Shown here: in pieces, positions 1 through 64,000 of the stretch
How positions within the stretch are numbered: position 1 is the first letter of the stretch
How the letters are laid out: each line of letters begins with the position of its first letter
NCBI RefSeq assembly: GCF_052425735.1
Contig: NC_135767.1
Coordinates: forward strand, 14,818,001 to 14,882,000
From: Oculina patagonica
Taxonomy: Eukaryota
Reading direction: 5' to 3'
Length of the DNA: 64,000 nt
Made by a program: the position numbers and the translations under genes
Notes under the pieces: generated by a model
Seen by the model: only the letters and a program-made list of their open reading frames with translations
Databases searched by the model: none
Told to the model about the DNA's origin: nothing

Positions 1-290
1 TTATTTGTTAGCTTGCAACGAAAGTGGTTAAAAAAAGTCGCGGAGGCGCCAAGCTATACGCGACAAAGACGAATGGTGGTCTGGATATTCAGGTCAAATT
101 TTAACAGTGTTTCGATAATCGGGCGCTCTTACGTTTTATAATACTTTATTAATCGACTTATTTATTACTTTGTGGGAATTCGGGCTCTTGGAAAATCCTC
201 ATGATATAGGCTGTAAGGGGTTTGTTTGACATAAAATGGTCACGTTAGAATTCTAGTCCCTCCCTATATTACTTATATTTAGGTTTTTAG

Positions 291-3200
291 CGCGTACATC
301 GACTCCCTTATCCCGCCCAGCCGATCTTCCGGTCTTTTTGCGTAGGCTCAATGGATTCATCCGAAAGTATTAAAAAAAAGACATATAAAATAGCTGCATT
401 CGCTACAGAACATCGAGCAACGATAAAATTAAATACTCCAGCAACGACTACAGGATTTTTATCCCCATTTTTATTATTTTATTCAAAAGCTAAAAATTAG
501 AAATTTTAACAGCGAGCAACATGAAACTAAAACAGAAATACAAAAACATTGAAAATACCTTGTATATTAGAAGAAAAAAATAATTCCGTCATTTTATCCA
601 ACACCAATTTTAACTAGAAACTTTCTCCCAAAAATCACTCATTTCACAATTCCCTGTTTAAAAAGGCAAAAAAAGCTAACACAGTCCTCACTACAGGTCA
701 ACAGACTACTGTTGTTGTTGTTTGTTTGTTTGTTTGTTTTTTCAGAATTTGATCGCTTAGTGACTTGCTCAAATTCACCAAAACTTATCCTCGGCATACG
801 TAAAAGTTGTCGTTTTACGAGAGGATGGAGGAAAACTGCTTTTAGTGGTGTACAACTAAAATCCCCTCTTTAAAAACGTGTTTTAACCCTATCATCAAAG
901 CAAAGCAAATTAAAACGAAATCAAACTGTTCAAGTCTAAATCAACGTAATGTTCCTGATGTGGGATTCCTTGATCCGGTAACCTCCCCGCGGAACGTGTT
1001 AGATAACCATCAGCCTCACCACATGCCCGACGGTCTTCTTCGATGTTCGGCCAGTGATGGTCGCCAGCACTTCGTCACTGCTCCCTCGTGCAGCTGAGGA
1101 TGGTGCCTTGAAGGCGACGGAGAAGAAGCTTTTGCGGCCTTGACGAACAGTGATGGAGGTGCGGCGAAGATGGGCAACATATTTTAGGCGATCTTTGACT
1201 TTGATGTCAAAAATCTCGGTTGAGCCTGTGTTGTAGACCACAAAAATCACGAACCCACGGCCTCCAGCCGGTATTGTGTACTCGTTCCTGGCGTAAAGGA
1301 CCCTAATCAGGGCGTGGCTGGGATGGACTGTGTTATGCGAGTTGCGTTCAAAGGGGTACCCTTTCTTTGTTGTCCCTCTCAGCTTTAACTTAAATGGTAC
1401 TGAAGGAGGTGTGAATGAGGCTGAGAAATGTGCTCCACTTGTTCCATGAGGAGACACAGTAGTTGTGCCTAGGCGCCTCTTATCCATGCTCATCAAATCA
1501 AGGCTAAGCGACCTGCTGTTGATCTTATTTGCTCCAGCAACTGTTAAGATGACCACCGCTTTCTTACCTATTAAATTTTAAAAAATCTGGTAAGCAATGA
1601 AACTTTATTTTGCGAAATAAATTAGGTTTGAATTTAAATACTGGCTGCATGAACTTGTTTGTATCTTATTTGCCTTTTTTTTTTACCTTCGATATGTTAC
1701 ATGTACAGCCGTGTAAAAAACCTTTTTTAACTTTTCAGCTCGTTTAGTATATTACTATTCTTGTTTTTTTGTTTGTTTTATTGCCTTTTTTAAAGTTACT
1801 TTGTTTTTTGCTGTAAAACAAACTATTATTATCTTTTTTTTTCTAGCAAAGTAAAATGTTTTTTTTGTTGTTGTTGTTGCTATTGTTTTTTTTTATTGTT
1901 GTTATAAACAGTTAATGTCGTGCATTTTTTCTCTACTGAAGCATTTTTGCTTCTAATTAACGGTGAGACAATAAACTAAGTAACACTTACCTAGGAGAGG
2001 ATGTGAAATAGGTATTGGTTTCCTGCTTCTTCCACGGGTTGGAATCATCACAAAAAAGTACTCGAAGTCGATGTTTGTTTTGCTTGAGCCTTTGATCAAG
2101 TAGGAATGTTTGCCAGCTCCTGCACGTACATCGACTCCCTTATCCCGCCCAGTCCATCTTCTGGTCTTTTCGCGTAGGCTCAGTGGATTCATTCGAAAAA
2201 AAAAAAAAGACATATAATACAGCCGCATTCGCTACACAACATCGATCAACGGTATAATTAAATACTCAAGCAACGACTACAGGATTTTTATCCCCATTTT
2301 TATTATTTTATTCAAGAGCTAAAAATTAGAAATTTTAACAGCGAGCAACAAGAAACTAAAACAGAAATACAAAAACATTGAAAATACCTTGTATATTAGA
2401 ATAAAATCCGTCATTTTATCCAACACCAATTTTAACTAGAAACTTTCTCCCAAAAATCATTTATTTCACAATTCCCTGTTTAAAAGGCAAAAAGATAACA
2501 CAGTCCTCACTACAGTTCACCAGACTACTGTTGTTGTTTGTTTTGTTTTTTTTTTGTTTGTTTGTTTTTTTTTTGCAGAATTTGATCGCTTAGTGACTTG
2601 CTTAAAGTCACCAAAACTTATCCTCGGCATACGTAAAAGTTGTTTTTCGAGAGGATGGAGGAAATCTGCTTTTTGTGGTATATAACTAAAATCCCCTTTT
2701 TAAAAACGTGTTTTAACCCTATTTAACCCTATCACCAAAGCAAAGCAAATTAAAACGAAATCAAACTGTTCAAGTCTAAATCAATGTAATGTTCCTGATG
2801 TGGGATTCCTTGATCCGTTAACGTCCCCGTGGAACGTGTTAGACAACCATCAGCCTCACCACATGCCCGACGGTCTTCTTTGATGTTCGGCCAGTGATAG
2901 TCGCCAGCACTTCGTCACTGCTCCCTCGTGCAGCTGAGGATGGTGCCTTGAAGGTGACGGAGAAGTAGCTTTTGCGGCCTTGACGAACAGTGATGGAGGT
3001 GCGGCGAAGATGGGCAACATATTTCAGGCGATCTTTGACTTTGACGTCAAAAATCTCGGTTGAGCCTGTGTTGTAGACCACAAAAATCACGAACCCACGG
3101 CCTCCAGCCGGTATTGTGTACTCGTTCCTGGCGTAAAGGACCCTAATCAGGGCGTGGCTGGGATGGACTGTGTTATGCGAGTTGCGTTCAAAGGGGTACC

Positions 3201-3954
3201 CCTTCTTTGTTGTCCCTCTCAGCTTTAACTTAAATGGTACTGAAGGAGGTGTGAATGAGGCTGAGAAATGTGCTCCACTTGTTCCATGAGGAGACACAGT
3301 AGTTGTGCCTAGGCGCCTCTTATCCATGCTCATCAAATCAAGGCTAAGCGACCTGCTGTTGATCTTATTTGCTCCAGCAACTGTTAAGATGACCACCGCT
3401 TTCTTACCTATTAAATTTTAAAAAATCTGGTAAGCAATGAAACTTTATTTTGCGAAATAAATTAGGTTTGAATTTAAATACTGGCTGCATGAACTTGTTT
3501 GTATCTTATTTGCCTTTTTTTTTTTTACCTTCGATATGTTACATGTACAGCCGTGTAAAAAACCTTTTTTAACTTTTCAGCTCGTTTAGTATATTACTAT
3601 TCTTGTTTTTTTGTTTGTTTTATTGCCTTTTTTAAAGTTACTTTGTTTTTTGCTGTAAAACAAACTATTATTATCTTTTTTTTTTTCTAGCAAAGTAAAA
3701 TGTTTTTTTTTGTTGTTGTTGTTGCTATTGTTTTTTATTGTTGTTATAAACAGTTAATGTCGTGCATTTAAAGCATTTTTGCTTCTAATTAACGGTGAGA
3801 CAATAAACTAAGTAACACTTACCTAGGAGAGGATGTGAAATAGGTATTGGTTTCCTGCTTCTTCCACGGGTTGGAATCATCACAAAAAAGTACTCGAAGT
3901 CGATGTTTGTTTTGCTTGAGCCTTTGATCAAGTAGGAATGTTTGCCAGCTCCTG
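291..3954. repeat. ~1.83-kb tandem duplication (291-2122 / 2123-3954) of the gene A 3' end
   Basis: The junction at ~2122 fuses exon-4 sequence (gccagctcctg) to downstream flank (cacgtacatcgactccc, compare 291). The intron, last exon and 3' flank are repeated. Confidence 0.9.
999..1567 (-). CDS. Duplicated terminal exon of gene A (second copy, intact ORF and acceptor)
   Basis: Nearly identical to 2839-3407, with 4 aa differences (V/I, Y/F, T/A, V/I). The aatttaatag acceptor is retained. Confidence 0.6.
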
Positions 3955-5123
3955 ACACAATCAATTTCCAAGTTCCTGGCCTTGGGTGGTTGATCTCGTA
4001 AATAGCTGCTTTCGTCAGAGAAATCTTTCCCGAGGTAACACGAGCTCCTCTTGGATCTCTGAGGTTAATGCTTGGCCCAGTTCTCTCGGTTGAGACGGAG
4101 ATGATAATCTTTTCTGTGGAATCATCGACAGGGATGATGTATGTGTAGGAAGACCCTCGTGGACTCCGCCTCCTTTTTCCTGTTGAGCTATTAGAGTCCC
4201 CGTTGTCTAGGCAAGTAGTTCCTCCGAGTGTGACGCTAGTTAAACCTGAAAGTTTTCTCAGCTCATTGCTGTTGGGAAGTATAAGCATTTGGCCGCATGT
4301 TTCACTGGCCAGCTTCTCGAATGGTGCATACGAAGAATGCCAGCACCATCCTTCATTTATGAAGAAGTTTATAGTGATATCATTATCTTCAGCCTCCGCC
4401 AGCACTTGAAGAATATTATAGTCGGTTGCATCTTTTGCTTGTGCATCAGTGAAAACATAAAGCGGCGAACCACCATTTGGGCTTTTGGCCATGGCTTCAA
4501 GGATTCCCTTGAAAGTCAGCTCGGGACAATCTCCACCGGCATGTGCGTTTAGAGCTTTGATGGCGTTCTTGAACTGTGTCCCATTACCGTAGCTTTTGTA
4601 AGTAACTGGGCCGGTTCCTTCAAACATACAATTGAGAAATAGAAGAGATAGTGTTTATAATGCATATTTTAATATGTTCTTATCGATCAATCAATCAATC
4701 AATTAATCAATCAAGGCTACGTTAATCTTCAACCCTAACCAGGAGGAGGAGGAGTGGGGGGGGGGGGGGTGCCTTTGAACGCTTATCACTTTTTCTAGAT
4801 TCAACCAAACGCTGCCAAACTTTGCGAGTTTATCTAAAATTTATCTGGGAATAATTCGGTAGGATAGGTTGTTGTTTCTGCAACAACATTTTGACAGATC
4901 TGTTTTCCTTAAATTTGTAATTTTTGTGTTTCTAATAATAACTTTAATGCAATTATTTTTACCTTTCTAGTTTTTTTGCACTGTTTGTTTTGATTCTAAG
5001 TACTTTTCAGTTATTTTGGGCGTTTTTTGACGTCCCACGTGACGTATATCAAAAGATGAATATTGGGACATGCTATATATCCTCTAAATTACATTATGAT
5101 TGCTTAAATATTCTGGACGTTAC

Positions 5124-5155
<32 letters not shown>

Positions 5156-8100
5156 AGTCCCCCTCGGTCTGAGAAGACTAATAAAATCCCGGTCTGAATA
5201 GGGTTAAAGGTGGGAATATCAAGGTTAACAAGAGCGAGCGAGGGTAAACGACACGCCGCAATTCATTTCTTTGAATTGTGTTACATTTTATCTTGACCGA
5301 GAAGCATATAGTGTCGCTTGTATAGCAAGGGAGCAGCATGACGTTTAGTAAGATTGGAGTAAGAAACATTTGGTAAATGTTCTAAAGAAATAAAAGGTGT
5401 TATCATCATTATTTTACAAAATATGTACCTGGATCGTTGAAAGGTGATAGAATGAAATCTACTTTCACGTCTCTTTTATGATTGACAATCGATATTGCGA
5501 TGTCTTTAGCAGCTTGAATTGCACCACTCATACTTCCAGTGTCATCAATGGCAAACATTAAAGTGACTTCGCCATTGACACTCATGAAGGTGTCAAATGT
5601 AGAATTACCAAGCTCTTTTTTAATGGCATCCATAAACGTCTTCACGGCGCTGGTGGCACCTCGCCTTTTTCGGCCACTCTTCTTATCCAGTTGCATTACT
5701 GTGTATAAGCCATGCCCAAGAGATTTGCGTGCAAACAGATAGTTCCGTTTCTTGGTCGCTAATTTGATGTTCGCTTTTATCTTAGCCAGTCGACGGGCAC
5801 TATGACTGTATCGAGATCCGGCGGCCTGTGCCTCGTACACTGCTCTTTCAATTTGATCAAGTGCCTCTAGGAACTTGTTCGATGGCGAAGTCCGTTTTGG
5901 CGGCGGAGGTGGGGGTGGAGGTGGAGGTGGTTTCACGACTAAAAAAAGAAAAGATAATTAAGGGCCCTAAAAAAAATTATAATTGCGGAAAAAAGAAACA
6001 TCAGAACTTAATGAACATAAACATAGAGAGTAAAAACAAAAACAAAAACGTATGAATCATTATCATCGCAATTAATACATAATATACTTAAAGAGCAGTG
6101 TCACGGACAACTCATCTTGAAAACAATTGGAATTTGTTGTTGCTCACAATGCCTCGTTGAAACGACCCTTGTTTACTTTCGGGTTAAAATTACTCCGTTA
6201 GTGTTTTTATCTTAGAAAACTTCTGTTTTGAGGTCTTCTTCAATTTGAAAGTAATCAGAAAAATGCATCGAAATACAGTGACATACCTCCTTTAAAGAAA
6301 TACTCGATTTTGATTTGGTGAGGCTTTAAAATTCCGCGGTCTGGGCAGAAAAGTAAATACCCGGTACAAAGTTGTACGATATGTGACTTAATGACCTGCA
6401 AGTACTTCCAAAGATCATTAGAAGGACCACGACGATTGCTTGAACAGAAAACTTTTTAGTTTACTTATTTTTAAGTTTACTTATAAGTTTACTTATTTGG
6501 TGTAACATAACTTAAAAGTTATGTTACACGTATCTGTAAAGCGGGAGTGGTGAAATTCATTTCTTTTAGAAACTCTACAAATTATCTAGACAAAGAGTGG
6601 TCTATATTAACTGTGGTAACTGGACGACTCGTATATTTCAACTATTTTAATCGATCGCTGTCTTATCTCGTACAAATCGTATAAATTCATCTTATAAAAA
6701 TTATTAGTATACTTAAAAACATATATCTGACTTGATTTATAAAAAGGTGGCTATTCGGGATTTTAAGGATCCATTTACCTTTGGTTAGTTTACCCCAGTC
6801 TCCAACTCGTTGTGTCTACCGGACTTCAATACATTTGAATTCTAAGCGCGCGCGCTGATTCGGATAACAGAAGTGTTCTAGCTTTCTATTTTGCTGTCTA
6901 AAGAAAGTTTGCCGGAGGACATCATTAAGTCCCGTGAAGGTAAAAGTCTTACGATTTGCAAGTTATGCGTCGGCTGTTATCGTACCTCAAACCGAGCTTT
7001 AGGCGGGTAAACACAGATAACCGGTCTTTTCGTTTTGCCAGGTACAAATAATGTTGAGCTTGCTTTAGACAGCAAAGGTTTTTAGCCATATCAATTAGGA
7101 CTCGGAACTAGACTATAGGGCTGATTTGAAGTCTTACGATTTGCAAGTTATGCGTCGGCTGTTATCGTACCTCAAACCGAGCTTTAGGCGGGTAAACACA
7201 GATAACCGGTCTTTTCGTTTTGCCAGGTACAAATAATGTTGAGCTTGCTTTAGACAGCAAAGGTCTTTAGCCATATCAATTAGGACTCGGAACTAGACTA
7301 TAGGGCTGATTTGAAGGCGGTCGTAACGATATTTGGCTTGAACTTTACCGTGGCTAAAGACTTTGTTTTTTACTGTTGAAGTGTGGGGAGCGGGCGTTAC
7401 GCGCTCGACGACATTCAAAGACATCCGGGACATTGTCGGTTATTTCTAAAAGAAACATGTCGGAGTGGATAGCCAAGGAATCGCTTCAATTGCTGATGTG
7501 AGTACATAGTTTTCTTGTGTCCTCAATTTTAGGCGTTCTCCGCCTTACACTCATAGTTCTCTGTGATTCGCTAGTGGGAGGCAATGCGATCGTGTGCATT
7601 TCCGGCCGCGACAATGGAGTTGACAATTGAGATAACACATGCCCGCTTCCTCTCGATATTTCGCCTGATTTGCTTAAAGTTGAATCGAATGTCGATGTAG
7701 AATGCTTTAGTTCAGTTTATTTGAGACGTGCATGCTTTAAGAAAGCTACAGTTCAGCTCTCCGCCGAGTGTTGTCTTATGTCTATCTTGGTGTTAATTTT
7801 GACTCACATTTCAAGTTGTAAACACTCTTAATTAAATTGATAGAATTCTTGATTTAAACAAAATGCCGTATATGCAGACTTTTTGGTTCAAAACACATAA
7901 ACTAGAGTACGTTACGTTAAACTTGAGCTAAAATTAGCCCTCATTCAGCGTTCGTTACAGAAATATGCCTTGTGAACTATGGTGTCGTGTCAAAATTCGG
8001 GAGACACCTTTTATCAAATCAAGTCAGATATGAACAAAACAAAACAAAAGAGTTCGCAAAGAGAACGTTTACAGTGAATCTCTGCATTTCTCTCTGCATT

Positions 8101-11100
8101 ACCACGCGACTGACAGGCATTCAGGTGGTAAACCATACAAGAAAATAACAAAAAATAACAAACGTCAAGCAATCTACGCGATTCTCACACTTGCTTCATA
8201 CCTTCCTTGGAATACACCAGCTAGAATTATTTTTTGTTGGTAGTTATGCTGTCCATTACAGGTATTTTGTTTTCTTTTTTTAATGCCTAGATGACCATCA
8301 TTCTGGGTAACTACGACTACAACATCCCCCCAAGCCGTTTCATTTGTTATAATGCTTCTGACCTGTTAGTGATGCCTTTAGTTGTGAATTAACAAATGAC
8401 AGTAGAAAAGTGTCATACTTGAATTCAACCATTTCTGTGGTTCCTGTGGAACATTTTTTGATGAAGCTCATCCTATCGGATTTCATATTGGATTGGTTTC
8501 TTTGTGTACTCACAACGTGCTTATGAGTTCTTTGTCTAGCTGCAGAATACTCGTCAGCGTGTCTGCTAGGTCGCGTTAGACGCGAGTGTCTTTATTACGA
8601 GTCGAGTGGTTTTATGGCCTGATTACATGAGCCGGGCTGGCCCGGTTAGCCGGGCTGGCTCGGTTTGCCGAGATGACTTTCAGCCCGGTATTACATGAGC
8701 CCGGTTTGCCGAGATGACTTTCAGCCCGGTTTTAGCATGAATGATCAGAGCACGAATGATTTTAATCACCTTTTTCCGACAATTTGGTGGTTAAATGTTT
8801 TGCACTTATGCAGCTGGATGGGTAACTTTACCTGTACATCCTATTTAGAACGAGTAGCATTGATTTTTTCATCGGATATTGTGCTCGGAAAAGAAATTTA
8901 ACGCTGGCCCGCTTAGCCGGGCTGGCCCGGTGAACGCGATTACATGGAAAATTTTCAGCCCGGCTAGCCGAGATCCCGGCATCGCGATACCGGGATCTCG
9001 GCTAACCGGGCTGGCCCGGTTGTCATGTAATCGCGAAGTTGATTTTTGTTGCGTTTAACAGACGTGCCGAGATCTCGGCAAACCGAGCCAGCCCGGCTCA
9101 TGTAATCAGGCCCTTACTTTGAATTTTCCAGGTTCATAATTAAGCTCAAAATGGTTTCCTTGAATTTCATACCCCACTTTTCAGCACAGTAGAGGATTCT
9201 TGAAGGTATTGTTAAACAGTGCAGTTACATGTATCGTTTCCAAAAAGGTAGTTGATGCTGACCACGTTTGTCAGCGCAAAGAACTTGCAAAGCATCTTTC
9301 TCTATCGACTACACCTTCTGAAGAACTGTTCTCAATGGATGAATACAACAGTGAGATCACCACGGCTGTTGAGACCCTTGGTATGTCCCAATTATTCCGG
9401 CGGTGGATTCCCTCAAAGGCATCTTATGCCTTTGGATGCTAAAAGCAGTACTTTTGTTGTCTAAATTCAGGATCCGCTAGAAATTGGCGGCACTCAGGTA
9501 TCTCATGAAGCTAAGGGAAAACAGAGTTTTGTTGAAAGGTGGCGAAGTCGTTGTTCCTCGTTAAATGGCTGCGTACCATGAAATCAACTTGTTTGCGATC
9601 GTGCAATTCCACTTCTTCCTAATCCAATCCATTAAATGTGTTTCTATGGCTAAAACACTCAAAAACACGCTATTGGATTCTCCTTCAGGAATTACTTAAA
9701 CATTCCTCTTCTCTACGCCAGCAAACCATTATTCACTGTTCTTGCAAATAGTTAACAAGTAACCTTGGTTTATGACCTTTTGATAGTAAGCTAGTGGCTG
9801 TGATAGTCACATGATGAATTTTGTGTTTTTTCCCGTTGTTATTACGGGTTTGCCTGGCGTTTCTTTCTGGATTCGTATGTCATCACTGATAATAGTTCCT
9901 TGGTTAATTCTGACTTTTTTATGAATAAGTTGGGTACGTTGACATCCACGCTTGTCTGGTTATGCGCGTTTCTAGGATTCAATTATCTTCTTTGAGCCAC
10001 TAATGTTGAGCGCCATGTGTTATGTTGGTTCTCCTTTAGGCGACTTCCCAAACATTTTCCCTACTACACTCTGTACGAACCACGTTTTAAATACTATGTC
10101 ACGGATTTTATCAGATTTTTGAACAGTCAAAATTTATGTTTGTGTCGCATGAAAACTATTAATAATAGTCCATTTTTATTTTAAACAGTTCTCACAAGTA
10201 ATTAAAAAGTTGTTCTCTCTAAGGTGGTTGTATTGGCTTTGTTTAAGTGCTAAAACATGTTTTATCTTAATTATCGGTTTTAATTTTTCCCTTGCTTCAG
10301 ATTTTTCTGTACACAAGCAGGCTTCAACTGGCTGGCGTCAAGACAGGTTGGATTCCCATCTCCCATCCCTCTCAGAATTCTGCATTTCAGGATCTATGTG
10401 GTGTAACTTGATTCTTACAACTGCTCTCCTCGTCATTTTGCAAGGTGTAATTCCTGCAGCTGGACTGTACTGCGTTTTGTCTCTCAAGACGATGTTATTT
10501 TGTCTTTCAAATGTTCATTTCTCGCTGTCTTGTTCAATGTTTGTATTGATCTCTCCAGTTCGCCGTTCTCCTTTGGGTGCATGGGGTATCAGATTGTGTT
10601 GTTAAAATCCCTCTTGTACTACCAAGTCATTAAATTCTTTAGTACTGAAAGGTGCTCCATTGTTGCTCTTTGCTCTTATACGAGTTCCATAAGTAGCAAA
10701 AATGTGAATCAGTAGCCTCTTTTTTCCGGCTTGGAAGCTTTTTGTTGGTACTGACTCAACCACTAGATATCCGGTTTTCTTGTCGATCACAACCAGGTTT
10801 TTCGGGACCGTCCGGGTATGGTCTGCCGTGGTCTATGGAGACCGTGTTTCTTGGTCGACTTTGGGTATTAAAATTTGTTACCTTCAAAGGTCCATCTCCT
10901 TTCTTCGTTTAAGCTACCTGGCATTCAAAGCACCGTTCAATAGCTGGTCGTGCTGTTCATCAGGGCAAAAGAGTAGTTCTCTTTTAATAGTTGTTTTGCC
11001 TTGATTTGCATACGATTCCTAGTCTGTGTCCTATATTGACCACTTTTCTCTGCTGGTAGTACTACGCGCTGTTTTTTTTTTCGAAGATTAGTTCCTGACT

Positions 11101-14100
11101 ACAATTAACTGGATAGCTCTTCTTTGATATGTAGGTATGGCTTTATGTCTTTGCCTCGTTTGTGTTTCTGCCAGTTTTCTTTCATAATCCTCTTTGCTAG
11201 TCGCTACATCACTTCATCTTTAAGGGTTTCGTCTCTCATTTATGCGACGCCCTCTGCATGCTATGGTTTTTTGGTCTATCTGATAACATCTTGGTCTTGT
11301 CATCTTCTGCCTCAGTAAGTGGGTGTCTGGAAAAGTAGTCCCGGGGTCCGCTTTGGCCTTTTTTGCCTCGTGCACTAATTCATAGCCTACGTCCTGCATT
11401 TCCGTGACCCATTTCTCTAGGCTGAATGGCACCTTCACCTTTTGCTTTGTTGAACAGGAGTAGCACAAGTAAAGGCTTGTGCAGTATAACTGAATCTAGC
11501 TTCTCCAAGTAGGTAGATTCTCAGTCTCTCCTTGGTCCATTTAATGGCTATGGTATCGTTTTCAGTCTGGCTGTATCTTTTCTCAGTCTCTATCGGTTTT
11601 AGGCTGATGAAGTGTACTGGTCGTTTGCCTCTCTCTCTGTTTCCTAAAGAAGGGTTGCTGATAAGCCTTCATTGAAGCTTGCTTCTGTGCTTCTGTGCGA
11701 AGAATTATTGGCTTCCTTGGGTCAAAGATTGTCATGTTCTACCCATTTGAGATGATGTCTTGCATTTTCCTGAATGCCTTCTAAACTGCATTTCCCCTTT
11801 TGAACGTCATTTCTTTTGCTATGGCTGCGTAATTGTTGATGAATCTGTCTAAGTAGCATGCCATTCCGGGAAAGTTACGGACGGCTTCCTTGTTCTCAGG
11901 TACTCCGCGCTCTTTGATAAAGCAATGAATTAAGTCCGTCTCTACAAAAGACGTCGATCTCTCCATTCCCAAAACGGCATTTCTCTCGGTTGATTGAGAT
12001 TCTGTGGTCTCTTGCTTACTGGAGTACTGTCTTAGCAAATCTCTGTGTTATTTGTCAACTTGTCCCGCAAAGAATATACCATTTCTCCGTTTCAGTCAGT
12101 GGTCTATGTCTCCGAAGATTGTAAATAATTATTGTTTATAAAGATATTAGGGGGGCTGGGGTTGGTAGTTTCTCCAAGATGTGCTAAATGTTGTCACTGC
12201 TCTGGTTGTCGGGTCCAATGTCAATTGATGGTATCTTTGTCTAAGATTCAATTTCGTTGAGATCTTGCAGTCGAGGAGAAGGTAGATAAAATCATTCACT
12301 CCTGATGGTTGAATGCATGGTGTTCGTTATATATGTTTGTCTGGGATCACCATATCCATGCTTGCTCTTATTGATCGTTTGAAACGCTAGCTCTTCTTTC
12401 TACACATTTGTGTAACATTGCTTCAGCAGTAGGAACTGAGATGAGCACCACATGAATCGTTCACCCGGCCTCCGGCACCTAGATTATCTCCTCTTCGACT
12501 CCCTATCCGAGCCACTCTTTTATCGGTTTCTGCAGATGGTATGTTACTGGTCGAGGTTTCTGAGCCACAGGAATTGCTGCAGATTCATCTCTAGCTTGAA
12601 GTTGAGTTTCAATATCTCCTATTCTGATGAGAACTGTGTTCTGGCCTGCACTTGGCCTTATCTTCTTCGCTTGGTGTAGTGTGTTGCGTTGTCTGCTGGA
12701 GGTATTCGCTGTCCCAGTAGCTGCTCCTTTCTTCCCAGCATCTTTGTGCCTTCTTGTCTCCCCCTTTACATCTTTTTAGGATTTCTTACTGCCCGTTTTG
12801 TCCTGCTCTGAAACACGGTGCGTAGTGGTTGTATTTGCCACACTTCAGGCTCTGCTTTCCATAGGCTGGGCAGCTCCAGCAGCCCAGGAGATAAAGTCCT
12901 GTTTTCCCACAGTAAAATCGGTTGTTCTTAGTACTTCTTTCTTTCTGTTTGTGGTTTTCCTTTCTTGTGGGCGCTTTTATTTTCTGGCTGGGAGTGTAGA
13001 ATTGTGTTTCTTCGTCCACTTTCTTTACCGCATTTATGGGCGACTCTCTGATTGTTGATTGATATCGTCCATATCGCTTGCTTCCTCGATAAACTGATCT
13101 AGGTTACACTTCCTCTTGATACTTTTTTTAAATATATCATTGTCCCTGATAGTTTGTATTACATGCCTGTAAACTATCTTTTTGTTCCAGGAGTGGTGCT
13201 GTGTAATCGACGACGCTTTCTCCCGGCTCTAGTCGTCGTTTCCTAGACGTGTATCTCGCATATTGTTTGTTGTTCTTCACAAGAAAATGGTTGTTCAATT
13301 TTCCTCTTCAGGTTTTAGTAATCATCTTCCCGGCCTTCCGCCGGAGCGTCCGGCAGGCTGCGTGCATGTTCTTTTGATCTCTGGTCAACCATTTTCACCT
13401 GTGCTTTATTGAGCAGGGTAATGAATAGAGACTTGTGGCCTGTAACGATTTTATATCAATGTGATCAGTCTCCCCTTGGCCCAGGCAGAAAAAAAATTGT
13501 GCTGCTGCCGCTTCGTAATTTTTGATTAAAATGTCTAGAAGCATGCAATTCCGGGAAACCTGCGACGTCTTTCTTGTTCTAAGGAACTCGGCACTCTTTG
13601 ATTGCTTTTAATTCATAAGTTAAGTCGGTGGAGGTTTCGTCCATTTTTACCAAAGTCCAAGGAACTCAACAGCTTGCATTTCTGCACAAACTGGCAATTA
13701 ACGTAGATCTTCAGCGCACTCACTATGTCTTTCTTATTGGTAATTCGAAATATGGCTTCCTCTTCGAAGTCCTTCAGCTGTTTCTCCCACGCTCGGCCAA
13801 CTTCAAGATGGTTGTCCGATTTTTTGAAAGGTCCTATCCGTTAAGTGTATTATCCACGGTGGTTACTCTAACTTCTGTAGCGGCGCTTACTCCTTCGTCA
13901 AAAATGTTGCTTTTTCTTCTGTCGAGCACTGATCGCCTCTACGAATTCTTCTCGGTGTTTATCTTTACTCGTTTTTAGTTTCGTTCTGCTTTGAATTTGC
14001 GAGTTTAATAAAAAGCGAACTAAACAACCTCGGCCTTTTGTATTGCGGCTAAAAATTGTTTCTCGCCCTACGCGTAGAAAACTACGACTTTGTAACGCCG

Positions 14101-14839
14101 GAATGGACTTTTCAATAAATAACGTAAATTGACCTTAGGCAACCTCTAAGAAAAGACTAAAATTACCACACAGTAAGAGGAAAAGACTTATTTACACACG
14201 GATGCAAAAGAGAATATAAAGAGCGGAGGCTATAGAGAGATGGTTCGCTAGCTAGTTTGAAATGTTAGAGTACGATGGAAAAGGATCGTTAGCGGCGAAT
14301 TTTTAAGTAAAGCATCCGCTAGGAGTCGAAAGTAGAAATTGTCTGTAACACACTTAATATATTCAGCACTACCATAGTGAAAACGCAAATAATAATTCAG
14401 TGATAATAACTTACCAGAGCGGCGGCGGCGGCGACCTGAAAAGAAATAAAATAACAAATTAATAAATACACTTTACATGCTTGCAAACTATTTGTTTTAA
14501 TTTTCGTTATTATAAGTGCTATTAGGTGTAGTCTTGTAGTTTGATGGCTCTTAGGGTCGATATATAGCGTTTTTCATTTATAAAAGAAAGGGGGAAGAAG
14601 GACGCAAAGGGTTAAAACTCACCAGACCAACCAGACCAACCCCATCCTCCGCCTCCGCCTCCGCCTGGTGCAACCCCAGGTCGCAAAGGTGGTGAAGTAG
14701 TTGGTTTTGGCGAACTAGCACCGGATGAAAATGACATTAACGCGTTTCTTGTATCATCTAACGGAGAAGTGTAGAGGTTTTGGGTAAACACCAGATTGGT
14801 CAGAGCTGTCACAAGTGCAAGGCAAAAAATTGCCTTCAT
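2839..14839 (-). CDS. VWA7-like secreted protein, gene A (5 exons, ~703 aa)
   Basis: Exons 14839-14623, 14435-14415, 5938-5429, 4617-3823 and 3407-2839. All introns are GT-AG and phase 1, and the exons sum to 2112 nt in frame. Signal peptide MKAIFCLALVTALTNLVFT. vWA MIDAS-type motifs FAIDDTGSM, GGDCPE and VFTDA as in VWA7/hemicentin, then beta-rich C-terminal domains. An upstream in-frame ATG at 14872 is also possible. Confidence 0.85.
4733..5203. mobile_element. piggyBac-like MITE in gene A intron 3
   Basis: Termini CCCTA...TAGGG flanked by tcaa/TTAA, with internal poly-G tracts. Confidence 0.5.
6092..6291. mobile_element. Kolobok-like MITE
   Basis: TTAA-agagcagtgtcac ... gtgacatacctcct-TTAA: imperfect TIR with TTAA TSD. 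Confidence 0.5.
6723..8031. mobile_element. Non-autonomous DNA transposon (~1.3 kb) with ~27-bp TIRs
   Basis: atatctgacttgatttataaaaaggtg (6723) versus caccttttatcaaatcaagtcagatat (ends 8031). Confidence 0.7.
6944..7316. repeat. 185-bp direct tandem duplication inside the TIR element
   Basis: Two copies starting aagtcttacgatttgc at 6944 and 7129; I found only one mismatch (ggtttttag / ggtctttag). Confidence 0.9.
8615..9113. mobile_element. PIF/Harbinger-type MITE
   Basis: TIR (t/g)ggcctgattacatgagccgggctgg ... ccagcccggctcatgtaatcaggccc, TTA on both sides, many internal gccggg sub-repeats. Confidence 0.8.
9850..13980 (-). mobile_element. Decayed Ty3/Gypsy LTR retrotransposon (gag, RT, RNase H, integrase remnants)
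   Basis: Minus-strand fragments: gag/zinc knuckle CPAYGKQSLKCGKYNHYAPC (~12810-12875); RT STKLNLRQRYHQLTLDPTTRAVTTFST (~12180-12260); RNase H EASFNEGLSA and RYSQTE (~11560-11690); integrase IFATYG..SNNGAPF (~10650-10710). Many stops and frameshifts. LTRs not identified, so boundaries are approximate. Confidence 0.8.
14415..14435 (-). CDS. 21-nt micro-exon of gene A encoding (G)RRRRRS
   Basis: Minus strand reads ttttcag|GTCGCCGCCGCCGCCGCTCTG|gtaagt: strong acceptor and donor, phase 1-1, frame preserving. Confidence 0.75.
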
Positions 14840-17800
14840 GTTGACGTGGAAAAACACACTTTGGGCCTTCATCGATTCTGCTAACCTCTGCTGAAAACTG
14901 AGCGTTTTCGGTAAATTTAAATCAAAATCCTCAACAAACAAAATTTAATGTTTGTTTCTCATAAGTAGGTTACCAGAAAAGTGAACGCGTATAATTCTTT
15001 TGTGGCATCTGTCAGCAAATTGAAAATATTTGGAGTAGCAGTATTTATGAAATCATTATCAAGTCTTTCGGAATTGCAAACTGACTAAACTGTTACGGAG
15101 AAACTTTCGGGTTTACAAACTGACTACAATTGTTACGGAGGGAACGAGAATTGACCGTCCACAATCGACATGTAGCCGTGATACAATAGTGTATTGAAAG
15201 TGAGGCTTTGTCAACGTCTTCACCCTGACTTTTTTTTTATTAGTTCACATTAAAATCAATATTTACCCGTGAACTGAGTCCCCTTATTGTCGAACGATCA
15301 ATGTTTACACGACTGTCTTCCACCTCTTTTTAATAGTCCAATGTATGACTGGGTAACCCGCCAGAGGACAAACAACTATCAAACTATTATGTGGAATTAT
15401 AATAAAATATCATAAGTTAAGAAAAGATGCACGTCATAAGGAATATTTCTGAGCAATAAACTGATAGAAGTTTTTTTTTTGGAAAATCTGACAATCTGGA
15501 GTATTTTGCTAGTACACCAGTATACTTTTGGTTTTTCTTCAGTGACCTAGCTTGGTTGCTATGGCTTTGTATGTTTTGAAACGTCCGTCATGATCACGAA
15601 AAGAATCTAGGCGCTAATAAATAAAGTGAACTTATTTATAGATAAGCGCTGTTATAAAAATTTTAACCAAATTTATTAACCTCGGCCATTGTTTTGGTTG
15701 CATGACCTAAATTCATATTAATGTTTGAGTGAATGCTGTAGAATGGAACATTTCATTTCAAGGCTAACCAAGTGGATTTTTCGTGGGTGCTTCATCTTTG
15801 AATTCATGGGCTCTTACATTTACTCCCTCGCCTTCTAAGTCATTACCACTTGAACGTATTTTCGCTACACACCAGTCTGATATCCATCGATACGTTCTCG
15901 GTATTTGCAGCGCCTAAGCGAGACGAAAATTCCTACCGAGGAAATATCAGGGAAAAAGAAACAGTTTCATGAGAAATAAAGTATTTTTACTGCAAATTTC
16001 TACCGAGGCAAGTGAAAGAAAAGAGAAAAAAATCGAAGAAAGCTCTGGGGAAGAAGACAGTCTTTGTTTTGAAAATAGAGGTTAAAAAATTGGGTAAAAC
16101 TTACTGAAAATTAAATAACTATTAAAACTTCACAACAGTCGGCGCCGTTGGAATGAGAGTTATCAGCAAAAACAAACATCAGCTCACCATATTTGTTATT
16201 TCCAATGTTTCCAAATAACAATTCAAGTAAGATTGAAGTCACTATTTCCAAAGGGTCGCTTACTTTTATCAGTGAAATTTATCACTACTCTTGGTCGGAA
16301 CCTTAAAGGTTCTTATTAGTGTTTTATTGCATTTCCATATACATTCACCAAATGTCAAGCTGATTAAACCTATTATTAATACATTATTATTAAACGGGCT
16401 GTATTAGGAGTATAAGGTCATCGTCGAAACGCACCGAGGGGTTTACTTAAATAAGCGATTTCAAACAGGCGGAGCTTGGCTACAGAGTATCCTACTCTTG
16501 GGAATGGTAGAAAATTCTACACCGTCTATGCAATATATCTCAGATGGCTTGATTCTTCACTATTCTCTCGATCGTTCACACGGCACAGTCTTCGCTGACG
16601 CGTGAGCAACCACATGTACCCTTGTTAACTTATGCCTTCTATTTTCGTTTATTTTAAGTGCATTCTTAAAGGGATGGGTCACTCATCGTATACCACACAA
16701 TTTTGCTTGCGAAAATTTCAAAGGTCATTTAAATTGAATTCTAAGCCTTGCGTTAAAAGGCGCCAGTAAGGTCCAATTGATAAGTCGCATTTTAGTCGTG
16801 TCGAATTTAAATCGAGTGCCAGAAACCGCTTTTAATCAAATAAATAACTAAAAAACACAGATAACAACAAATTTGAAATTTTCGTTGATTCCAGGATGTA
16901 CTCCAAAGTAGTTGAATCGATTAATATTAGCGATTGTGGCGGCCTGGAATATTCAACACAACTAAAATGCGACATAAAAAAGACGTAATTTCCACGGGCT
17001 TCCCCTGCTTCCATTACTGCGACATTTACTGTGACAATTAATTTGTGTTTAGACAAGTAGTTTAGGAAATAAGTTTCTAACAAAATGATTTTTTTTTTAA
17101 CTGTAGACCCCAAAGGTGATGTAAAGAAAAAGACGTGCCATACACCATACAGTCAAGCAGGAAGTAACGATATCGTGTTTGTAACAAATCAACGAAGGTA
17201 CGCTATGATGTTATAGGGGTCAAAGCAGACCACATTTATGGTCGGCTTCTCGGATGGGTTGTGCATGCAATTAGGCTTGTTTACATGAAAAATTGCTTTT
17301 GGCCATGCATCTCTGAGTGTGCCATTTTCGGTTGCTCGCCAGATGACAAAAAAATAAAGATGTTACGTCATTTTTTTAGCTCGTTAAATGAATGACTTAC
17401 ATTATATAACGTACTATCTCAGGTAAAATCGGTTAAACATAACTGGGAAATTGCCATCAGCGTCCAGCGTGAAAACGCGGAAGCAAAATTGAATGGAAAG
17501 GGTTTTTCTTGTTTGAATACTAACTTGCTTAGCTTAAGCGACAAAATGACATGGGCTTTTCACGAAATTGATACGCTTGTCATGTTATTGATTTGCTCAG
17601 TCCTTTGTTATAGTTTCATAACAAAGGCCAATATTTTTTTCAGTGTCCGGCTTTCAGCTTTGTTAAATAGAGAACTCAAAATTGATTGGCAAAGGCGCCA
17701 GAGAATAAACATAAATCTTCATATACAGTGGTAAAATTCTTATTACCTAAAATGTCGCAAATTAAACTCGTTACCCTTGTAAAAAGCCGTTATCGAATAA

Positions 17801-19960
17801 TAAACTCTGCAAGCTTTGTCTTCTGTAAATATGAACACTGACACTTTTACAGTTTTGGTAGAACGGTCAGCGTGGTTCCCAACGTTCCTTTGAATGTGTT
17901 TAGTCGCTACGTGTTGCTGAAAACATGACAAAATCGGCAAGGTAGTATAAACCGCGAAATAAAATAATTGCCAGTCTTAGAGTGATAGCGGCAACTTTTC
18001 CATCCTGCCATATATATACAGCAAAACACGTCCCGCTTCGAAACGTTACGGTAACAGTTTCGACCACATTTCGGTGCGAATCCTCGGGAAAAATAACGTC
18101 AGCGGAATTTGATTTGATGGATATGCGGCAATGCGAGGCGCAAGAACTCAAACTTTAGAACTAGGTAGGAAAAACGTATCAGAAAATCAGGAATTTCGAT
18201 GTCAAATAACTTTCATAAAAAAAGACTTTTTTGCGTTATATTTTTAATCATAAACGTTAAATATTAGGTATGTGTTTTAACGTATATAAAACTTGAAAAT
18301 TACGGCGCTTTCTACTTCGTTTCGTGAAACCTTTGCCCCATTTTCAAAATGGCGGATTTTCCTGCGAAAACCTCTATGGCAGAAATCAAATATTCACTAG
18401 AATAACGATAATCGTATGGCGCGCGAGTTTTCGTCAAGAAAGGAAGAGCAGGCAAACATAGCAAAATACTAAATACTGCGAGACTAAATTGAGCTAATAA
18501 TCATTAGCTGATAATTATTTTAAAGATGGCGGAAGCATAACAAAAGTGAAAAGTCTGTTAGTTGCCGTGTTCTCGATGCACCGAGAGCACGAGAGGTAGA
18601 GCTCGGATTTTAGATCCGAGCTGGACTCAATCTACGAGTACAGGATGTTGCCGCGCACGTTTATAAGCGATCTAGAGCGAAAGCGACATCCATTTTTGCA
18701 ACATCCAGAAAGCGTTTCGTTACTCAGCACTTTGAGAGCAGTGCAATCAACAACGATACATGCAACGATTGCCTGAGGATAATGATGCCATTTACTGATT
18801 GCAAAAGTATTAGCTAGTACCTTTCAAGAAATTGTTTTCTCGTTCTTGGCATCCCATCATTTGAGCAAAACTTCAAAGTGATATGACGGCGGCTTCCAGG
18901 TTTTCCCTGACCATAATTGTTCGCGCAATAGCTGAACCTTTCTGGCATCGTGGTCATCTAGCTAAAGGCTTCTATTAATTATAAACATCAATTCTCACAG
19001 CTGTCTTTGTTACCGATAAATGATGAAACAACATTTCGACCCGAGCCGTCACGTACAATAATTGCACAGTAACTGTTTATTTTAGAAAGTCCGCTGAATG
19101 CACAGTGAGCGCGCCGTCTTAAAAGAAGACTGGCACGAGGCAGTCACGCCACTGATATGGTTGAAAGCACTTTCGTTTTAAAGTTTTAAACTGACGCAAA
19201 TTAAAAAAAAAAAGATGCGTGCGTACTGCTGAGAACAAGCTGAAAGTTGAAGCTTGGAAACAAAATTAAAGCGAATATAAACCACCTTGATATACTAAAA
19301 TGTATTAGGAATCGCAAATAAATATAAACGAAGAATTTGGAAGACGCAGTTAGACAATTCGACTCGGCATGAACTTTAGATATCCTTCGGTGAAAGACAT
19401 GCAAAAAGGTGTTTACATATTTAACAATATAAACGAAGTAAAGGTGTTTTTGATTTCTCTGAAGTTATATACCCTAAGTGCGCCCATCTTTTGGGAGGGG
19501 AGGTCGCATAATCCGAATATTGTTTAAACAATTCTAAAAGCTTCTGCTAGCGTTAAATAAGCCGTCAAAACTCACACACCCTCGAGCTTTCTATCACTTC
19601 ATTGAAGAATAGATTTTATTCATAACGTTAAACAGAATGGAATTGTCTTTCCGCTTAAATAGTCCCAAACAAGAGGAAATTTTGATAACATTTACAAGTT
19701 GAATGATGTCATATTTGATTGCTCGCTATCTTTCAATCTGTTCGTGGTTTCCAGCAAGTTGTTTCTGTTCCTTCTGTTATGAATACTGAATTATAATGTA
19801 TTTAACTATTTGATCAACTTTTCAACATCAGCTACTTCATACCGGCGCAATGCCTCGCTAAGCTCAAGCTGAATTTCGCTAATTCTGTTAATTAAGTATT
19901 TTTGACCTCTTTAAACGTATAATTACCAGCATAAAATTAAACTTAACAACTGTTATTGCT

Positions 19961-20986
19961 TCAGCTTAGAACGATTATCTCTTCGGGATCTTCTCTGTCT
20001 TGCACGATTCTCGATCGCACTCTTTCCTCTTTCTGCGGTCGCCTGCCAGACGAAGCGATGCTAGAAACATCATCCATGCGACTAGACTGCATGGATTGTA
20101 TCACGCTTCCAGATTCCTCTGTGTTCGCTGGAGTGAGACCATTCACAGTAGGTAGCTCGTGTTCTTGTTCTTGTTCTTGTTCTTGATCGTGTGCACAGCA
20201 ATCAAAATTCACTCTGATAAAGCTTGTGACTATGATTAAAAGATTTTTAAAGGCAAATACTGAAGCTCCAGTTTTATATGTATAGTGAAGCACGAGTCGG
20301 ATCACCAGAAATGGGAGGTTAACAACAATCGCCTGCACAAGAATATATACTATATAAATTTTCACTTGTGTCTTATTGCCTTCATCTGTGTTCCTCAGCG
20401 CCTCCCTGACGGGTATTGCAAAGCTAAAAGTTAGAATGACAAGGCTTACAATGGCAAACGCACAAATGCAGTAGTGTATATCCTTCGGTAAAATTTCATT
20501 CTTTCTCGGATCAATGATTGCATCCAAAAGATTTATAATATCAAAGATGTCGACGATAACGGGCCAGTTTAGTTTCATGTGCAGTTTAGGTTCAAATTCT
20601 CCAGCATCTAACAGCATGTACACCAGAACTGTAGCAGATAAAGGATATTTAATGAACCCGTGGTCGAGTCCTGGAGAGTCCACGTTGATCTTAGACATTA
20701 ACGTGCCCAGAATCCACCCGGAATGAATACAAAGCGGTAAGATATATAGAAACCAGACACCAGCCGCCACCTCGCGCTGCCGATAGTTCATCTGTCCCTT
20801 AGCCCAGAGAAGAATCATTGGAACGTAAGTGAGTGTAAACGCTTGAAACGATGAGTTGTTCTCGTATGTAACCAGGTACTGATTAAGCAACAAGACCTGA
20901 ACAAGCAAGATCGAAACGAAGAGGCATCTTCCGACCCACTTGAACAGCACAAGACGGCTGATTTTAAGCTTGACATGTTTATACAT
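19961..20986 (-). CDS. TMEM121/CECR6-family multi-pass membrane protein (single exon, 341 aa)
   Basis: Several hydrophobic helices with the motifs DIFDIINLL, VNLPFLVIRL and FAFKNLL typical of TMEM121/TMEM26-like proteins. Charged C-terminal tail with (EQ)n. Confidence 0.7.
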   Translation of the reverse strand: MYKHVKLKISRLVLFKWVGRCLFVSILLVQVLLLNQYLVTYENNSSFQAFTLTYVPMILLWAKGQMNYRQREVAAGVWFLYILPLCIHSGWILGTLMSKINVDSPGLDHGFIKYPLSATVLVYMLLDAGEFEPKLHMKLNWPVIVDIFDIINLLDAIIDPRKNEILPKDIHYCICAFAIVSLVILTFSFAIPVREALRNTDEGNKTQVKIYIVYILVQAIVVNLPFLVIRLVLHYTYKTGASVFAFKNLLIIVTSFIRVNFDCCAHDQEQEQEQEHELPTVNGLTPANTEESGSVIQSMQSSRMDDVSSIASSGRRPQKEERVRSRIVQDREDPEEIIVLS

Positions 20987-22175
20987 TGTGCCGTGTTTTT
21001 ATAAGAAAGACTGAGCGGTTTAAGGAGATAAACAACGGACCCCTTAACCCAGGATTCATTGCAGCATTCTTATGTAAATACGTGCGTGTCCACTCGATTG
21101 GAAAGATACAGTAGATTCTAAATTAAGATACTTCACTGACAAGCAACAAGAAACACTTGTTGTGATTAACGGTTAAGGTTGATAAAAAGTTTACGTTATC
21201 TGAAGACGAATTGCTGCTAGCTAGTTAATGAGCTCTTCGTCTGGGCAACAGACAAAGGATTAAAGGGGCCGCGAATCTTCGGTGACTGTTTACAATGAAT
21301 AGATTTTTTTATAAAACAAACTGAAACGTCAAAAACATTTATCAAGATATAAAGGCAGCCAAAAAACAGTGAAAGACAAAAGCGGGGGTATGTTCTTGGG
21401 AAACGATTGAAACAGATTGCAAACAAAGATTTTTTTCTTGACGATTCACAGTCGAGAGTCAAATAACCAAAATGTCGAACATCTTTACAAACAGGGTCAG
21501 ATTAGTAGCGCTTCGGCATTTGAAGGATATTGGTTGAATAAACAAATAAAAACCAGTTAAATTTATCAAAAAGCAATATATGGCGCCGCTGTGGATGCTG
21601 TAGAAGCAGAGAAAAACCGACTGTTCAACCCACGATTCCACCTTTACCCACAGCCCCCATCAGCACAATGTTAACAGGTGTGCCCCGGCCCCAGTCCTCT
21701 ACTGCAAAGGAACAAAATGAGCTTTTCAATGTTGAAAAGGTTTTTTTTTTTACGTTGGGACGCTAACGTTGTCACAAGTAGTTTAATGATTCGACGAACA
21801 AATCTTGCGTTTGGTACATGAATCGGCCCAAAGGGTAGTAAGATAGTTGTAAGAAAAGGCACAGGCCAGTAGGTTGTGAAAGGGGAAATAAAAAAAAATA
21901 AATAAATAAAACAAAACAAAACATAAAACATGCGCGACCCGCCGGCGTCTATACAGCAATTTTTTTTCTATTCGGTTTATTGTCCCTTTATTCGATACAT
22001 ATTTAATGTAGGAAAGAAAAGGAAATAAGAAATATATGTTATCGGATGACCTTCAGCCGAGCACTTTTAGACTGGAATCGAGACAGTTTAAGCTAGTAAG
22101 AAGTATAGGTGCTCAACATTGGCTTTTGCATCACGCTGATTTAAGCCCAATAAAACTGGTTTATTCATTTTATTT

Positions 22176-25100
22176 TTAAGATTCTGTAAATGTAACTGAA
22201 GCTACGGAAGTTGTAGTCTCTCTCTGACATTCATCATGGTTCCTCTTCATTAACCACTGCAGGGCGATTTCTAAGAAATGAAAAATGACAACGAACATAG
22301 TTTTTAAAATTAATTGACAGTCTAATTAGAGTTGCATTATAAAAAAAGAGGTTTGCATAATTTATCGTTAGTAGCATAATTATTGCGGTTTTCAGTGAAA
22401 TGCGAACTCTGATATTCAAAATCCAACTAACGATTGCGCCCTAACGACTAACGACAACTAACGATTGACGTTTTCGGCATACTGTATTTCACAGACTGGA
22501 CTGGACTGGACTGGACTAGTAAAACGCGGACTAGTAAAACGCGGACTAGTAAAACGCGGACTTGTAAAACGCGGACTTGTAAAAAGCGGACTTGTAAAAC
22601 GCGGACTAGTAAAACGCGGACTAGTAAAACGCGGACTGGTAAAACTCGGACAGCCAACGAATCATGAAAAAACAGAGACAAACAAAATGGATCGAAATCT
22701 ACCAATCGCAACTGACAGACGTGACCTTTTGACCCGGTTGAAGTGAGCTCCTGTTTCCCGAGAAGTCCACTAAGATGAAAAAAGCGTAAATCGTTGATTG
22801 AAGATTGAACTGCAATAATGTCATTTAACTTCAGAAGGATATGAGAAGACGGGCAACGTTATAAAAATAAACTTAACAGATCAGAAAGCAACTGACACGT
22901 GAACTTACCAATGTTATCATTTTCTTTGCAAGAAATACAATAGCAACTGATGTCTCTACCTTGAATGGAAGACAAATCCCTGCATCAAGGTAGAAGAGTA
23001 TCAATAAGTTACGAGTTAACGTTAACAAAAAAACAAGTTTACACTATATATGGATAGTGAGCACATATCTATATCTAATAAAGCCCTACTATTAGATTTT
23101 TAGGCAATGACGTTAAGTTATCGCCTTATGTTATGGGTCGGTGGATGGGTGCTGTTACGATCACTCCCACCGAGTAGCACTAAGAACTAAGTATTCGGTT
23201 GTTTACTTTTGGTGCGCCAGATCGGTTGGCCATTACTAATTGTCATGAATGTGATCATGAATCGTTTAAAACATGCAGCACGCCATGCCAAGTTTTACCT
23301 TCCACTTAAATGGTCGGCAGGTGGGAGCTAGGGATAAACACTCATTCCTGAAAAAAGTCCGGTCTAAATAATATCAAGGCATGGCTTAATAGAAGGAGAT
23401 GACTTAGGCCTGAACCACGCTATAATAATAATAATAAGAACTTTATTTAAGTGTCTATTCTTCTAGCTAGCCTTAAGCTTACTAATCGGGGACACTGTTT
23501 AAACTAAAATATAATATAAGTACAAAAACGATTCTGGTCTATTTACATTAAATTATGCTACATTTTCCAATACTCTTTGTATTTACATCTAATTCCTACA
23601 ATTAAGATACTACTTTAAAATACGGAATATCGAACCTATATTTAATACTTATAGGGTGGTTTCGGCTCAAGAGTTGCAAAGGTGACACCCTTTGCATGTG
23701 TCTCCTCCGACAAGTCCACTGAGTTCCCTTCCCCTGATGTTCGCCTTGAATCGCTGCAAGGACGTTTCGTTTTTGTCCCTATTGTCTAATTTCGACCACA
23801 TCAATGGCCCAAGGAAACGAAGGGAATGTTTCCCGTACTTGACAGTTCTTACTCTGGGTACGTAAAAATCTGAGTTCCTTAAGCTATAGCTCGAGGGTGA
23901 TCTAGGAAAAAGCTCTACTACGTTGCTAGGAAGTAATCTATGTTTCACTTTAAACATGAAAACTGCGATCTCTTGCAATCGTTTGTTATACAAGCTGGTC
24001 ATCCCCGCGCGTTTTAGGAGGTCACTATAGGAGGAGACCCGATCGCAGAATACTGTACGGAGTCCTCTCTCATTGATCCTCTCCAGTTTCCTTGTGTCGC
24101 TTGCTCGGCAGAAATGCCACACCAAGCTACAGTATGTTAGATGGGGTACTATTGCTGTCTTATAGATCTTCAATTTTGCATGTATGGGGATGAGGTTTTT
24201 CAGCCTTCGCAGGACGCCAATCATTTTGCTAGTCTTCAAGCAAACCTGCGATATAAATTATGTTCCGTAAAGTTAAGGTCTTTGTCGATGATCACGCCCA
24301 ACAGCTTAAATGCATCGGTGATATCAATTTTACTGTTGTTAATTACTAACTCCGTCTGTTGTGTATCTCTCGCTATTATCATCGCTTGGTATTTGCTGTA
24401 ATTGCCCTCCAGGAAGTTTGACTTGTACCAGCTAGATGTCTTTGCCCCATCTTTCTCAACTTCATCCATGGCTGTTCTTAATTCCTTGTTGGAGGAATAT
24501 AGCTGGTGGTCATCAGCATAAGCAGACAGTTGAGATTTTACGCCAGCGTAGAACAGATCATTTTGGTATATGTTCCACAGCAGTGGTCCCAGAGATGATC
24601 CCTGTGGGCAGCCCCGTTTAAGCGCCCCCCAAGCACTAGTAGAGTTACCTACTCTTGTTCTATTTTCTCGATTACTGAAGTACGATTGCATCAGTTTCAG
24701 TGCAGGATCTGATAGCCCGTACGCTTTCAAATAGCCCGTACGCTTTCGATAGCCCGTACGCTTTCAAAGCCCGTACGCTAGCGACATAACGATTTAACGG
24801 CAAGGTCACGCAAATGCAAAAACACCTCAAGTTGATGTTTTATGTGACCAGTGTCATAACAATTAACCTAACGACATAGTTGAAACATAATGACGACTTT
24901 ATGTAAATGTCATTATGTCGTTATGTCGCTGAACCAGGCCTTAATTATACTTAACTACCTGAGAATGACAAACGGTATGTCTTTGAGTAGTTTAAAACAT
25001 TTTTCAAATAGACTGATCTTAAGGAACTTAAAATTAATCGATGTACTATGGTCGAAAAACACAAAAAAGGAAACATTTAACATAGAATTTTACTAAAGAT

Positions 25101-28100
25101 TTTGAAACATCATAATAGGTAAAAGAAGAGGAAAATACAATGTGATCCGTAACATAGTTCTTTAAATTTGTGACACAGTACTTACATTCTTAACACCAGT
25201 TCTCTCTCATCCAACGAATATGGGAGATCCTTTTTGTTTCCTAAAATTAAAACCTACAAAAATTAATCATATTAAAAATTAATCAGCTCGCTAGACAATT
25301 GTTTTAGTTTTGAGGGCTTAATAAAAATACAGGAATGCTCGCAAATTAAATATTGTGGGGAACCAGCTCACTGGTAGTCGAAGCGAACGTCCGAGAATTT
25401 GGACGATTACGTCTTTTATGAACGCGCAGTAGTTATTCTCGAGTAAATTAGCACTGAAGTAGCACTTCATACATTACTTACAGGAATGCCTGCTAATTGC
25501 GGCTTCCCTAACAGTCGATGAAGCTCGTCCCTGGAGATATCTATGTTCCCAACATCTGCAGCGTCCACCATGTACCTACATTGTAGAGAATGAGAATTGT
25601 AAACAAGCCACATGGGTGACGCTTGTAGCCAAGTCAAACATAAAATGATTTTATATCGTACGTACAAGCTAATTTATACCCCAGCTCAACCCCCCCCCCC
25701 CCCCCTTAAGGTTTTAGTTCCATTAAGTCACAGCAAAATTGATTAACATTAGATACAGAGCCCTGTGCTTGTTAAGGTGACACTACGTTATTGGTTTTCA
25801 CGTCATATAACGTAACGAAATCCGCCGTCCTTGACTCGTCATTTTAGATTTCCCTATTTTCTTAGAACGTCATGAAATAACGGACATTGATAGAAAATAA
25901 GGCCATAATGCTAATGTAATATAAAAATACATAAATTTTGTAAATACACTTTAGAATAAAAAAAATGGAAGAAGTATGCCAAAGAAGTTTGATTTAGAAT
26001 ATTATTAATACCTACACTATGCAACTGACGCCTTGACAGAACCCTTCCCACAGCTTTCTAAATCGAGGAGAACCTCCGAGGTCCCAGACCTACTAGTAAC
26101 GAAACCAGAAATGAGATTGAGAAGCATTTAGCAAAAGAGGTGTTTCGCTGGGGTTCCGTACTATCTAGGTGAGGAGATGCACTGTAAGAGTAAAGTGTCA
26201 TGCCCCAATAGCTATTACACTTCAGTAAGAAAGACTATTCGTCATTCTAATAAAGATAAGGGTCTTGTCTTTGAGATTCGCCTCTTTAACTTTGACCTTT
26301 CCTCAATTTTAAACCAATCTATTGTTGATGACCAAAACAAAACAAAAAACAAAAAAACAAAAAGATGAACCAGCCTTGTTTCATTTGGCCCCTTCTTGTC
26401 AACAGGGGATTGGCGTAAAATCGGAGGTCACTGAATAATTACAAAACAGTCACAGACTTTTCGTGGAAGGCGTGGTTGCTATAATAGACCCTATGCATGA
26501 ATGATCATGGTTAAATGGTGCAAAACCGGCCATGCGGTGACGCAAGTTACGCAATGGGAGATTCAGAACAAAGCGACTCGCACTTGTCAAGCTTCACCTT
26601 CCTTTGTTTTGGATGTCCTACTACATAAATATGTCACCGGATATTGCAAAGCGCCTCTTGTTAGCGAACTGGACTCCGGATCGAGCTGTCCGGACTCAAA
26701 CTGTGGCCAGGTCATTATATTGTGTTCTTGGGCAAGCCACTTTACTCTTATAGCCACTGTACTTTCCAACCAGGTGTGTAAATGGGTACTGTTGAATTTA
26801 ACTCTAAAATGCGATTGACTCAAGGATCCCATTCATGCTGGCTATCCCCAGAGGTATGGGACAACCCGGTCTGGAATAAAATTTTAGAACACTATTTATA
26901 ACCATGGAGCACAAAAATGAATAAATGAAAACATTTTCTCTTGTACGTCTCAAAGTTAAACGTAATTAGCATCAATCATCATGATATTGCAGAGCACTTA
27001 AAGGAAAAAAAGTACATACTTTCTTTATTCGGAATGTGTACGCTTATTTTGCTTAATGGGATTAAAAGTTCAAGACTTAAAATAAGAGAGTATTTTTGGC
27101 TGTTTGAAAAAAACAAATTTTAGCATTCAAATGACATCGTAAAGGTTTAAAAAAAAACACATCACATCATGATGTTCCAGATGTATGTTTACCATACCTT
27201 TATAACACCATTTCCATTCGCATACTTTCTCATCTGCCACCCAACTGTAGGAAGCATGTCTTCACTAAACTGATGACCAGACTAAATTAACATAAATGCA
27301 AGTTGTGGTCAAACTTATTACATAAGTATAGTTACCATAGTAACTTTAGCTTTTAGTGGAAATTCGAAAATTTAAAGTGCTAATTTAAAATAAAGCATTT
27401 TCTATGCAAATCCAAGTGTAAAAAACGTATACGAGAATTTGTCATAAGTGAAGGTGGGGTTTAATAAAATACTAAAAAATAAAAAAGGTTAGATTGGAGA
27501 GCTCAGCAGAGACATGGCGCATTCTTGAGAGCGCTCGCCTCTCACCAATGCGACCCGTGTTCGATTACCGGACCGACCCGGCGTTATATGTAGGCTGAGT
27601 TTGTTGTTGGTTCGCCTCCTTGCTCTAAGTGTTTTCTCCTTTCCTGAAAATCAACATTTCCAAATTCCAATTCGACCTGGATAGAGGATCTGCATTAAAA
27701 CCAGCTTGACTAATAGCTGATGTGGGTTTTATAATAACGTTATTCATGACAGGAGCAAAGACAAATTAACTGGTCAAAAATAGTCCAAAAGCCTTATGAA
27801 GGCAGCTTTTTCTAGATCTAGAAATGATGCACTTATGAAATGCCAGGGAATTGTAACGTAAATAAAATAGCTCTTGTTAAATGAACTGGGGTGCCTTTAA
27901 ACGGGGCCGGTTTTGATTCTGTTTCCATAAACATTGCTTAATCTCCCTCACTTCTTATAACTATCAATTTTAGACTTCATCATTTTAGTTTGACATGTCT
28001 TCTCTATGTCCCTCGATAATTTCCACATTTGTCTCATTTGTTTTTCTCTTGAAATTTTCATTTCTACGTTCGGAATCGAAAAAATGCCCTAAGAGATATA

Positions 28101-29124
28101 TTGTAGATGTGTATTTTCAACTTTCCATTTTTTTTATTATTATTATTATAATTATTTTCGTCCAAGTGAACTGGCATTGTCAAGTAACCAACAGCGCTAT
28201 CTTTGCTTCTGCTATCTAATCTGTTGATAAATCTTTCCAGACTAGGCATTAAATACGTGTACATCATTGTTCCTTTTCACCCCCTTGGGAGCATAGGGCG
28301 TCTACCAGTTTCCTAAACTAATATTTTTAAAATAGAAGATCAACCAGGCCGAAACACATTAAAGATCAAAAGCTACATACTCACGGTAAATTGAAAGGCT
28401 ACAGACTGGTAGCCAAAAGCTTATCTTTTCAAAATTCATTTTTTTTAACCAGAGAATGTTTTTAAAACTGTTCAACCAATGTAAACGATGTAGCTGATGA
28501 AACTATTTGAGTAGCCCTGAGCTGCCTTTTTAATGACCTTATAAAAAGGGTTTGTTCGTCGGTAGACGCTGGTAGAAACGAAACCGACTATTTGGTGTTT
28601 AAACGACCCAAAACTTTAACAATACTTTCAAATTTATCATGTTGAAAAACGCTAGTTGAATGTAAGTAAACTTTTTCCCTAATATATTACTACAAAACTC
28701 GTTTTCATTCATTTTCCTTGTGATTGTTTGATGATTTCGTGACCACAGGTCACCTTAAGGCCGGTGACAACATTTCTCGGAATCCGTTATTTATAAAATT
28801 CTCCGAATTTGAAAAATAAAACTTTGCGTCCTCCGGTCTACTGAATAGAACATACCAACAAATCGTCTAAGCCATTGATTACAGACCCATCAGGACTACC
28901 CGTAGAACTGTTAAAAAACGATCCAGTTACGTTGAATGTTAATCGACTCGACCCTAAAAGTTTGAATAAATATAAAGCAGTCATTTAGTAGGTTTACTAA
29001 CCATGATGACATTGAGAAATGTCGTCTTGCCAGACTTTTGCAACCCTACCAACACAACCTTGGTTTCCTCTTTAAAGAATGCATTGTTTATCCAATCAAA
29101 TACACTCCTGTAAAAAGCCAACAT
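22176..29124 (-). CDS. ARL8: ADP-ribosylation factor-like 8 (ARL8)-like small GTPase, divergent paralog, 202 aa
   Basis: Exons 29124-29002, 27281-27198, 26089-26016, 25575-25482, 25253-25186, 22979-22909 and 22270-22176, all GT-AG, total 609 nt. Translation includes [90 protein letters not shown] lies just after the stop. Confidence 0.9.
22498..22647. repeat. 15-bp minisatellite (GGACTAGTAAAACGC) x9 preceded by (GGACT)n
   Basis: Direct reading. Lies in intron 6 of the ARL8-like gene. Confidence 0.9.
23407..24940. mobile_element. Harbinger-like MITE split by the LINE insertion
   Basis: Left end tta-ggcctgaaccacgcta, continuing after the LINE as gcgacataac; right end ttatgtcgctgaaccaggcc-tta. 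Confidence 0.65.
23423..24774 (-). mobile_element. 5'-truncated CR1/L2-type LINE (RT C-terminal half)
   Basis: RT motifs [17 protein letters not shown] and LGVIID. Frameshift near 24255. (TTA)n 3' tail at ~23423-23437. ACGCTA target duplication. Confidence 0.9.
26465..26830 (+). mobile_element. tRNA-derived SINE with a small MITE-like insert in its head
   Basis: ggaaggcgtgg...gttagcgaactggactccggatcgag head and a tgtgttcttgggcaag..ccaggtgtgtaaatgggtact core. Interrupted at ~26483-26650 by an aatagaccc...tgcaaagcgcctct insert. Confidence 0.5.
27496..27700 (+). mobile_element. tRNA-derived SINE
   Basis: Degenerate A box (tggcgcattc), B box (gttcgattacc), and the gagtttgttgttggttc...ttccaaattccaattcgacc body seen in cnidarian SINEs. 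Confidence 0.6.
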
Positions 29125-31076
29125 TTTCTATCTGAATGCACACGAATAACTGACTACCGTTCAACACAGGAAGCAATAACTTTTTACATCCCGAGATATT
29201 CCATGCGCATGCTCTGCGAACGGGAGAGCCTGGACCCTGAAAATTAATCAGAACTGAAAGAGACCAGGTTAACACATAACACATTACACGGTTCAAAGAT
29301 TCGAGAAAACAATTTTTGATCTTTATTCAACCCACTTTTTGGATCAAATAATCTGACAGTTTGTTAGCGAAACGAATTACCTTGTATTACATTTTTGTTT
29401 ATTACCCGTTGTAAGATGTATACAATACAAACCCCCGAAAGCAAACGTTGACGCTCGAACCAGCTCTTGGAACACACGTAGCCAAGAACACGAAACCAAT
29501 TGCTCGAAATCTTTCGACGTATTACTAACAACTGCTTCAAATATCACTTAAAGCAGAGAAACCGCTCGAACAAATCTGTGAACACGCGTAAACCAAAACC
29601 GGAAAACGAAATGCTGCTAGAAGATGGCGAAGCTCGAAGGTGACGCAACGCGACCTCATGGTTGCAAGTACCCGACACCACCGTGCGCGCTTGCTAAAAT
29701 ATTACCCGAGACGACCGTGCGCGCCTAGTTTTGTCAAATCGAGAACGCTCCGCCCATTACAAACACATTTCTTACTTTTTCAACAAACATTCTTTGTCCT
29801 TGTATGTATACACGCGGGGACTCCTAGGGTGCCTCCTCGGGTTTTGGCAACAACGATGTAAACACGTCAGCCGAATTGGTCTATAAAAGCATTCTTTATC
29901 TTTGAATAGTTTTCAACTCTGACATTCAAATAGATAATACCTATAGGTTTACAGCGTTGGAAATACCAAATTAAGATATCTTGTAGTTGAAAAAGAAAAT
30001 GCTGATGTACTCCTATCCATTTCAAATGTAGAATAGCAGGTGGCATATACGGATGGGATGACAGCTCAAAAACGTTTTACATGATAATTCCTGCATGTGC
30101 GTAATAATGCAAGCAGTTTTCCTAAACTATAAGCTTTCCATAATACGGCAAATAAAGTTGCACTGCGTTTTATCTATACATTAACCTTCCTTTCCTTTTC
30201 TCCCCTCTCTCCAGAGTCATTTCCATGGCTGGACCCTTGCATGTCTACGATGACTTTAAATTTCGTCTTCCAAAAATTCAATGGTAACGATTTTCCTTTG
30301 AATTAGAGATTTCTCAGAAGCATATATTCTTCTCATCTCCACAGTACAAAAAAAAAAACATGTTTCTAACTATCTAGCACAAATTACCAATACAATTATT
30401 CTTAGCGTTAATTCGATCATAATGCCATGTTTATCGGATAAACATTTCCCTTTCTGCTTCCTTAACCTTACTTCGTAGATTCATTAAATAAGGCAAACAT
30501 GATGAGGCATTATTTAAATATCGAAATTGTGACGCAAAATAAAATTTGACGTTCTGAGTCATTTGAATGGCAAGTTAATTTATTTTTACGCTTAAATAAT
30601 TCAGAAAAAAAAAAAAAAAAAAAAAAACAGAAAATAACATGTTCAACTACTGATATTTTTGCCCTACTAAAAATCCCTATTTTTATAGATGATATCAGTT
30701 GTAATGAATGATCGGGAAGGTGGTAGAAACTAATACAATATAACTGCATTTATATCATGACAAAGCAAAATTAAACAAAAATATATTAAAGGAAGTCTTT
30801 TCCCTGCAGTCGCATTAAAGTAACACTAATATTTAACAAGTAGCCTAATCTAAATGTTTAAAGGCTAACTACTAATTGCCTAAAACAACTTCTTAAGTAA
30901 GCTGAGGTTTAAAAAAACTTTAAAGGTGAACATGTCAGTGAATTTAGATATCGAATGACGCTTAAGATTCCATCTAGTGTAGGCAACTCCAAATGGGAAT
31001 GCAAATTAGACTACACTGTGTGGATTCACCTGTGTATTATATTTGTTGTATCTGTTGTATCACCACAAATTACACA

Positions 31077-32012
31077 ATGGCTGCGAATTTTACTGAAGAT
31101 GAAAGCCAGGGAACGTTTGAAGATCTGATTTGTTCCACATCACTGGATGAGCCACACGCCTTGCGATTCATCGCAGCCGTAAACATTTTCCTGTCCGTCG
31201 CCACATCTCTGGGAAATACTCTAATTATTGTTGCTCTTCAAAAGGAGTCTTCGCTCCACCCGCCTTCGAAACTGTTGTACATTTGCCTCTCGGCCACCGA
31301 TCTATGCGTTGGTTTAATTCTGCAGCCTACCTATGTGATCATTTTAATATCTGAGATAAATGGAGACAAAGAACTCTGCTATCGCATTGCAACCTCAAAT
31401 GTAGTTATAGGCGTTATCGTAAATGGCGTGTCGTTGTCAACTCTAACCGCTATAAGTGTGGACAGACTTCTCGCCCTGTTATTAAGGCTGAGGTACCGAC
31501 AAATTGTAACTTTAAAACGAACCCGTGTGGTTGTAGCCATGATTTGGTTATTGCACATTTCTGTTGCCATCACGTACTTCTGGGTCCAACTGTTTTTCCT
31601 ATGGTTCGGCTACTTACTAATATCTGTTTGTATTATAACATCAGTTGTATCATACGCGAAAATTTACTTCAATCTCCGCCGTAAAATGGCACAAATCCTT
31701 AACCAAGGGCAGGCTTATGCAGGAGGAACTCAAATGAACATAGCACTATACAGAAAGACTGTTTCAACCGCATTGTGGATTCAGCTGACATTAGTGGCTT
31801 GTTTTCTTCCATATGGCATATACACAGCTCTCATTCCAAAGTTTGGATCATCCCCATCATTTGTTCTAGGCGGGAGGTTTGTATCAAGCTTAGTCTTCTT
31901 AAACTCATCTCTAAACCCATTTTTGTACTGTTGGAAGATGAGGGAAGTACGACAAGCAGTGAAGGAAACAATCAGACAGTTTTGGTGCTTCTCTAATGAA
32001 AGTGCTGATTAA
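31077..32012 (+). CDS. Intronless class A GPCR (adenosine/melanocortin-receptor-like orphan)
   Basis: 7TM motifs GN (TM1), LSATD, SVDRL and NSSLNPFLY. The likely ATG is 31077, from comparison with the paralog at 35880. Confidence 0.9.
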   Translation: MAANFTEDESQGTFEDLICSTSLDEPHALRFIAAVNIFLSVATSLGNTLIIVALQKESSLHPPSKLLYICLSATDLCVGLILQPTYVIILISEINGDKELCYRIATSNVVIGVIVNGVSLSTLTAISVDRLLALLLRLRYRQIVTLKRTRVVVAMIWLLHISVAITYFWVQLFFLWFGYLLISVCIITSVVSYAKIYFNLRRKMAQILNQGQAYAGGTQMNIALYRKTVSTALWIQLTLVACFLPYGIYTALIPKFGSSPSFVLGGRFVSSLVFLNSSLNPFLYCWKMREVRQAVKETIRQFWCFSNESAD

Positions 32013-33601
32013 GACGGCATACGGTGAAACTAAACAGTAGAACTGAGACAACCAAAGGACCAAATGTAAATGGTGGTAGTTACCGAAACTGATTTCAGTA
32101 CTGCCAGATGAAAAACAAAACTAACTGCGAACACCTGAGAAGACAATTTCGGTTCCAGATCAGGACAACCTTATGTGTATGTATTTAAGAAGAGAACCAT
32201 TAGATGGTTTAGATGAATAACTAACTTCTATAGACACAATCGACTAGCAAAACATAAGACTGCTAAAGCTTAATAAAGTCGGTACTTTGTAAAGATACGA
32301 TTGTTTTTAGAATTTAGTAGCTCGTAGGTAGCGAAGCTGTTCTGGGCGAGCTACCCCTATGTTGACTATATTGAATATTATTAGCCAAAAAGGAAAATGA
32401 GGAAAAAAAACTGATTAAATACGAAAATTAATATTTTGTAAAGACAGAATACTAATTTTGTTAATCATAGCACGCAAGTCGGTCATAGTAAAGTTCACAA
32501 TTTATGCAGCAAATAAAAAGCGAAACATAGTGTACACAAGGTATAGTAAAGCGAGTTAACAGTAGTAATGGAGATTCGAAACAAATGGAAAGAAGACGGT
32601 GTGCTGATTTAAGAAGCGAGAGATACTTGGAGATTTCAACGTAGCCTATATCAACATTTATCTCGTCATTTTCAATTATATGCAAAGGTGATTTACCCAA
32701 TAAACGTTTGAAGGGCGAAACGGAGAAATGACTGTTGGTTTATTCTTTTTTTAAAATCTGCGTAAATATTTTTTTTACGATATGATGTTGTATGGCCAAC
32801 GTAATAAAAAACCGAATCATAAGTGACAATATTAGCAGTTGCATTTTCTATTCCTCGACAGCTGAAAATTTATAGGACAAACCATATAAACCCACCCTTA
32901 AGGCATGATTTTAAAACATACCTTACCATTTCATCTGGAGATAAACCTTTTTCGGTTGTTATATTTCATTTATGCGATCTCTTTCCAGGCAACATATTCT
33001 TTAAAGTAGTGAACATTAAACGAAAAAAAACGCCACACAGTGAGGTAAAACATGGATGTGGCCTTTGAATGAGAAGCGATATCGAAGCAAAATTCCGGTT
33101 AAGCAAATGTCGTGTAAATTGAGTTTTTTAAAAAAATTCACGCTGGGGATCGAACATGATCCAGAAGAGCCAGTTGCCATTAACTTAGACAACTTAGTCG
33201 ACATTAAATAAGCCAGGATAATGTGCTATATTTCTTTACAGTTTTTGAATTAGTTTAAGACAAAAGCATGCCTATTTTTTTTTTAAACTTACATGCATAA
33301 ACTATTGTCGTATCTTGCTACGTCTTCCTTATATAATTACACGCAAAGGGAAAGAGGAAATTAAATTAAATACAGCCATTTTATCTGTTTCATATATTTA
33401 GGAACTCCGATGAATGTATTGCGTCATTTATTCAGGCTTTGGTTTAGTTAGAAAATTATATTTATAATCGAAATAAAAAAATAATAGGTCTCGACTATCT
33501 GCATAAATTCGACGGGAAAAAGAGCAATTTAACGTGCTCTGAAACTGGGTGTTGTTTTGCAAGAATGGAGAGAACTTTTGTTAATACACTGATGTATCTC
33601 T

Positions 33602-33999
33602 AGGCCTGGTTGTCATATAATCGCCCCGATCGTTTCTATCGCCTCTGTCACCTGAAAAGGTTTCTTGCGTTCAGGGCGACAAATTATATATATGATCGCT
33701 AACGTCTGCGACAATTAGGACGATCACGATACTGGCTTGGAGTGCCCATGTTCTAACCTTCTAGCTTCTCTTTTCTTTTTTCGCCGTGAAACAACAATAA
33801 CTGAGAAGGAGGCCACGAGTTTTGCCCTTTCATTAAAGGCTGCTTGGACTAAAATGATTGTTTTTTCGTAGGTCTTCGCTCCTACAAGGCGATCGGGACG
33901 TTCATATGGTGAACCCCCGATCGCTTCCAATCGCTTCGATCGCCTACGATCGTCTCAGTTTTTGTAAACGATTGATGCGATCATATGAGAACCAGGCTT
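33602..33999. mobile_element. Harbinger-like MITE (copy 1)
   Basis: TIR aggcctggttgtcatataatcg ... cgatcatatgagaaccaggctt. Confidence 0.65.
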
Positions 34000-34314
34000 T
34001 AGTTTGTATAACGGCACTGCACCTTCGATCGACACGGCACGTCTTTTCTTTTCTTTTGCTTAACTAAGTTATACGCTCAGGGAATTAAAAATATATATTT
34101 ATATAATATACTTTAAACGTGGTCACAATTTGAGCGACTGCTTCAAAGAGCTTATAACATCATTCAATCAGCTTTTGTTTTGGCTATTATGTTGCATTAA
34201 TAACCAAAATAAAGCACATTCAATATGTTAGTATCAGTATTAAGTAATATATTAGTTTAGCACAAGACCCCACAAGCATTGTGCTTAAAACCCTTATTGT
34301 GTTTAAATAACGGA

Positions 34315-34350
<36 letters not shown>
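34315..34350. repeat. (GAT)12 microsatellite
   Basis: Direct reading. Confidence 0.9.
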
Positions 34351-35879
34351 CAAACACGTGAGAGGGTAAAAGCATTGTAACGAAGACTATGTGACCATAA
34401 AGCTACAGGCAATTTCTTCCCTTAAGCTTATAAAAGTAATAAAATATCTGATTACAAAACATATGCTTGATATCTCTATCCATATGGTGAGAAGTGTCAA
34501 GTATCTGAAGGTAGCTGTAATTTCTTCTTCAAATAAAACCTGGATGAAAAGCAAAACACATTGTAAAGCCAACCTTACAGCGCGATCAATGCCTCAATGC
34601 CTGTTCTTTCCAAATTTCATTCTAAAATAAACCGACGGAATCAATGTCTTTAGTTAAATGGTATGGCTGACGGTCAACTTTATTTTAAATTCCGGCACTA
34701 ATCCACGCTCACCTAAAACAATGGGACACCATCTACGGAGGTGCTCTCATTGGGAGAGGGGACCGTCCCAAAGACTAATTTACTTTAAATTTTGATTTTG
34801 CTCTTTTTTTCAGGAATTGTTTTAAAAGTCGCCATCGCCGTCTTTGTTGTTTCTTTTCGCGTTGAAAATTAAAATATGGAGAATAGTGTACAATCTCATG
34901 GTGCTTTCTCGCTCGCCACTAGGCCGGTGCTGTTTGGGCATGTACAGAAAAGATCATAGCAGAGAACATGGCAGCCACATTGTGAGATTCGCTGTATAGT
35001 TTCGAGCCTCGCATGTTGCATATTAGACTAAGTATCTGCTTCCGGGGAATTTTCTACGGCAGTCAAAAAGAAAACATGCGGTAGTTATAGCAACATTTCA
35101 TTCTGGAAACTTCGAAAATGTAATCGACTATGCGATCAAGAGAGCTTTACAATGTTGCTTTCTTTCAATTTGTTGAGTTGTAGGTACAAAGTACACGCCA
35201 CTATAATCGAGTTTTCGATGCGGCAAACAATGCAACGTGCGAAACACATCGAAAAAACCGAACTTTAATTAAAAGAAAGCAAAAACACTTTTTAATTAAA
35301 AGCAACTAACTTCAATTAAAGTTTCTAATATTTCCGATGGTGCTTTGTTGCACTTAAGTGACAGACAGCAAGGGAGAATACCCCTTAGGTAGAAACAAAT
35401 ATTGCGCAAAGAAATTTCCATTGCAAACGAAAACCTCTAATTTATTTAGGACACAGAACATTAATCGAGTTAAAGTGTAAATGCACAGGTGCATAAACGG
35501 ATATAACGTTCAGAATAAATAATGAATAAGCTGAAGATCTGGTTTTGTCAACTGAGGAACAACACTGCCTTGGATTTTAAATATGTTTTTATGCTAAACA
35601 CCGTTAAACGCAGGTATGAATGAAAAGCGGTAAACCATCTCTAACAGTGCTAGAAAACAGGCGACACGACGTTAGCGGCAGATGACCTAGGAAAACAGCG
35701 AACTGGTGCTTGAAAATCTAATCATACGCTCAACATTTGACTCCGCCACTTGGTTAACAAAAGAATGACAATACGGTGCAAATAGCTTTTAACGTATCAT
35801 GTACACGAGGTAAAGAGCTCTTTTTTCGATTTAGAGGATTTGTACATTAAAACGAAAAAGAAAAGTAAAACAGTGGAAA

Positions 35880-36818
35880 ATGGCTGCGAGTTTTACTGAA
35901 GATGGAAGCCAGGGAACGTTTGAAAACCTTGTTTGTTCGTTGGATGCGCCACACGCCTTGCGATTCATCGCAGCTGTTAATATTTTCCTATCAGTCGCCA
36001 CTTCTCTGGGAAATACTCTAATCATTGTTGCTCTTCAAAAGGAGTCTTCGCTTCACCCGCCATCGAAACTGTTGTATATTTGCCTCTCGGCCACCGATCT
36101 ATGTGTTGGTTTAATTCTGCAGCCTTTTTATGTGATCATTTTAATATCTGAGATAAATGGAGACAAAGAGCTTTGTTATCACGTCTCAACCTACTTTGCT
36201 GTTATAGGTGCTATCTTGTTTGGCGTGTCGTTGTCAACTCTAACCGCTATAAGTGTGGACAGACTTCTCGCCCTGTTATTAATGTTGAGGTACCGACAAG
36301 TTGTAACTTTAAAACGAATCCGTGTAGTTGTAGCCATGATTTGGTTTTTGTTCATTTCTGTTGCCACAACGTACTTCTGGGTCCAATTGTTTTTACTGTG
36401 GTTTGGCTATATACTAATAACTGTTTGTATTATAACATCAGTTTTCTCATACACGAAAATTTACTTTAATCTTCGCCGTCAAATGGCTCAAATCCTAAAC
36501 CATGCTAGCCAAGGGCAGGCTCATGGAGGAGGAACTCAACTGAACATAGCACTATACAAAAAGACTGTTTCCACTGCATTGTGGATTCAGCTCACATTAG
36601 TGGCTTGTTTTCTTCTCTATGGCATATACACAGCTCTAATTCCGAAGTATGGATCACCCCCCTCATTTGTTCTAGGTGGGAGGTTTGTATCAAGCTTAGT
36701 CTTCTTAAACTCATCTCTTAACCCATTTTTGTACTGTTGGAAGATGAGGGAAGTACGACAAGGGGTGAAGGACACGATCAGACAGTTTTGGTGCTTCTCT
36801 AATGGAAGTGCTGATTAA
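35880..36818 (+). CDS. Intronless class A GPCR, recent paralog of 31077
   Basis: 312-aa ORF with the same 7TM motifs and high identity to the 31077 copy. Confidence 0.9.
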   Translation: MAASFTEDGSQGTFENLVCSLDAPHALRFIAAVNIFLSVATSLGNTLIIVALQKESSLHPPSKLLYICLSATDLCVGLILQPFYVIILISEINGDKELCYHVSTYFAVIGAILFGVSLSTLTAISVDRLLALLLMLRYRQVVTLKRIRVVVAMIWFLFISVATTYFWVQLFLLWFGYILITVCIITSVFSYTKIYFNLRRQMAQILNHASQGQAHGGGTQLNIALYKKTVSTALWIQLTLVACFLLYGIYTALIPKYGSPPSFVLGGRFVSSLVFLNSSLNPFLYCWKMREVRQGVKDTIRQFWCFSNGSAD

Positions 36819-38293
36819 GACGGCGCACGGTGAACCTAAATCGTACTAAACAGTAGAACTGAGACAACCAAAGGACCAAATGTAAATGTTGGTAGTAACT
36901 GAAACTGATCTCAGTACTACCAGATGAAACAAAAAAAAACGAACTGAGAACACCAGAGTAGAACATTTGGGTTCAAGATTAAGACAACCTTATTCGTATG
37001 TATTTAAAAAGAGAACAATTCGATGTTTTAGATGAACAACTTACCTCTATAAACACAATTGACTAGCAAAACATACTGAGATTGCTAAAGCTTAATTAAG
37101 TCGGTAAAGAGTGACTTTTTTGAAATAAGACTGTTTTTAGAGTTTAGTAGCTCGCAGGTAGCGAAGCTGTTCTGGGCGAGCTACCACTTTGTTGACTGTA
37201 GTGAATTTTATTATTCTAAAAGGAAAATGAGAAAAAAAAAATTAAATACGAAAATTAATATTTTGTAATTAAGCAGAAATAAGACAGAATATTAATTTTG
37301 TTAATCATAGCACGCAAGTCGGTCATAGTAAAGTTCACAATTAATGCAGCAAATTAAAAGCGAAACAAAGTGTACACAAGGTATAGTAAAGCGAGTTAAC
37401 AGTAGTAATGGAGATTCAAAAGAAATGGAAAGAAGACGGTGTGCTGATTTAAGAAGCGAGAGAAACTTAGAGATTTCAATGTAGCCTATATCAACATTTA
37501 TCTCGTCATTTTCAATTATATGCAAAGTTGATTTACCCAATAAACGTTTGAAGGGCGTAAAGGAAAAATGACTGTTGATTTATTCTTTTTTTTTTTTTTT
37601 TTATCCTGCGTTAAATATTATGTTTACGATATAACGTTGTATAGAAACGTAGTGACAATTTTTAGCAGCTACTTTCTCTATTTCTCGATGGCTGAAAATT
37701 TCTAGGACAAGACATTTTCTAAACCTTCCCTGAGGGCATGATTTCAAAACATGCCTTATGATATCGAGATGTTCATTGCACTTGGCCATAAACTTTTACG
37801 TTTTTATATTCCATGTTTGCGATCTTAAGCCAACATATCACTAAACGTATAATGAGGATTAAACGAAAAAAAAAATACGCCACACAGTGAGGAAAAACAT
37901 TGGACATTGATTTTGAATGAGAAGCGATAACGAAGCAAAATTCCGGTTCAGCGAATGTGGTGTAAATTGACTTTTGAAAAAATTCCAGCTGGGAACATGA
38001 TCCAAAAGAACCAGTATCCATTAACTTAATCGATATTCATTAACCCAGGATGATGTACTATTTTTCTTTACAGTTTTTGAATTAGTTTAAGTCAAAACCA
38101 TGCCTACTTTTCTAAAACTAGCATGCATAAACTACCATTATGTCTTACTACGTTTTCCTTGCACGCAAAGGGAAATAAGAAATTTAATTAAATTTTGACG
38201 CGAAAAAGAGTATTTTTAACGTGCTCTGAAGGTGGGTGTTGTTTTGCAAGAACAGATAGAACTTCCTTGTTCATAAACTGATGTATTTCAATT

Positions 38294-38710
38294 AGCCTGG
38301 TTCTCATGGAATCGCCCCGATTGTTTCTATCGCCTCTGTCTTCTATCGCCTCTGTAAAAAAGTTTTCTTGCTTTTAGGACGATTATATGAGAGTATTACA
38401 CAGGTGATCGCTAACGTCTGCAACAATTGGGACGATCACGCTAATGGTTCTATCCTTTTAGCTTCTCTTTCCCTTTTTCGCCATGAAACAGCAATAACTG
38501 AGAAAAAAGGCGGCCAAGTTTTGCCCTTTCATTGAAGGCTACCATTGTGTTGGATCTAGGACAAAAATAATTGTTTTTCGTAGGTCTTTGCTCATACCAG
38601 GCGATCGGGACGTTCATAAGAGAGCCCCCAATCTCTTCCAATCGCTTCGATCGCCTACGATCGTCTCAGTTTTTGTAAACGATCGATGCGATCATATGAG
38701 AACCAGGCTT
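38294..38710. mobile_element. Harbinger-like MITE (copy 2, co-duplicated)
   Basis: agcctggttctcatg ... catatgagaaccaggctt at the homologous position. Confidence 0.65.
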
Positions 38711-40327
38711 TAGTTTCTACAACGGCACTACACCTTCGATCGGCACGTCACATCATTTCTTTTCTTTTGCTTAAACGCCACAGTTATACGCTGAGGGAAT
38801 TGATCAAATATCATTATATAATATACTTCAAACGTGGCCACAATTTAAGCGACTGCTTCAAAGACCTTATATATAACAACATTCAATCAGCTTTTGTTTT
38901 GGCTAGTATATTGCATTAATGACCAAAATAAAACAAATTTAATATGTTAAACGATTTTCCTAAATAATTATTCAGAGTAACTCACAAACTTTCGTCGTTT
39001 CCAGCTCAAAGAACTGAGTTACAGTTTCTTAAACGGACAAAATGACATTATAAAAATTTGTCTAACGTTTTAAACTTGGCCATAACTTTACAACATCAAT
39101 TATTCTGTTGCATCATTCACTCAGGTTTTGTTTTGGTTAGTATATTGAATTTGTAACCAAAATAAAACGAACTTATTAAACAAAACGAATATTCTAAATG
39201 ATTTTTGAGAAATATGTTTCCAGTTAGTATGCTATAATTTGTTTTGTTATTTCAAAGGATTCTGTGTTAATCAGAGACGACTTGAACATAAACACTTCCT
39301 CTTTCGCATGTCGATAGTCTACATAGTCTCGTTTGTTGTCGCATCCCGAAACTAAACGTGCACGTAATTTAATTCAATTAAGGGAGCTTGCCACGTCGGT
39401 ATTGACATCTTTCTATGTTTAATCATAAACTTACAAGTGATTCTACAACGGTTAACCCCCCCCCCCCCCCCTTTAAGAATACAGAGAAAGTTTAATGTAT
39501 TTATTCCATCGAATTGAAGAAGTAAAAGAGTTTGACTAGTCCAATCCAAGGACTCCAATTATTTGAATTTAAATTATAATTAAGGTAAATCAATTGAGAA
39601 CATATGCAATGCAAATGACATTTAATTGTTTATATAATATTCCTATCAGAAGCGAGTAGAAAATTTTTACTTCAAAATAGATTTGGATACACTCCTGGAA
39701 ATTCATGTTAAACGAACTGGGACGATGCCCCTCGTGTTTTGCAGCAATCAGACGACAAATTTTTGACTTATGAAAAGAAAAGCGATATTACAACCGATTA
39801 GCTACGTAGTTTAAATTGGAGAGGTAAGATTTTTTACCCTTTTGTTGCAATTTTATTTAAAAAAGGAAAACAAAAAAAATATAAATATGCCGTTCGGCCT
39901 GAAAAAAAAAGTTACCAAAAAATACGAAAACTGTGGGGTTAATACGTATCTAAAACTCCTTATAGTTTATTGCAGAAATTGTTTCGTCTGTAGTTGCGTT
40001 TAATTGCTTTCAAAGCAACTGATTACACATATTAAATGCAGTATATTTGCTTAAGACTGGGTTGATTTAGTTATATCGGGGTTCCGTCCATACATTTTTT
40101 TGTATTTTTTTTTTATATCTCCTGGTGTATGCTCAATGATACAATGCTCTACCGACCAGTTTACGCCAACGAGGATAGTCTCGATTTGAAATTAAACTTT
40201 GAAATGACAACTCATTTCTCCAATTCCCGTACGTGTTCAATTCCAAAAGAAAAAAAAATTGCGCGGCTAAATTAAACAACAAATAACTAATGAACCATAT
40301 TTCATAACACTGCTGAAGCTAAATCAG

Positions 40328-40480
40328 NNNNNNNNNNNNNNNNNNNNNNNNNNNNNNNNNNNNNNNNNNNNNNNNNNNNNNNNNNNNNNNNNNNNNNNNN
40401 NNNNNNNNNNNNNNNNNNNNNNNNNNNNNNNNNNNNNNNNNNNNNNNNNNNNNNNNNNNNNNNNNNNNNNNNNNNNNNNN
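40328..40480. other. Assembly gap
   Basis: Run of N. Confidence 1.
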
Positions 40481-41737
40481 AATGTCTGGCAGGCATTGGC
40501 CTCAAAAGCCAGTTAAGCGTTTAGAAAGCGAAAGGAGACTTCAGTTTAGTCTTCTGAAATGTCGTTGTTATTTGACTTTTCGAAAGATGAAGCTGGAAAT
40601 GGGATTCGGAGAACCTATAATCGATCAATTTAGTCGAGTGTAATAACCTAGTGTTATGAATTATTCTCCTTTTAGTGCTTTGTTGATTTGTTGATTTTAA
40701 TCAAAGCTCACCCTGAAAACAACAGTGAACCCACTTTTCTAACACACGCACAAACTTCTTGTAACCTGTAACTTGTAACTACGACTTCCTTGCTTAAAAA
40801 TAAAAGTTTCGCAAAGAGAAAGAGAAAAATGTGTATATTATACTTAAACGTAGCCATAACTTAAGTAACAGTCTTTATAAATTTATTGCATCATTGAACT
40901 GGGTTTTGTTTTGGTTAGTAATGTTATTTAGTTTATTACTAAAATAAAGCAAATTCAATATGGCAAGTAATTATTCTTAATTATATAATAACATTGAGAA
41001 AAATTACCTTGGTATGCCTTGACGTTGGCTGCTTTTTTCAGGACTGCGTGCATGGTAAATAAACGAATTAGACAGAAGAACTCCAGTTTATTATTGATAT
41101 TTTAGCAACTCGTGCTTTCATAATTATGTAAAGTCATTGCATCAGTAACTCTGGTTTTGTTTTGGTTAGTGAGTATATTGTATTTATAACGAAAACAAAA
41201 CAAATTACCTGAATTAAATTAAAATTTTCCTTATTTGAGAGAGCCGTAACAGAATGTTCCCAGTAGTTTGCTCTGATTTTGTTCCTAGTTTAAGAGAATG
41301 TGTGCTCTTCGATTAGGTAAGCACTTTCTCGTTCATATCTATATGTTCAGACTTTACACTTCTCAAACTGACGCATCGCAAAGCCAAATGAACGTGGCTT
41401 TTATCTAATTAAGGCAGCTTGTTGTGTCGGTTTATAATGTTGGATTATAAACATCACGTAAATCTTATATCTACGGAAATGGAGCTCATTTCTAGTTCCC
41501 ATCCGAGACGCAAGGAGACGACATCATTGGTAGCCATGTTTAAAGAGAATTAAAATAAATAATGAAAGATCAAAATAGATTTATAGAATAAACTTAGGTC
41601 CGTTTTCTGTGGATAATTTCATTTAATTTCAACAATACCGGAAGTTGGTAGCGGTGGGTTACACAATAACGCCGAACATGTTTAATTTTCGCGAAACCCT
41701 CGAATAACAGTGAGTTACACTTCCGTTAACCATATAC

Positions 41738-41745
41738 TATAAATA
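41738..41745 (+). promoter_or_regulatory. TATA box of VWA7-like gene B
   Basis: TATAAATA about 60-85 bp upstream of the candidate ATGs (41800/41824). Confidence 0.5.
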
Positions 41746-41823
41746 TATTAACAGAAGACACCAGAGAATATTGGAAGCGACGAAGGATAAAGTGTTCTAA
41801 TGTTTGAATACTTCTTTGTCAAA

Positions 41824-44800
41824 ATGTTTCTTTGTCTGGTCGCCGTTCTGTCCTTGAGTATGTCCGTCCTCGCGCAGGATCTGTTCACGTCTCCCTTGGA
41901 CGAAGTAAGGAACACGTTACTGACTTATTCTACTGGTTCCTCGACGGCGCCGACAGTAACACCAACGACATATAAGAAGCCGGCGTATAATTGGGGTTTG
42001 TAAAGCTTATTAATCTTAATGATCTTCCAGGTTCCTTAAATTAAACCTTTCTATTTCTTTAAAAAGCGCAATCGAAATAAACACGGCATTGCTTAAAAGG
42101 CGTACCATACATAACGCCATAGTCGGCAAGACAAGGAAAACAAGTTACAGCAATTTTAAGCTACATATTTATTCGAAGCCTACAACATCGATTAACTGGA
42201 TATTGAAGGTCGGCATTTGGAACCAATCAGTCGCTCAGCAGCATGGACCAATATTATCTAACTCAGTTCAAACTCATCCTTTTTTCGCATTGTATTGATG
42301 ATGATAAGTAAAAAATATATATATATGAAAAACTTGTGATTGATGGATCCTTAACACTACATTTCTCACCGACCAAATTGAAAATGTGTTGCACATGAGG
42401 CATTACTGTTTAAATTTGCTTTATAGGGCGCTTATCCTCTGCCAAACTTAACAGTCAGTGACGAATCATTTGTTTCTGATTATTTTATAAGTAATTTTTT
42501 CAGGAAATGCTGTTATGCCCGCTTCGGTTGACATATCAGTTTCGTCCTGCGGCTCAAGCCAAATCTCGGCAAACCCTACGACACCCCCAAAGCCAAAGCC
42601 TACAAAGCCTTCCAATAAATTCCTCGGAGCTGTCGATGAAATTGAGAAAGCCCTCTACGAAGCCCAGGCTGCTGGAAATCGCTACAGCCATACGGACGCC
42701 AAATTGCAGAGAATCAAGAAAAGCATTAAACTCGCTGCTCAAGAGCGAAGCTATCAGTTTTTTCGTCAATCCCTTGGCCACGGTCTGTTCACTGCAATGG
42801 TACTAGACAAAAAGGCAGGTCGTAAAAAGCGAACACCAACCAACCAAGTGAAGAAGTTTATGGATTCCATCAAAACGGAATTAGGCGATTCAGTATTCGA
42901 TACTTTCATGGGTGTTCATGGGGATGTCACACTGATGTTCGCTATCGATGATACTGGAAGCATGAGTGGCGAAATTCAAGCAGCTAAGGACATCGCAACC
43001 TCAATTGTAAATCATCAAAGAAATGGGGCAGTCGACTTCATCCTGTCTCCCTTCAATGATCCAGGTAGCATAAAATATCGTACCGTATTGTTTCCCTCTT
43101 CCCACCTTTCCCTTACTTTCCTCTTTTCCCTTCGGCTGTCCCCTTCCCACTTTCCCATACCCATTCCCTTTCCTTCTATGCACTTTCCTCCCTCTCTCCC
43201 GCACCCCTTTCCTCCCTGCACGTCCTTCCCCTATTCCCCCTTTTCCCTTCCAATGTCACCTTTCCCCTTCCCTATCTGCACTCCCTTTTCCCTCCCCCGC
43301 TCTTCCTCTCTTGTCCCCCTTTTCCCTTTTACTCTCCCCTTCCACCTTCCCTCTCTGAACCTTCTTTGTCCTCTCGTGTTCTTTCCCTCTTCCCTTCTTC
43401 CCCTTTTCCTCTCTTTTCTTTTTCCCAGTTCATACTTCCCAATTTTTCTTACGTTTTTTTTTTTTTACCTTTCCCCCCTCCTTTTCTTTAAATCGCCCCC
43501 TTTCTCCTTGCTTTCTTCCTAAATTCCCCATCTCTCTTTCGTCCTTACATTGTCTCCCTATTTTCAGTTTTCTCACTACCACTTCCCCATTCACTTTATT
43601 ATATATATCCGTCTATCAGCCTTTCGCCTTCCTGCCTCATTTCCCTTCATGCCCTCTTTCCAACATTTCTTGTTTCTCATTTCAGTTTCTCTGTATTCCT
43701 TCTACCTTTCCCTTCTCCTACTTTTATTCCTCCACTTTTCCCCCCTCCACCTTCCTTTATCCGTCCCCGCCCTTCCCCTTCCCTCTTTTTTCTTCTCTCT
43801 TTTTTACCTTTTTCTGTTATTGTGTTTGCCAGATCTTTACCCCTCTCTCCTCTTCCCTGACCATCCCCTATATCTTGTCTCCTTTTTCTTCCCTATTTTT
43901 CATCCCACCTTCCCCTTTCCTCTTCCCGTTCCCGATTTTTCCTTCTCACAATCCCTTCTTCTTTTATTTTCTATTCGCTTCATTTCCCACGCTTTCCCTC
44001 TTACCTTCTTCCACACTCCCCAATACTTTTCCCCTTCCCTCTGTCACCTTTCTTATTATTCCTTCTCTCCAGCATCCCCATATCTTCATCTCATCTTTTC
44101 CTTTTTCATATTTACCATCTCCCCCCTATTTTGCTCGATGTCCTTCTTCTTTAATTTTTCTATATACTTTTTCCAACATTCCATTTGACCTCCTCTTTCC
44201 CTGATCCCCTTTTCCTTCTCCCCTTCCAATTATTTCTTGCTATCTACCTCTCCATTTTACGTCCTTTTTATTTCGGAATCAACGCTTTCCTTTCTGCCTT
44301 TTTCTCGTTTTAACTGCTGCTGTTTTATTGTCCAAACAGGTACAGGGCCAGTGGTTTATAGGGATCCTAGTCAGGGTGGCCAGTTCGTCAGAGACATCAA
44401 TGCTCTAAGAGCACATGCTGGAGGCGACTGTCCAGAGTTAACTTTTACAGGGATCCTAGATGCCATGAATTTTGGTCCTCTGCCAGGTTCACCGCTCTAT
44501 GTCTTCACTGATGCTTCAGCAAAAGATGCTTCTAACGAAAACTTCATGGATGCTGTTTCATTTGCCCGTGCAATGGGGCTGACAATAAACTTCTTCACTA
44601 CGGGAAACTTGTGTGGAAACCCATCTTTCAAGTCCTTTGAAGATCTTGCTAGAGAAACCTGCGGTCAAATGCTACGTCTTCCATCCAGCGATGACCTGAA
44701 GAAACTCTCAACTATAACTGGGATCTCGCTAACCGGCACAACGTGCCTTTGCAGTGGAGGAGATAACAGTGCAAGTGGCAAAAAGAAGAGGAGTGCTACC

Positions 44801-46035
44801 AAAGAGTATGAAATCCCTCTTGACGATTCAATCGAAAAGGTTATTGTCACAGTTACTACGCAGAACACAGGTCCGAACATCATCTTAAAGGATCCCTCAG
44901 GGAACACTTTTTCCTCGGGAAAGGTTCCTTTTCCTCAGGGGGCGTTGTACGAGATCAATAACCCTATGCCTGGGTCGTGGAAATTGGTTATCTCCGGAGC
45001 AGGAAAGCACACATACCTGGTTAAAGGATCCAGCAAGACAAACGTTGACTTTGACTTTTTCTTCGTCATGATTCCAAGCTACGGAACAAATAAAAAGCCG
45101 ATACCTATTTCCCAGCCGCTGCTTGGTAAGTACTGAAACTACCATTTCGTTTCCCTACGTTCCTAACGATGCCCCTTCTCCTGCAAAATAAGCAATCTCA
45201 CATATTTTTCTGCCCCTTTTAGAAAGAAAACGTTAACGAAAAGTCTGTCACTATTTCATCAGCTTCAGAATTCCACTCACAATAGGAGGCAAACACCTAT
45301 ACATCTCAGGATATACACACCACTACTTTTTCCGTTCTTGTCTTGTCAGAAACTCTCGCTACCGTTAGCACTAATTTCATTCCTTTTTTTTTAGAAGTGA
45401 CAAAAAAGTAAAATCCAATAGCTTACCATCGTTTTATTTCATTTTATTTATTTACATTTTTCTAAGGTGAGACTGCACGGGTTATCTTGATAGTCACAGA
45501 AGCCGATAAACTCGATGCAATGTCTCTTGACGTTGACCTCCTGAGCAAAGATGGAAATTCCCTTGGTAAGGCCTCTGCTAAACCTGTTGGGACAAGTGGC
45601 GCCCATTTCTCGGCTTCTTTCACTCCACCTTTAGTGCCTTTCCGACTTGTACTTAAAGGAAAAACAAAGAAAGGAAACAAATTTGAGCGCAGTTCCCACA
45701 GTATCGTCACTCCAAGCAACGTTTTGATCCGAGTGTTGTACGCAAAAGAGGAATACACAGTTCCAGCGAAAGGAAATGGATACGTAATGTTTATTGTCTA
45801 CAACAATGGCCCAAGCGAAGTCTTTGATGTCAATGTCAAGGATACTGAGAAGTTCAAAGCAAGCCTCCTCCGCCCCACCATCACAGTTCGTAAGGGGCGA
45901 ACAAGTTTCTTCTCCGTCAGCTTTACAGCCAAAAGTCCAGCCACCCCTGGCGGTACCGATGCAGTGCTAGTTACTGTCACTGGAAAAACATCTAAAGTCA
46001 CTGCTGCTCATGTTGTGACTTTAATGGTCGCTTAA
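41824..46035 (+). CDS. VWA7-like secreted protein, gene B (4 exons, ~695 aa)
   Basis: Exons 41824-41995, 42504-43064, 44340-45125 and 45467-46035, phase-1 GT-AG introns, 2088 nt in frame. The last two introns are at the same positions as in gene A. Signal peptide MFLCLVAVLSLSMSVLA; motifs FAIDDTGSM, GGDCPE and VFTDA. Confidence 0.88.
43090..44310 (+). repeat. Low-complexity polypyrimidine tract filling intron 2 of gene B
   Basis: About 1.2 kb dominated by C/T on the plus strand, with no fixed period. Confidence 0.9.
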
Positions 46036-46713
46036 ATTGCATGAACTGTAAATGGTATTTCTGACGTAAAAATGAAACTGGAACGGACATCGGAATTGCG
46101 ATTTTGAAACCCGATTTTGATTTTTTGATTTTATTTTTGCTTTTGCATTTAATGCCTTAAATACGGCCCGTTACAAGTTTTATAGATTAAAGGAAACAGG
46201 CTGAGCGAAAAACGGAATTAAAGGAGAAAGTCGAGGTTGTTCTGCAAAGAGCTATTCATTGCTGTGCAGCCAGATCTAAAACTTTAAAACAGGCTATGTC
46301 TACGTGGTAAAATTTTGCTCAGGGACATTTTTTTTTAACATAAAATGGGATAAAATATGGGGGAAAAAAATTTATTAAACAAAGGATTTCAACTGACATC
46401 ATTTCCAACTCTTATAGCCGATCTCTTATCCAACTCTTTCCATCATTCGATAGATAGAGCATCCCCCCCAAAAAGCATTACGACGGAATCCGCCAGGACT
46501 TCGAGTATTAGATGGACAGAATTATGTACCAAAACTTTTTAAATCTAATTACATTCAAACATCTTTGTTACTTTTTCAAAAATCATATCAAAAAATCATT
46601 TCTTACAACACCAAACATCGCAAACAAATTTCGAAGTTCCACTGAATCGCTTGAAGCACGAGTTCACGGATAATTACTTACATCTTTATCTTTTAAAAAA
46701 GTGTAGAAAATAA

Positions 46714-47036
46714 CCCAGGGGGGGGGGGGGGGACTCGCATATGAAAGTGAGGGGGGATGCTCGTCGTCTCGCTTAGGGGTGTAAATTTCGGATTTTTGGT
46801 CTCGCTTAGAGTATTGCGGGGAAAACGCCAATATTTTAAGCTACAATGGTCTCGTTTAGGGTTACACACGAAGAAATATACAAAAAATTATAAATTATAT
46901 TCTTAGTTTTTTGGTATCTTGTAGTGGTCAACAAAAGGTCGAGCCATACCCAGATGGATCTCTTTTAGGGGTTCTTTTTAAAAATTTCCGACGACCATCC
47001 CCGTCCGTTGCATATAGGGGTCCCCTCCCCTCCCGG
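46714..47036. mobile_element. Mutator-like MITE
   Basis: G-rich/C-rich TIR (ccaggggg..actcgcatatg / catataggggtcccc..cccgg) flanked by a 9-10-bp direct repeat AGAAAATAA(C). Confidence 0.7.
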
Positions 47037-47967
47037 AGAAAATAACGCAATAGGATTTAAATTATTCTGGTACTGGAGTTTTGTCCACCTCAATCAAAGG
47101 CTTTGAAAATCAGAGAAAAAACCTAAATCGTTTATGGTTAGTGCAAAACATTCCTACGGAAACAGTAACTCATAATTAAACTACTATTTTTCAGGTGATT
47201 TCTCATTCAATAGGTTCGATTTAGTGCTTTCAGGTGACTGCTTTATAGGAGTGCTATATCGATCGGACAATGATGCAGTTGCAACTATTTTATATTCCTT
47301 AATATGTGGTGTGGTGATTGGAATTTTTCATTATTATTTAGCAGCTTACCACGAGCTTTAATGAAACAGATTTAATGAGTATGCAGAAACTTTTGTACTA
47401 AGGGAGTGCTTCTGCTTTTGTAATAATTGGGTTTATTCAGTAAATAAAAAAGGGAGTTTAACCTGCGGTTAAATTTTTCATCTAGGTTTAAGTGAGGCAC
47501 CAATACTTTCCAACATTCACCCGCCCCACCCTTCCAATTCAAACACATTCTTCAAAATCTTTACGGTGCCACTTCTCCAGCCGACCGAATCGTGACTCAC
47601 CCTTTACATAAGGGAATAAAACGTAACCTCCTGGATTGTTTTAGATTTATTAATTTTCTTGTTTTTTTTTTTTTCTTTTTTTACTTGAGCTGGATCAAGG
47701 GTTCGATGAAACTTTCAGGGAATCCGTTAACTTTTAGATCGCTTATTGCTTGCTGTTTGTTTTTCGGCTTCATTTCCGCTAAGGGGTCGAGGGAAATTAA
47801 TTGGCAGGATCATCAATGCCTTGATAACGGCTCTTTTGCTCTGCACAGGTCCCTGCGACTCAAAAGCTAGATATTTGCAACTTGTGTGAACGGGTTTTCT
47901 GTTCAGGGGCCCTTTGAGAGAGTTTGACGTGTACTCAGCAAAGAAAAAAATCACGATCTCGTTCATA

Positions 47968-48142
47968 CCCTGACTTGTCCCCAGTCGTCTTTATATAGCA
48001 GGCGGCAAAGGGAGAAGCACGCGCGCGAGGTGGGGGAGCAGGGGATGATCATCTCCCATTGCGCTCCTTTTCTCGTACCCATCTCTCCCTCCGCAGTACC
48101 TTTGCCGCGTGCTATATGAAGACGACTGGGGACGAGTCAGGT
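47968..48142. mobile_element. Foldback MITE abutting a GPCR fragment
   Basis: cctgacttgtccccagtcgtctttatatagca ... tgctatatgaagacgactggggacgagtcagg. Confidence 0.75.
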
Positions 48143-48428
48143 TCAAACTTAACGGAGGGGGAATTCCACATAATGTAGCAAGGTACAAGAAGCGTTTAGC
48201 GTCTTGTGGGTGCACTTAACATTAGTTTCTTGCTACATACCTTTTATCGTCGTGGCTTTGTTAATTATATTTGGCCAAATGCTTGGAATGCTTTCATTTT
48301 CTTTCACAGCAACTCTCACATACCTAAATTCGTCCCTTAACCCAATTCTTTACTGTTGGAAGATCAGAACCGTTAGACTAGCAGCAAAGAGCACGATCAA
48401 GCAATTAAACTGCTGCAAATCAGGCTAG
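48143..48428 (+). pseudogene. 5'-truncated GPCR pseudogene (ICL3 to C-terminus)
   Basis: NGGGIPHNVARYKK, then a frameshift, then LWVHLTLVSCYIPF...[14 protein letters not shown]1-5 are absent. Confidence 0.8.
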
Positions 48429-49225
48429 ACGTTGCAGTGACGTAAATTCTTTGGAAGGGCCTTGGGATTTAACGATAACGATATCTAACGAGAACAAACT
48501 CTAAAGGCTAGTTAACACGAGATTTTTGATGTGTTGTTGTTGTTGTTTTTTTGCGCTTTCCAATACATCTTGTGTCGCGCTAGAGTTCGCAATGAAAATT
48601 GCAAGTGCAATATCGGCGATTTTGTCGCTGCGATATAGCAGAGGTTTCCAACACGTTCGAGACCGCTGTGGTATCGCAGCAGTAATCCTATTTTTTTTTT
48701 AAAATTTTGTCGGGCGGGGCGAAAGTATAAAAAAAAGAAACGGGAAAAACTCACTAAGTATTCACCGTACTATTGAACACTGACGTATTATAGGTGCAGT
48801 TGGCATTACGAACTTCTGACAACTGTTATAGGGTTGTGTTGTTGTGATTGTTGTTGTTGTTGCTGTTATTGTTGTTGTTTTCAGAGATGGTCCTTCTTCC
48901 AAACAAACAAACAAGAGGCTAGTGAACGACGGAGTGTGAACTAGTAGTTCTTCGCTTCCAATTTAATTTGAATTGCTCTATAGTCAGCTATGAAATGATC
49001 ACATCTTATTTCAATTCATATTTGACAAGCGGGATCCCTGCAGTCCCTGATTGCTAGCTTGGGGCTGGTATATACTAGTTATGCAACGCTTTCGAGTGGT
49101 ATACTAGGAATATCCCCGGTCACTTGTATTTTCTCGGTATACACACAGTTAGGGAGTGTGTATACGAAGAAAATACAAGTGACAAGTGGGATATTCCAAG
49201 TAACACGAAAAGTGTGTGTAACTAT

Positions 49226-49373
49226 TTTATACCATGCCATAGAAAATACGCTCACTAAATTTCATCGAGAATAAGATCGCAGCGCACGATGGGAAGGTTG
49301 GGTTGAATACCGTCGAATATACAACGGCTTTCCTGTATTCTGATTGGCTGTATTTTCTATGGCATGGTATAAA
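49226..49373. mobile_element. MITE with ~24-bp TIR
   Basis: tttataccatgccatagaaaatac ... gtattttctatggcatggtataaa. Confidence 0.65.
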
Positions 49374-49684
49374 TGTCTATATTTATTACATTTAAAGAAA
49401 CGTGGCTAACATCATCTCGGTTGATGCGAGAAAACAGTTCAAATTAAGTCATCACAAATTTGAAATTCTAATGTGAAATCAACCTGTTCTACATGTCAAA
49501 CTTCATGTGTCAGGGCTCATGACGTTACAAATTAATTATCATAATTTTTTATGGCTCTACTAAAAATGTCATATGCCAGATATATAAATCACTTTGTGAC
49601 GACCAGTCCAGAAATAACGGTGTGTTTTTTCCGTGAGTAAAAGCCTTTCGTGCATAAGCAACTGAACCAAGCCTAAGAACCAAT

Positions 49685-50602
49685 ATGTTGGACTTTGCCA
49701 TAGATGGAAACTACACAAGCAGGCTGAACGAAACAAGCACATCAACAATAGGCCGACCTCGCCATGCGTTTATTTCCGCCTTGAACATATTTCTAGCCAT
49801 CACCGCGTCAGTAGGAAATTCTATTATAATTATTGCTCTTCATAAAGTGACCACCCTTCATCCACCTACAAAACTTTTGTTTCGATGCCTGGCGGTCACT
49901 GATCTTTGCGTTGGCCTTATTACGCAACCACTCTATGCTATCGCTGTTATGCCACAAGGAGCAATGAATAGGGATATTTTAAAATATTTCATTACAGGAA
50001 ATTATGTTTCAAGCTATATGCTGTGTGGGGTATCCGCCTTAATATCGACCGCAATAAGCGTGGACAGACTTCTCGCCCTGTTGCTACGAATGAGATACAG
50101 GAACGTTGTAACATTGAGACGAGTTCGTGCAGTTGTGATATGTTGTTGGTTAATCGGTGTTTCATGTGGATTAATGTACCTTTGGAGCATTACCTTAACC
50201 TGGATCGTTGTATTTATATTTCTAATGCTTTGCCTTGTAATCTCAATCTTCTCATACGCGAAGATTTACCTCAAACTACGTCAACATCAGAACCAAATAC
50301 AAGAACATGTTCACCAAGGACAACCGAACGGAGGGGAAATTCCACTGAATATAGCACGATACAAGAAGACAGTTTCTAGCATAGCATGGGTGCAGTTGAC
50401 ATTAGTTGCATGTTATGTCCCGTATGGTATCGAGTCTTTATTGTGGATTAGAGGAATAGATACGTACAATTCTTGGTTGTCAACAGCAACTCTAGTCTAC
50501 TTAAACTCGTCTCTTAATCCAATTCTTTATTGTTGGAAGATGAGAGAAGTGAGGCAGACCGTGAAGGACACAATCGGACAGTTTTGTTGTTTTTCAAGCT
50601 AA
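49685..50602 (+). CDS. Intronless class A GPCR
   Basis: 305-aa ORF with GNS, LAVTD, SVDRL and NSSLNPILY. Confidence 0.9.
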   Translation: MLDFAIDGNYTSRLNETSTSTIGRPRHAFISALNIFLAITASVGNSIIIIALHKVTTLHPPTKLLFRCLAVTDLCVGLITQPLYAIAVMPQGAMNRDILKYFITGNYVSSYMLCGVSALISTAISVDRLLALLLRMRYRNVVTLRRVRAVVICCWLIGVSCGLMYLWSITLTWIVVFIFLMLCLVISIFSYAKIYLKLRQHQNQIQEHVHQGQPNGGEIPLNIARYKKTVSSIAWVQLTLVACYVPYGIESLLWIRGIDTYNSWLSTATLVYLNSSLNPILYCWKMREVRQTVKDTIGQFCCFSS

Positions 50603-50779
50603 GATGTCTACGTGAAGCAAAGAAGGGGAAATTTTACCTTTTTTAGGCTTTCTACACTGAACACGGACCAGCACTGAATTTTCGATAAATTAACATAGCC
50701 AATGACCGTGTCTCATCATCATGCTTTTTTACCCTCGGATTTCAGAGTATCTTGTACAGCTATTATCCCGAGTATTTCA

Positions 50780-51050
50780 ACAGTACACAGCACGATGGGC
50801 AAAGGCCTGACCACAACGGTTCTTTTACGTCCTCTTCTAACCATAACACTAAAGGTGCAGGAGACAGGGCCTACGGTTTATCGTCCTTATCCGAGAAGAC
50901 TAGAATATCTAACCATTTGCAGATGTCACTGCAAAGGCAGCATATTCTCCTCAGTTATTTTAAGACCCTAATTGTTGGTGCGGTCTGGGACTCGAACCCG
51001 AGACCGCCCGCACGGTAGTCCTGCGCTCTACCAACTGAGCTAACCGGTCG
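50780..51050 (-). mobile_element. tRNA-derived SINE
   Basis: Minus-strand head cgaccggttagctcagttggtagagcgc...gggttcgagtcccagacc (A and B boxes), followed by a non-tRNA body. Confidence 0.75.
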
Positions 51051-52995
51051 GAGCATGTATATTGCAGGCGTTCGGTTAGTTGCAGGGGAGCAGCGCGAAA
51101 AACGGGATAAGCACGAAGAACCGCGAGTGCAAACAAAAAATATATATATAGCGATCACCAACTAACCAAGCGCCTGGAACAGGATATGTTTGTCCAAGCA
51201 GGCAGGACACTTTTAGTCCACATTCGTTGCACGCGCGCCTGTGTGATTTTTTTTTTTCAATTCAGCTTCTAAATAATCCAAGTAGTTTGAACAAAAAAAT
51301 TTCGAAGAATTAACTAAGTATAACGGATATGATGACTTTAACCGGTACGACAATATTATCAGCCGGAATATGGACATGTTTTTTTTTTCAATGTGATTGT
51401 CTACCTCAAGCGGAAATATTAACGGTCATCGGTGAAAATAAATTTTATAAAAAATATAAGGCAAGGCATTAAAGCTTTTATGTCGACGATGTTAAAGTGA
51501 AGACCAAAAGTGTTTAGCAATAGTAGTGCTAATTACAAGGAGGAAAGCACTAGGTTAAAATTAAAAACCGTGATCACTTAATATGTATACCGCCGCTCAA
51601 GCTTTTAACAGTTGATTTAAAAGGTTTTGCCAGTCAAAACTGAATGCGATATTGAATAAGCAAATCCACAACAAAGAAATTTTAAAAAAGTAAATTTCTT
51701 GTGAGTCAGAAAAAATGTATGAATGCCCTTAAATGTATGTCATTAAACCAAGTATGAAAGCTGAATAACAGGTTGTTATGTTTACTCTCGTGTATTGTTA
51801 TAAGCTGGTGGTACTATTCTTTTAAACTATCGGAAATACAATAACTTCTTGACTAAAATGATAGTAAGTTTATTGTAAATGCAATTGATATTCACAGCGT
51901 GTCGCTGAATTAATATTTTGGGTTGAAAGTTTATAATGGCTCTGAAACCGCTCCTAGGATAGTTCTTTTTACTTTGAAGAAAGTTGCAGATCATAACTCA
52001 ATAAACGCGCGCCTCCGTACGTTGACGGCGCTGTCTTTTCAGTTGTCGTCTACCAAACGAACTTTAGAAATGGTTTCCAAGAAATCCTCAACCGTGTCCA
52101 GTGTTCCTCCTTTCACGAAAAAAACTGTACCATGTCATAGGATCGCAAAAATGAAACGGTTCAATTTTAACGTCTCTATCGATTGAACGAGCTGCCATCT
52201 GTTTTATTCGAAAGCCAATATAACTCACTCGTCGTTTTCTTCGACGCGCACCATTCAAATGAAACCGCTTCCAACTCGCTTGACTTTTCTTCTTCTTTTT
52301 TTCAGTGTGAGAGCTACAGAAGAATTTTTGTTTACAATATTTGATTCATTAGCATAAGCATTTACTTTCTGATCGAGCTAAAATATATCAATTCTGAATA
52401 TCGAAAGCATATGGAACGATTATCTGGCGCCTCTAATTTGAGCGCGATGAATTGTACTCTTTCTGTGACGCAGGTTTGAAAACTTTATATTTTACAAATA
52501 ATGTATGGGCGCATTAGTGCTCAACCCAGAAATTTTGCAAATTTTGAACGCTTATATCCCTTTAAATATTGCATACAAAGAGCTAAAAATTTCACCGATA
52601 ATTAAGTTTCACAAGCTCTTTAAATATCTGGAGTCTTTTTATAGCATGATCCCTTTCCTCTACGGAAAGTTGTATCTTACTAAATGAGGCAAAATGTAAA
52701 CAATGGCGACAGCAAAGATAGCAACATTACAGCAAAGATGGTTAAATATCTCATAAAAATCGCTTTCTCGGTTCGCACTCTAAGATACGGATACTCATTT
52801 TTTCCGCTATAATTCGATGAGGAAAAATATTGGTACGTATTGTACGGACCCTTAAAATCGTTTAATAAGAGGTTTATGTTCAGTCCGGCTCAAACAACAA
52901 GAATAAGTCTTTGAATGTCGGTACTCATCGTAGCCAATGTTCATAAAATAAAACAAAATATATTATATATTCACCGAATTTCTCAACTGGGAGAT

Positions 52996-53919
52996 TTAGG
53001 CTGATGTACAAAAGTTCAGTTGTTTGATTGTGTCTTTCGCTGCTCGTCGCACTGTTCTTATCTTCCAACAGTAAAGAATCGGGTTCAGAGACGAGTTTGA
53101 GTAGACAAGAGTTACCGTACCAAAATAGGCCACCTGAATTAATCCTCCTTTCGACATATTTTTTAATCTCAGTATTGAAACAATAATATATGGAACATAA
53201 CAAGCTACTAACGCCATCTGCACCCATGCTATGCTGGACACCGACTTTTTGTATCGTGCTATATTCAATGGAATTCCTCCTCCGTTCGGTTGTCCTTGGT
53301 GAACATGGTCTTGTACTCGAGCTTGATGTTGTCGTAATGTTAAGTAAATCTTCGTGTAAGAGAATATTGAAATTATTAGAGAAAGTACTCCAAAGGTAAT
53401 GACTGCAAACCAGGCAATACGCTTATTCCAAAGATGCATGGATCCACATGAAACGCCAATTGCAAACAAACAAGCTATAACTGCACGAGTTCGTCTCGAA
53501 GTTACAACTTGTCTGTATCTCAGACCCAGCAAGAGAGCTAAAAGTCTGTCCACACTTATTGCGGTCGATGTTAAGACCGATATCCCACACAACATAAAGC
53601 CTGAAACAATGTATCCTTCATCGTGGTAGTTCGTCTTAGTTATACGAGCCACAACAGCGACAGCATATAGTGGCTGTGAAATAAGCCCAGCACAAAGATC
53701 AGTAACCGCCAGACATCGAAGCAGAAGTTTTGTGGGTGGATGAAGATAAGACTCTTTATGAAGAGCGACAATTATCAGAGCATTACCCAGTGTCGCGGTG
53801 ATGGATAGAAAAATGTTCAAGGCTGATAAAAATACAAGTACGCCTGCTTCCCACGATTCTGTGCTTGTTTGGTTCATCTCGCTTGTGTAGTTTCCGTCTC
53901 TAACAGAGACGTTTGCCAT
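52996..53919 (-). CDS. Intronless class A GPCR (inverted orientation)
   Basis: 307-aa ORF with GNA, LAVTD, SVDRL and NSSLNPILY. Confidence 0.9.
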   Translation of the reverse strand: MANVSVRDGNYTSEMNQTSTESWEAGVLVFLSALNIFLSITATLGNALIIVALHKESYLHPPTKLLLRCLAVTDLCAGLISQPLYAVAVVARITKTNYHDEGYIVSGFMLCGISVLTSTAISVDRLLALLLGLRYRQVVTSRRTRAVIACLFAIGVSCGSMHLWNKRIAWFAVITFGVLSLIISIFSYTKIYLTLRQHQARVQDHVHQGQPNGGGIPLNIARYKKSVSSIAWVQMALVACYVPYIIVSILRLKNMSKGGLIQVAYFGTVTLVYSNSSLNPILYCWKIRTVRRAAKDTIKQLNFCTSA

Positions 53920-55529
53920 TGTTCTTGGTAGTGAGTACAGTTTTTCAGTTGTTCAGTTTGTTCTGTTACAAAGGTATGTTTAGATTCGAGTTTAGATGAG
54001 AAGACTGCAGTAGTTAAACCGGCAGTTTCAGTTTCTTTTTTTTTCTTCTTCTTCTTCTTTTTCCGGATTGATGATTAAAAGATTTGCATGCCCAAGTACA
54101 TGCACTCTGGCGATAGCTTTTTGTATTGTATCATTTACAGGCAGGAAGTTAAACCATTCGTTGAGAGGATATGATGTTGTAGGCTTGAATAGTCCAATGT
54201 GTATTCGCTAAATCGATTGCGGTTTTCAATGATGTCGTTGTATAGATGCCACCTGCATAGATCTGCATGTTTGACAACTGCAGGTAACCCAAAACAAATA
54301 AAGCTACTAGTTTGGTTACTGAAACAAAAATTAATACTGTCATATTCGTTTCGCCATGTGATGTCGCATTTGATGGTCTACATGACGTATTCTTATCGTA
54401 TCCTATTCGCAATCGTTGTGATCACTTCTACTTTGTTGTCTGGTCTGATAAATTATGTAGAAATAAGACGATGTGGAGAATAAGGTCTTTTTTAGCTATT
54501 CAATCGTATTTTTTAGTCATTTTCTCTTTTTCGAAAAGCATATGGAGCAGAAATGTCCGATATTGAATCATTGATATAATTATATATGTAGATTTTGGAA
54601 TCACCGACACGTTTCGATAACCTATTCGTTCATTGAGTTTTTTTTTTAGCTGATAGTGTTCTGTCAAATCATTGCATATGAAAGTGACCCCTCGTACAAC
54701 TTAGCATCACTTCAATGATAGGCGAAATTGCACCAACGAAAGACGCTTAAATCCTAGAAAACTGTAAAAAGTAATAAAAACAAAATTAAGAAAGGCTTGC
54801 TCCAAAACAACGTAATTATGTAGTTCAGATGTAGATTAACCAGAAAAGACCAGCTTTAATGACAATTTCATCAAAATAAGTTATCAAAAAAAATAAAATA
54901 AAATAAATATATGTTTATAGTGGTCATGCAGTTAGCTTCATATCTCAACGAGATAGCTAGTTTTCAGGCATGCCACTGAAACAGAGGAAACAAATAATTT
55001 TAAATGAATGCCACCAGAACATACTAAAATAAGGTAAACTTGTAAAATACTACTCGTAGCTAAAATCTGATTGCAAAGAATCGATTTAAATCGTCCCAAA
55101 AGACTATAAAGACACTTTAAATTGCAGATTGGGACATAAGTGATCGCGAAGGAAGCCTGTAAGCGAACTGTTCCTTTGTCGGCGAAATCCGTCTGCATGC
55201 AATACCTCTATTTCTATTTATACAGTTTAATTTTCTCCACCGTGTTAAAAAGGTGTGTCAAAATGTAGTGTTGTAAATAAATTATTTCCTCACAAATAAC
55301 GTTTTTATATATTCCCTCTGAATTAAGTTAATTCTCATTACCGCACACTCCATTTTACCCTGGACGAGATCACGTGACTATTGAAACCATGTGCCTGTCA
55401 TTCGTCTTGTGTCAGTCGAGGATTTAGGCAGGTTTTGGTTTTAGAGGGAAGTTAAATTGTATTTATATTTTTTTATCTGCCTTAAGAAAGGAATTGTTCA
55501 GGTCAGGTCTGCAGTTCTTGCATTCTTAA

Positions 55530-56328
55530 GGTCGCGGGGGATACCTTAGGCTCATCATTATGCATTTATTTAAAGCGTATGCACGAAGTTCAACGACTGA
55601 CATCGAGAACTTTACGACGAGATATTTGCATAAAAAATATGAGCACGCGCGCGTGATTTGATGTGTTTGCGTCTGGAATTGTTTGTCTCTTTGAAAACGC
55701 ATTGTTCTCATCATAAAAGCGTGGAATATAATTACTTTAATTACCATTTTGAAACGGTTTTTTGATCGGGACACCTTCGGAAATCTCAAAGTTTGGACTT
55801 TTCCGACAATTTTGTGGCAGAGAATTCAGCGCGGATATAGAACTTCATGAGCTGCCACTGCAGAGAGGTAATATAGGAATACTGTAGTGTGTCATAACAG
55901 AGGCGGAATTTTAAAAGAGCGCTTTTAGAAAGAGGTAGAAGGCATTCAATTTAAATTTGCGCATTTAAACCGCCATAACTTGCTGGAAAACTTTAAATTA
56001 AAAAATCCGCTTCTGTTATGACACTCTAGAGATATTGACTGATTAGTTTTTGACAAGATCACAGTGTGCTGTCTCCCACTCGTTCTACAAACTCTGCCAC
56101 GAAATCATGTTCTTCCCAGTTTGGCAGTATCGTGGCTATAACATCGCCGTAGGTACAATCTACCAAATAAAAGATGACATACATAATCTTTTATCATTTT
56201 TTTATGTCTCTGTAAAATTTGAGCTTAATCGCATTCATAACAGCCGAGGAATAAGCGTTTTAAAAGATGCAGGTCAAGCAAAATTTCGCTTCATGAATTT
56301 ATTCATGCTGTTTATATCCCCCGCGACC
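55530..56328. mobile_element. Kolobok-like non-autonomous element
   Basis: TTAA-GGTCGCGGGGGATA ... TATCCCCCGCGACC-TTAA: perfect 14-bp TIR and TTAA TSD. Contains an internal inverted repeat at 55889-56024. Confidence 0.75.
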
Positions 56329-56837
56329 TTAAGTGAAGGTATTCTGCCGCTCCGGTTTGTTGTCTAATATATCTGCGTACTATTGTATTTGTAACATCGA
56401 TTGCCCTTATTCAGTTTAAAGATTGGGTGTTTGCTTACAACTTTCAGTAGCTGTTTTACCTTCCCACCGTACTAATTTGGGGTGCTGTTTTGTTCGAAGG
56501 TTGAAAGACAATCTTAGGTCCGATTTTGACCCTCGGGCGAACGGGACATTTGGGCTTTCACACGATGCTTGTGTTCATTTCCATGGCGTCGTCGGACGTA
56601 CGGTTGAAAAATCGTATCCTCGGTTGTCCGTAACATTGTTGTTCTGAGGCTAGAAGTGGTGGGTCAGAGTTAGAGGAACTTGTTTCTCTTTTAATCGACT
56701 CTTATTCCGTTTGGGTAGTCGCTGAGTGCGATTAAAAATCTCGTGCTCAAGGGCCAAATTTTGACACCTTAGTTAAGTGTCCTCTAGCTAATGTTTTTTT
56801 TTTGTTGGCAGCATACTGACTGCTTGTGACTGGCCGT

Positions 56838-56964
56838 CTGACCGACCGACCGACCGACCGACCGACTGACCGACCGACTGACTGACTGACTGACTGTCTA
56901 GCGGCAAGCTGGCTAGCTGGCAGACTCACTGACTGACTGGCTGACTGACTGACTGGCTGACTGG
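56838..56964. repeat. (GACC/GACT)n tetranucleotide microsatellite running into a gap
   Basis: Direct reading. Confidence 0.9.
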
Positions 56965-57136
56965 NNNNNNNNNNNNNNNNNNNNNNNNNNNNNNNNNNNN
57001 NNNNNNNNNNNNNNNNNNNNNNNNNNNNNNNNNNNNNNNNNNNNNNNNNNNNNNNNNNNNNNNNNNNNNNNNNNNNNNNNNNNNNNNNNNNNNNNNNNNN
57101 NNNNNNNNNNNNNNNNNNNNNNNNNNNNNNNNNNNN
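56965..57136. other. Assembly gap
   Basis: Run of N. Confidence 1.
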
Positions 57137-57538
57137 CAAATGGAGTCTCTATTGTTATCACGCTAATTAAAGTGTGTTTTTTTTTTTCGGCATTGTTCAT
57201 TATGTACACAGAACGTGGGGCCACCAGTTATGTTGAGCTTTGGGGAAATACATGTATGAACTTGAGAGCTCTTTGATAGGTAAATTTTTTAATTATTTTT
57301 CCTGTTTAAGTAGATAATTTAAACTCTAAATACCACCAGAGAGCACCCTGAAGAATAACACTTTTCATATTTTTCTCGTGAAGTGCCCGCAGACCCCTCC
57401 TTCGTACAATAAGGGAAACTTTTTTTCCCGACCCTTTTCCTTATCAAGGCACTGAATACAGCGGCGTTGGCAACTTTTTGTTGACCCGTCTGATAAATTT
57501 TGTGACCCCTTGCTTCAAAAACTTAACTGGAACACTGC

Positions 57539-59232
57539 ACCCAAGTTTACTTAGAAATAATAATCCAGCACGAGGTCAATACGCTGCCCAACAACAACAT
57601 AAGTTTCATATGCAACTCAAGTAAGTCAGAAAAATCCAGCACAAGGTTAATATGCTGTCCTCAGATAACATGAGTTCCATAAGGAACTCCCCGTCAAAGT
57701 ATGACAAAATAATCCAGCATGAGGTCAATTAAGTTAAAAATTAATTAAATTTTAATTTCATAACGTGAGTTCCATAAGGAACTCACCACCCAAGTAAGAC
57801 ATAATAATCTTGCAGGAGGTCAATATGCTACCCTCAGATAAGATGGGTTCCATAAGGAACTCACAAGCCAAGTAAGAGAGAATTACCCAGCACAAGGTCA
57901 ATCTTTTGCCCACCGATAACATAAGTTCCAGACCTAACTCACCCCCCCAAGTAAGTCAGAAAAATCCAGCACAAGGTCAATATGCTGCCCTCAGAAAACG
58001 TGAGTTCCACAAGGAACTCACCATGCAAGTAAAACAGAATAATCCAGCACGAGGTAAATATGCTGCCCTCAGATAACATGAGTTCCATAAAGAACTCACT
58101 AGCCAAATAAGACAAAATAATCTAAAAAGAGGTCAATATGCTGCCACAGATAACATGAGTTCCATAAGGAATTCACCACCCAAGTATGAATTAATAATTT
58201 AGCACAAGATTAATATACTGCTCTAAGATAAGATAAGTTCCAACTCTCCACCCAAGTTTGCTGCCCAGCGACAACATAAGTTTCATACGCAACTCACCAC
58301 TCAAGTAAGTCAAAAAAGTCCAGCAAAACGTTAATATGCTGCCCTCAGATAACATGAGCAGCATAAGGAACTCACCACTCAAGTTTCATAATCCAGCATG
58401 GGGTCAATATGCTGCCCTCAGATAAAATGAGTTCCATAAGGAACTTAACAGTCAAGAAAGAGACAATTACCCAGCACGAGTTCAATATGTTGCCCACCGA
58501 TAACATAAGTTACATACGGAACTCAGCACCCAAGTTAGTCAGAAAAATCCAGCACAACGCCAATATGTTGGCCTCAGAAAACGTGAGTTCCATAAGGAAC
58601 TCATCACAAAAGTAAGACAGAATAATCCAGCACGAGGGCAATATGCTGAAAATGGATAACATGAGTTCCATAAGGAATTCACCAGCCCAGTAAGACAAAA
58701 TAATCTAGCATGAGGTCAATTTGCTACCCACAGATAAAATGAGTTCCATAAGGAACTCACCACACCACACAAGTTTGAATTAATAATCCAGCACGAGGTC
58801 AATATACTGCTCTCAGATAAGATGCATTCCATTAGGAAATCACCACCCAAGTTTACGTGGAAATAATAATCTAGCACGAGGTCAATATGGTGCCCTCAGA
58901 TAACGTGAGTTCCATACGGAATCTCACAACCCACGTTAGTCAGAAAAATCCAGCACAAGGTCAATATGTTGGCCTCAGAAAACGTGAGTTCCATAATGAA
59001 CTCATCATACAAGTAAGACAGAATAATCCAGCATAGGGGCAATATGCTGACCTAGGATAACATGAGTTCCATAAGGAACTCGCCAGCCAAGTATGAATTA
59101 ATAATCTAGCACGAGGTCAATATACTGCTCTCAGATAAGATGAGTTCCATAAGGAACTCACCACCCAAGTTTACTTAGAAATAATAATTCAGCACAAGGT
59201 CATTATGCTGCCCAACGACAACCTAAGTTTAT
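57539..59232. repeat. ~78-bp tandem satellite, ~21-22 monomers, with an internal palindrome
   Basis: Consensus aatccagcacgaggtcaatatgctgccctcagataacaTGAGTTCCataaGGAACTCAccacccaagtaagacagaat. Period 78 measured between 57963 and 58041. Confidence 0.9.
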
Positions 59233-60924
59233 ACAAATCCCCCTTTTCCCCTCCATAAAATGTCCAAAACTTAATTTGCAGTGACAGTTTTGAAAGTTTT
59301 CTGACGTCATTTCTATGGTCTATAAGAGTGTAGACCATGGAAAAATGTGGTCGATTTGTTAACTTCACACTGAAGCAGCCCTTTTTTTTTGTTTGTTTGT
59401 TTGTTATTTTCTTTTAATGTACAAAACTGTAGTTGTCGTTGTCAGGTACAGAATTGTCTTTGTCGTTGTCACGCATATATGACGAACCGCTGTATAATAA
59501 ATTGTTGCTTACAAATTCCGTCAGAATAAAAAAAAAACCGTATGTTCGCTCTGGAAGGCAGCGAAATACTGAGTTCGAGAAGGCGCAATGCTATCTGATG
59601 TGAGCCCTCAGTGCGGTGACGGAATAGAATTAGTTTTATGCTATTGTTACAGCTGACCCCCATTCTAAACCCGCATATCGCTTGAGGGAGGGAGAGCGCT
59701 GCAAACAGATTTCTATTTGTCAGCAGTCTCCCTCAAAGCACATATATATATATACATATGTATTCTTTCTCCTTTTACACCAGACTGGCTTTTTCATCGT
59801 GTTTTATTCAGTGTTTTATCTCCGTCGGCTTTTCTCGCTGTCTACTTTTAGATTAAGTTTTCTCCAGCGCTCCCGTCCCTTTACCTACTTGTTTCTTTCT
59901 TACCTGAAAGCTACAGCTATTCCCCTAGTCTAAATCTAGATAACTTCGTTCAATTTTGTAGTGGGCGTTCTCGTCGGGGATCCTCTGGGCTGTTTCTTTT
60001 ACAAAACTACTAAGTCATCTCTTTTCCGTAATTCCTTCTTCGTACGTATAACCAGTCTATAGAACGCAATACCGATCGCAATAAGATCGGAGATGACATT
60101 AGCATCCTTTAAGAATAAGTTACAATTGTATTTATAAGAAAGACTACGTTCAGTATTCCATCACGATGACATTGGTACGTATAAATTAGTTAATCCAAAA
60201 TGCCGCCGTGTAAATACTGTTTTGCGTTGTTCTTGTTAGCTCTTTTCTTTGGAATATTTATTTCTTTTTGTTTTCATTGTTATTTATATTGGGGTTCTAG
60301 GAAATGGGATATAGATTTTTTTTTCAGGGGGGATGGTTTGGTGGTGGGTCAACCTTGTAGGGGACTTAGTTTTCCTTTGTGAACTTACCTTCCGTAGGGC
60401 TAATTTGTAAAAAAAATAAAAATAAAAATAAATCTGCAAAACTTCATTCTTACCTGGAAAACGCCCGCGGCATCGCATATCGCACAACAATTACACCAGG
60501 AAACAGCGGCACATCACATGCACAGGTTTATCAACTAATACAATGTTAGGAATAAATAATGAAGAGCTGAAGATCTAGTTTTGTCATTTGAAAGAAAACT
60601 GCATTTTGGCTTTTAAAAGGTGTTTTATACTAAATACGAGTTAAACGCAGGAACGAATGAATATGGTAAGCCCAATCTAACAGTACTAGGAAACAGACGA
60701 CCTTGAAAACAGCTATTTGGCGTTTCAAACTCTAATTGTACGCTCAACATAAGACTCTACCACTTGGTAAACATAAAAAATGATAATGCAAGCGGACAGG
60801 TATTAGATACTCGCCACTCCGACATAAACTGAAATTATGGCGAAGAGCTACTATCTCGACTAAGAAGATTTGCGCAAAACAAGGGAAAAAGACAAAGATT
60901 AAGAAGAGCTACACACTAAGAAGA

Positions 60925-61810
60925 ATGGCGAATGTTACTGAAGACGGAAACTTCACAAGCGCGCAAAACCAAACAAGCACGCCAATATGGCATACAGGCG
61001 TATTTGCTTTCCTTTCAGCCTTAAACATTTTCCTATCCATCACCGCATCACTGGGCAATGCTCTGATTCTTGTTGCTCTTTATAAAGAGACTTCTATGTA
61101 CCCCCCGACCAAACTTTTTTTCCGATGTCTGGCAATCACTGAATTTTCCGTTGGCCTTATTTCCCAGCCGCTATTTTCTGTGTATCTTACGTCATCCATA
61201 ACAACTGGGATGAACTCGAATATCGAACAGTACATCAGTGCCGTTAATGGCCTTTCGAGTTTCACTTTGTGCGAAGTATCAGTCTTCACATCCACCGCAA
61301 TAAGCGTAGACAGATTCCTCGCCCTTTTGAAGGGGCTGAGATATAAGCACGTTGTAACATTAAGGCGAGTTCGGGCAGTAATAAATTGCTTTTGGTTTAT
61401 CGAATGTATTGATGTACTTTTGGAACATAAGGATTGCCATAACTGTAGGCGTTACCCTTATGACATTTTTCTAGCAACATCAGTGGTTTTTTTCACGAAG
61501 ATTTATCTCAAGCTTCAACATCATCAACTTCAAGTGCAAGTCCCCGAAGGACGATATGCACGATACAAGAAATCAGTTTCCAGTGTATTGTGGGTACAGA
61601 TTGTATTAGTTAGTTGTTATGTACCATTCATTGTAGCTGTTATGATGGAGATATACGGCAGAATGTTTGGAAATAAGCTTCATATCGTTTTTCGCCTAAT
61701 ATAAACCCTTACCTACCTAAATTCGTCTTTAAACCCGATTCTTTACTGCTGGAGGATCAGAACAATACGACAAGCAGCGAAGGACACGATTAAACAATAA
61801 ACTGCTGCAA
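60925..61810 (+). pseudogene. GPCR pseudogene
   Basis: Normal TM1-3 (SVDRF). TM4/5 scrambled by compensating frameshifts (~61400-61470). Premature TAA at 61702 precedes [19 protein letters not shown], with a further stop at ~61798. Confidence 0.8.
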
Positions 61811-62084
61811 ATCGCGGTCTTACACATTTTAGTGGAGTAGATCATTTACTGCAATGATTACAGTGAGAGGCCTACTCCAGTCGTTAGGGTCGGACGGAAT
61901 ACTTCATAATTTGCAGAATAACGGTGCCACAGTCTAGAGGGCTAATGCGGTTGATAGAAAACCGTAAAACCGTATGACTATTTTCCCGAAAGTCGTGTCA
62001 GAAAGCTGCTCTTACACTTTAAGTCTCCTAATAAAATAAAACCTGTCGGAGAGTTCCGGACTGTAGCTGCGAGTAACTTGTGTA

Positions 62085-62498
62085 CCGTATTTATTCGATT
62101 AAACGCCGCGCGGTTTATTATTTTTTTTCGCGATTCGAGTGCGGCGTTTATTCGAGAGCGGAGTTTATACGATGGCGGCGTTTCTTAAAAATTCAGCTTA
62201 TTTTTTTGCTAACAATAGCATGGTTGACAACTGAAAATTTGAGTTTAAAAAACAAAAAATGTTTTAGTGCTTCTCTAAAAAAGTCATTTTTGATAGCTTT
62301 TAACATTGTTACAATCAAGGAAAACATTATTAGGCTTCCTCAAACTTGATTTTTACTGAGTTTGCTTTTTGACCCTATTAATGGAATAAACGCCGCATTA
62401 TGATGCGGCGTTTATTCGAGGGCGGCTTTTATTAATATTTCTACCATTATGTGCGGCGTCTGATCTATTCGAGGGGGCGTTTAATAGAATAAATACGG
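62085..62498. mobile_element. Tc1/mariner (pogo/Tigger-type) MITE
   Basis: TA-ccgtatttattcgattaaacgcc ... ggcgtttaatagaataaatacgg-TA. Confidence 0.75.
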
Positions 62499-62826
62499 TA
62501 TATATATATGAAAATTCAATCAACCTAGTGGGTAACGGTGCGTGACATAACCGTAAGCGAAAAGGCGGACTAATGCAAACAACAAATCTGGCAGCGAGCG
62601 GAAATAGCGAGTCGAAGCTATCAATAAAGAAGACAGATGGTGTTTTTTTTTTTCTTGTATCTCAGTATTTTCTTTTTCAGCACGAAACTTACCTTTGTTA
62701 TAGCATTCATTCAAAGTTTACTACGATAATAAAAAATCAACTGACATTTACGATCGCGCAAGACATTAAACATCTAATCTGCGCCGTAAACTATACTGCC
62801 GTTATTTACGTCAATAGACTCTGGCC

Positions 62827-62991
62827 AATAGCCCAATTTCGATATATTAAAATTCAGCCTAAAACAATAGTCCTCAGGACGAGACTCCGGGACCAATTTA
62901 TAGAGTTTGTGGGGTTTATTCCCCGGAGCCTCGTCCTGAGGTCTATTGTTTTAGGCTGAATTTTAATATATCGAAAAAATTTTGGGCTATT
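62827..62991. mobile_element. Short foldback MITE
   Basis: About 65-bp near-perfect arms: aatagcccaatttcgatatattaaaattcagcctaaaacaatag... and its reverse complement. Confidence 0.75.
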
Positions 62992-64000
62992 AGTGTCGAT
63001 TCCGACCGGGCAACCTTGGGCAAGTCAATTGATATCACTGTGTAAGCGTGAGGTTCATTAACTATACCAATACCTTTTACCTAAATACCTATAAATATTT
63101 CACCTATACCTATACCGTTATGAATGATAATAATTCACCTGTACGTTTACCCAAACCTAAACCTATACCCTCACGGGGCATATCTTTTTCCATGGTATAC
63201 CACTTATGATAATGAGTTTGATCCTTAATATGCTAAGTCCGGATTATTCCGGGATTTGGAGGAAAGGCCATTCAACCACCTATGACATCACCAACTTACA
63301 CGTCAGAAGATTTTTGTGACGTGCAACTTATAGTGTTTGGATAGATTTTTCCACAGGAATGTCCGTCTTGACTACTGACTGCATTCTGACAGAGCTAATC
63401 ATAAAAAACGCGATCAGTTTTTGGTGTAAAATTGGAGCTAAAACATGCAGGCCAATATACCCGTACTTGATCATGGTCTCCTTTCCAGGGCTTTCCATTG
63501 ATTAAGATCAAAACTTTACAGGCCTGTAGAAGAGGTGCACAAAGTAAAAGATAAAGACAATAAGAAAGAAGAGAAAAACGAAAAGGAAAGGAGCAAGGAA
63601 AAAAGTCGGAACAGTTCAGCAAAAAAAAAAATTGGCTTATGCGCATGCGCCAAGTAAAATGTTGTACATTTTTACAAGGAAATTGCATCAAAAACCTACT
63701 GCAGAGAAAGTTAGGACAGTAGAGCCAAGAAAATCGATTAACGTTTAAAAAAACCTGTTTTTGGAGAAATTTCAGCATATTAAGGGTTAAAACAAAAGAA
63801 AATAACGTTTGGTCCAAGGATAAATTTGAACCACATCATATGTACATGTTTTGTTGTTGTTGTGGTTGTTATGTGTGTTTTTTTTAACAGGAGTTCACTG
63901 TTTTTTTAACTGCCAAGTATTTGTATCTTTTCCACTACTCAGTCATATTGAATATTTATTTGACCATCCCCCTGTAGCCATCCATCTGACTGTTCTGATT

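Follow-up and report, generated by a model that had tools for sequence, protein, structure and literature searches.

Conserved polybasic loops flanking the vWA domain suggest convertase processing of two VWA7-like proteins from Oculina patagonica

Two adjacent paralogous genes of Oculina patagonica, here designated A and B, most likely code for secreted proteins that belong, as judged from their sequences, to a cnidarian branch of the VWA7/hemicentin-type family, and each product carries a polybasic loop on either side of its vWA domain. We consider it reasonably probable that both proteins are matured by furin-type convertases and that the resulting chains are kept assembled. Indeed, the fact that the motifs are conserved at two positions, are absent from VWA7 proteins bearing the HET-C-like domain and are located in loops makes proprotein convertase processing a well supported prediction. 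The window, i.e. the whole stretch of DNA that was analysed, comprises 64,000 nucleotides (NCBI RefSeq assembly GCF_052425735.1, contig NC_135767.1, positions 14,818,001 to 14,882,000), and all coordinates given below refer to it.

Gene models

Gene A (14839-2839, minus strand) encodes a protein of 703 residues in five exons, and gene B (41824-46035, plus strand) one of 695 residues in four exons, the two products being 56% identical. In gene A, all of whose exons lie on the minus strand, exon 1 (14623..14839) starts with a signal-peptide-like segment (MKAIFCLALVTALTNLVFT) and Gln, continues with a conserved N-terminal helix motif and a linker rich in Pro, Gly and Trp, and ends at a GTGAGT donor in phase 1. 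It is followed by a predicted 21-nt micro-exon (exon 2, 14415..14435), which encodes (G)RRRRRS between a TTTCAG acceptor and a GTAAGT donor: being in phase 1 on both sides, this micro-exon can be skipped without a break of the frame. Exon 3 (5429..5938) encodes a poly-Pro segment, the helical N-domain with the first polybasic loop (site 1) and an initial portion of the vWA domain that contains the DDTGSM motif, exon 4 (3823..4617) the remainder of the vWA domain, the linker with the second loop (site 2) and a galactose-binding-like domain, and exon 5 (2839..3407) a beta-sandwich and, up to the stop codon, the Ig_VWA7 domain. No protein identical to the gene A product was found in the collections searched, the nearest one being 78% identical.

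In gene B, with all exons on the plus strand, exon 1 (41824..41995) encodes the putative signal peptide (MFLCLVAVLSLSMSVLA) and Gln, and then the conserved helix motif with a Thr/Pro linker, exon 2 (42504..43064) the helical N-domain, which contains site 1, and the beginning of the vWA domain, exon 3 (44340..45125) the remainder of the vWA domain, the site 2 linker and the galactose-binding-like domain, and exon 4 (45467..46035) the beta-sandwich and, up to the stop codon, the Ig_VWA7 domain. The three introns, all in phase 1, are confirmed by RNA-type spliced contigs (run X1), with GT..AG joints at 41995/42504, 43064/44340 and 45125/45467 and an intron depth of zero, and from residue 13 to residue 695 the product has the same sequence as the annotated Oculina patagonica protein P0172. 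The RNA contig over exon 1 (41762-41978) starts at 41762; an in-frame ATG is also present upstream, at 41800. An intergenic assembly gap of 153 N (40328..40480) precedes the start codon of gene B by 1.3 kb and touches no coding exon, so that continuity and frame across it are irrelevant to the finding; an untranslated 5' exon of gene B may lie beyond it.

Domain architecture and family membership

The initial annotation had described both products as VWA7-derived, and this is borne out by Pfam matches of both genes to VWA_4 (PF25106), GBD_Hemicentin (PF23560) and Ig_VWA7 (PF23619). The VWA_4 match is split across two exons in each gene, with 36-67 bits per piece (cut-off 27), and PF23560 follows directly after the vWA domain, with 39.2 bits in gene B and 42.1 bits in gene A (cut-off 27). 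The PF23619 matches, barely above the same cut-off of 27 (27.5 bits in gene B and 29.4 bits in gene A), are backed by a profile-profile comparison with HET-C-bearing VWA7 proteins, which yielded a probability of 100% and an E value of 9e-81 over 595 columns. The resulting domain order is a putative signal peptide, a short conserved N-terminal helix, a disordered basic/Pro-rich linker, the helical N-domain, the vWA domain, the galactose-binding-like domain, the beta-sandwich and Ig_VWA7. The vWA domain carries a putative metal site: a MIDAS-type motif, composed of DxTGS and a downstream T-D (D194, T196, S198, T289 and D290 of P0172), is invariant or nearly so in 44 relatives.

A distinct picture emerges for the N-domain, as neither gene gave a Pfam match to the HET-C-like family PF25107. 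When the profiles are compared with hhalign, only the flanking helices of the HET-C N-domain align, the site 1 loop replacing the HTxQDFYSHSNW...GKCxHGG...GINKD core, and the absence of this His-rich core indicates that genes A and B represent a divergent branch rather than VWA7 proper. Solved structures searched by sequence yielded no useful match, and Foldseek against the PDB retrieved only generic vWA folds, such as integrin beta I-like domains and pilus adhesins, and no relative with the whole architecture.

Polybasic sites and their conservation

The peptides on which the initial annotation was built are real, six of the seven being read straight from the six-frame translation. Those that place Gln after the signal-peptide-like segment are present in both genes, as QNLYTSPLD in gene A (14756-14782, minus strand) and QDLFTSPLD in gene B (41875-41901, plus strand); signal peptides were judged by eye, from a hydrophobic core and small residues at -3/-1, and the N-termini of the relatives are similar. 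Site 1 reads KSGRKRR in exon 3 of gene A (5661-5681, minus strand) and KAGRKKR in exon 2 of gene B (42812-42832, plus strand), with RKRR and RKKR as the respective basic motifs, and site 2 reads STGKRRR in exon 4 of gene A (4166-4186, minus strand) and ASGKKKR in exon 3 of gene B (44771-44791, plus strand), with KRRR and KKKR. The Lys at P4 of site 2 fits the general convertase motif and is weaker for furin itself; in most relatives this site is RKKR. The seventh peptide, WSG-RRRRR, arises only upon splicing of gene A exon 1 (end 14623) to the predicted micro-exon (14435-14415). The two sites flank the vWA domain as had been proposed: in the Pfam matches, some 40 residues separate site 1 from the start of VWA_4 and some 30 residues lie between the end of that domain and site 2, and GBD_Hemicentin begins at the site 2 region.

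We have compared 51 cnidarian relatives with an outgroup of 27 HET-C-bearing VWA7 proteins (fish, mollusc, bacteria), site 1 being counted in 49 of the relatives. The results evidence that [KR]x[KR]R motifs in the cnidarian set are concentrated at just two alignment positions, around residue 172 in gene A numbering (36 sequences) and around residues 397-403 (27 and 26 sequences in adjacent bins). The former corresponds to site 1, before the vWA domain, which is found in 36 of the 49 sequences, nearly all from anthozoans, and the latter to site 2, in the linker between the vWA and GBD domains, where a dibasic or longer run is retained in 50 of 51, including the hydrozoan TSP1-bearing members. 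Across hexacoral and octocoral sequences both sites are kept at the same alignment positions and the neighbouring loop residues vary; P1' is mostly Ser or Ala, and the family consensus is RxKRS and RKKRR. Contrary to the cnidarian branch, none of the 27 HET-C-bearing VWA7 proteins has the motif at either position, and most have no such motif anywhere; a polybasic motif is absent also from the vWA-GBD linker of the hemicentin-like matches P0085, P0128 and P0149.

Conservation in cnidarian orthologs of a Gly followed by a basic run had been put forward as a test of the initial proposal, and here the two elements part ways: the basic runs are conserved, whereas a preceding Gly occurs in a minority, in 14 of 49 sequences for site 1 and in 17 of 51 for site 2, almost exclusively within the scleractinian subclade that holds genes A and B; elsewhere this position is taken by N, S, A, P, E or further residues. 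Gln at the mature N-terminus is limited to this same subclade and does not occur in anemones, octocorals or the other coral clades. N-terminal linkers are generally Lys/Arg-rich in many relatives. The penta-Arg run of gene A is absent from gene B and most relatives; a protein of Montipora foliosa (P0174) has the homologous GWSG-RRRRR-S, and one of Actinia (P0151) has GGG-RRRRR-Y, located inside exon 2 and not on a micro-exon.

Structural models

The AlphaFold model of gene B (P0172) is compact, with a pLDDT of 85.4 and a pTM of 0.85. In this model site 1 is part of a loop between two helices (150-158), with pLDDT <50 at 153-155, and site 2 of a loop between two strands (375-386), with pLDDT ~70, and both sites are thus predicted to lie in exposed flexible loops. 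The N-terminal helix is modelled at high confidence, which suggests packing on the body of the protein. A complex prediction for residues 77-380 and 387-683, which are two parts of a single chain, gave a score of 0.49 against 0.01 for the best control, with at least 57% of the contacts in agreement between runs and a partner pLDDT of at least 79; the mark applied to this score is reached by 51 of 78 solved complexes and by 2 of 108 mismatches, the verdict being 'weak support'. The compact model and the complex prediction together suggest that the fragments may stay together instead of becoming free modules and, as gene A has no Cys C-terminal to site 2, any association of its fragments would be non-covalent. 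The release of a free vWA module and of C-terminal beta domains, as had been envisaged, is therefore doubtful.

Proposed maturation

These observations can be accommodated in a scheme in which the cnidarian branch would have lost the His-rich core of the HET-C-like N-domain, with the polybasic loop of site 1 in its place, and would have a second such loop at site 2, between the vWA and galactose-binding-like domains. In the secretory pathway, furin-type convertases would cut site 1 behind R-K-[KR]-R; at site 2 the cut would follow K-[KR]-[KR]-R, which is R-K-K-R in most relatives, and an extra cut is possible at the penta-Arg of the N-terminal linker in gene A and some relatives. The resulting chains would probably remain non-covalently joined in one processed adhesion or recognition protein of several chains, and would not be shed as modules. 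Of the processing originally suggested, what stands are the two conserved motifs flanking the vWA domain, their placement in flexible loops and the occurrence of convertase exons in the genome, where the proprotein-convertase P domain has at least 26 exon-level matches; cleavage itself, its location and the fate of the fragments are what we infer. Literature searches for VWA7 with furin, for VWA7 with coral and for the VWA7 protein name with cnidaria returned nothing relevant, and no protein-level evidence of cleavage.

Alternative explanations

A conserved basic patch may alternatively serve in binding to glycosaminoglycans or another polyanion. On this view the loops would be binding patches for sulfated glycans, mucus, acidic matrix proteins or microbial surfaces on a single uncleaved chain. 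Such a role is compatible with the nature of the motifs, which are short, exposed and basic and belong to a secreted protein of adhesion type, with the overall Lys/Arg-rich character of the N-terminal linkers of many relatives, and with the fact that cleavage is predicted from sequence. However, what is conserved is R-x-[KR]-R with a small P1' residue (Ser/Ala), embedded in variable Ser/Gly/Asn-rich loops, which is the signature of a convertase site rather than of general basic charge; in addition, apart from the penta-Arg of the gene A micro-exon, neither protein contains any [KR]x[KR]R motif beyond sites 1 and 2. We regard binding patches as unlikely, even if with an appreciable share of the probability. 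Hardly any of it goes to the possibility that the motifs are functionless by-products of low-complexity, basic-rich linkers. The N-terminal linker is indeed of low complexity and very variable, and the penta-Arg of gene A lies in a Gly/Trp/Pro-rich stretch with no counterpart in gene B and most relatives, so that chance could apply to this micro-exon alone. For sites 1 and 2 it is already contradicted by their conservation, as they are held at the same positions in hexacorals and octocorals, and site 2 also in hydrozoans, while their surroundings vary; in fact, shuffling yields on average less than one motif per protein (0.9 against 4 observed in gene A, and 0.26 against 2 in gene B).

The initial annotation went further than convertase processing, in proposing that each gene releases several, possibly amidated products. 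On this polyprotein reading, convertase cuts and carboxypeptidase trimming would be followed by the separate release of C-amidated and pyroglutamylated bioactive pieces. Genes A and B and their closest scleractinian relatives do have Gly before the basic runs and Gln after the signal peptide, the Gln20 to Gly72 stretch of gene A is flanked as in a peptide precursor, and exons matching Cu2_monoox_C (copper monooxygenase) exist in the genome. Nevertheless, this Gly is confined to one subclade, within Gly/Ser-rich loops, and the Gln likewise, so that amidation and pyroglutamate formation stay speculation; in gene B the N-terminal segment is not followed by any basic site, and the confidently modelled N-terminal helix is suggestive of packing rather than release. 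Besides a segment of ~53 residues, the predicted products would be folded domains of roughly 90 to 300 residues, which are not peptides and are predicted to stay associated. Also, the fifteen Cu2_monoox_C matches are short exon-level fragments (best E 2.6e-6), which may belong to PAM or to other copper monooxygenases, the two not being told apart. Altogether this polyprotein is improbable, and nothing supports the idea of an amidated, peptide-hormone-like precursor for genes A and B. Slightly less improbable, yet still a long shot, is an extension of convertase maturation in which the cnidarian proteins are zymogen-like recognition or adhesion factors. Through the loss of the HET-C core and the gain of cleavage loops, proteolysis would have become a switch that exposes the vWA metal site or frees the docked N-terminal helix, and within the A/B subclade the Gln20-Gly72 segment of gene A, ahead of the penta-Arg, could also be set free as a pyroglutamyl, amidated signalling peptide.

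Significance

We know of no characterised VWA7 function in any animal, and literature searches turned up none. The cnidarian branch offers a testable handle in its two deeply conserved and probably convertase-cut loops, one of which (site 1) replaces the putative catalytic-like core of the N-domain. If cleavage is confirmed, it would reveal how VWA7-family proteins mature and provide sites to mutate in functional studies, and would still not amount to a new kind of secreted peptide system. Identity with a coral skeletal matrix protein was considered and rejected: what is called 'hemicentin' in the skeletal proteomes of Oculina and Stylophora is another protein, with TSP1, F5/8C and VWA (PF00092) domains, and no gene A or B peptide is present in the skeletal proteome supplement. 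In Nematostella, the antiviral response is reported to induce a gene that bears the name VWA7 (PMC13319465), which may correspond to P0008, the orthologue of genes A and B in this anemone.

Comparison with known systems

Genes A and B resemble the precursors of cnidarian neuropeptides and hormones in the Gln that follows the signal peptide and the Gly that precedes the basic runs. In those precursors Gly plus basic residues leads to amidation, the N-terminus becomes pyroglutamate and short peptides are repeated, whereas genes A and B would yield folded domains and neither Gly nor Gln is conserved outside one subclade. Closer in kind are pro-von Willebrand factor, integrin alpha chains and Notch S1, large secreted or surface proteins with R-x-K/R-R in an exposed loop, whose cut chains often remain associated; sequence kinship with these is limited to the vWA fold, and the cleavage of genes A and B is a predicted one. 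The N-terminal module of hemicentin is composed of the same Pfam families in the same order, VWA_4 (PF25106) followed by GBD_Hemicentin (PF23560), but Ig, EGF and fibulin-type repeats are missing from genes A and B. In NCBI the cnidarian relatives go under the names 'VWA7-like' or 'hemicentin-2-like'. The vertebrate and bacterial VWA7 proteins (PF25107 N-domain, PF25106, PF23560, PF23610 and PF23619) share the same order from the flanks of the N-domain to Ig_VWA7. Unlike the cnidarian branch, VWA7 proper has C-terminal extensions and a His-rich HET-C-like core of ~100 residues; in the cnidarian proteins the site 1 loop stands in place of this core, and sites 1 and 2 are both present.

Gene models and transcripts

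Six of the seven peptides quoted in the initial annotation were located at fixed places by a six-frame search of the window, and the seventh, WSG-RRRRR, is present only when a predicted micro-exon of gene A is spliced in; the underlying observation is real. The two paralogs form a divergent pair, for which reading frames and splice signals define four exons in gene B on the plus strand (41824-41995, 42504-43064, 44340-45125 and 45467-46035; 695 residues) and five in gene A on the minus strand (14839-14623, 14435-14415, 5938-5429, 4617-3823 and 3407-2839; 703 residues). Their products are 56% identical and three intron positions, all phase 1, are common to both genes, gene A adding the 21-nt micro-exon, which is bounded by canonical AG/GT signals and leaves the frame intact whether spliced in or left out. 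From residue 13 to residue 695 the gene B product is identical to P0172, a protein annotated from Oculina patagonica, and for gene A no identical database entry was found, the closest match being 78% identical. Within gene B, the coverage of contigs from run X1 (guessed to be RNA) is limited to exons, and their GT..AG joints match all three predicted introns exactly; three further runs span these introns and are DNA-like.

Some local differences were noted along gene B. A second X1 contig joins 41996 to 42580 without GT..AG ends, the intervening letters being unknown, and all runs carry three 1-base deletions near the start of exon 2 (42547, 42554 and 42577) with the net frame retained; the differences over 41996-42580 (plus strand) are probably an allelic or strain variant of a low-complexity exon start rather than alternative splicing. 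At 42815 (plus strand) all four runs compared have T instead of G, which turns KAG-RKKR into KSG-RKKR, Ala becoming Ser as in gene A, and leaves the basic run unchanged. Intron 2 (43065-44339, plus strand; about 1.27 kb) is pyrimidine-rich and of low complexity, with a GC skew of -0.43 over 42001-44000, and here the three DNA-like runs differ from the window by about 99 replaced bases near 43423-43523, about 127 absent bases near 43706-43834 and several small indels. The 8.5-kb intron of gene A between the micro-exon and exon 3 (5939-14414, minus strand) is strongly skewed in AT (-0.30 over 10-14 kb) and holds transposon-like open frames, including a zinc-knuckle-like peptide at about 12786-13019 and reverse transcriptase-like fragments. 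Neither coding region is touched by the assembly gap at 40328-40480, which precedes the gene B start by 1.3 kb; another gap (172 N, 56965-57136) lies outside the region of the two genes.

Family identity and domains

Both products match the Pfam families VWA_4, GBD_Hemicentin and Ig_VWA7, and gene B also matches VWA7_4 weakly. The description of these proteins as VWA7-derived proved correct, since a profile of 44 cnidarian relatives aligns with one of 27 HET-C-bearing VWA7 proteins from fish, molluscs and bacteria over 595 columns (probability 100%, E 9e-81). In this alignment all that remains of the N-domain in the cnidarian proteins is its flanking helices, the His-rich core (HTxQDFYSHSNW ... 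GKCxHGG ... GINKD) being missing and replaced by the loop of site 1, and among the 44 relatives the metal-site motif of the vWA domain (DxTGS and a later T-D) is invariant or nearly so. A structure search returned generic vWA folds only.

The genome holds about eight family loci: further members are grouped on the same contig at 14545095-14567057, some 250-270 kb ahead of the window, and these probably encode P0191 and P0193; additional copies lie on contigs C2, C11 and C6. Some 700 bp past the stop codon of gene A, an open stretch of 45 residues (1992-2126, minus strand) repeats the closing part of its exon 4 (query residues 220-264) at 96% identity and resembles a pseudo-exon fragment or partial duplicate.

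Conservation of the polybasic sites

We have aligned 51 sequences, comprising genes A and B, named proteins from stony corals (Oculina, Montipora, Acropora, Porites, Stylophora), anemones (Actinia, Actinostola, Nematostella, Exaiptasia), the octocoral Xenia and the hydrozoans Hydra and Hydractinia, and also unnamed transcript-derived proteins, and observed that [KR]x[KR]R motifs cluster at only two positions. Site 1 (KSG-RKRR in gene A, KAG-RKKR in gene B), about 40 residues ahead of the first vWA strand, is R-x-[KR]-R in 36/49 sequences, usually followed by Ser; its carriers include the great majority of anthozoan-type proteins, and it is absent from hydrozoan members with TSP1 repeats. Site 2 (STG-KRRR and ASG-KKKR, respectively) lies in the linker that connects the vWA domain to the galactose-binding-like domain; a basic run is found there in 50/51 sequences, hydrozoans included, most commonly RKKR and then Ser or Ala. 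RxKRS and RKKRR are visible in the consensus of the 44 relatives. Apart from both sites and the gene A micro-exon, neither gene contains another such motif, the mean counts in shuffled sequences being 0.9 (gene A) and 0.26 (gene B). At these two places the 27 HET-C-bearing proteins are without exception free of the motif, and most of them lack it altogether. In the fish VWA7-like protein P0153, whose HET-C core is intact, RRRR-S is inserted within the vWA domain (residues about 428-445), a position unlike the cnidarian sites, and this may be an independent polybasic loop.

In the maximum-likelihood tree, genes A and B fall in a group of 11 scleractinian sequences, sister to a pair from Actinia, and the Nematostella protein named VWA7 belongs to a second large hexacoral clade.

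Probable processing and possible fate of the fragments

The AlphaFold2 model of gene B, built with the family alignment, is confident and compact (mean pLDDT 85.4, pTM 0.85). It places site 1 in a loop between two helices (150-158; pLDDT <50 at 153-155) and site 2 in a loop between two beta strands (375-386; pLDDT about 70), with a disordered linker at 30-76. The genome contains at least 26 matches, at exon level, to the P domain of convertases. Taken together, the conserved motifs, their predicted loop location and these matches make convertase cleavage, as initially proposed, the best reading of the two polybasic loops, well supported by comparison and model.

The further proposal, a polyprotein releasing free modules with amidated ends and N-terminal pyroglutamate, is not supported. 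The compact model and the predicted association of the halves around site 2 call for caution regarding release: the complex prediction scored 0.49 versus 0.01 for the best control (weak support; a mark reached by 51/78 solved complexes and 2/108 mismatches), with runs agreeing in at least 57% of contacts and partner pLDDT of at least 79. Any such association would be non-covalent, because no cysteine follows site 2 in gene A. The high model confidence of the short helix directly following the signal peptide (residues 11-21) suggests packing against the protein body.

As for amidation, Gly precedes the basic run in only 14/49 sequences at site 1 and 17/51 at site 2, nearly all of which belong to the scleractinian A/B group; in other clades the position is taken by N, S, A, P, E, H and other residues, and the loops are anyway rich in Gly and Ser. 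Gln directly behind the signal peptide also occurs in this group only, a different residue being found in anemones, Xenia and the other coral clade, and the motif that follows, [FL]-x-S-[LM]-D/Q-x-x-R-x-x-[LM]-M-x-[FY]-S, is common to clades with and without Gln. The penta-Arg run has counterparts in Montipora (GWSG-RRRRR-S) and in one Actinia paralog (GGG-RRRRR-Y, inside exon 2 versus the micro-exon in gene A), and is lacking in gene B and most relatives. Since Gly and Gln are confined to one subclade, and the copper monooxygenase exons present in the genome do not identify PAM, both modifications are possible for that subclade only and have no specific support.

In the papers searched, we found nothing linking VWA7 to furin or describing either site. 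Genes induced during the antiviral response of Nematostella include one named VWA7 (PMC13319465), possibly the family member P0008. The 'hemicentin' of coral skeleton proteomes, considered as a product of gene A or B, is a different protein. Overall, genes A and B represent a known family in a divergent cnidarian form, and the putative processing signal they bear is also of a known kind.

Follow-up and report, generated by a model that had tools for sequence, protein, structure and literature searches.

A 21-nt poly-arginine micro-exon in a VWA7-like gene of Oculina patagonica: transcripts, occurrence among stony corals and candidate function

The stretch of DNA analysed here (the window) covers 64,000 nucleotides of the genome of Oculina patagonica, and on its minus strand, within a gene that we call gene A, it carries an exon of only 21 nt that encodes little more than a run of five arginines. 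A preliminary description of this DNA had taken the exon for a cleavage signal and had proposed that its inclusion or skipping would turn on or off the release of an amidated peptide. The locus thus raises the questions of whether such a small exon is genuine, whether its splicing is variable, and what a run of arginines delivered in this way could contribute to the protein.

The micro-exon and the gene that carries it

Read on the minus strand, the micro-exon is in phase 1 on both sides and adds only the residues G-R-R-R-R-R-S. With its flanks it reads ttattttatttcttttcag, then the exon GTCGCCGCCGCCGCCGCTCTG, then gtaagt, the acceptor being pyrimidine-rich and ending in AG and the donor being GTAAGT. 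The preceding exon ends in ...GGATGGGGTTGGTCTGGTTGGTCTG before gtgagt at 14623, with the final codons GGA TGG GGT TGG TCT GGT TGG TCT G, and the protein reads ...GGGGGGGWGWSGWS at this place, followed by the split Gly codon. Within the window, neither the (CGC)5 run nor the GW repeat occurs a second time, and none of 100 shuffles matched (0/100). A micro-exon is usually defined as an internal exon of at most 30 nt with canonical splice sites that is present in mature RNA; the 21-nt exon, set between cag and gtaagt and with both of its sides joined in spliced contigs from two studies, corresponds to this definition. Therefore, on the evidence of its splice sites and of the spliced contigs, the exon described previously is real and frame-neutral, encodes only G-R5-S and follows the Gly/Trp-rich end of exon 1.

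The transcript evidence comes from four runs, all of them consisting of assembled contigs, a kind of data from which rare variants and minor isoforms are dropped. Two contigs from two studies, X4 (1308 nt) and X2 (528 nt), pass from exon 1 (14630-14881 in X4 and 14630-14957 in X2) to 14433..14415 and then into a loose end that, once reverse-complemented (TCGTGAAACCACCTCCACCTCCACCCCCAC), is identical to the start of the exon at 5938. A third contig, X1, enters the micro-exon at 14435 and exits to the 5938 exon. Both junctions that the preliminary description had named for checking, 14623>14435 and 14415>5938, are thus present in spliced contigs from two studies, whereas the skip junction 14623>5938 was seen in none of the contigs of the four runs, among which a minor isoform could be missed. 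As all three contigs that reach the micro-exon include it (X1, X2 and X4, from three runs and two studies) and none skips it, the assembled contigs give no support to an on/off splice switch, and the micro-exon is included in every transcript seen in them.

Some variation in length was detected next to the micro-exon and within it. The alignments place the end of exon 1 at 14630 because X2 and X4 lack one 9-nt GGTTGGTCT unit (G-W-S), and X2 contains six extra bases (CGCCGC) that result in R7 instead of R5; there are one or two GWS units, varying between transcripts of different runs. The use of an alternative upstream GT donor was considered as the source of the 9 bases missing from X2 and X4 and was rejected, since unspliced pieces of X1 and X6 share this deletion of about 9 bases; we take it, therefore, for a variant of the DNA in which the GWS repeat differs by one unit. 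The variation actually observed lies between genes and species, as presence or absence of the exon, and between transcripts of different runs, not between splice forms.

Gene A was modelled with the guidance of P0242, its closest full-length orthologue (77-84% identical), and consists of five coding exons which, when joined, form an uninterrupted open reading frame of 714 amino acids (Table 1). The upstream ATG at 14872 (MKAQSVFFHVNMKAIF...) is more likely to be the start codon than the second ATG at 14839, because the orthologues show it. Downstream of a hydrophobic signal-like segment, AIFCLALVTALTNLVF, recognized by reading of the sequence and predicted to be a signal peptide, the protein is laid out as a conserved short N-terminal helix, a disordered Pro/Gly/Trp linker, a four-helix region and the VWA domain, followed by a galactose-binding-like domain, a beta-sandwich and an Ig-like domain. 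A MIDAS-type DxTGS motif is present (FAIDDTGSMSG). The exon at 5938, which is preceded by ttttttag, reads V-V-K-Pro11-K-R-T-S-P-S-N-K-F-L... and leads into the VWA domain. In the large intron 2, a strong AT skew was found at 10-14 kb, and the broken open reading frames listed in Table 1 look like retroelement remnants when judged by eye.

Table 1. Positions of gene A, of its paralogue and of an upstream exon within the window (numbering of the forward strand)
Feature	Positions	Strand	Description
Exon 1, gene A	14623..14872	-	Start codon, hydrophobic signal-like segment, motif QNLYTSPLDDTRNALMSFSSG, Pro/Gly/Trp-rich tail ending GGGGGGGWGWSGWS
Intron 1	14436..14622	-	187 nt, gtgagt...ttttcag; spliced out of contigs X2 and X4
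Micro-exon (exon 2, gene A)	14415..14435	-	GT CGC CGC CGC CGC CGC TCT G, reading (G)-R5-S
Intron 2	5939..14414	-	8.5 kb; broken open reading frames at ~10.6-13 kb; junction 14415>5938 from contig loose ends
Exon 3, gene A	5429..5938	-	V-V-K-Pro11-KR-TSPSNKFLEAL helical region, conserved SGRKRR site, start of VWA (FAIDDTGSMSG); Pfam VWA_4 (E 6e-9)
Exon 4, gene A	3823..4617	-	Rest of VWA, GKRRRS site, hemicentin-type galactose-binding-like domain; Pfam VWA_4 (E 2e-18), GBD_Hemicentin (E 8.5e-11)
Exon 5, gene A	2839..3407	-	Beta-sandwich and VWA7 Ig-like domain, stop codon; Pfam Ig_VWA7 (E 1e-6)
Upstream exon	18821..18913	-	Donor ...TTCTTGAAAG before gtacta at 18821; one contig joins it straight to the micro-exon, bypassing exon 1
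Paralogue gene B, exons 1-2	41825..43066	+	N-terminal motif as in gene A, single 0.5-kb intron, no poly-Arg micro-exon

The Pfam domains of gene A follow the order found in its orthologues, and this is also the order of the VWA7/hemicentin-N-terminal-like secreted proteins (VWA_4 PF25106, GBD_Hemicentin PF23560, VWA7_4 PF23610, Ig_VWA7 PF23619), with the difference that in gene A about 190 residues before the VWA, comprising the N-terminal motif, the GW/poly-Arg linker and the four-helix part, correspond to no Pfam model. Relatives that bear a name are proteins of anthozoans annotated as 'von Willebrand factor A domain-containing protein 7-like' or 'hemicentin-1/2-like', and in a maximum-likelihood tree gene A sits inside a scleractinian clade of the VWA7-like family. 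As the HET-C-like N-terminal domain of VWA7 (PF25107/PF07217), present in vertebrate VWA7, gave no PF25107 match in the anthozoan clade, including the orthologues of gene A, we refer to the gene as VWA7-like and not as an orthologue of vertebrate VWA7. Its product is a predicted secreted VWA7/hemicentin-like protein. Among the named Oculina proteins returned by protein database searches there was no model for it, and the gene models of coral genomes can miss micro-exons of this sort. For the paralogue, gene B, the preliminary description was accurate in reporting no equivalent of the micro-exon, a single 0.5-kb intron following exon 1 and no poly-Arg exon being present; the O. patagonica protein P0166 is identical to gene B at every residue of the part compared.

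Poly-Arg exons in other stony corals

At least five further scleractinian lineages, Acropora and Montipora among them, have a run of Arg at the equivalent place. Protein or mRNA models read ...GWGVSGWSG-RRRRR-SSSSRRKAIK... in Montipora foliosa (P0176) and ...SW(R/G)WG-RRRRRRRR-SSG... in Acropora (P0244 and P0246, with the codons AGA CGA CGC AGA AGA CGT AGA CGA), and a JGI coral transcript (L026) reads ...LGWGSS-RRRRR-YKSYR... In three further genes the run lies in a micro-exon identified in genomic DNA, with a length of 51 nt (S-R8-HSISRPSI, L020), 39 nt (SS-R5-SISYMR, L027) and 33 nt (SSS-R6-SH, L028); the three exons are preceded by a pyrimidine tract with AG and followed by GTAAG (GTACAA in L028), and all are in phase 1. 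An Acropora contig that retains intron 1 contains the acceptor ...ttgtttttcag directly before (W)G-R8. A size of about 45 nt is estimated for the micro-exon of Montipora from the fragment protein P0001 only.

Outside Oculina the Arg codons are mixed (AGA/CGA/CGC/CGT/CGG), whereas the run of Oculina is pure (CGC)n. Because of this mixture the run appears to be maintained as arginine at the protein level and not by repeat slippage, and the codons point to selection on Arg in the protein. The residues upstream are also shared: in most sampled species exon 1 closes with a G-W-x-G-like motif, and a Trp one to four residues upstream of the run is conserved in all the genes that bear it (GW.G). At the equivalent place a distant Nematostella paralogue reads GGGGGWGWGS-RPRPRP-PPAP and Actinostola reads WLRPRPRP.

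Several relatives lack the run. In the genome of a close relative whose exons are 92-97% identical (L021), the 3' flank of the micro-exon can be aligned, the exon itself is absent and exon 1 has GGGGFGG at its end. No poly-Arg run was found in the mRNAs P0242 and P0165, and the mRNA L024 contains no Arg run while keeping the ISIMYSMS tail. Such repeated losses in close relatives mean that the exon is dispensable. In the maximum-likelihood tree, gene A pairs with P0242 (support 100/98), both together are sister to the group of gene B (94/94), and Montipora plus Acropora cluster outside (81/82), in such a way that the genes that bear the exon are paraphyletic to those without it. This paraphyly, together with the identical position and phase of the exon, favours one ancient origin followed by several losses. 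Acroporids and Oculina represent the two deep scleractinian clades. The data thus favour an old poly-Arg micro-exon (21-51 nt, phase 1) that was present in both major clades of stony corals and was lost repeatedly, confined to one scleractinian orthologue group of the VWA7-like family. A micro-exon that encodes hardly more than a polybasic site, kept in the same phase across distant stony corals and lost time and again, is an unusual and clean case of a processing or charge element that is gained and lost as a module.

Candidate function of the arginine run

Judged by its motif, the micro-exon is a candidate for an extra furin-type cleavage site, a reading to which we give about an even chance. 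The furin motif R-X-K/R-R with a permissive P1' residue is matched by G-R-R-R-R-R followed by S, and the orthologues contain R5 to R8. When the Acropora orthologue was modelled with AlphaFold2 from an alignment of 34 sequences (mean pLDDT 80), residues 54-110, which hold GW-R8, had a pLDDT below 50, and the linker with the run was placed between the N-terminal helix and the four-helix region preceding the VWA. An R-x-K/R-R site is found just before the VWA in 30 of the 34 family members and just after it in 23 of the 34, and both sites fall in low-confidence loops of the same model. The genome contains many matches to the convertase P-domain, as well as PHM-type monooxygenase domains. Thus, of the cleavage signal proposed earlier, the fit of R-R-R-R-R followed by S to the furin/proprotein convertase motif and its location within a linker for which the Acropora model predicts disorder stand, whereas cleavage itself stays a prediction from the sequence.

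If so, the exon would serve only to supply an arginine run immediately behind the conserved G-W-x-G motif, in a disordered linker, where furin-type proprotein convertases would cut it in the secretory pathway. The run would then act as a third cleavage point beside the two family-wide RxKR sites, and the cut would separate an N-terminal piece of 50-60 residues from the rest of the pro-region. Secretion, cleavage and later trimming or amidation are steps that we infer, and the family looks like a multiply processed secreted protein. Should the run be cut, processing at three sites would break the proteins of this family into several fragments, and their function would have to be studied in a different way. 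The likeness to known furin/proprotein convertase sites (R-X-K/R-R) lies in the R5 followed by Ser, in the signal peptide predicted for the protein and in the vicinity of the two family-wide RxKR sites; the difference is that here a dedicated micro-exon encodes almost nothing else and that the run, with 5-8 Arg, exceeds the length of the motif. Polybasic convertase sites are commonplace, and what is new is that a micro-exon is devoted to such a site.

The excess of arginines over what a convertase needs also counts against a cleavage that is predicted from a motif, and it is one of the points in favour of the main rival reading, in which the run is not cut at all. In that case the arginines and the neighbouring Trp and Gly would form a sticky Trp/Arg module in the linker, tethering the protein to polyanions, for which glycosaminoglycans, the acidic skeletal matrix, nucleic acid or microbial surfaces may be candidates by analogy; the module may even act like a Trp/Arg- or Pro/Arg-rich antimicrobial segment. 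We regard this reading as possible, though on the unlikely side. The Trp conserved in every gene with the run is in line with it, as is the Pro11 that follows the run in Oculina. The RPRPRP stretches of Nematostella and Actinostola are cationic but are not furin sites, and cationic charge beside Trp may therefore be the property that is conserved. Cationic antimicrobial peptides rich in Trp/Arg or in Pro/Arg are well known, and the likeness to them is one of local composition, in WGWSGWSG-RRRRR-...-Pro11 of Oculina and GWGWGS-RPRPRP-PPAP of Nematostella; the coral stretch differs in forming part of a large protein, and the likeness does not extend beyond composition. VWA7-like family members have been reported among the immune-induced genes of Nematostella, where a VWA7 gene is common to antiviral responses (PMC13319465); this would fit an antimicrobial role, but the link comes from another species and may concern another paralogue. 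An objection to an uncut run is that poly-Arg is by its motif an excellent convertase substrate when it lies exposed in the linker of a secretory protein, and it would need protection to stay intact. A specific modification or motif involving the Trp residues, such as C-mannosylation (WxxW) or a WSxWS-type motif, was also considered; it fits Oculina (WSGWS) but neither Acropora nor Montipora, and it was discarded.

The dispensability of the exon and the composition of the run in Oculina, which is pure (CGC)n of a length that varies between transcripts, as expected for weakly constrained low-complexity sequence, are further arguments against cleavage, and they could also be accommodated by a run that is simply neutral filler, a triplet repeat prone to slippage that, within a disordered linker, became exonic by chance and has no specific role. 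In Oculina the run is (CGC)5, or (CGC)7 in another sequencing run, the adjacent 9-nt GWS unit varies in copy number, and several lineages lost the exon with the gene remaining undisrupted. Against this stand the position, phase and Arg identity kept across Acroporidae and robust corals, and the mixed synonymous codons, which can neither arise nor persist by slippage. We consider a neutral run quite improbable.

The model proposed in the preliminary description, by which regulated inclusion or skipping of the micro-exon would toggle the release of a pyroGlu...GWGWSGWS-amide signalling or antimicrobial peptide of about 53 residues, fares worst and is judged very unlikely. It has points in its favour: skipping would keep the frame, Oculina, Acropora and Montipora have a Gly immediately before the run, the Gln after the predicted signal-peptide cut is invariant among the orthologues compared, the PHM-type domains are encoded in the genome, and the mRNAs without the run in two other species could represent skipping. 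Moreover, some preprohormones of hexacorals are known to carry one peptide only, placed immediately behind the signal sequence (PMC7523074). However, no skipped contig was found in the four runs, and in the close relative L021 the exon is absent from the DNA itself, which is a loss at the level of the gene and not of splicing. The Gly that would donate the amide is replaced by Ser in L020, L026, L027 and L028, and the amide end is therefore not a conserved feature. In the would-be peptide, the C-terminal half shows little conservation of either sequence or length and differs even among Oculina transcripts; the N-terminal half (QNLYTSPLDDTRNALMSFSSG) is strongly conserved, with a motif that is invariant among the orthologues and is kept also in relatives without the cleavage site.

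The rule for amidation in cnidarians is a Gly before basic residues, in short peptides released from small dedicated precursors (PMC7523074). The protein of gene A resembles these preprohormones in its signal peptide and Gln, followed by Gly and basic residues in Oculina, Acropora and Montipora, but the candidate peptide has about 53 residues versus about 4-15, and its precursor is a large multidomain protein of extracellular-matrix type with 714 amino acids. Neither a conserved Gly donor nor a small dedicated preprohormone with short peptides was found here, and the main text of the inventory of cnidarian neuropeptides contains 0 occurrences of GW-amide or WS-amide (PMC7523074). The amidated peptide is thus not upheld as a conserved product of gene A.

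A broader scenario that brings several of these elements together is tentative and, taken as a whole, unlikely. According to it, the poly-Arg cassette would predate the split of the two main clades of stony corals and would have been kept or discarded gene by gene, with a length that is variable to this day; where present, it would free the N-terminal segment ending in GW, in a VWA7-like protein of an immune-induced family, as a pGlu...GW(S) peptide, amidated where the Gly is kept, or as a Trp/Arg-rich antimicrobial-like fragment, and the presence or absence of the exon, possibly also its splicing, would tune the processing of the protein. The 21 bases, which can be kept or deleted, offer a simple and testable way into a family of cnidarian proteins that is so far uncharacterised.

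A contig that joins an upstream exon to the micro-exon

One contig, the second record of X1, joins the micro-exon to the upstream exon listed in Table 1. A whole-genome pattern search assigned its upstream 30 bases to window positions 18833-18862, and its downstream part corresponds, apart from two SNPs, to the 5938 exon; an apparent match with 3 mismatches to 14447-14436 corresponds to the last 12 bases of the upstream exon. A second copy of the gene was considered as the source of this record and was rejected, since the genome-wide pattern searches put both of its parts at this locus.

The transcript contains an in-frame start, MMGCQERENNFLKG-RRRRR..., preceded by out-of-frame ATGs. A single-exon gene of the CECR6/TMEM121 family lies on the same strand at 19961-20986, and its stop codon is about 1.1 kb upstream of the 18821-18913 exon. 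An isoform without signal peptide, translated from the MMGCQ... start, was considered and set aside on account of these earlier out-of-frame ATGs and of the location of the exon about 1.1 kb past the TMEM121-like stop. Transcription probably reads through from the TMEM121-like gene into the upstream exon, which is then spliced to the first acceptor within reach.

Conserved basic sites on either side of the VWA domain

Gene A carries two R-x-K/R-R sites, SGRKRR and GKRRRS, whose positions are listed in the table together with the other features. In the 34-sequence alignment of anthozoan VWA7-like/hemicentin-like proteins, the pre-VWA site is conserved in 30 sequences and the post-VWA site in 23, and in the structure model of the Acropora orthologue both lie in low-confidence loops. 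The family-wide conservation and the position in such loops therefore suggest that the entire anthozoan VWA7-like family would be processed at multiple sites.

Features of gene A and its surroundings (window numbering)
Feature	Position	Strand	Remark
Copy of gene A 3' end	999-1574 and 1953-2129	-	corresponds to 2839-3414 and about 3791-3960
GKRRRS	~4190-4210 (gene A residues about 400-405)		C-terminal of VWA domain
SGRKRR	~5660-5680 (gene A residues about 170-176)		N-terminal of VWA domain
Disrupted ORFs	about 10600-13300		8.5-kb intron after micro-exon; judged by eye
(CGC)n repeat	14419-14433	-	length differs among transcripts of different runs
GWS repeat	14623-14647	-	length differs among transcripts of different runs
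Upstream exon	18821-18913	-	spliced onto micro-exon in X1 contig
CECR6/TMEM121-family ORF	19961-20986	-	

Variation in the linker

The linker encoded around the micro-exon varies both among Oculina runs and among corals. The 9-nt GWS unit GGTTGGTCT is present in two copies in the reference and in one in the assembled transcripts of all four runs (X1, X2, X4 and X6), and X2 has (CGC)7 where the reference has (CGC)5. A JGI coral mRNA, reading GWGG-ISIMYSMSKPD around residues 66-80, has no Arg run but retains a tail similar to the SISYM/HSIS tail of the micro-exons of other species; use of an internal acceptor or a deletion could be the origin of this form. Two models of the same paralog in Acropora paralog cluster 3, P0257 and P0258, differ only in the linker (SSRRRRASGGSLGSRRRSHRPS... 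vs. STKSRTSSSRRPKPKP...), suggesting that alternative exons or frames are also used there.

The upstream exon and its neighbour

In one X1 contig the signal-peptide exon is skipped, and the micro-exon is joined directly to an exon ending at 18821. A CECR6/TMEM121-family ORF lies ~1.1 kb upstream of this exon, which makes read-through the probable origin of such a chimeric transcript. It also contains a start in frame, MMGCQERENNFLKG-R5. A CECR6/TMEM121 gene is found upstream of the VWA7-like gene, in identical orientation, in an Acropora locus (ENA) as well as in the window, and therefore the synteny is conserved between them.

Divergent and duplicated copies

Record 6 of X2 contains a second version of exon 1, 92% identical and differing at its end (...SPPASKAYIILG...), for which no matching copy was found in the Oculina patagonica assembly. 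It is similar to the gene at locus L021 of a close relative (GCA_044670265.1; L021 4540-4660 and 9167-9330), which lacks both the micro-exon and Trp. The end of exon 1 is present in L021 as an additional, partial copy.

The 8.5-kb intron shows a strong AT skew, and its broken ORFs at about 10600-13300 look, by eye, like retroelement remnants. Downstream of gene A there is a tandem duplicate of its final exon and of the terminal part of exon 4; no upstream exons for this copy were found in the window, and the duplicated segments are 94-98% identical at the protein level.

What the first reader, a model, noticed from the sequence alone, without database searches (positions are those of the whole stretch)
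22176..29124. Intact ARL8 paralog with catalytic Gln replaced by Ser (WDLGGS): candidate naturally GTP-locked lysosomal GTPase
Seen: seven exons splice to an open 202-aa ORF. The G3 motif reads DLGGS (TCT at 26069-26071) instead of DIGGQ, while the P-loop (GLQKSGKT) and NKxD are intact. Switch I/II are altered (TVGWQMRK versus TVGFNMRK; LWEGFC versus MWERYC) and there is a Ser/Thr-rich C-terminal extension. Known: ARL8 is extremely conserved across animals and its Q75L mutant is hydrolysis-deficient; ARL8 controls lysosome motility and phagolysosome fusion via HOPS/SKIP. Inference: a neofunctionalised paralog with altered effectors, possibly relevant to phagosome or symbiosome handling if the host is a symbiotic cnidarian.
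Basis: partly seen in the sequence, partly recalled or inferred. Interest (0 to 1): 0.75.

Follow-up and report, generated by a model that had tools for sequence, protein, structure and literature searches.

The report
Conserved coral ARL8 paralog lacking catalytic glutamine
The coral Oculina patagonica carries, beside its normal lysosomal GTPase gene ARL8, an expressed second copy in which the catalytic glutamine is a serine; the copy, with that serine, is kept in at least two other related genomes, so it is a real specialised switch protein, but whether it is stuck "on" is untested.

Summary
Seven minus-strand exons (29124..22176), all with AG/GT splice sites, give a 609-nt CDS and a 202-aa protein. 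It is identical to NCBI's automatic model "ADP-ribosylation factor-like protein 8 [Oculina patagonica]". The G3 motif is DLGGS (TCT at 26071..26069).

The canonical ARL8 (DIGGQ) lies 2 Mb away on the same chromosome, with the same six intron positions.

RNA-like contigs from two studies (a third weakly) cover the exons only, and one joins exon 7 to exon 4, so the gene is expressed and spliced.

I found orthologous loci in four other sequence lineages of unknown species. In both lineages where exon 3 is available it reads DIGGS. One locus keeps the flanking GPCR and TMEM121-like genes.

dN/dS among orthologs is 0.11-0.24, at dS up to 0.85. This rules out a sequencing error and neutral decay.

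Twenty-seven sites that are near-invariant in animal ARL8 are replaced in the paralog. They cluster in strand β1, switch I/interswitch and G3/switch II.

"GTP-locked" stays an inference. The known ARL8B GAP (TBC1D9B) has its own Arg and Gln fingers, so hydrolysis may not need the cis glutamine.

No evidence links the gene to symbiosis.

Verdict: a new variant of a known kind, of moderate interest.

The parts
29002..29124 (-). Exon 1 (codons 1-41): start ATG at 29124, N-terminal amphipathic helix [20 protein letters not shown], strand β1 KVVLVG, P-loop GLQKSGKT
   Evidence: The PDB alignment to human ARL8A covers residues 1-40. Orthologous exon 1 is present in L041/L042, L043 and L045.
27198..27281 (-). 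Exon 2: switch I and interswitch ([28 protein letters not shown]). F>W and N>Q relative to canonical FNMRK, plus a one-residue insertion.
   Evidence: RNA contig depth falls on the exon only.
26016..26089 (-). Exon 3: G3 and switch II ([25 protein letters not shown]). Ser76 codon TCT at 26069-26071.
   Evidence: The orthologs L043 and L045/L046 read [25 protein letters not shown], also with TCT.
25482..25575 (-). Exon 4: helix α3 region ([31 protein letters not shown])
   Evidence: Record 15 of run X5 matches 25480-25572 with no differences and joins it to exon 7.
25186..25253 (-). Exon 5: G4 motif ([22 protein letters not shown])
22909..22979 (-). Exon 6: G5 motif ([23 protein letters not shown]). 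22919 A>C (N168K) is seen in three other runs.
22176..22270 (-). Exon 7: C-terminal helix (IALQWLMKR), a Ser/Thr-rich tail about 17 residues longer than canonical ARL8, and the stop TAA at 22178-22176
   Evidence: RNA contigs end their match exactly at 22270 (X2 record 7 and X5 record 15). The extension has the same length in L043.
   Evidence: X5 record 15 has 199 letters before the position that matches 22152.
23670..24730 (-). Fragment of a non-LTR retrotransposon reverse transcriptase inside intron 5. It is a passenger, not part of the gene product.
   Evidence: Pfam RVT_1, E = 2.4e-12. Read depth is multi-copy.

Best explanation
This is a functional, lineage-restricted paralog of the lysosomal Arf-like GTPase ARL8. 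I call it ARL8X here.

Origin. It arose by DNA-level duplication of the canonical gene: all six intron positions are the same, and the two genes lie on the same chromosome 2 Mb apart. The duplication happened before several related lineages separated. These are presumably stony corals, but their species are unknown. The copy then changed rapidly on the surfaces a small GTPase uses to talk to regulators and effectors: strand β1, switch I, the interswitch, G3 and switch II. One of these changes is the catalytic Gln becoming Ser. Since then purifying selection has held that new state.

Shown. The gene is intact, spliced and expressed. Ser76 and about 25 other ARL8X-specific residues are conserved between orthologs. 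dN/dS is about 0.1-0.24.

Inferred. All nucleotide-binding motifs are intact (GxxxxGKT, the switch I Thr, DxGG, NKxD, SCK), so it should still bind guanine nucleotide. In O. patagonica it should anchor to membranes through its ARL8-type N-terminal amphipathic helix. Without the cis glutamine, and with a changed switch face, it most likely hydrolyses GTP poorly and/or escapes the canonical ARL8 GAP. It would then act as a long-lived 'on' form, controlled mainly by expression, GEF loading or membrane recruitment, and with an effector set that differs from canonical ARL8.

My odds: gene real, expressed and selectively maintained, about 0.9. Hydrolysis impaired, about 0.5.
For: Gene model, and identity to NCBI protein P0186 of Oculina patagonica.

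ARL8 affinity. Human ARL8A/B score 241-257 bits in the PDB against at most 92.5 for any other Arf-family chain. The top five fold matches are ARL8A/B (on a weak model).

Canonical copy. It has DIGGQ and identical intron phases at C10:16.84 Mb.

Expression. Runs X2 and X5 have depth on every exon bin and zero depth on unique intron bins, which the DNA run X16 covers at about 70x. A 943-nt contig joins exon 7 to exon 4.

Orthologs. L043 has all seven exons, DIGGS, and the same flanking GPCR and TMEM121-like genes. L045/L046 have exons 1-4 and DIGGS. L041/L042 hold exon 1. L044 holds exons 2, 4 and 5.

Selection. NG86 dN/dS is 0.217 for Oculina vs L043 (dS 0.72; Fisher p = 1e-12), 0.114 for L043 vs L045, and 0.197 for Oculina vs L045. 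The ML codon model gives omega 0.237. The flanking genes give dS 0.81-0.89 and omega 0.11-0.22 for the same species pair.

Phylogeny. The ARL8X clade has 100/100 support on a stem of 0.6 substitutions per site inside animal ARL8.

Divergent sites. There are 27 sites where at least 90% of 16 animal ARL8 share a residue that no ARL8X has. Among them are F56W, N57Q, Q76S, S81K, R85G, Y86F and R88Q.

Precedent. [quoted passage not shown] ARL8B Q75L is the standard GTP-locked form (PMC12992710).
Against: No biochemical data exist.

ARL8B alone is nearly inactive in vitro. Its GAP TBC1D9B was inactivated by mutating its Arg and Gln fingers. If these fingers act in trans, as in other TBC GAPs, Ser76 need not block GAP-stimulated hydrolysis.

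Some orthologs show oddities. In L043 the exon-5 donor is AT. In L045/L046 the exon-3 acceptor is TG. L044 is a contig in which exon 3 is skipped. L043 and L045 lack residues 2-7 of the N-terminal helix. One run of a near relative shows W56S and V54I.

No full-length ortholog appears among annotated proteomes in the 5.8-billion-protein collection, so the taxonomic range is unknown.

The tree cannot say when the duplication happened.
Confidence: 0.6

Rival explanations
1. ARL8X is a normally cycling switch with new partners. It still goes through GTP/GDP cycles because its GAP supplies the catalytic residues in trans, by a TBC-type dual Arg/Gln finger or a Rap-type Asn thumb. In that case Ser76 and the other switch changes retune which GEF, GAP and effectors recognise it, rather than locking it on.
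For: TBC1D9B stimulates ARL8B hydrolysis, and mutating its own R559, Y592 and Q594 abolishes this. ARL8B alone is nearly inactive. TBC1D9B tells ARL8B from ARL8A despite more than 90% identity, so a few surface changes are enough to switch regulator specificity (PMC12992710). The 27 conserved ARL8X-specific substitutions lie largely on the switch and interswitch face.
Against: Q75L is used as GTP-locked ARL8B in cells, which suggests the cis glutamine matters in vivo. Rab24, which lacks the conserved glutamine in its catalytic domain, is reported to be mostly GTP-bound. No coral GAP has been examined.
Confidence: 0.3
2. ARL8X is a decaying duplicate. It is expressed but on its way to becoming a pseudogene, and the Q>S change is simply a loss-of-function lesion.
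For: Two orthologs have non-canonical splice sites. One contig skips exon 3, which shifts the frame. One clade has a truncated N-terminus. A near relative shows W56S. The gene is missing from the annotated proteomes searched.
Against: The exon reading frames are open in every ortholog locus recovered; O. patagonica and L043 have all seven exons open, at dS 0.72 for this gene and 0.81-0.89 for its neighbours. omega is 0.11-0.24, like the neighbouring functional genes. Exon 3 is identical in amino acids between L043 and L045, with only synonymous differences. All G motifs are intact. Spliced transcripts occur at even depth across exons 2-7.
Confidence: 0.05
3. The Ser codon is an assembly or sequencing error, or the gene model is an artefact.
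For: None found.
Against: The same TCT codon occurs in three independent assemblies of three sequence lineages. NCBI's model is identical to mine. RNA contigs respect the exon boundaries.
Confidence: 0.01

Closest known systems
Canonical ARL8 (human ARL8A/ARL8B; O. patagonica ARL8 at C10:16.84 Mb, P0008:53-237)
   Same: 66% identity to the same genome's ARL8 and 63-65% to human ARL8A/B. All six intron positions match. Shared ARL8-specific marks: P-loop Gln (GLQ), Phe before RxxW, switch II Cys, and GNKKD without the Arf Ala/Gln. In O. patagonica the N-terminal amphipathic helix starts Met-Leu, as in ARL8.
   Different: The catalytic Gln is Ser. The Asn of the interswitch N-[VI/M] motif is Gln. 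The ARL8 [ED]-x-[TS] motif in strand β1 is K-V-V. The aromatic residues are swapped (F>W, Y>F). There is one inserted residue before switch I and a C-terminal tail about 17 residues longer. It evolves far faster: 71% identity between two ARL8X orthologs, against 98% between Oculina and Montipora canonical ARL8.
Engineered ARL8B Q75L (the 'GTP-locked' mutant used in cell biology)
   Same: The same position is changed, and the cis glutamine is lost.
   Different: Q75L is a laboratory point mutant in an otherwise canonical protein. ARL8X is natural, has Ser rather than Leu, and carries about 26 further conserved substitutions. Its nucleotide state is unmeasured.
Rab24, an atypical Rab that lacks the conserved catalytic glutamine
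   Same: It is a natural small GTPase without the G3 glutamine, reported to have weak or no GTPase activity and to be mostly GTP-bound. It acts in the endolysosomal and autophagy system (PMC12385749).
   Different: It belongs to a different family (Rab, not Arf-like), is anchored by prenylation, and is old and widespread in vertebrates. There is no homology beyond the G domain.
Arl18, the ancient sister paralog of Arl8 (Vargová et al. 2021, PMC8358228)
   Same: It is a second Arl8-like GTPase that exists beside Arl8 in some eukaryotes.
   Different: Arl18 is reported to be absent from metazoans and to have a different exon-intron structure from Arl8. ARL8X shares Arl8's introns and nests inside animal ARL8. 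I did not compare Arl18 sequences directly.

Membership tests
ARL8 subfamily of Arf-like GTPases | Best sequence and fold match is to ARL8, not to other Arf/Arl proteins | tested here: met
   ARL8A/B score 241-257 bits against at most 92.5 bits for ARL3, ARF6 and ARF1. The top five Foldseek hits are ARL8A/B (model pLDDT is only 63).
ARL8 subfamily of Arf-like GTPases | P-loop Gln in place of the Arf/Arl/Sar Asp (GLQxSGKT) (Neuwald 2010, PMC3012027) | tested here: met
   GLQKSGKT in O. patagonica, and GLQ[KR]SGKT in the orthologs.
ARL8 subfamily of Arf-like GTPases | Switch II Cys replacing the second aromatic residue of Y-[YF], and Phe before the R-x-x-W motif | tested here: met
   [11 protein letters not shown]. 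Phe79 and Cys87 are kept, and Tyr>Phe at position 86.
ARL8 subfamily of Arf-like GTPases | NKxD context lacks the Arf Ala and Gln (GNK[KR]D) | tested here: met
   LGNKKD.
ARL8 subfamily of Arf-like GTPases | [ED]-x-[TS] motif in strand β1 instead of the Ras-like [RK]-x-[LIV] | tested here: not met
   Canonical ARL8 has E-L-T. ARL8X has K-V-V (K-V-A or K-I-V in orthologs), which reverts to the Ras-like pattern.
ARL8 subfamily of Arf-like GTPases | Asn of the interswitch N-[VI/M] motif (FNMRK) | tested here: not met
   WQMRK or WQMK in every ARL8X sequence that covers exon 2 (O. patagonica, L043, L044, L045).
ARL8 subfamily of Arf-like GTPases | Catalytic Gln in G3 (WDxGGQ) | tested here: not met
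   Ser (TCT) in O. patagonica, L043 and L045/L046. It is Gln in 16 of 16 animal ARL8 sampled.
ARL8 subfamily of Arf-like GTPases | Descent from ARL8: shared gene structure | tested here: met
   All six introns are at the same codon positions and phases as the canonical copy in the same genome.
ARL8 subfamily of Arf-like GTPases | Lysosomal localisation, BORC-dependent activation, and binding of SKIP, PLEKHM1, HOPS and RUFY | not testable with these tools
   The N-terminal helix is ARL8-like in O. patagonica, by sequence only. Residues 2-7 are missing in L043 and L045.
Naturally GTPase-deficient ('GTP-locked') small GTPases | Catalytic glutamine replaced while nucleotide-binding motifs are kept | tested here: met
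   The G1, G2, G4 and G5 motifs and DxGG are intact, with Gln>Ser.
Naturally GTPase-deficient ('GTP-locked') small GTPases | Measured low intrinsic and GAP-stimulated hydrolysis, and a predominantly GTP-bound state in cells | not testable with these tools
   Inference only. The finger-bearing TBC GAP of ARL8B makes it uncertain.
Pseudogene or decaying duplicate | Stops or frameshifts, omega near 1, no spliced transcript | tested here: not met
   Open frame over all seven exons in O. patagonica and L043, and open exons in every other ortholog locus. omega is 0.11-0.24. Spliced RNA contigs exist.

The most novel reading that the evidence does not exclude
ARL8X is a constitutively GTP-bound, GAP-insensitive ARL8 derivative that a group of corals evolved to hold a subset of lysosome-related compartments in a fixed state. 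These could be phagosomes or symbiont-bearing vacuoles in a facultatively symbiotic host such as Oculina. The state could be arrested fusion or fixed positioning. If so, it would be a natural version of the Q75L mutant with its own effector set.
Probability: 0.07. Interest if true: 0.8.

Novelty: new variant of a known kind. Interest (0 to 1): 0.52.

Why it matters
ARL8 is among the most conserved trafficking GTPases. Coral and vertebrate proteins are 85-89% identical. Its catalytic Gln was invariant in all 16 animal sequences I compared.

ARL8X is a duplicate that has replaced that Gln and rebuilt the switch and interswitch face, and purifying selection has kept the result across deep divergence (dS about 0.7-0.9). 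That makes it a natural experiment on three questions:
- What does the cis glutamine do in ARL8, now that a TBC-type GAP has been found?
- Which surface residues set GEF, GAP and effector specificity?
- How can a lysosomal switch be re-purposed?

It is also a ready-made candidate for coral cell biologists who study lysosome, phagosome and symbiosome handling, although nothing here ties it to symbiosis.

Tried and rejected
- **Single-exon queries.** Pfam on single exons gave only sub-threshold Arf hits. The whole-genome Arf scan did not list the window's own exons.
- **Representative-library search.** With exon 1 as query it returned mostly ORF fragments. It was useful only for P0001 and P0008.
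- **First staggered exon alignment (A1).** MAFFT misplaced exons 6 and 7, so I rebuilt it as A2.
- **Full-length orthologs.** Searching 5.8 billion proteins with P0186 found none between 68% and 100% identity. Annotated coral proteomes seem to lack it or to have missed it.
- **Naming the ortholog species.** Cluster look-ups to name the species of L041-L046 returned no names.
- **Tree.** The placement of ARL8X within animal ARL8 is unresolved, so the duplication cannot be dated.
- **AlphaFold2.** A 30-sequence alignment gave only pLDDT 63. I used the model for a fold check only and draw no structural conclusions from it.
- **Literature.** I found no open paper on the ARL8B-RUN interface (8JC5), so effector-contact residues could not be mapped. 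There is no paper on ARL8 in cnidarian symbiosis and none on coral ARL8 paralogs.
- **Typing the spliced protein.** I did not type the 202-aa spliced protein into any tool. All searches used exon references until P0186 supplied an id.
- **Read evidence.** Its variant table was truncated, so the absence of a listed variant at the Ser codon is weak on its own.
- **Rejected readings.** Retrocopy (introns are present), sequencing error, and pseudogene.
Full report
**1. The observation**

I translated the minus strand of 22100-29200 and anchored splice sites. This gives seven exons: 29124-29002, 27281-27198, 26089-26016, 25575-25482, 25253-25186, 22979-22909 and 22270-22176. Every internal boundary is AG...GT. 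The CDS is 609 nt and the protein 202 aa.

G3 reads WDLGGS, with TCT at 26071..26069. The P-loop is GLQKSGKT, G4 is GNKKD and G5 is SCK. The C-terminus runs about 17 residues past the end of canonical ARL8 and is Ser/Thr-rich.

**2. Identity of the genome and the gene**

The window is G000:C10:14,818,001-14,882,000 of a 529-Mb assembly.

I built a staggered alignment of the exon translations on a canonical ARL8 scaffold and used it as a profile query. This returned a 202-aa protein, P0186, on a contig of exactly C10's length (23,458,249 bases). NCBI names it "ADP-ribosylation factor-like protein 8 [Oculina patagonica]". It is identical to my model.

So the gene model is already in an automatic annotation. 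I found no paper that mentions the Gln>Ser change.

**3. Relation to the canonical gene**

Exon searches of the genome found one other ARL8 locus, at C10:16.836-16.840 Mb, plus a copy on the small contig C343 that is probably a haplotig. I reconstructed it. It encodes a textbook ARL8 with DIGGQPRFRSMWERYC and TVGFNMRK, and it is 98% identical to Montipora ARL8.

All six introns sit at the same codons and phases as in the window gene. ARL8X is therefore a DNA-level duplicate, not a retrocopy. The two are 66% identical, with dS 1.09, which is saturated.

Against the PDB, ARL8X matches human ARL8A/B at 241-257 bits. Every other Arf-family chain scores 92.5 bits or less.

**4. Expression**

Four runs were laid on 22150-28149.

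- Runs X2 and X5, from two studies and two organism labels, have depth in every bin that holds an exon. The X2 depths fit a single transcript at roughly 40-48x.
- The same two runs have zero depth in unique intronic bins: 24950-25149, 26350-26549, 26950-27149 and 27750-27949. The DNA-like run X16 covers three of these bins (about 72x, 20x and 78x) and has none at 27750-27949.
- A 943-nt X5 contig matches exon 7 up to exactly 22270 and then exon 4.
- A 689-nt X2 contig also stops matching exactly at 22270.
- X6 has only weak exon signal.

All these runs are stored as assembled contigs. They show that a spliced transcript exists, but not how abundant it is. Exon 1 was outside the 6-kb limit.

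Exonic differences seen in the runs:

| Position | Change | Effect | Runs |
|---|---|---|---|
| 22919 | A>C | N168K | three runs |
| 27252 | A>T | synonymous | three runs |
| 27245 | C>T | V54I | X5 only |
| 27238 | C>G | W56S | X5 only |

The effects were worked out. No difference at the Ser codon was listed, but the table was truncated.

**5. Orthologs**

- **L041/L042.** The representative-library search with exon 1 found an 89-aa ORF fragment, P0001. It is 85% identical over exon 1 and lies on two short Logan contigs. Against the window exon it shows 10 synonymous and 7 mostly conservative non-synonymous codon differences.
- **L043.** A search with residues 42-131 of P0186 found exon-4 fragments P0331 and P0332. 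P0331 lies on a 1.05-Mb ENA contig (L043). That locus contains all seven exons in the same order and phases. Exon 3 reads [25 protein letters not shown], and the Ser codon is again TCT. Its neighbours are a rhodopsin-type GPCR upstream on the opposite strand and a CECR6/TMEM121-family gene downstream on the same strand. The window has the same arrangement, so L043 is the positional ortholog.
- **L045/L046.** A degenerate DNA pattern for W-D-[LIM][11 protein letters not shown] found two 99.5%-identical metagenome contigs of a further lineage. They hold exons 1-4, DIGGS and the same upstream GPCR. The pattern required Ser, so this scan could not have found a Gln-bearing ortholog.
- **L044.** This contig joins exons 2, 4 and 5 while keeping parts of introns 1 and 5. 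Exon 3 is skipped, which shifts the frame. It looks like a partly processed transcript.

I could not name any of these species.

**6. Selection**

| Comparison | dN/dS (NG86) | dS |
|---|---|---|
| O. patagonica vs L043, 196 codons | 0.217 | 0.72 |
| L043 vs L045, exons 1-4 | 0.114 | 0.33 |
| O. patagonica vs L045, exons 1-4 | 0.197 | 0.85 |

- For the first comparison dN is 0.156, and Fisher's test on the site counts gives p = 1e-12.
- A GY94+F3X4 model on the three orthologs gives omega 0.237.
- As a yardstick, the flanking genes between the same two genomes give dS 0.81-0.89, with omega 0.11 for the TMEM121-like gene and 0.20-0.22 for the GPCRs.
- Exon 3 differs between L043 and L045 only at synonymous positions.

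The gene is therefore constrained, though far less tightly than canonical ARL8.

**7. Where the changes are**

Sixteen animal ARL8 sequences, from sponge, ctenophore, cnidarians and bilaterians, were compared with the ARL8X sequences. At 27 sites at least 90% of the canonical proteins share a residue that no ARL8X has. At most of these sites the ARL8X orthologs agree with one another.

The sites cluster in four places:

- the end of the N-terminal helix and strand β1 (9-24)
- switch I and the interswitch (51-67, including F56W and N57Q)
- G3 and switch II (Q76S, S81K, R85G, Y86F, R88Q)
- G5 and helix α5 (159-183)

I checked ARL8X against Neuwald's list of ARL8-specific features (PMC3012027). 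It keeps the P-loop Gln, the Phe before RxxW, the switch II Cys and the GNKKD context. It has lost the [ED]-x-[TS] motif (now K-V-V) and the Asn of the interswitch motif.

In a protein tree the two full-length ARL8X sequences form a 100/100 clade on a long stem (0.6) inside animal ARL8. The attachment point is unresolved.

**8. Mechanism**

*Shown:* an intact nucleotide-binding scaffold and a conserved Ser at the catalytic position.

*Established knowledge:* ARL8B Q75L is used as the GTP-locked form (PMC12992710, PMC4432227). [quoted passage not shown]

*Complication:* a 2026 paper identifies TBC1D9B as an ARL8B GAP. It was inactivated by mutating its Arg and Gln fingers. It finds ARL8B alone nearly inactive. 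It also finds that TBC1D9B does not bind ARL8A despite more than 90% identity. From my own knowledge of TBC GAPs, the glutamine finger acts in trans.

Two readings therefore remain open:

- ARL8X hydrolyses poorly and stays on. I prefer this reading, at about 0.5.
- ARL8X still cycles with a GAP that supplies the chemistry, and the substitutions mainly retune partner specificity (about 0.3).

Either way the remodelled switch face predicts partners different from canonical ARL8.

**9. Oddities that temper the picture**

- L043 has AT instead of GT at the exon-5 donor.
- L045 and L046 both have TG instead of AG at the exon-3 acceptor.
- L044 skips exon 3.
- L043 and L045 start MCF... and lack residues 2-7 of the amphipathic helix. 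The Cys at position 2 could be a lipidation site, but that is speculation. Vargová et al. note N-terminal Cys palmitoylation in other Arf-family members.
- L046 differs from L045 by G27S in the P-loop.
- X5 shows W56S.

Given the low omega, I read these as lineage-specific variation, or possibly regulated inclusion of exon 3, rather than decay. They deserve raw-read checks.

**10. Symbiosis**

Nothing in the data bears on phagosomes or symbiosomes. The idea rests only on the host being a facultatively symbiotic coral.

**Verdict**

ARL8X is a new, conserved variant of a known GTPase family, and its nucleotide cycle is untested.

Noticed in passing
window 30993-32012 (+), 35880-36818 (+), ~49769-50599 (+), 53017-53832 (-), ~61009-61797 (+): A cluster of intronless rhodopsin-type GPCR paralogs (Pfam 7tm_1) flanks ARL8X. 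The nearest one is syntenic with the GPCR next to the ortholog in L043 and L045. The two nearest copies show omega about 0.2 between species.
   Followed up: partly
window 19961-20986 (-): An intronless CECR6/TMEM121-family ORF of 341 aa lies directly downstream of ARL8X. It is 84% identical to its counterpart in L043 (dS 0.87, omega 0.11).
   Followed up: partly
window 23670-24730 (-), inside intron 5: A fragment of a non-LTR retrotransposon reverse transcriptase (RVT_1, with a YADD motif), split over two frames. Read depth is multi-copy.
   Followed up: partly
window 22513-22651 (intron 6), 24711-24779, 26550-26750, 27550-27750: A 15-bp tandem repeat (GGACTAGTAAAACGC, 9.3 copies), an 18/37-bp repeat, and two short interspersed repeats. 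The repeat-bearing bins at 22350-22749, 26550-26749 and 27550-27749 reach depths of hundreds to thousands in the three RNA-like runs and about 10^5 or more in the DNA run; 24711-24779 is lower.
   Followed up: no
window 42515-45136 (+): Three consecutive ORFs with VWA_4 and hemicentin-type galactose-binding domains, in a stretch with very strong GC skew (-0.43). They are probably exons or a frame-broken copy of a large extracellular protein gene.
   Followed up: no
G000:C10:16,835,800-16,840,434 (L040/L039) and C343:31,000-35,604: The canonical ARL8 gene. NCBI flags it as a 'LOW QUALITY PROTEIN' with a 52-residue spurious N-terminal extension. An identical copy sits on the small contig C343 and is probably an uncollapsed haplotig.
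   Followed up: partly
L045:4875-4877 and L046:4929-4931; L043:10865-10866: ARL8X orthologs have non-canonical splice sites. The exon-3 acceptor is TG in two independent contigs of one lineage. The exon-5 donor is AT in L043. The coding exons are otherwise intact and constrained.
   Followed up: partly
L044:184-432: A JGI contig joins ARL8X exons 2, 4 and 5 directly, skips exon 3 (which shifts the frame), and keeps intron 1 and intron 5 sequence. It looks like a partly processed, exon-3-skipped transcript of a further lineage.
   Followed up: partly
window 27238, 27245, 22919: Run X5 (organism B) shows W56S and V54I in switch I, at a Trp conserved in all other ARL8X sequences. N168K is seen in three runs, so the reference allele may be the minor one.
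   Followed up: partly
L043:6201-6215; L045:3012-3026: In two lineages ARL8X starts MCF[DH]W and lacks residues 2-7 of the ARL8-type amphipathic helix, which puts a Cys at position 2. L046 also differs from L045 by G27S at the first P-loop glycine.
   Followed up: no
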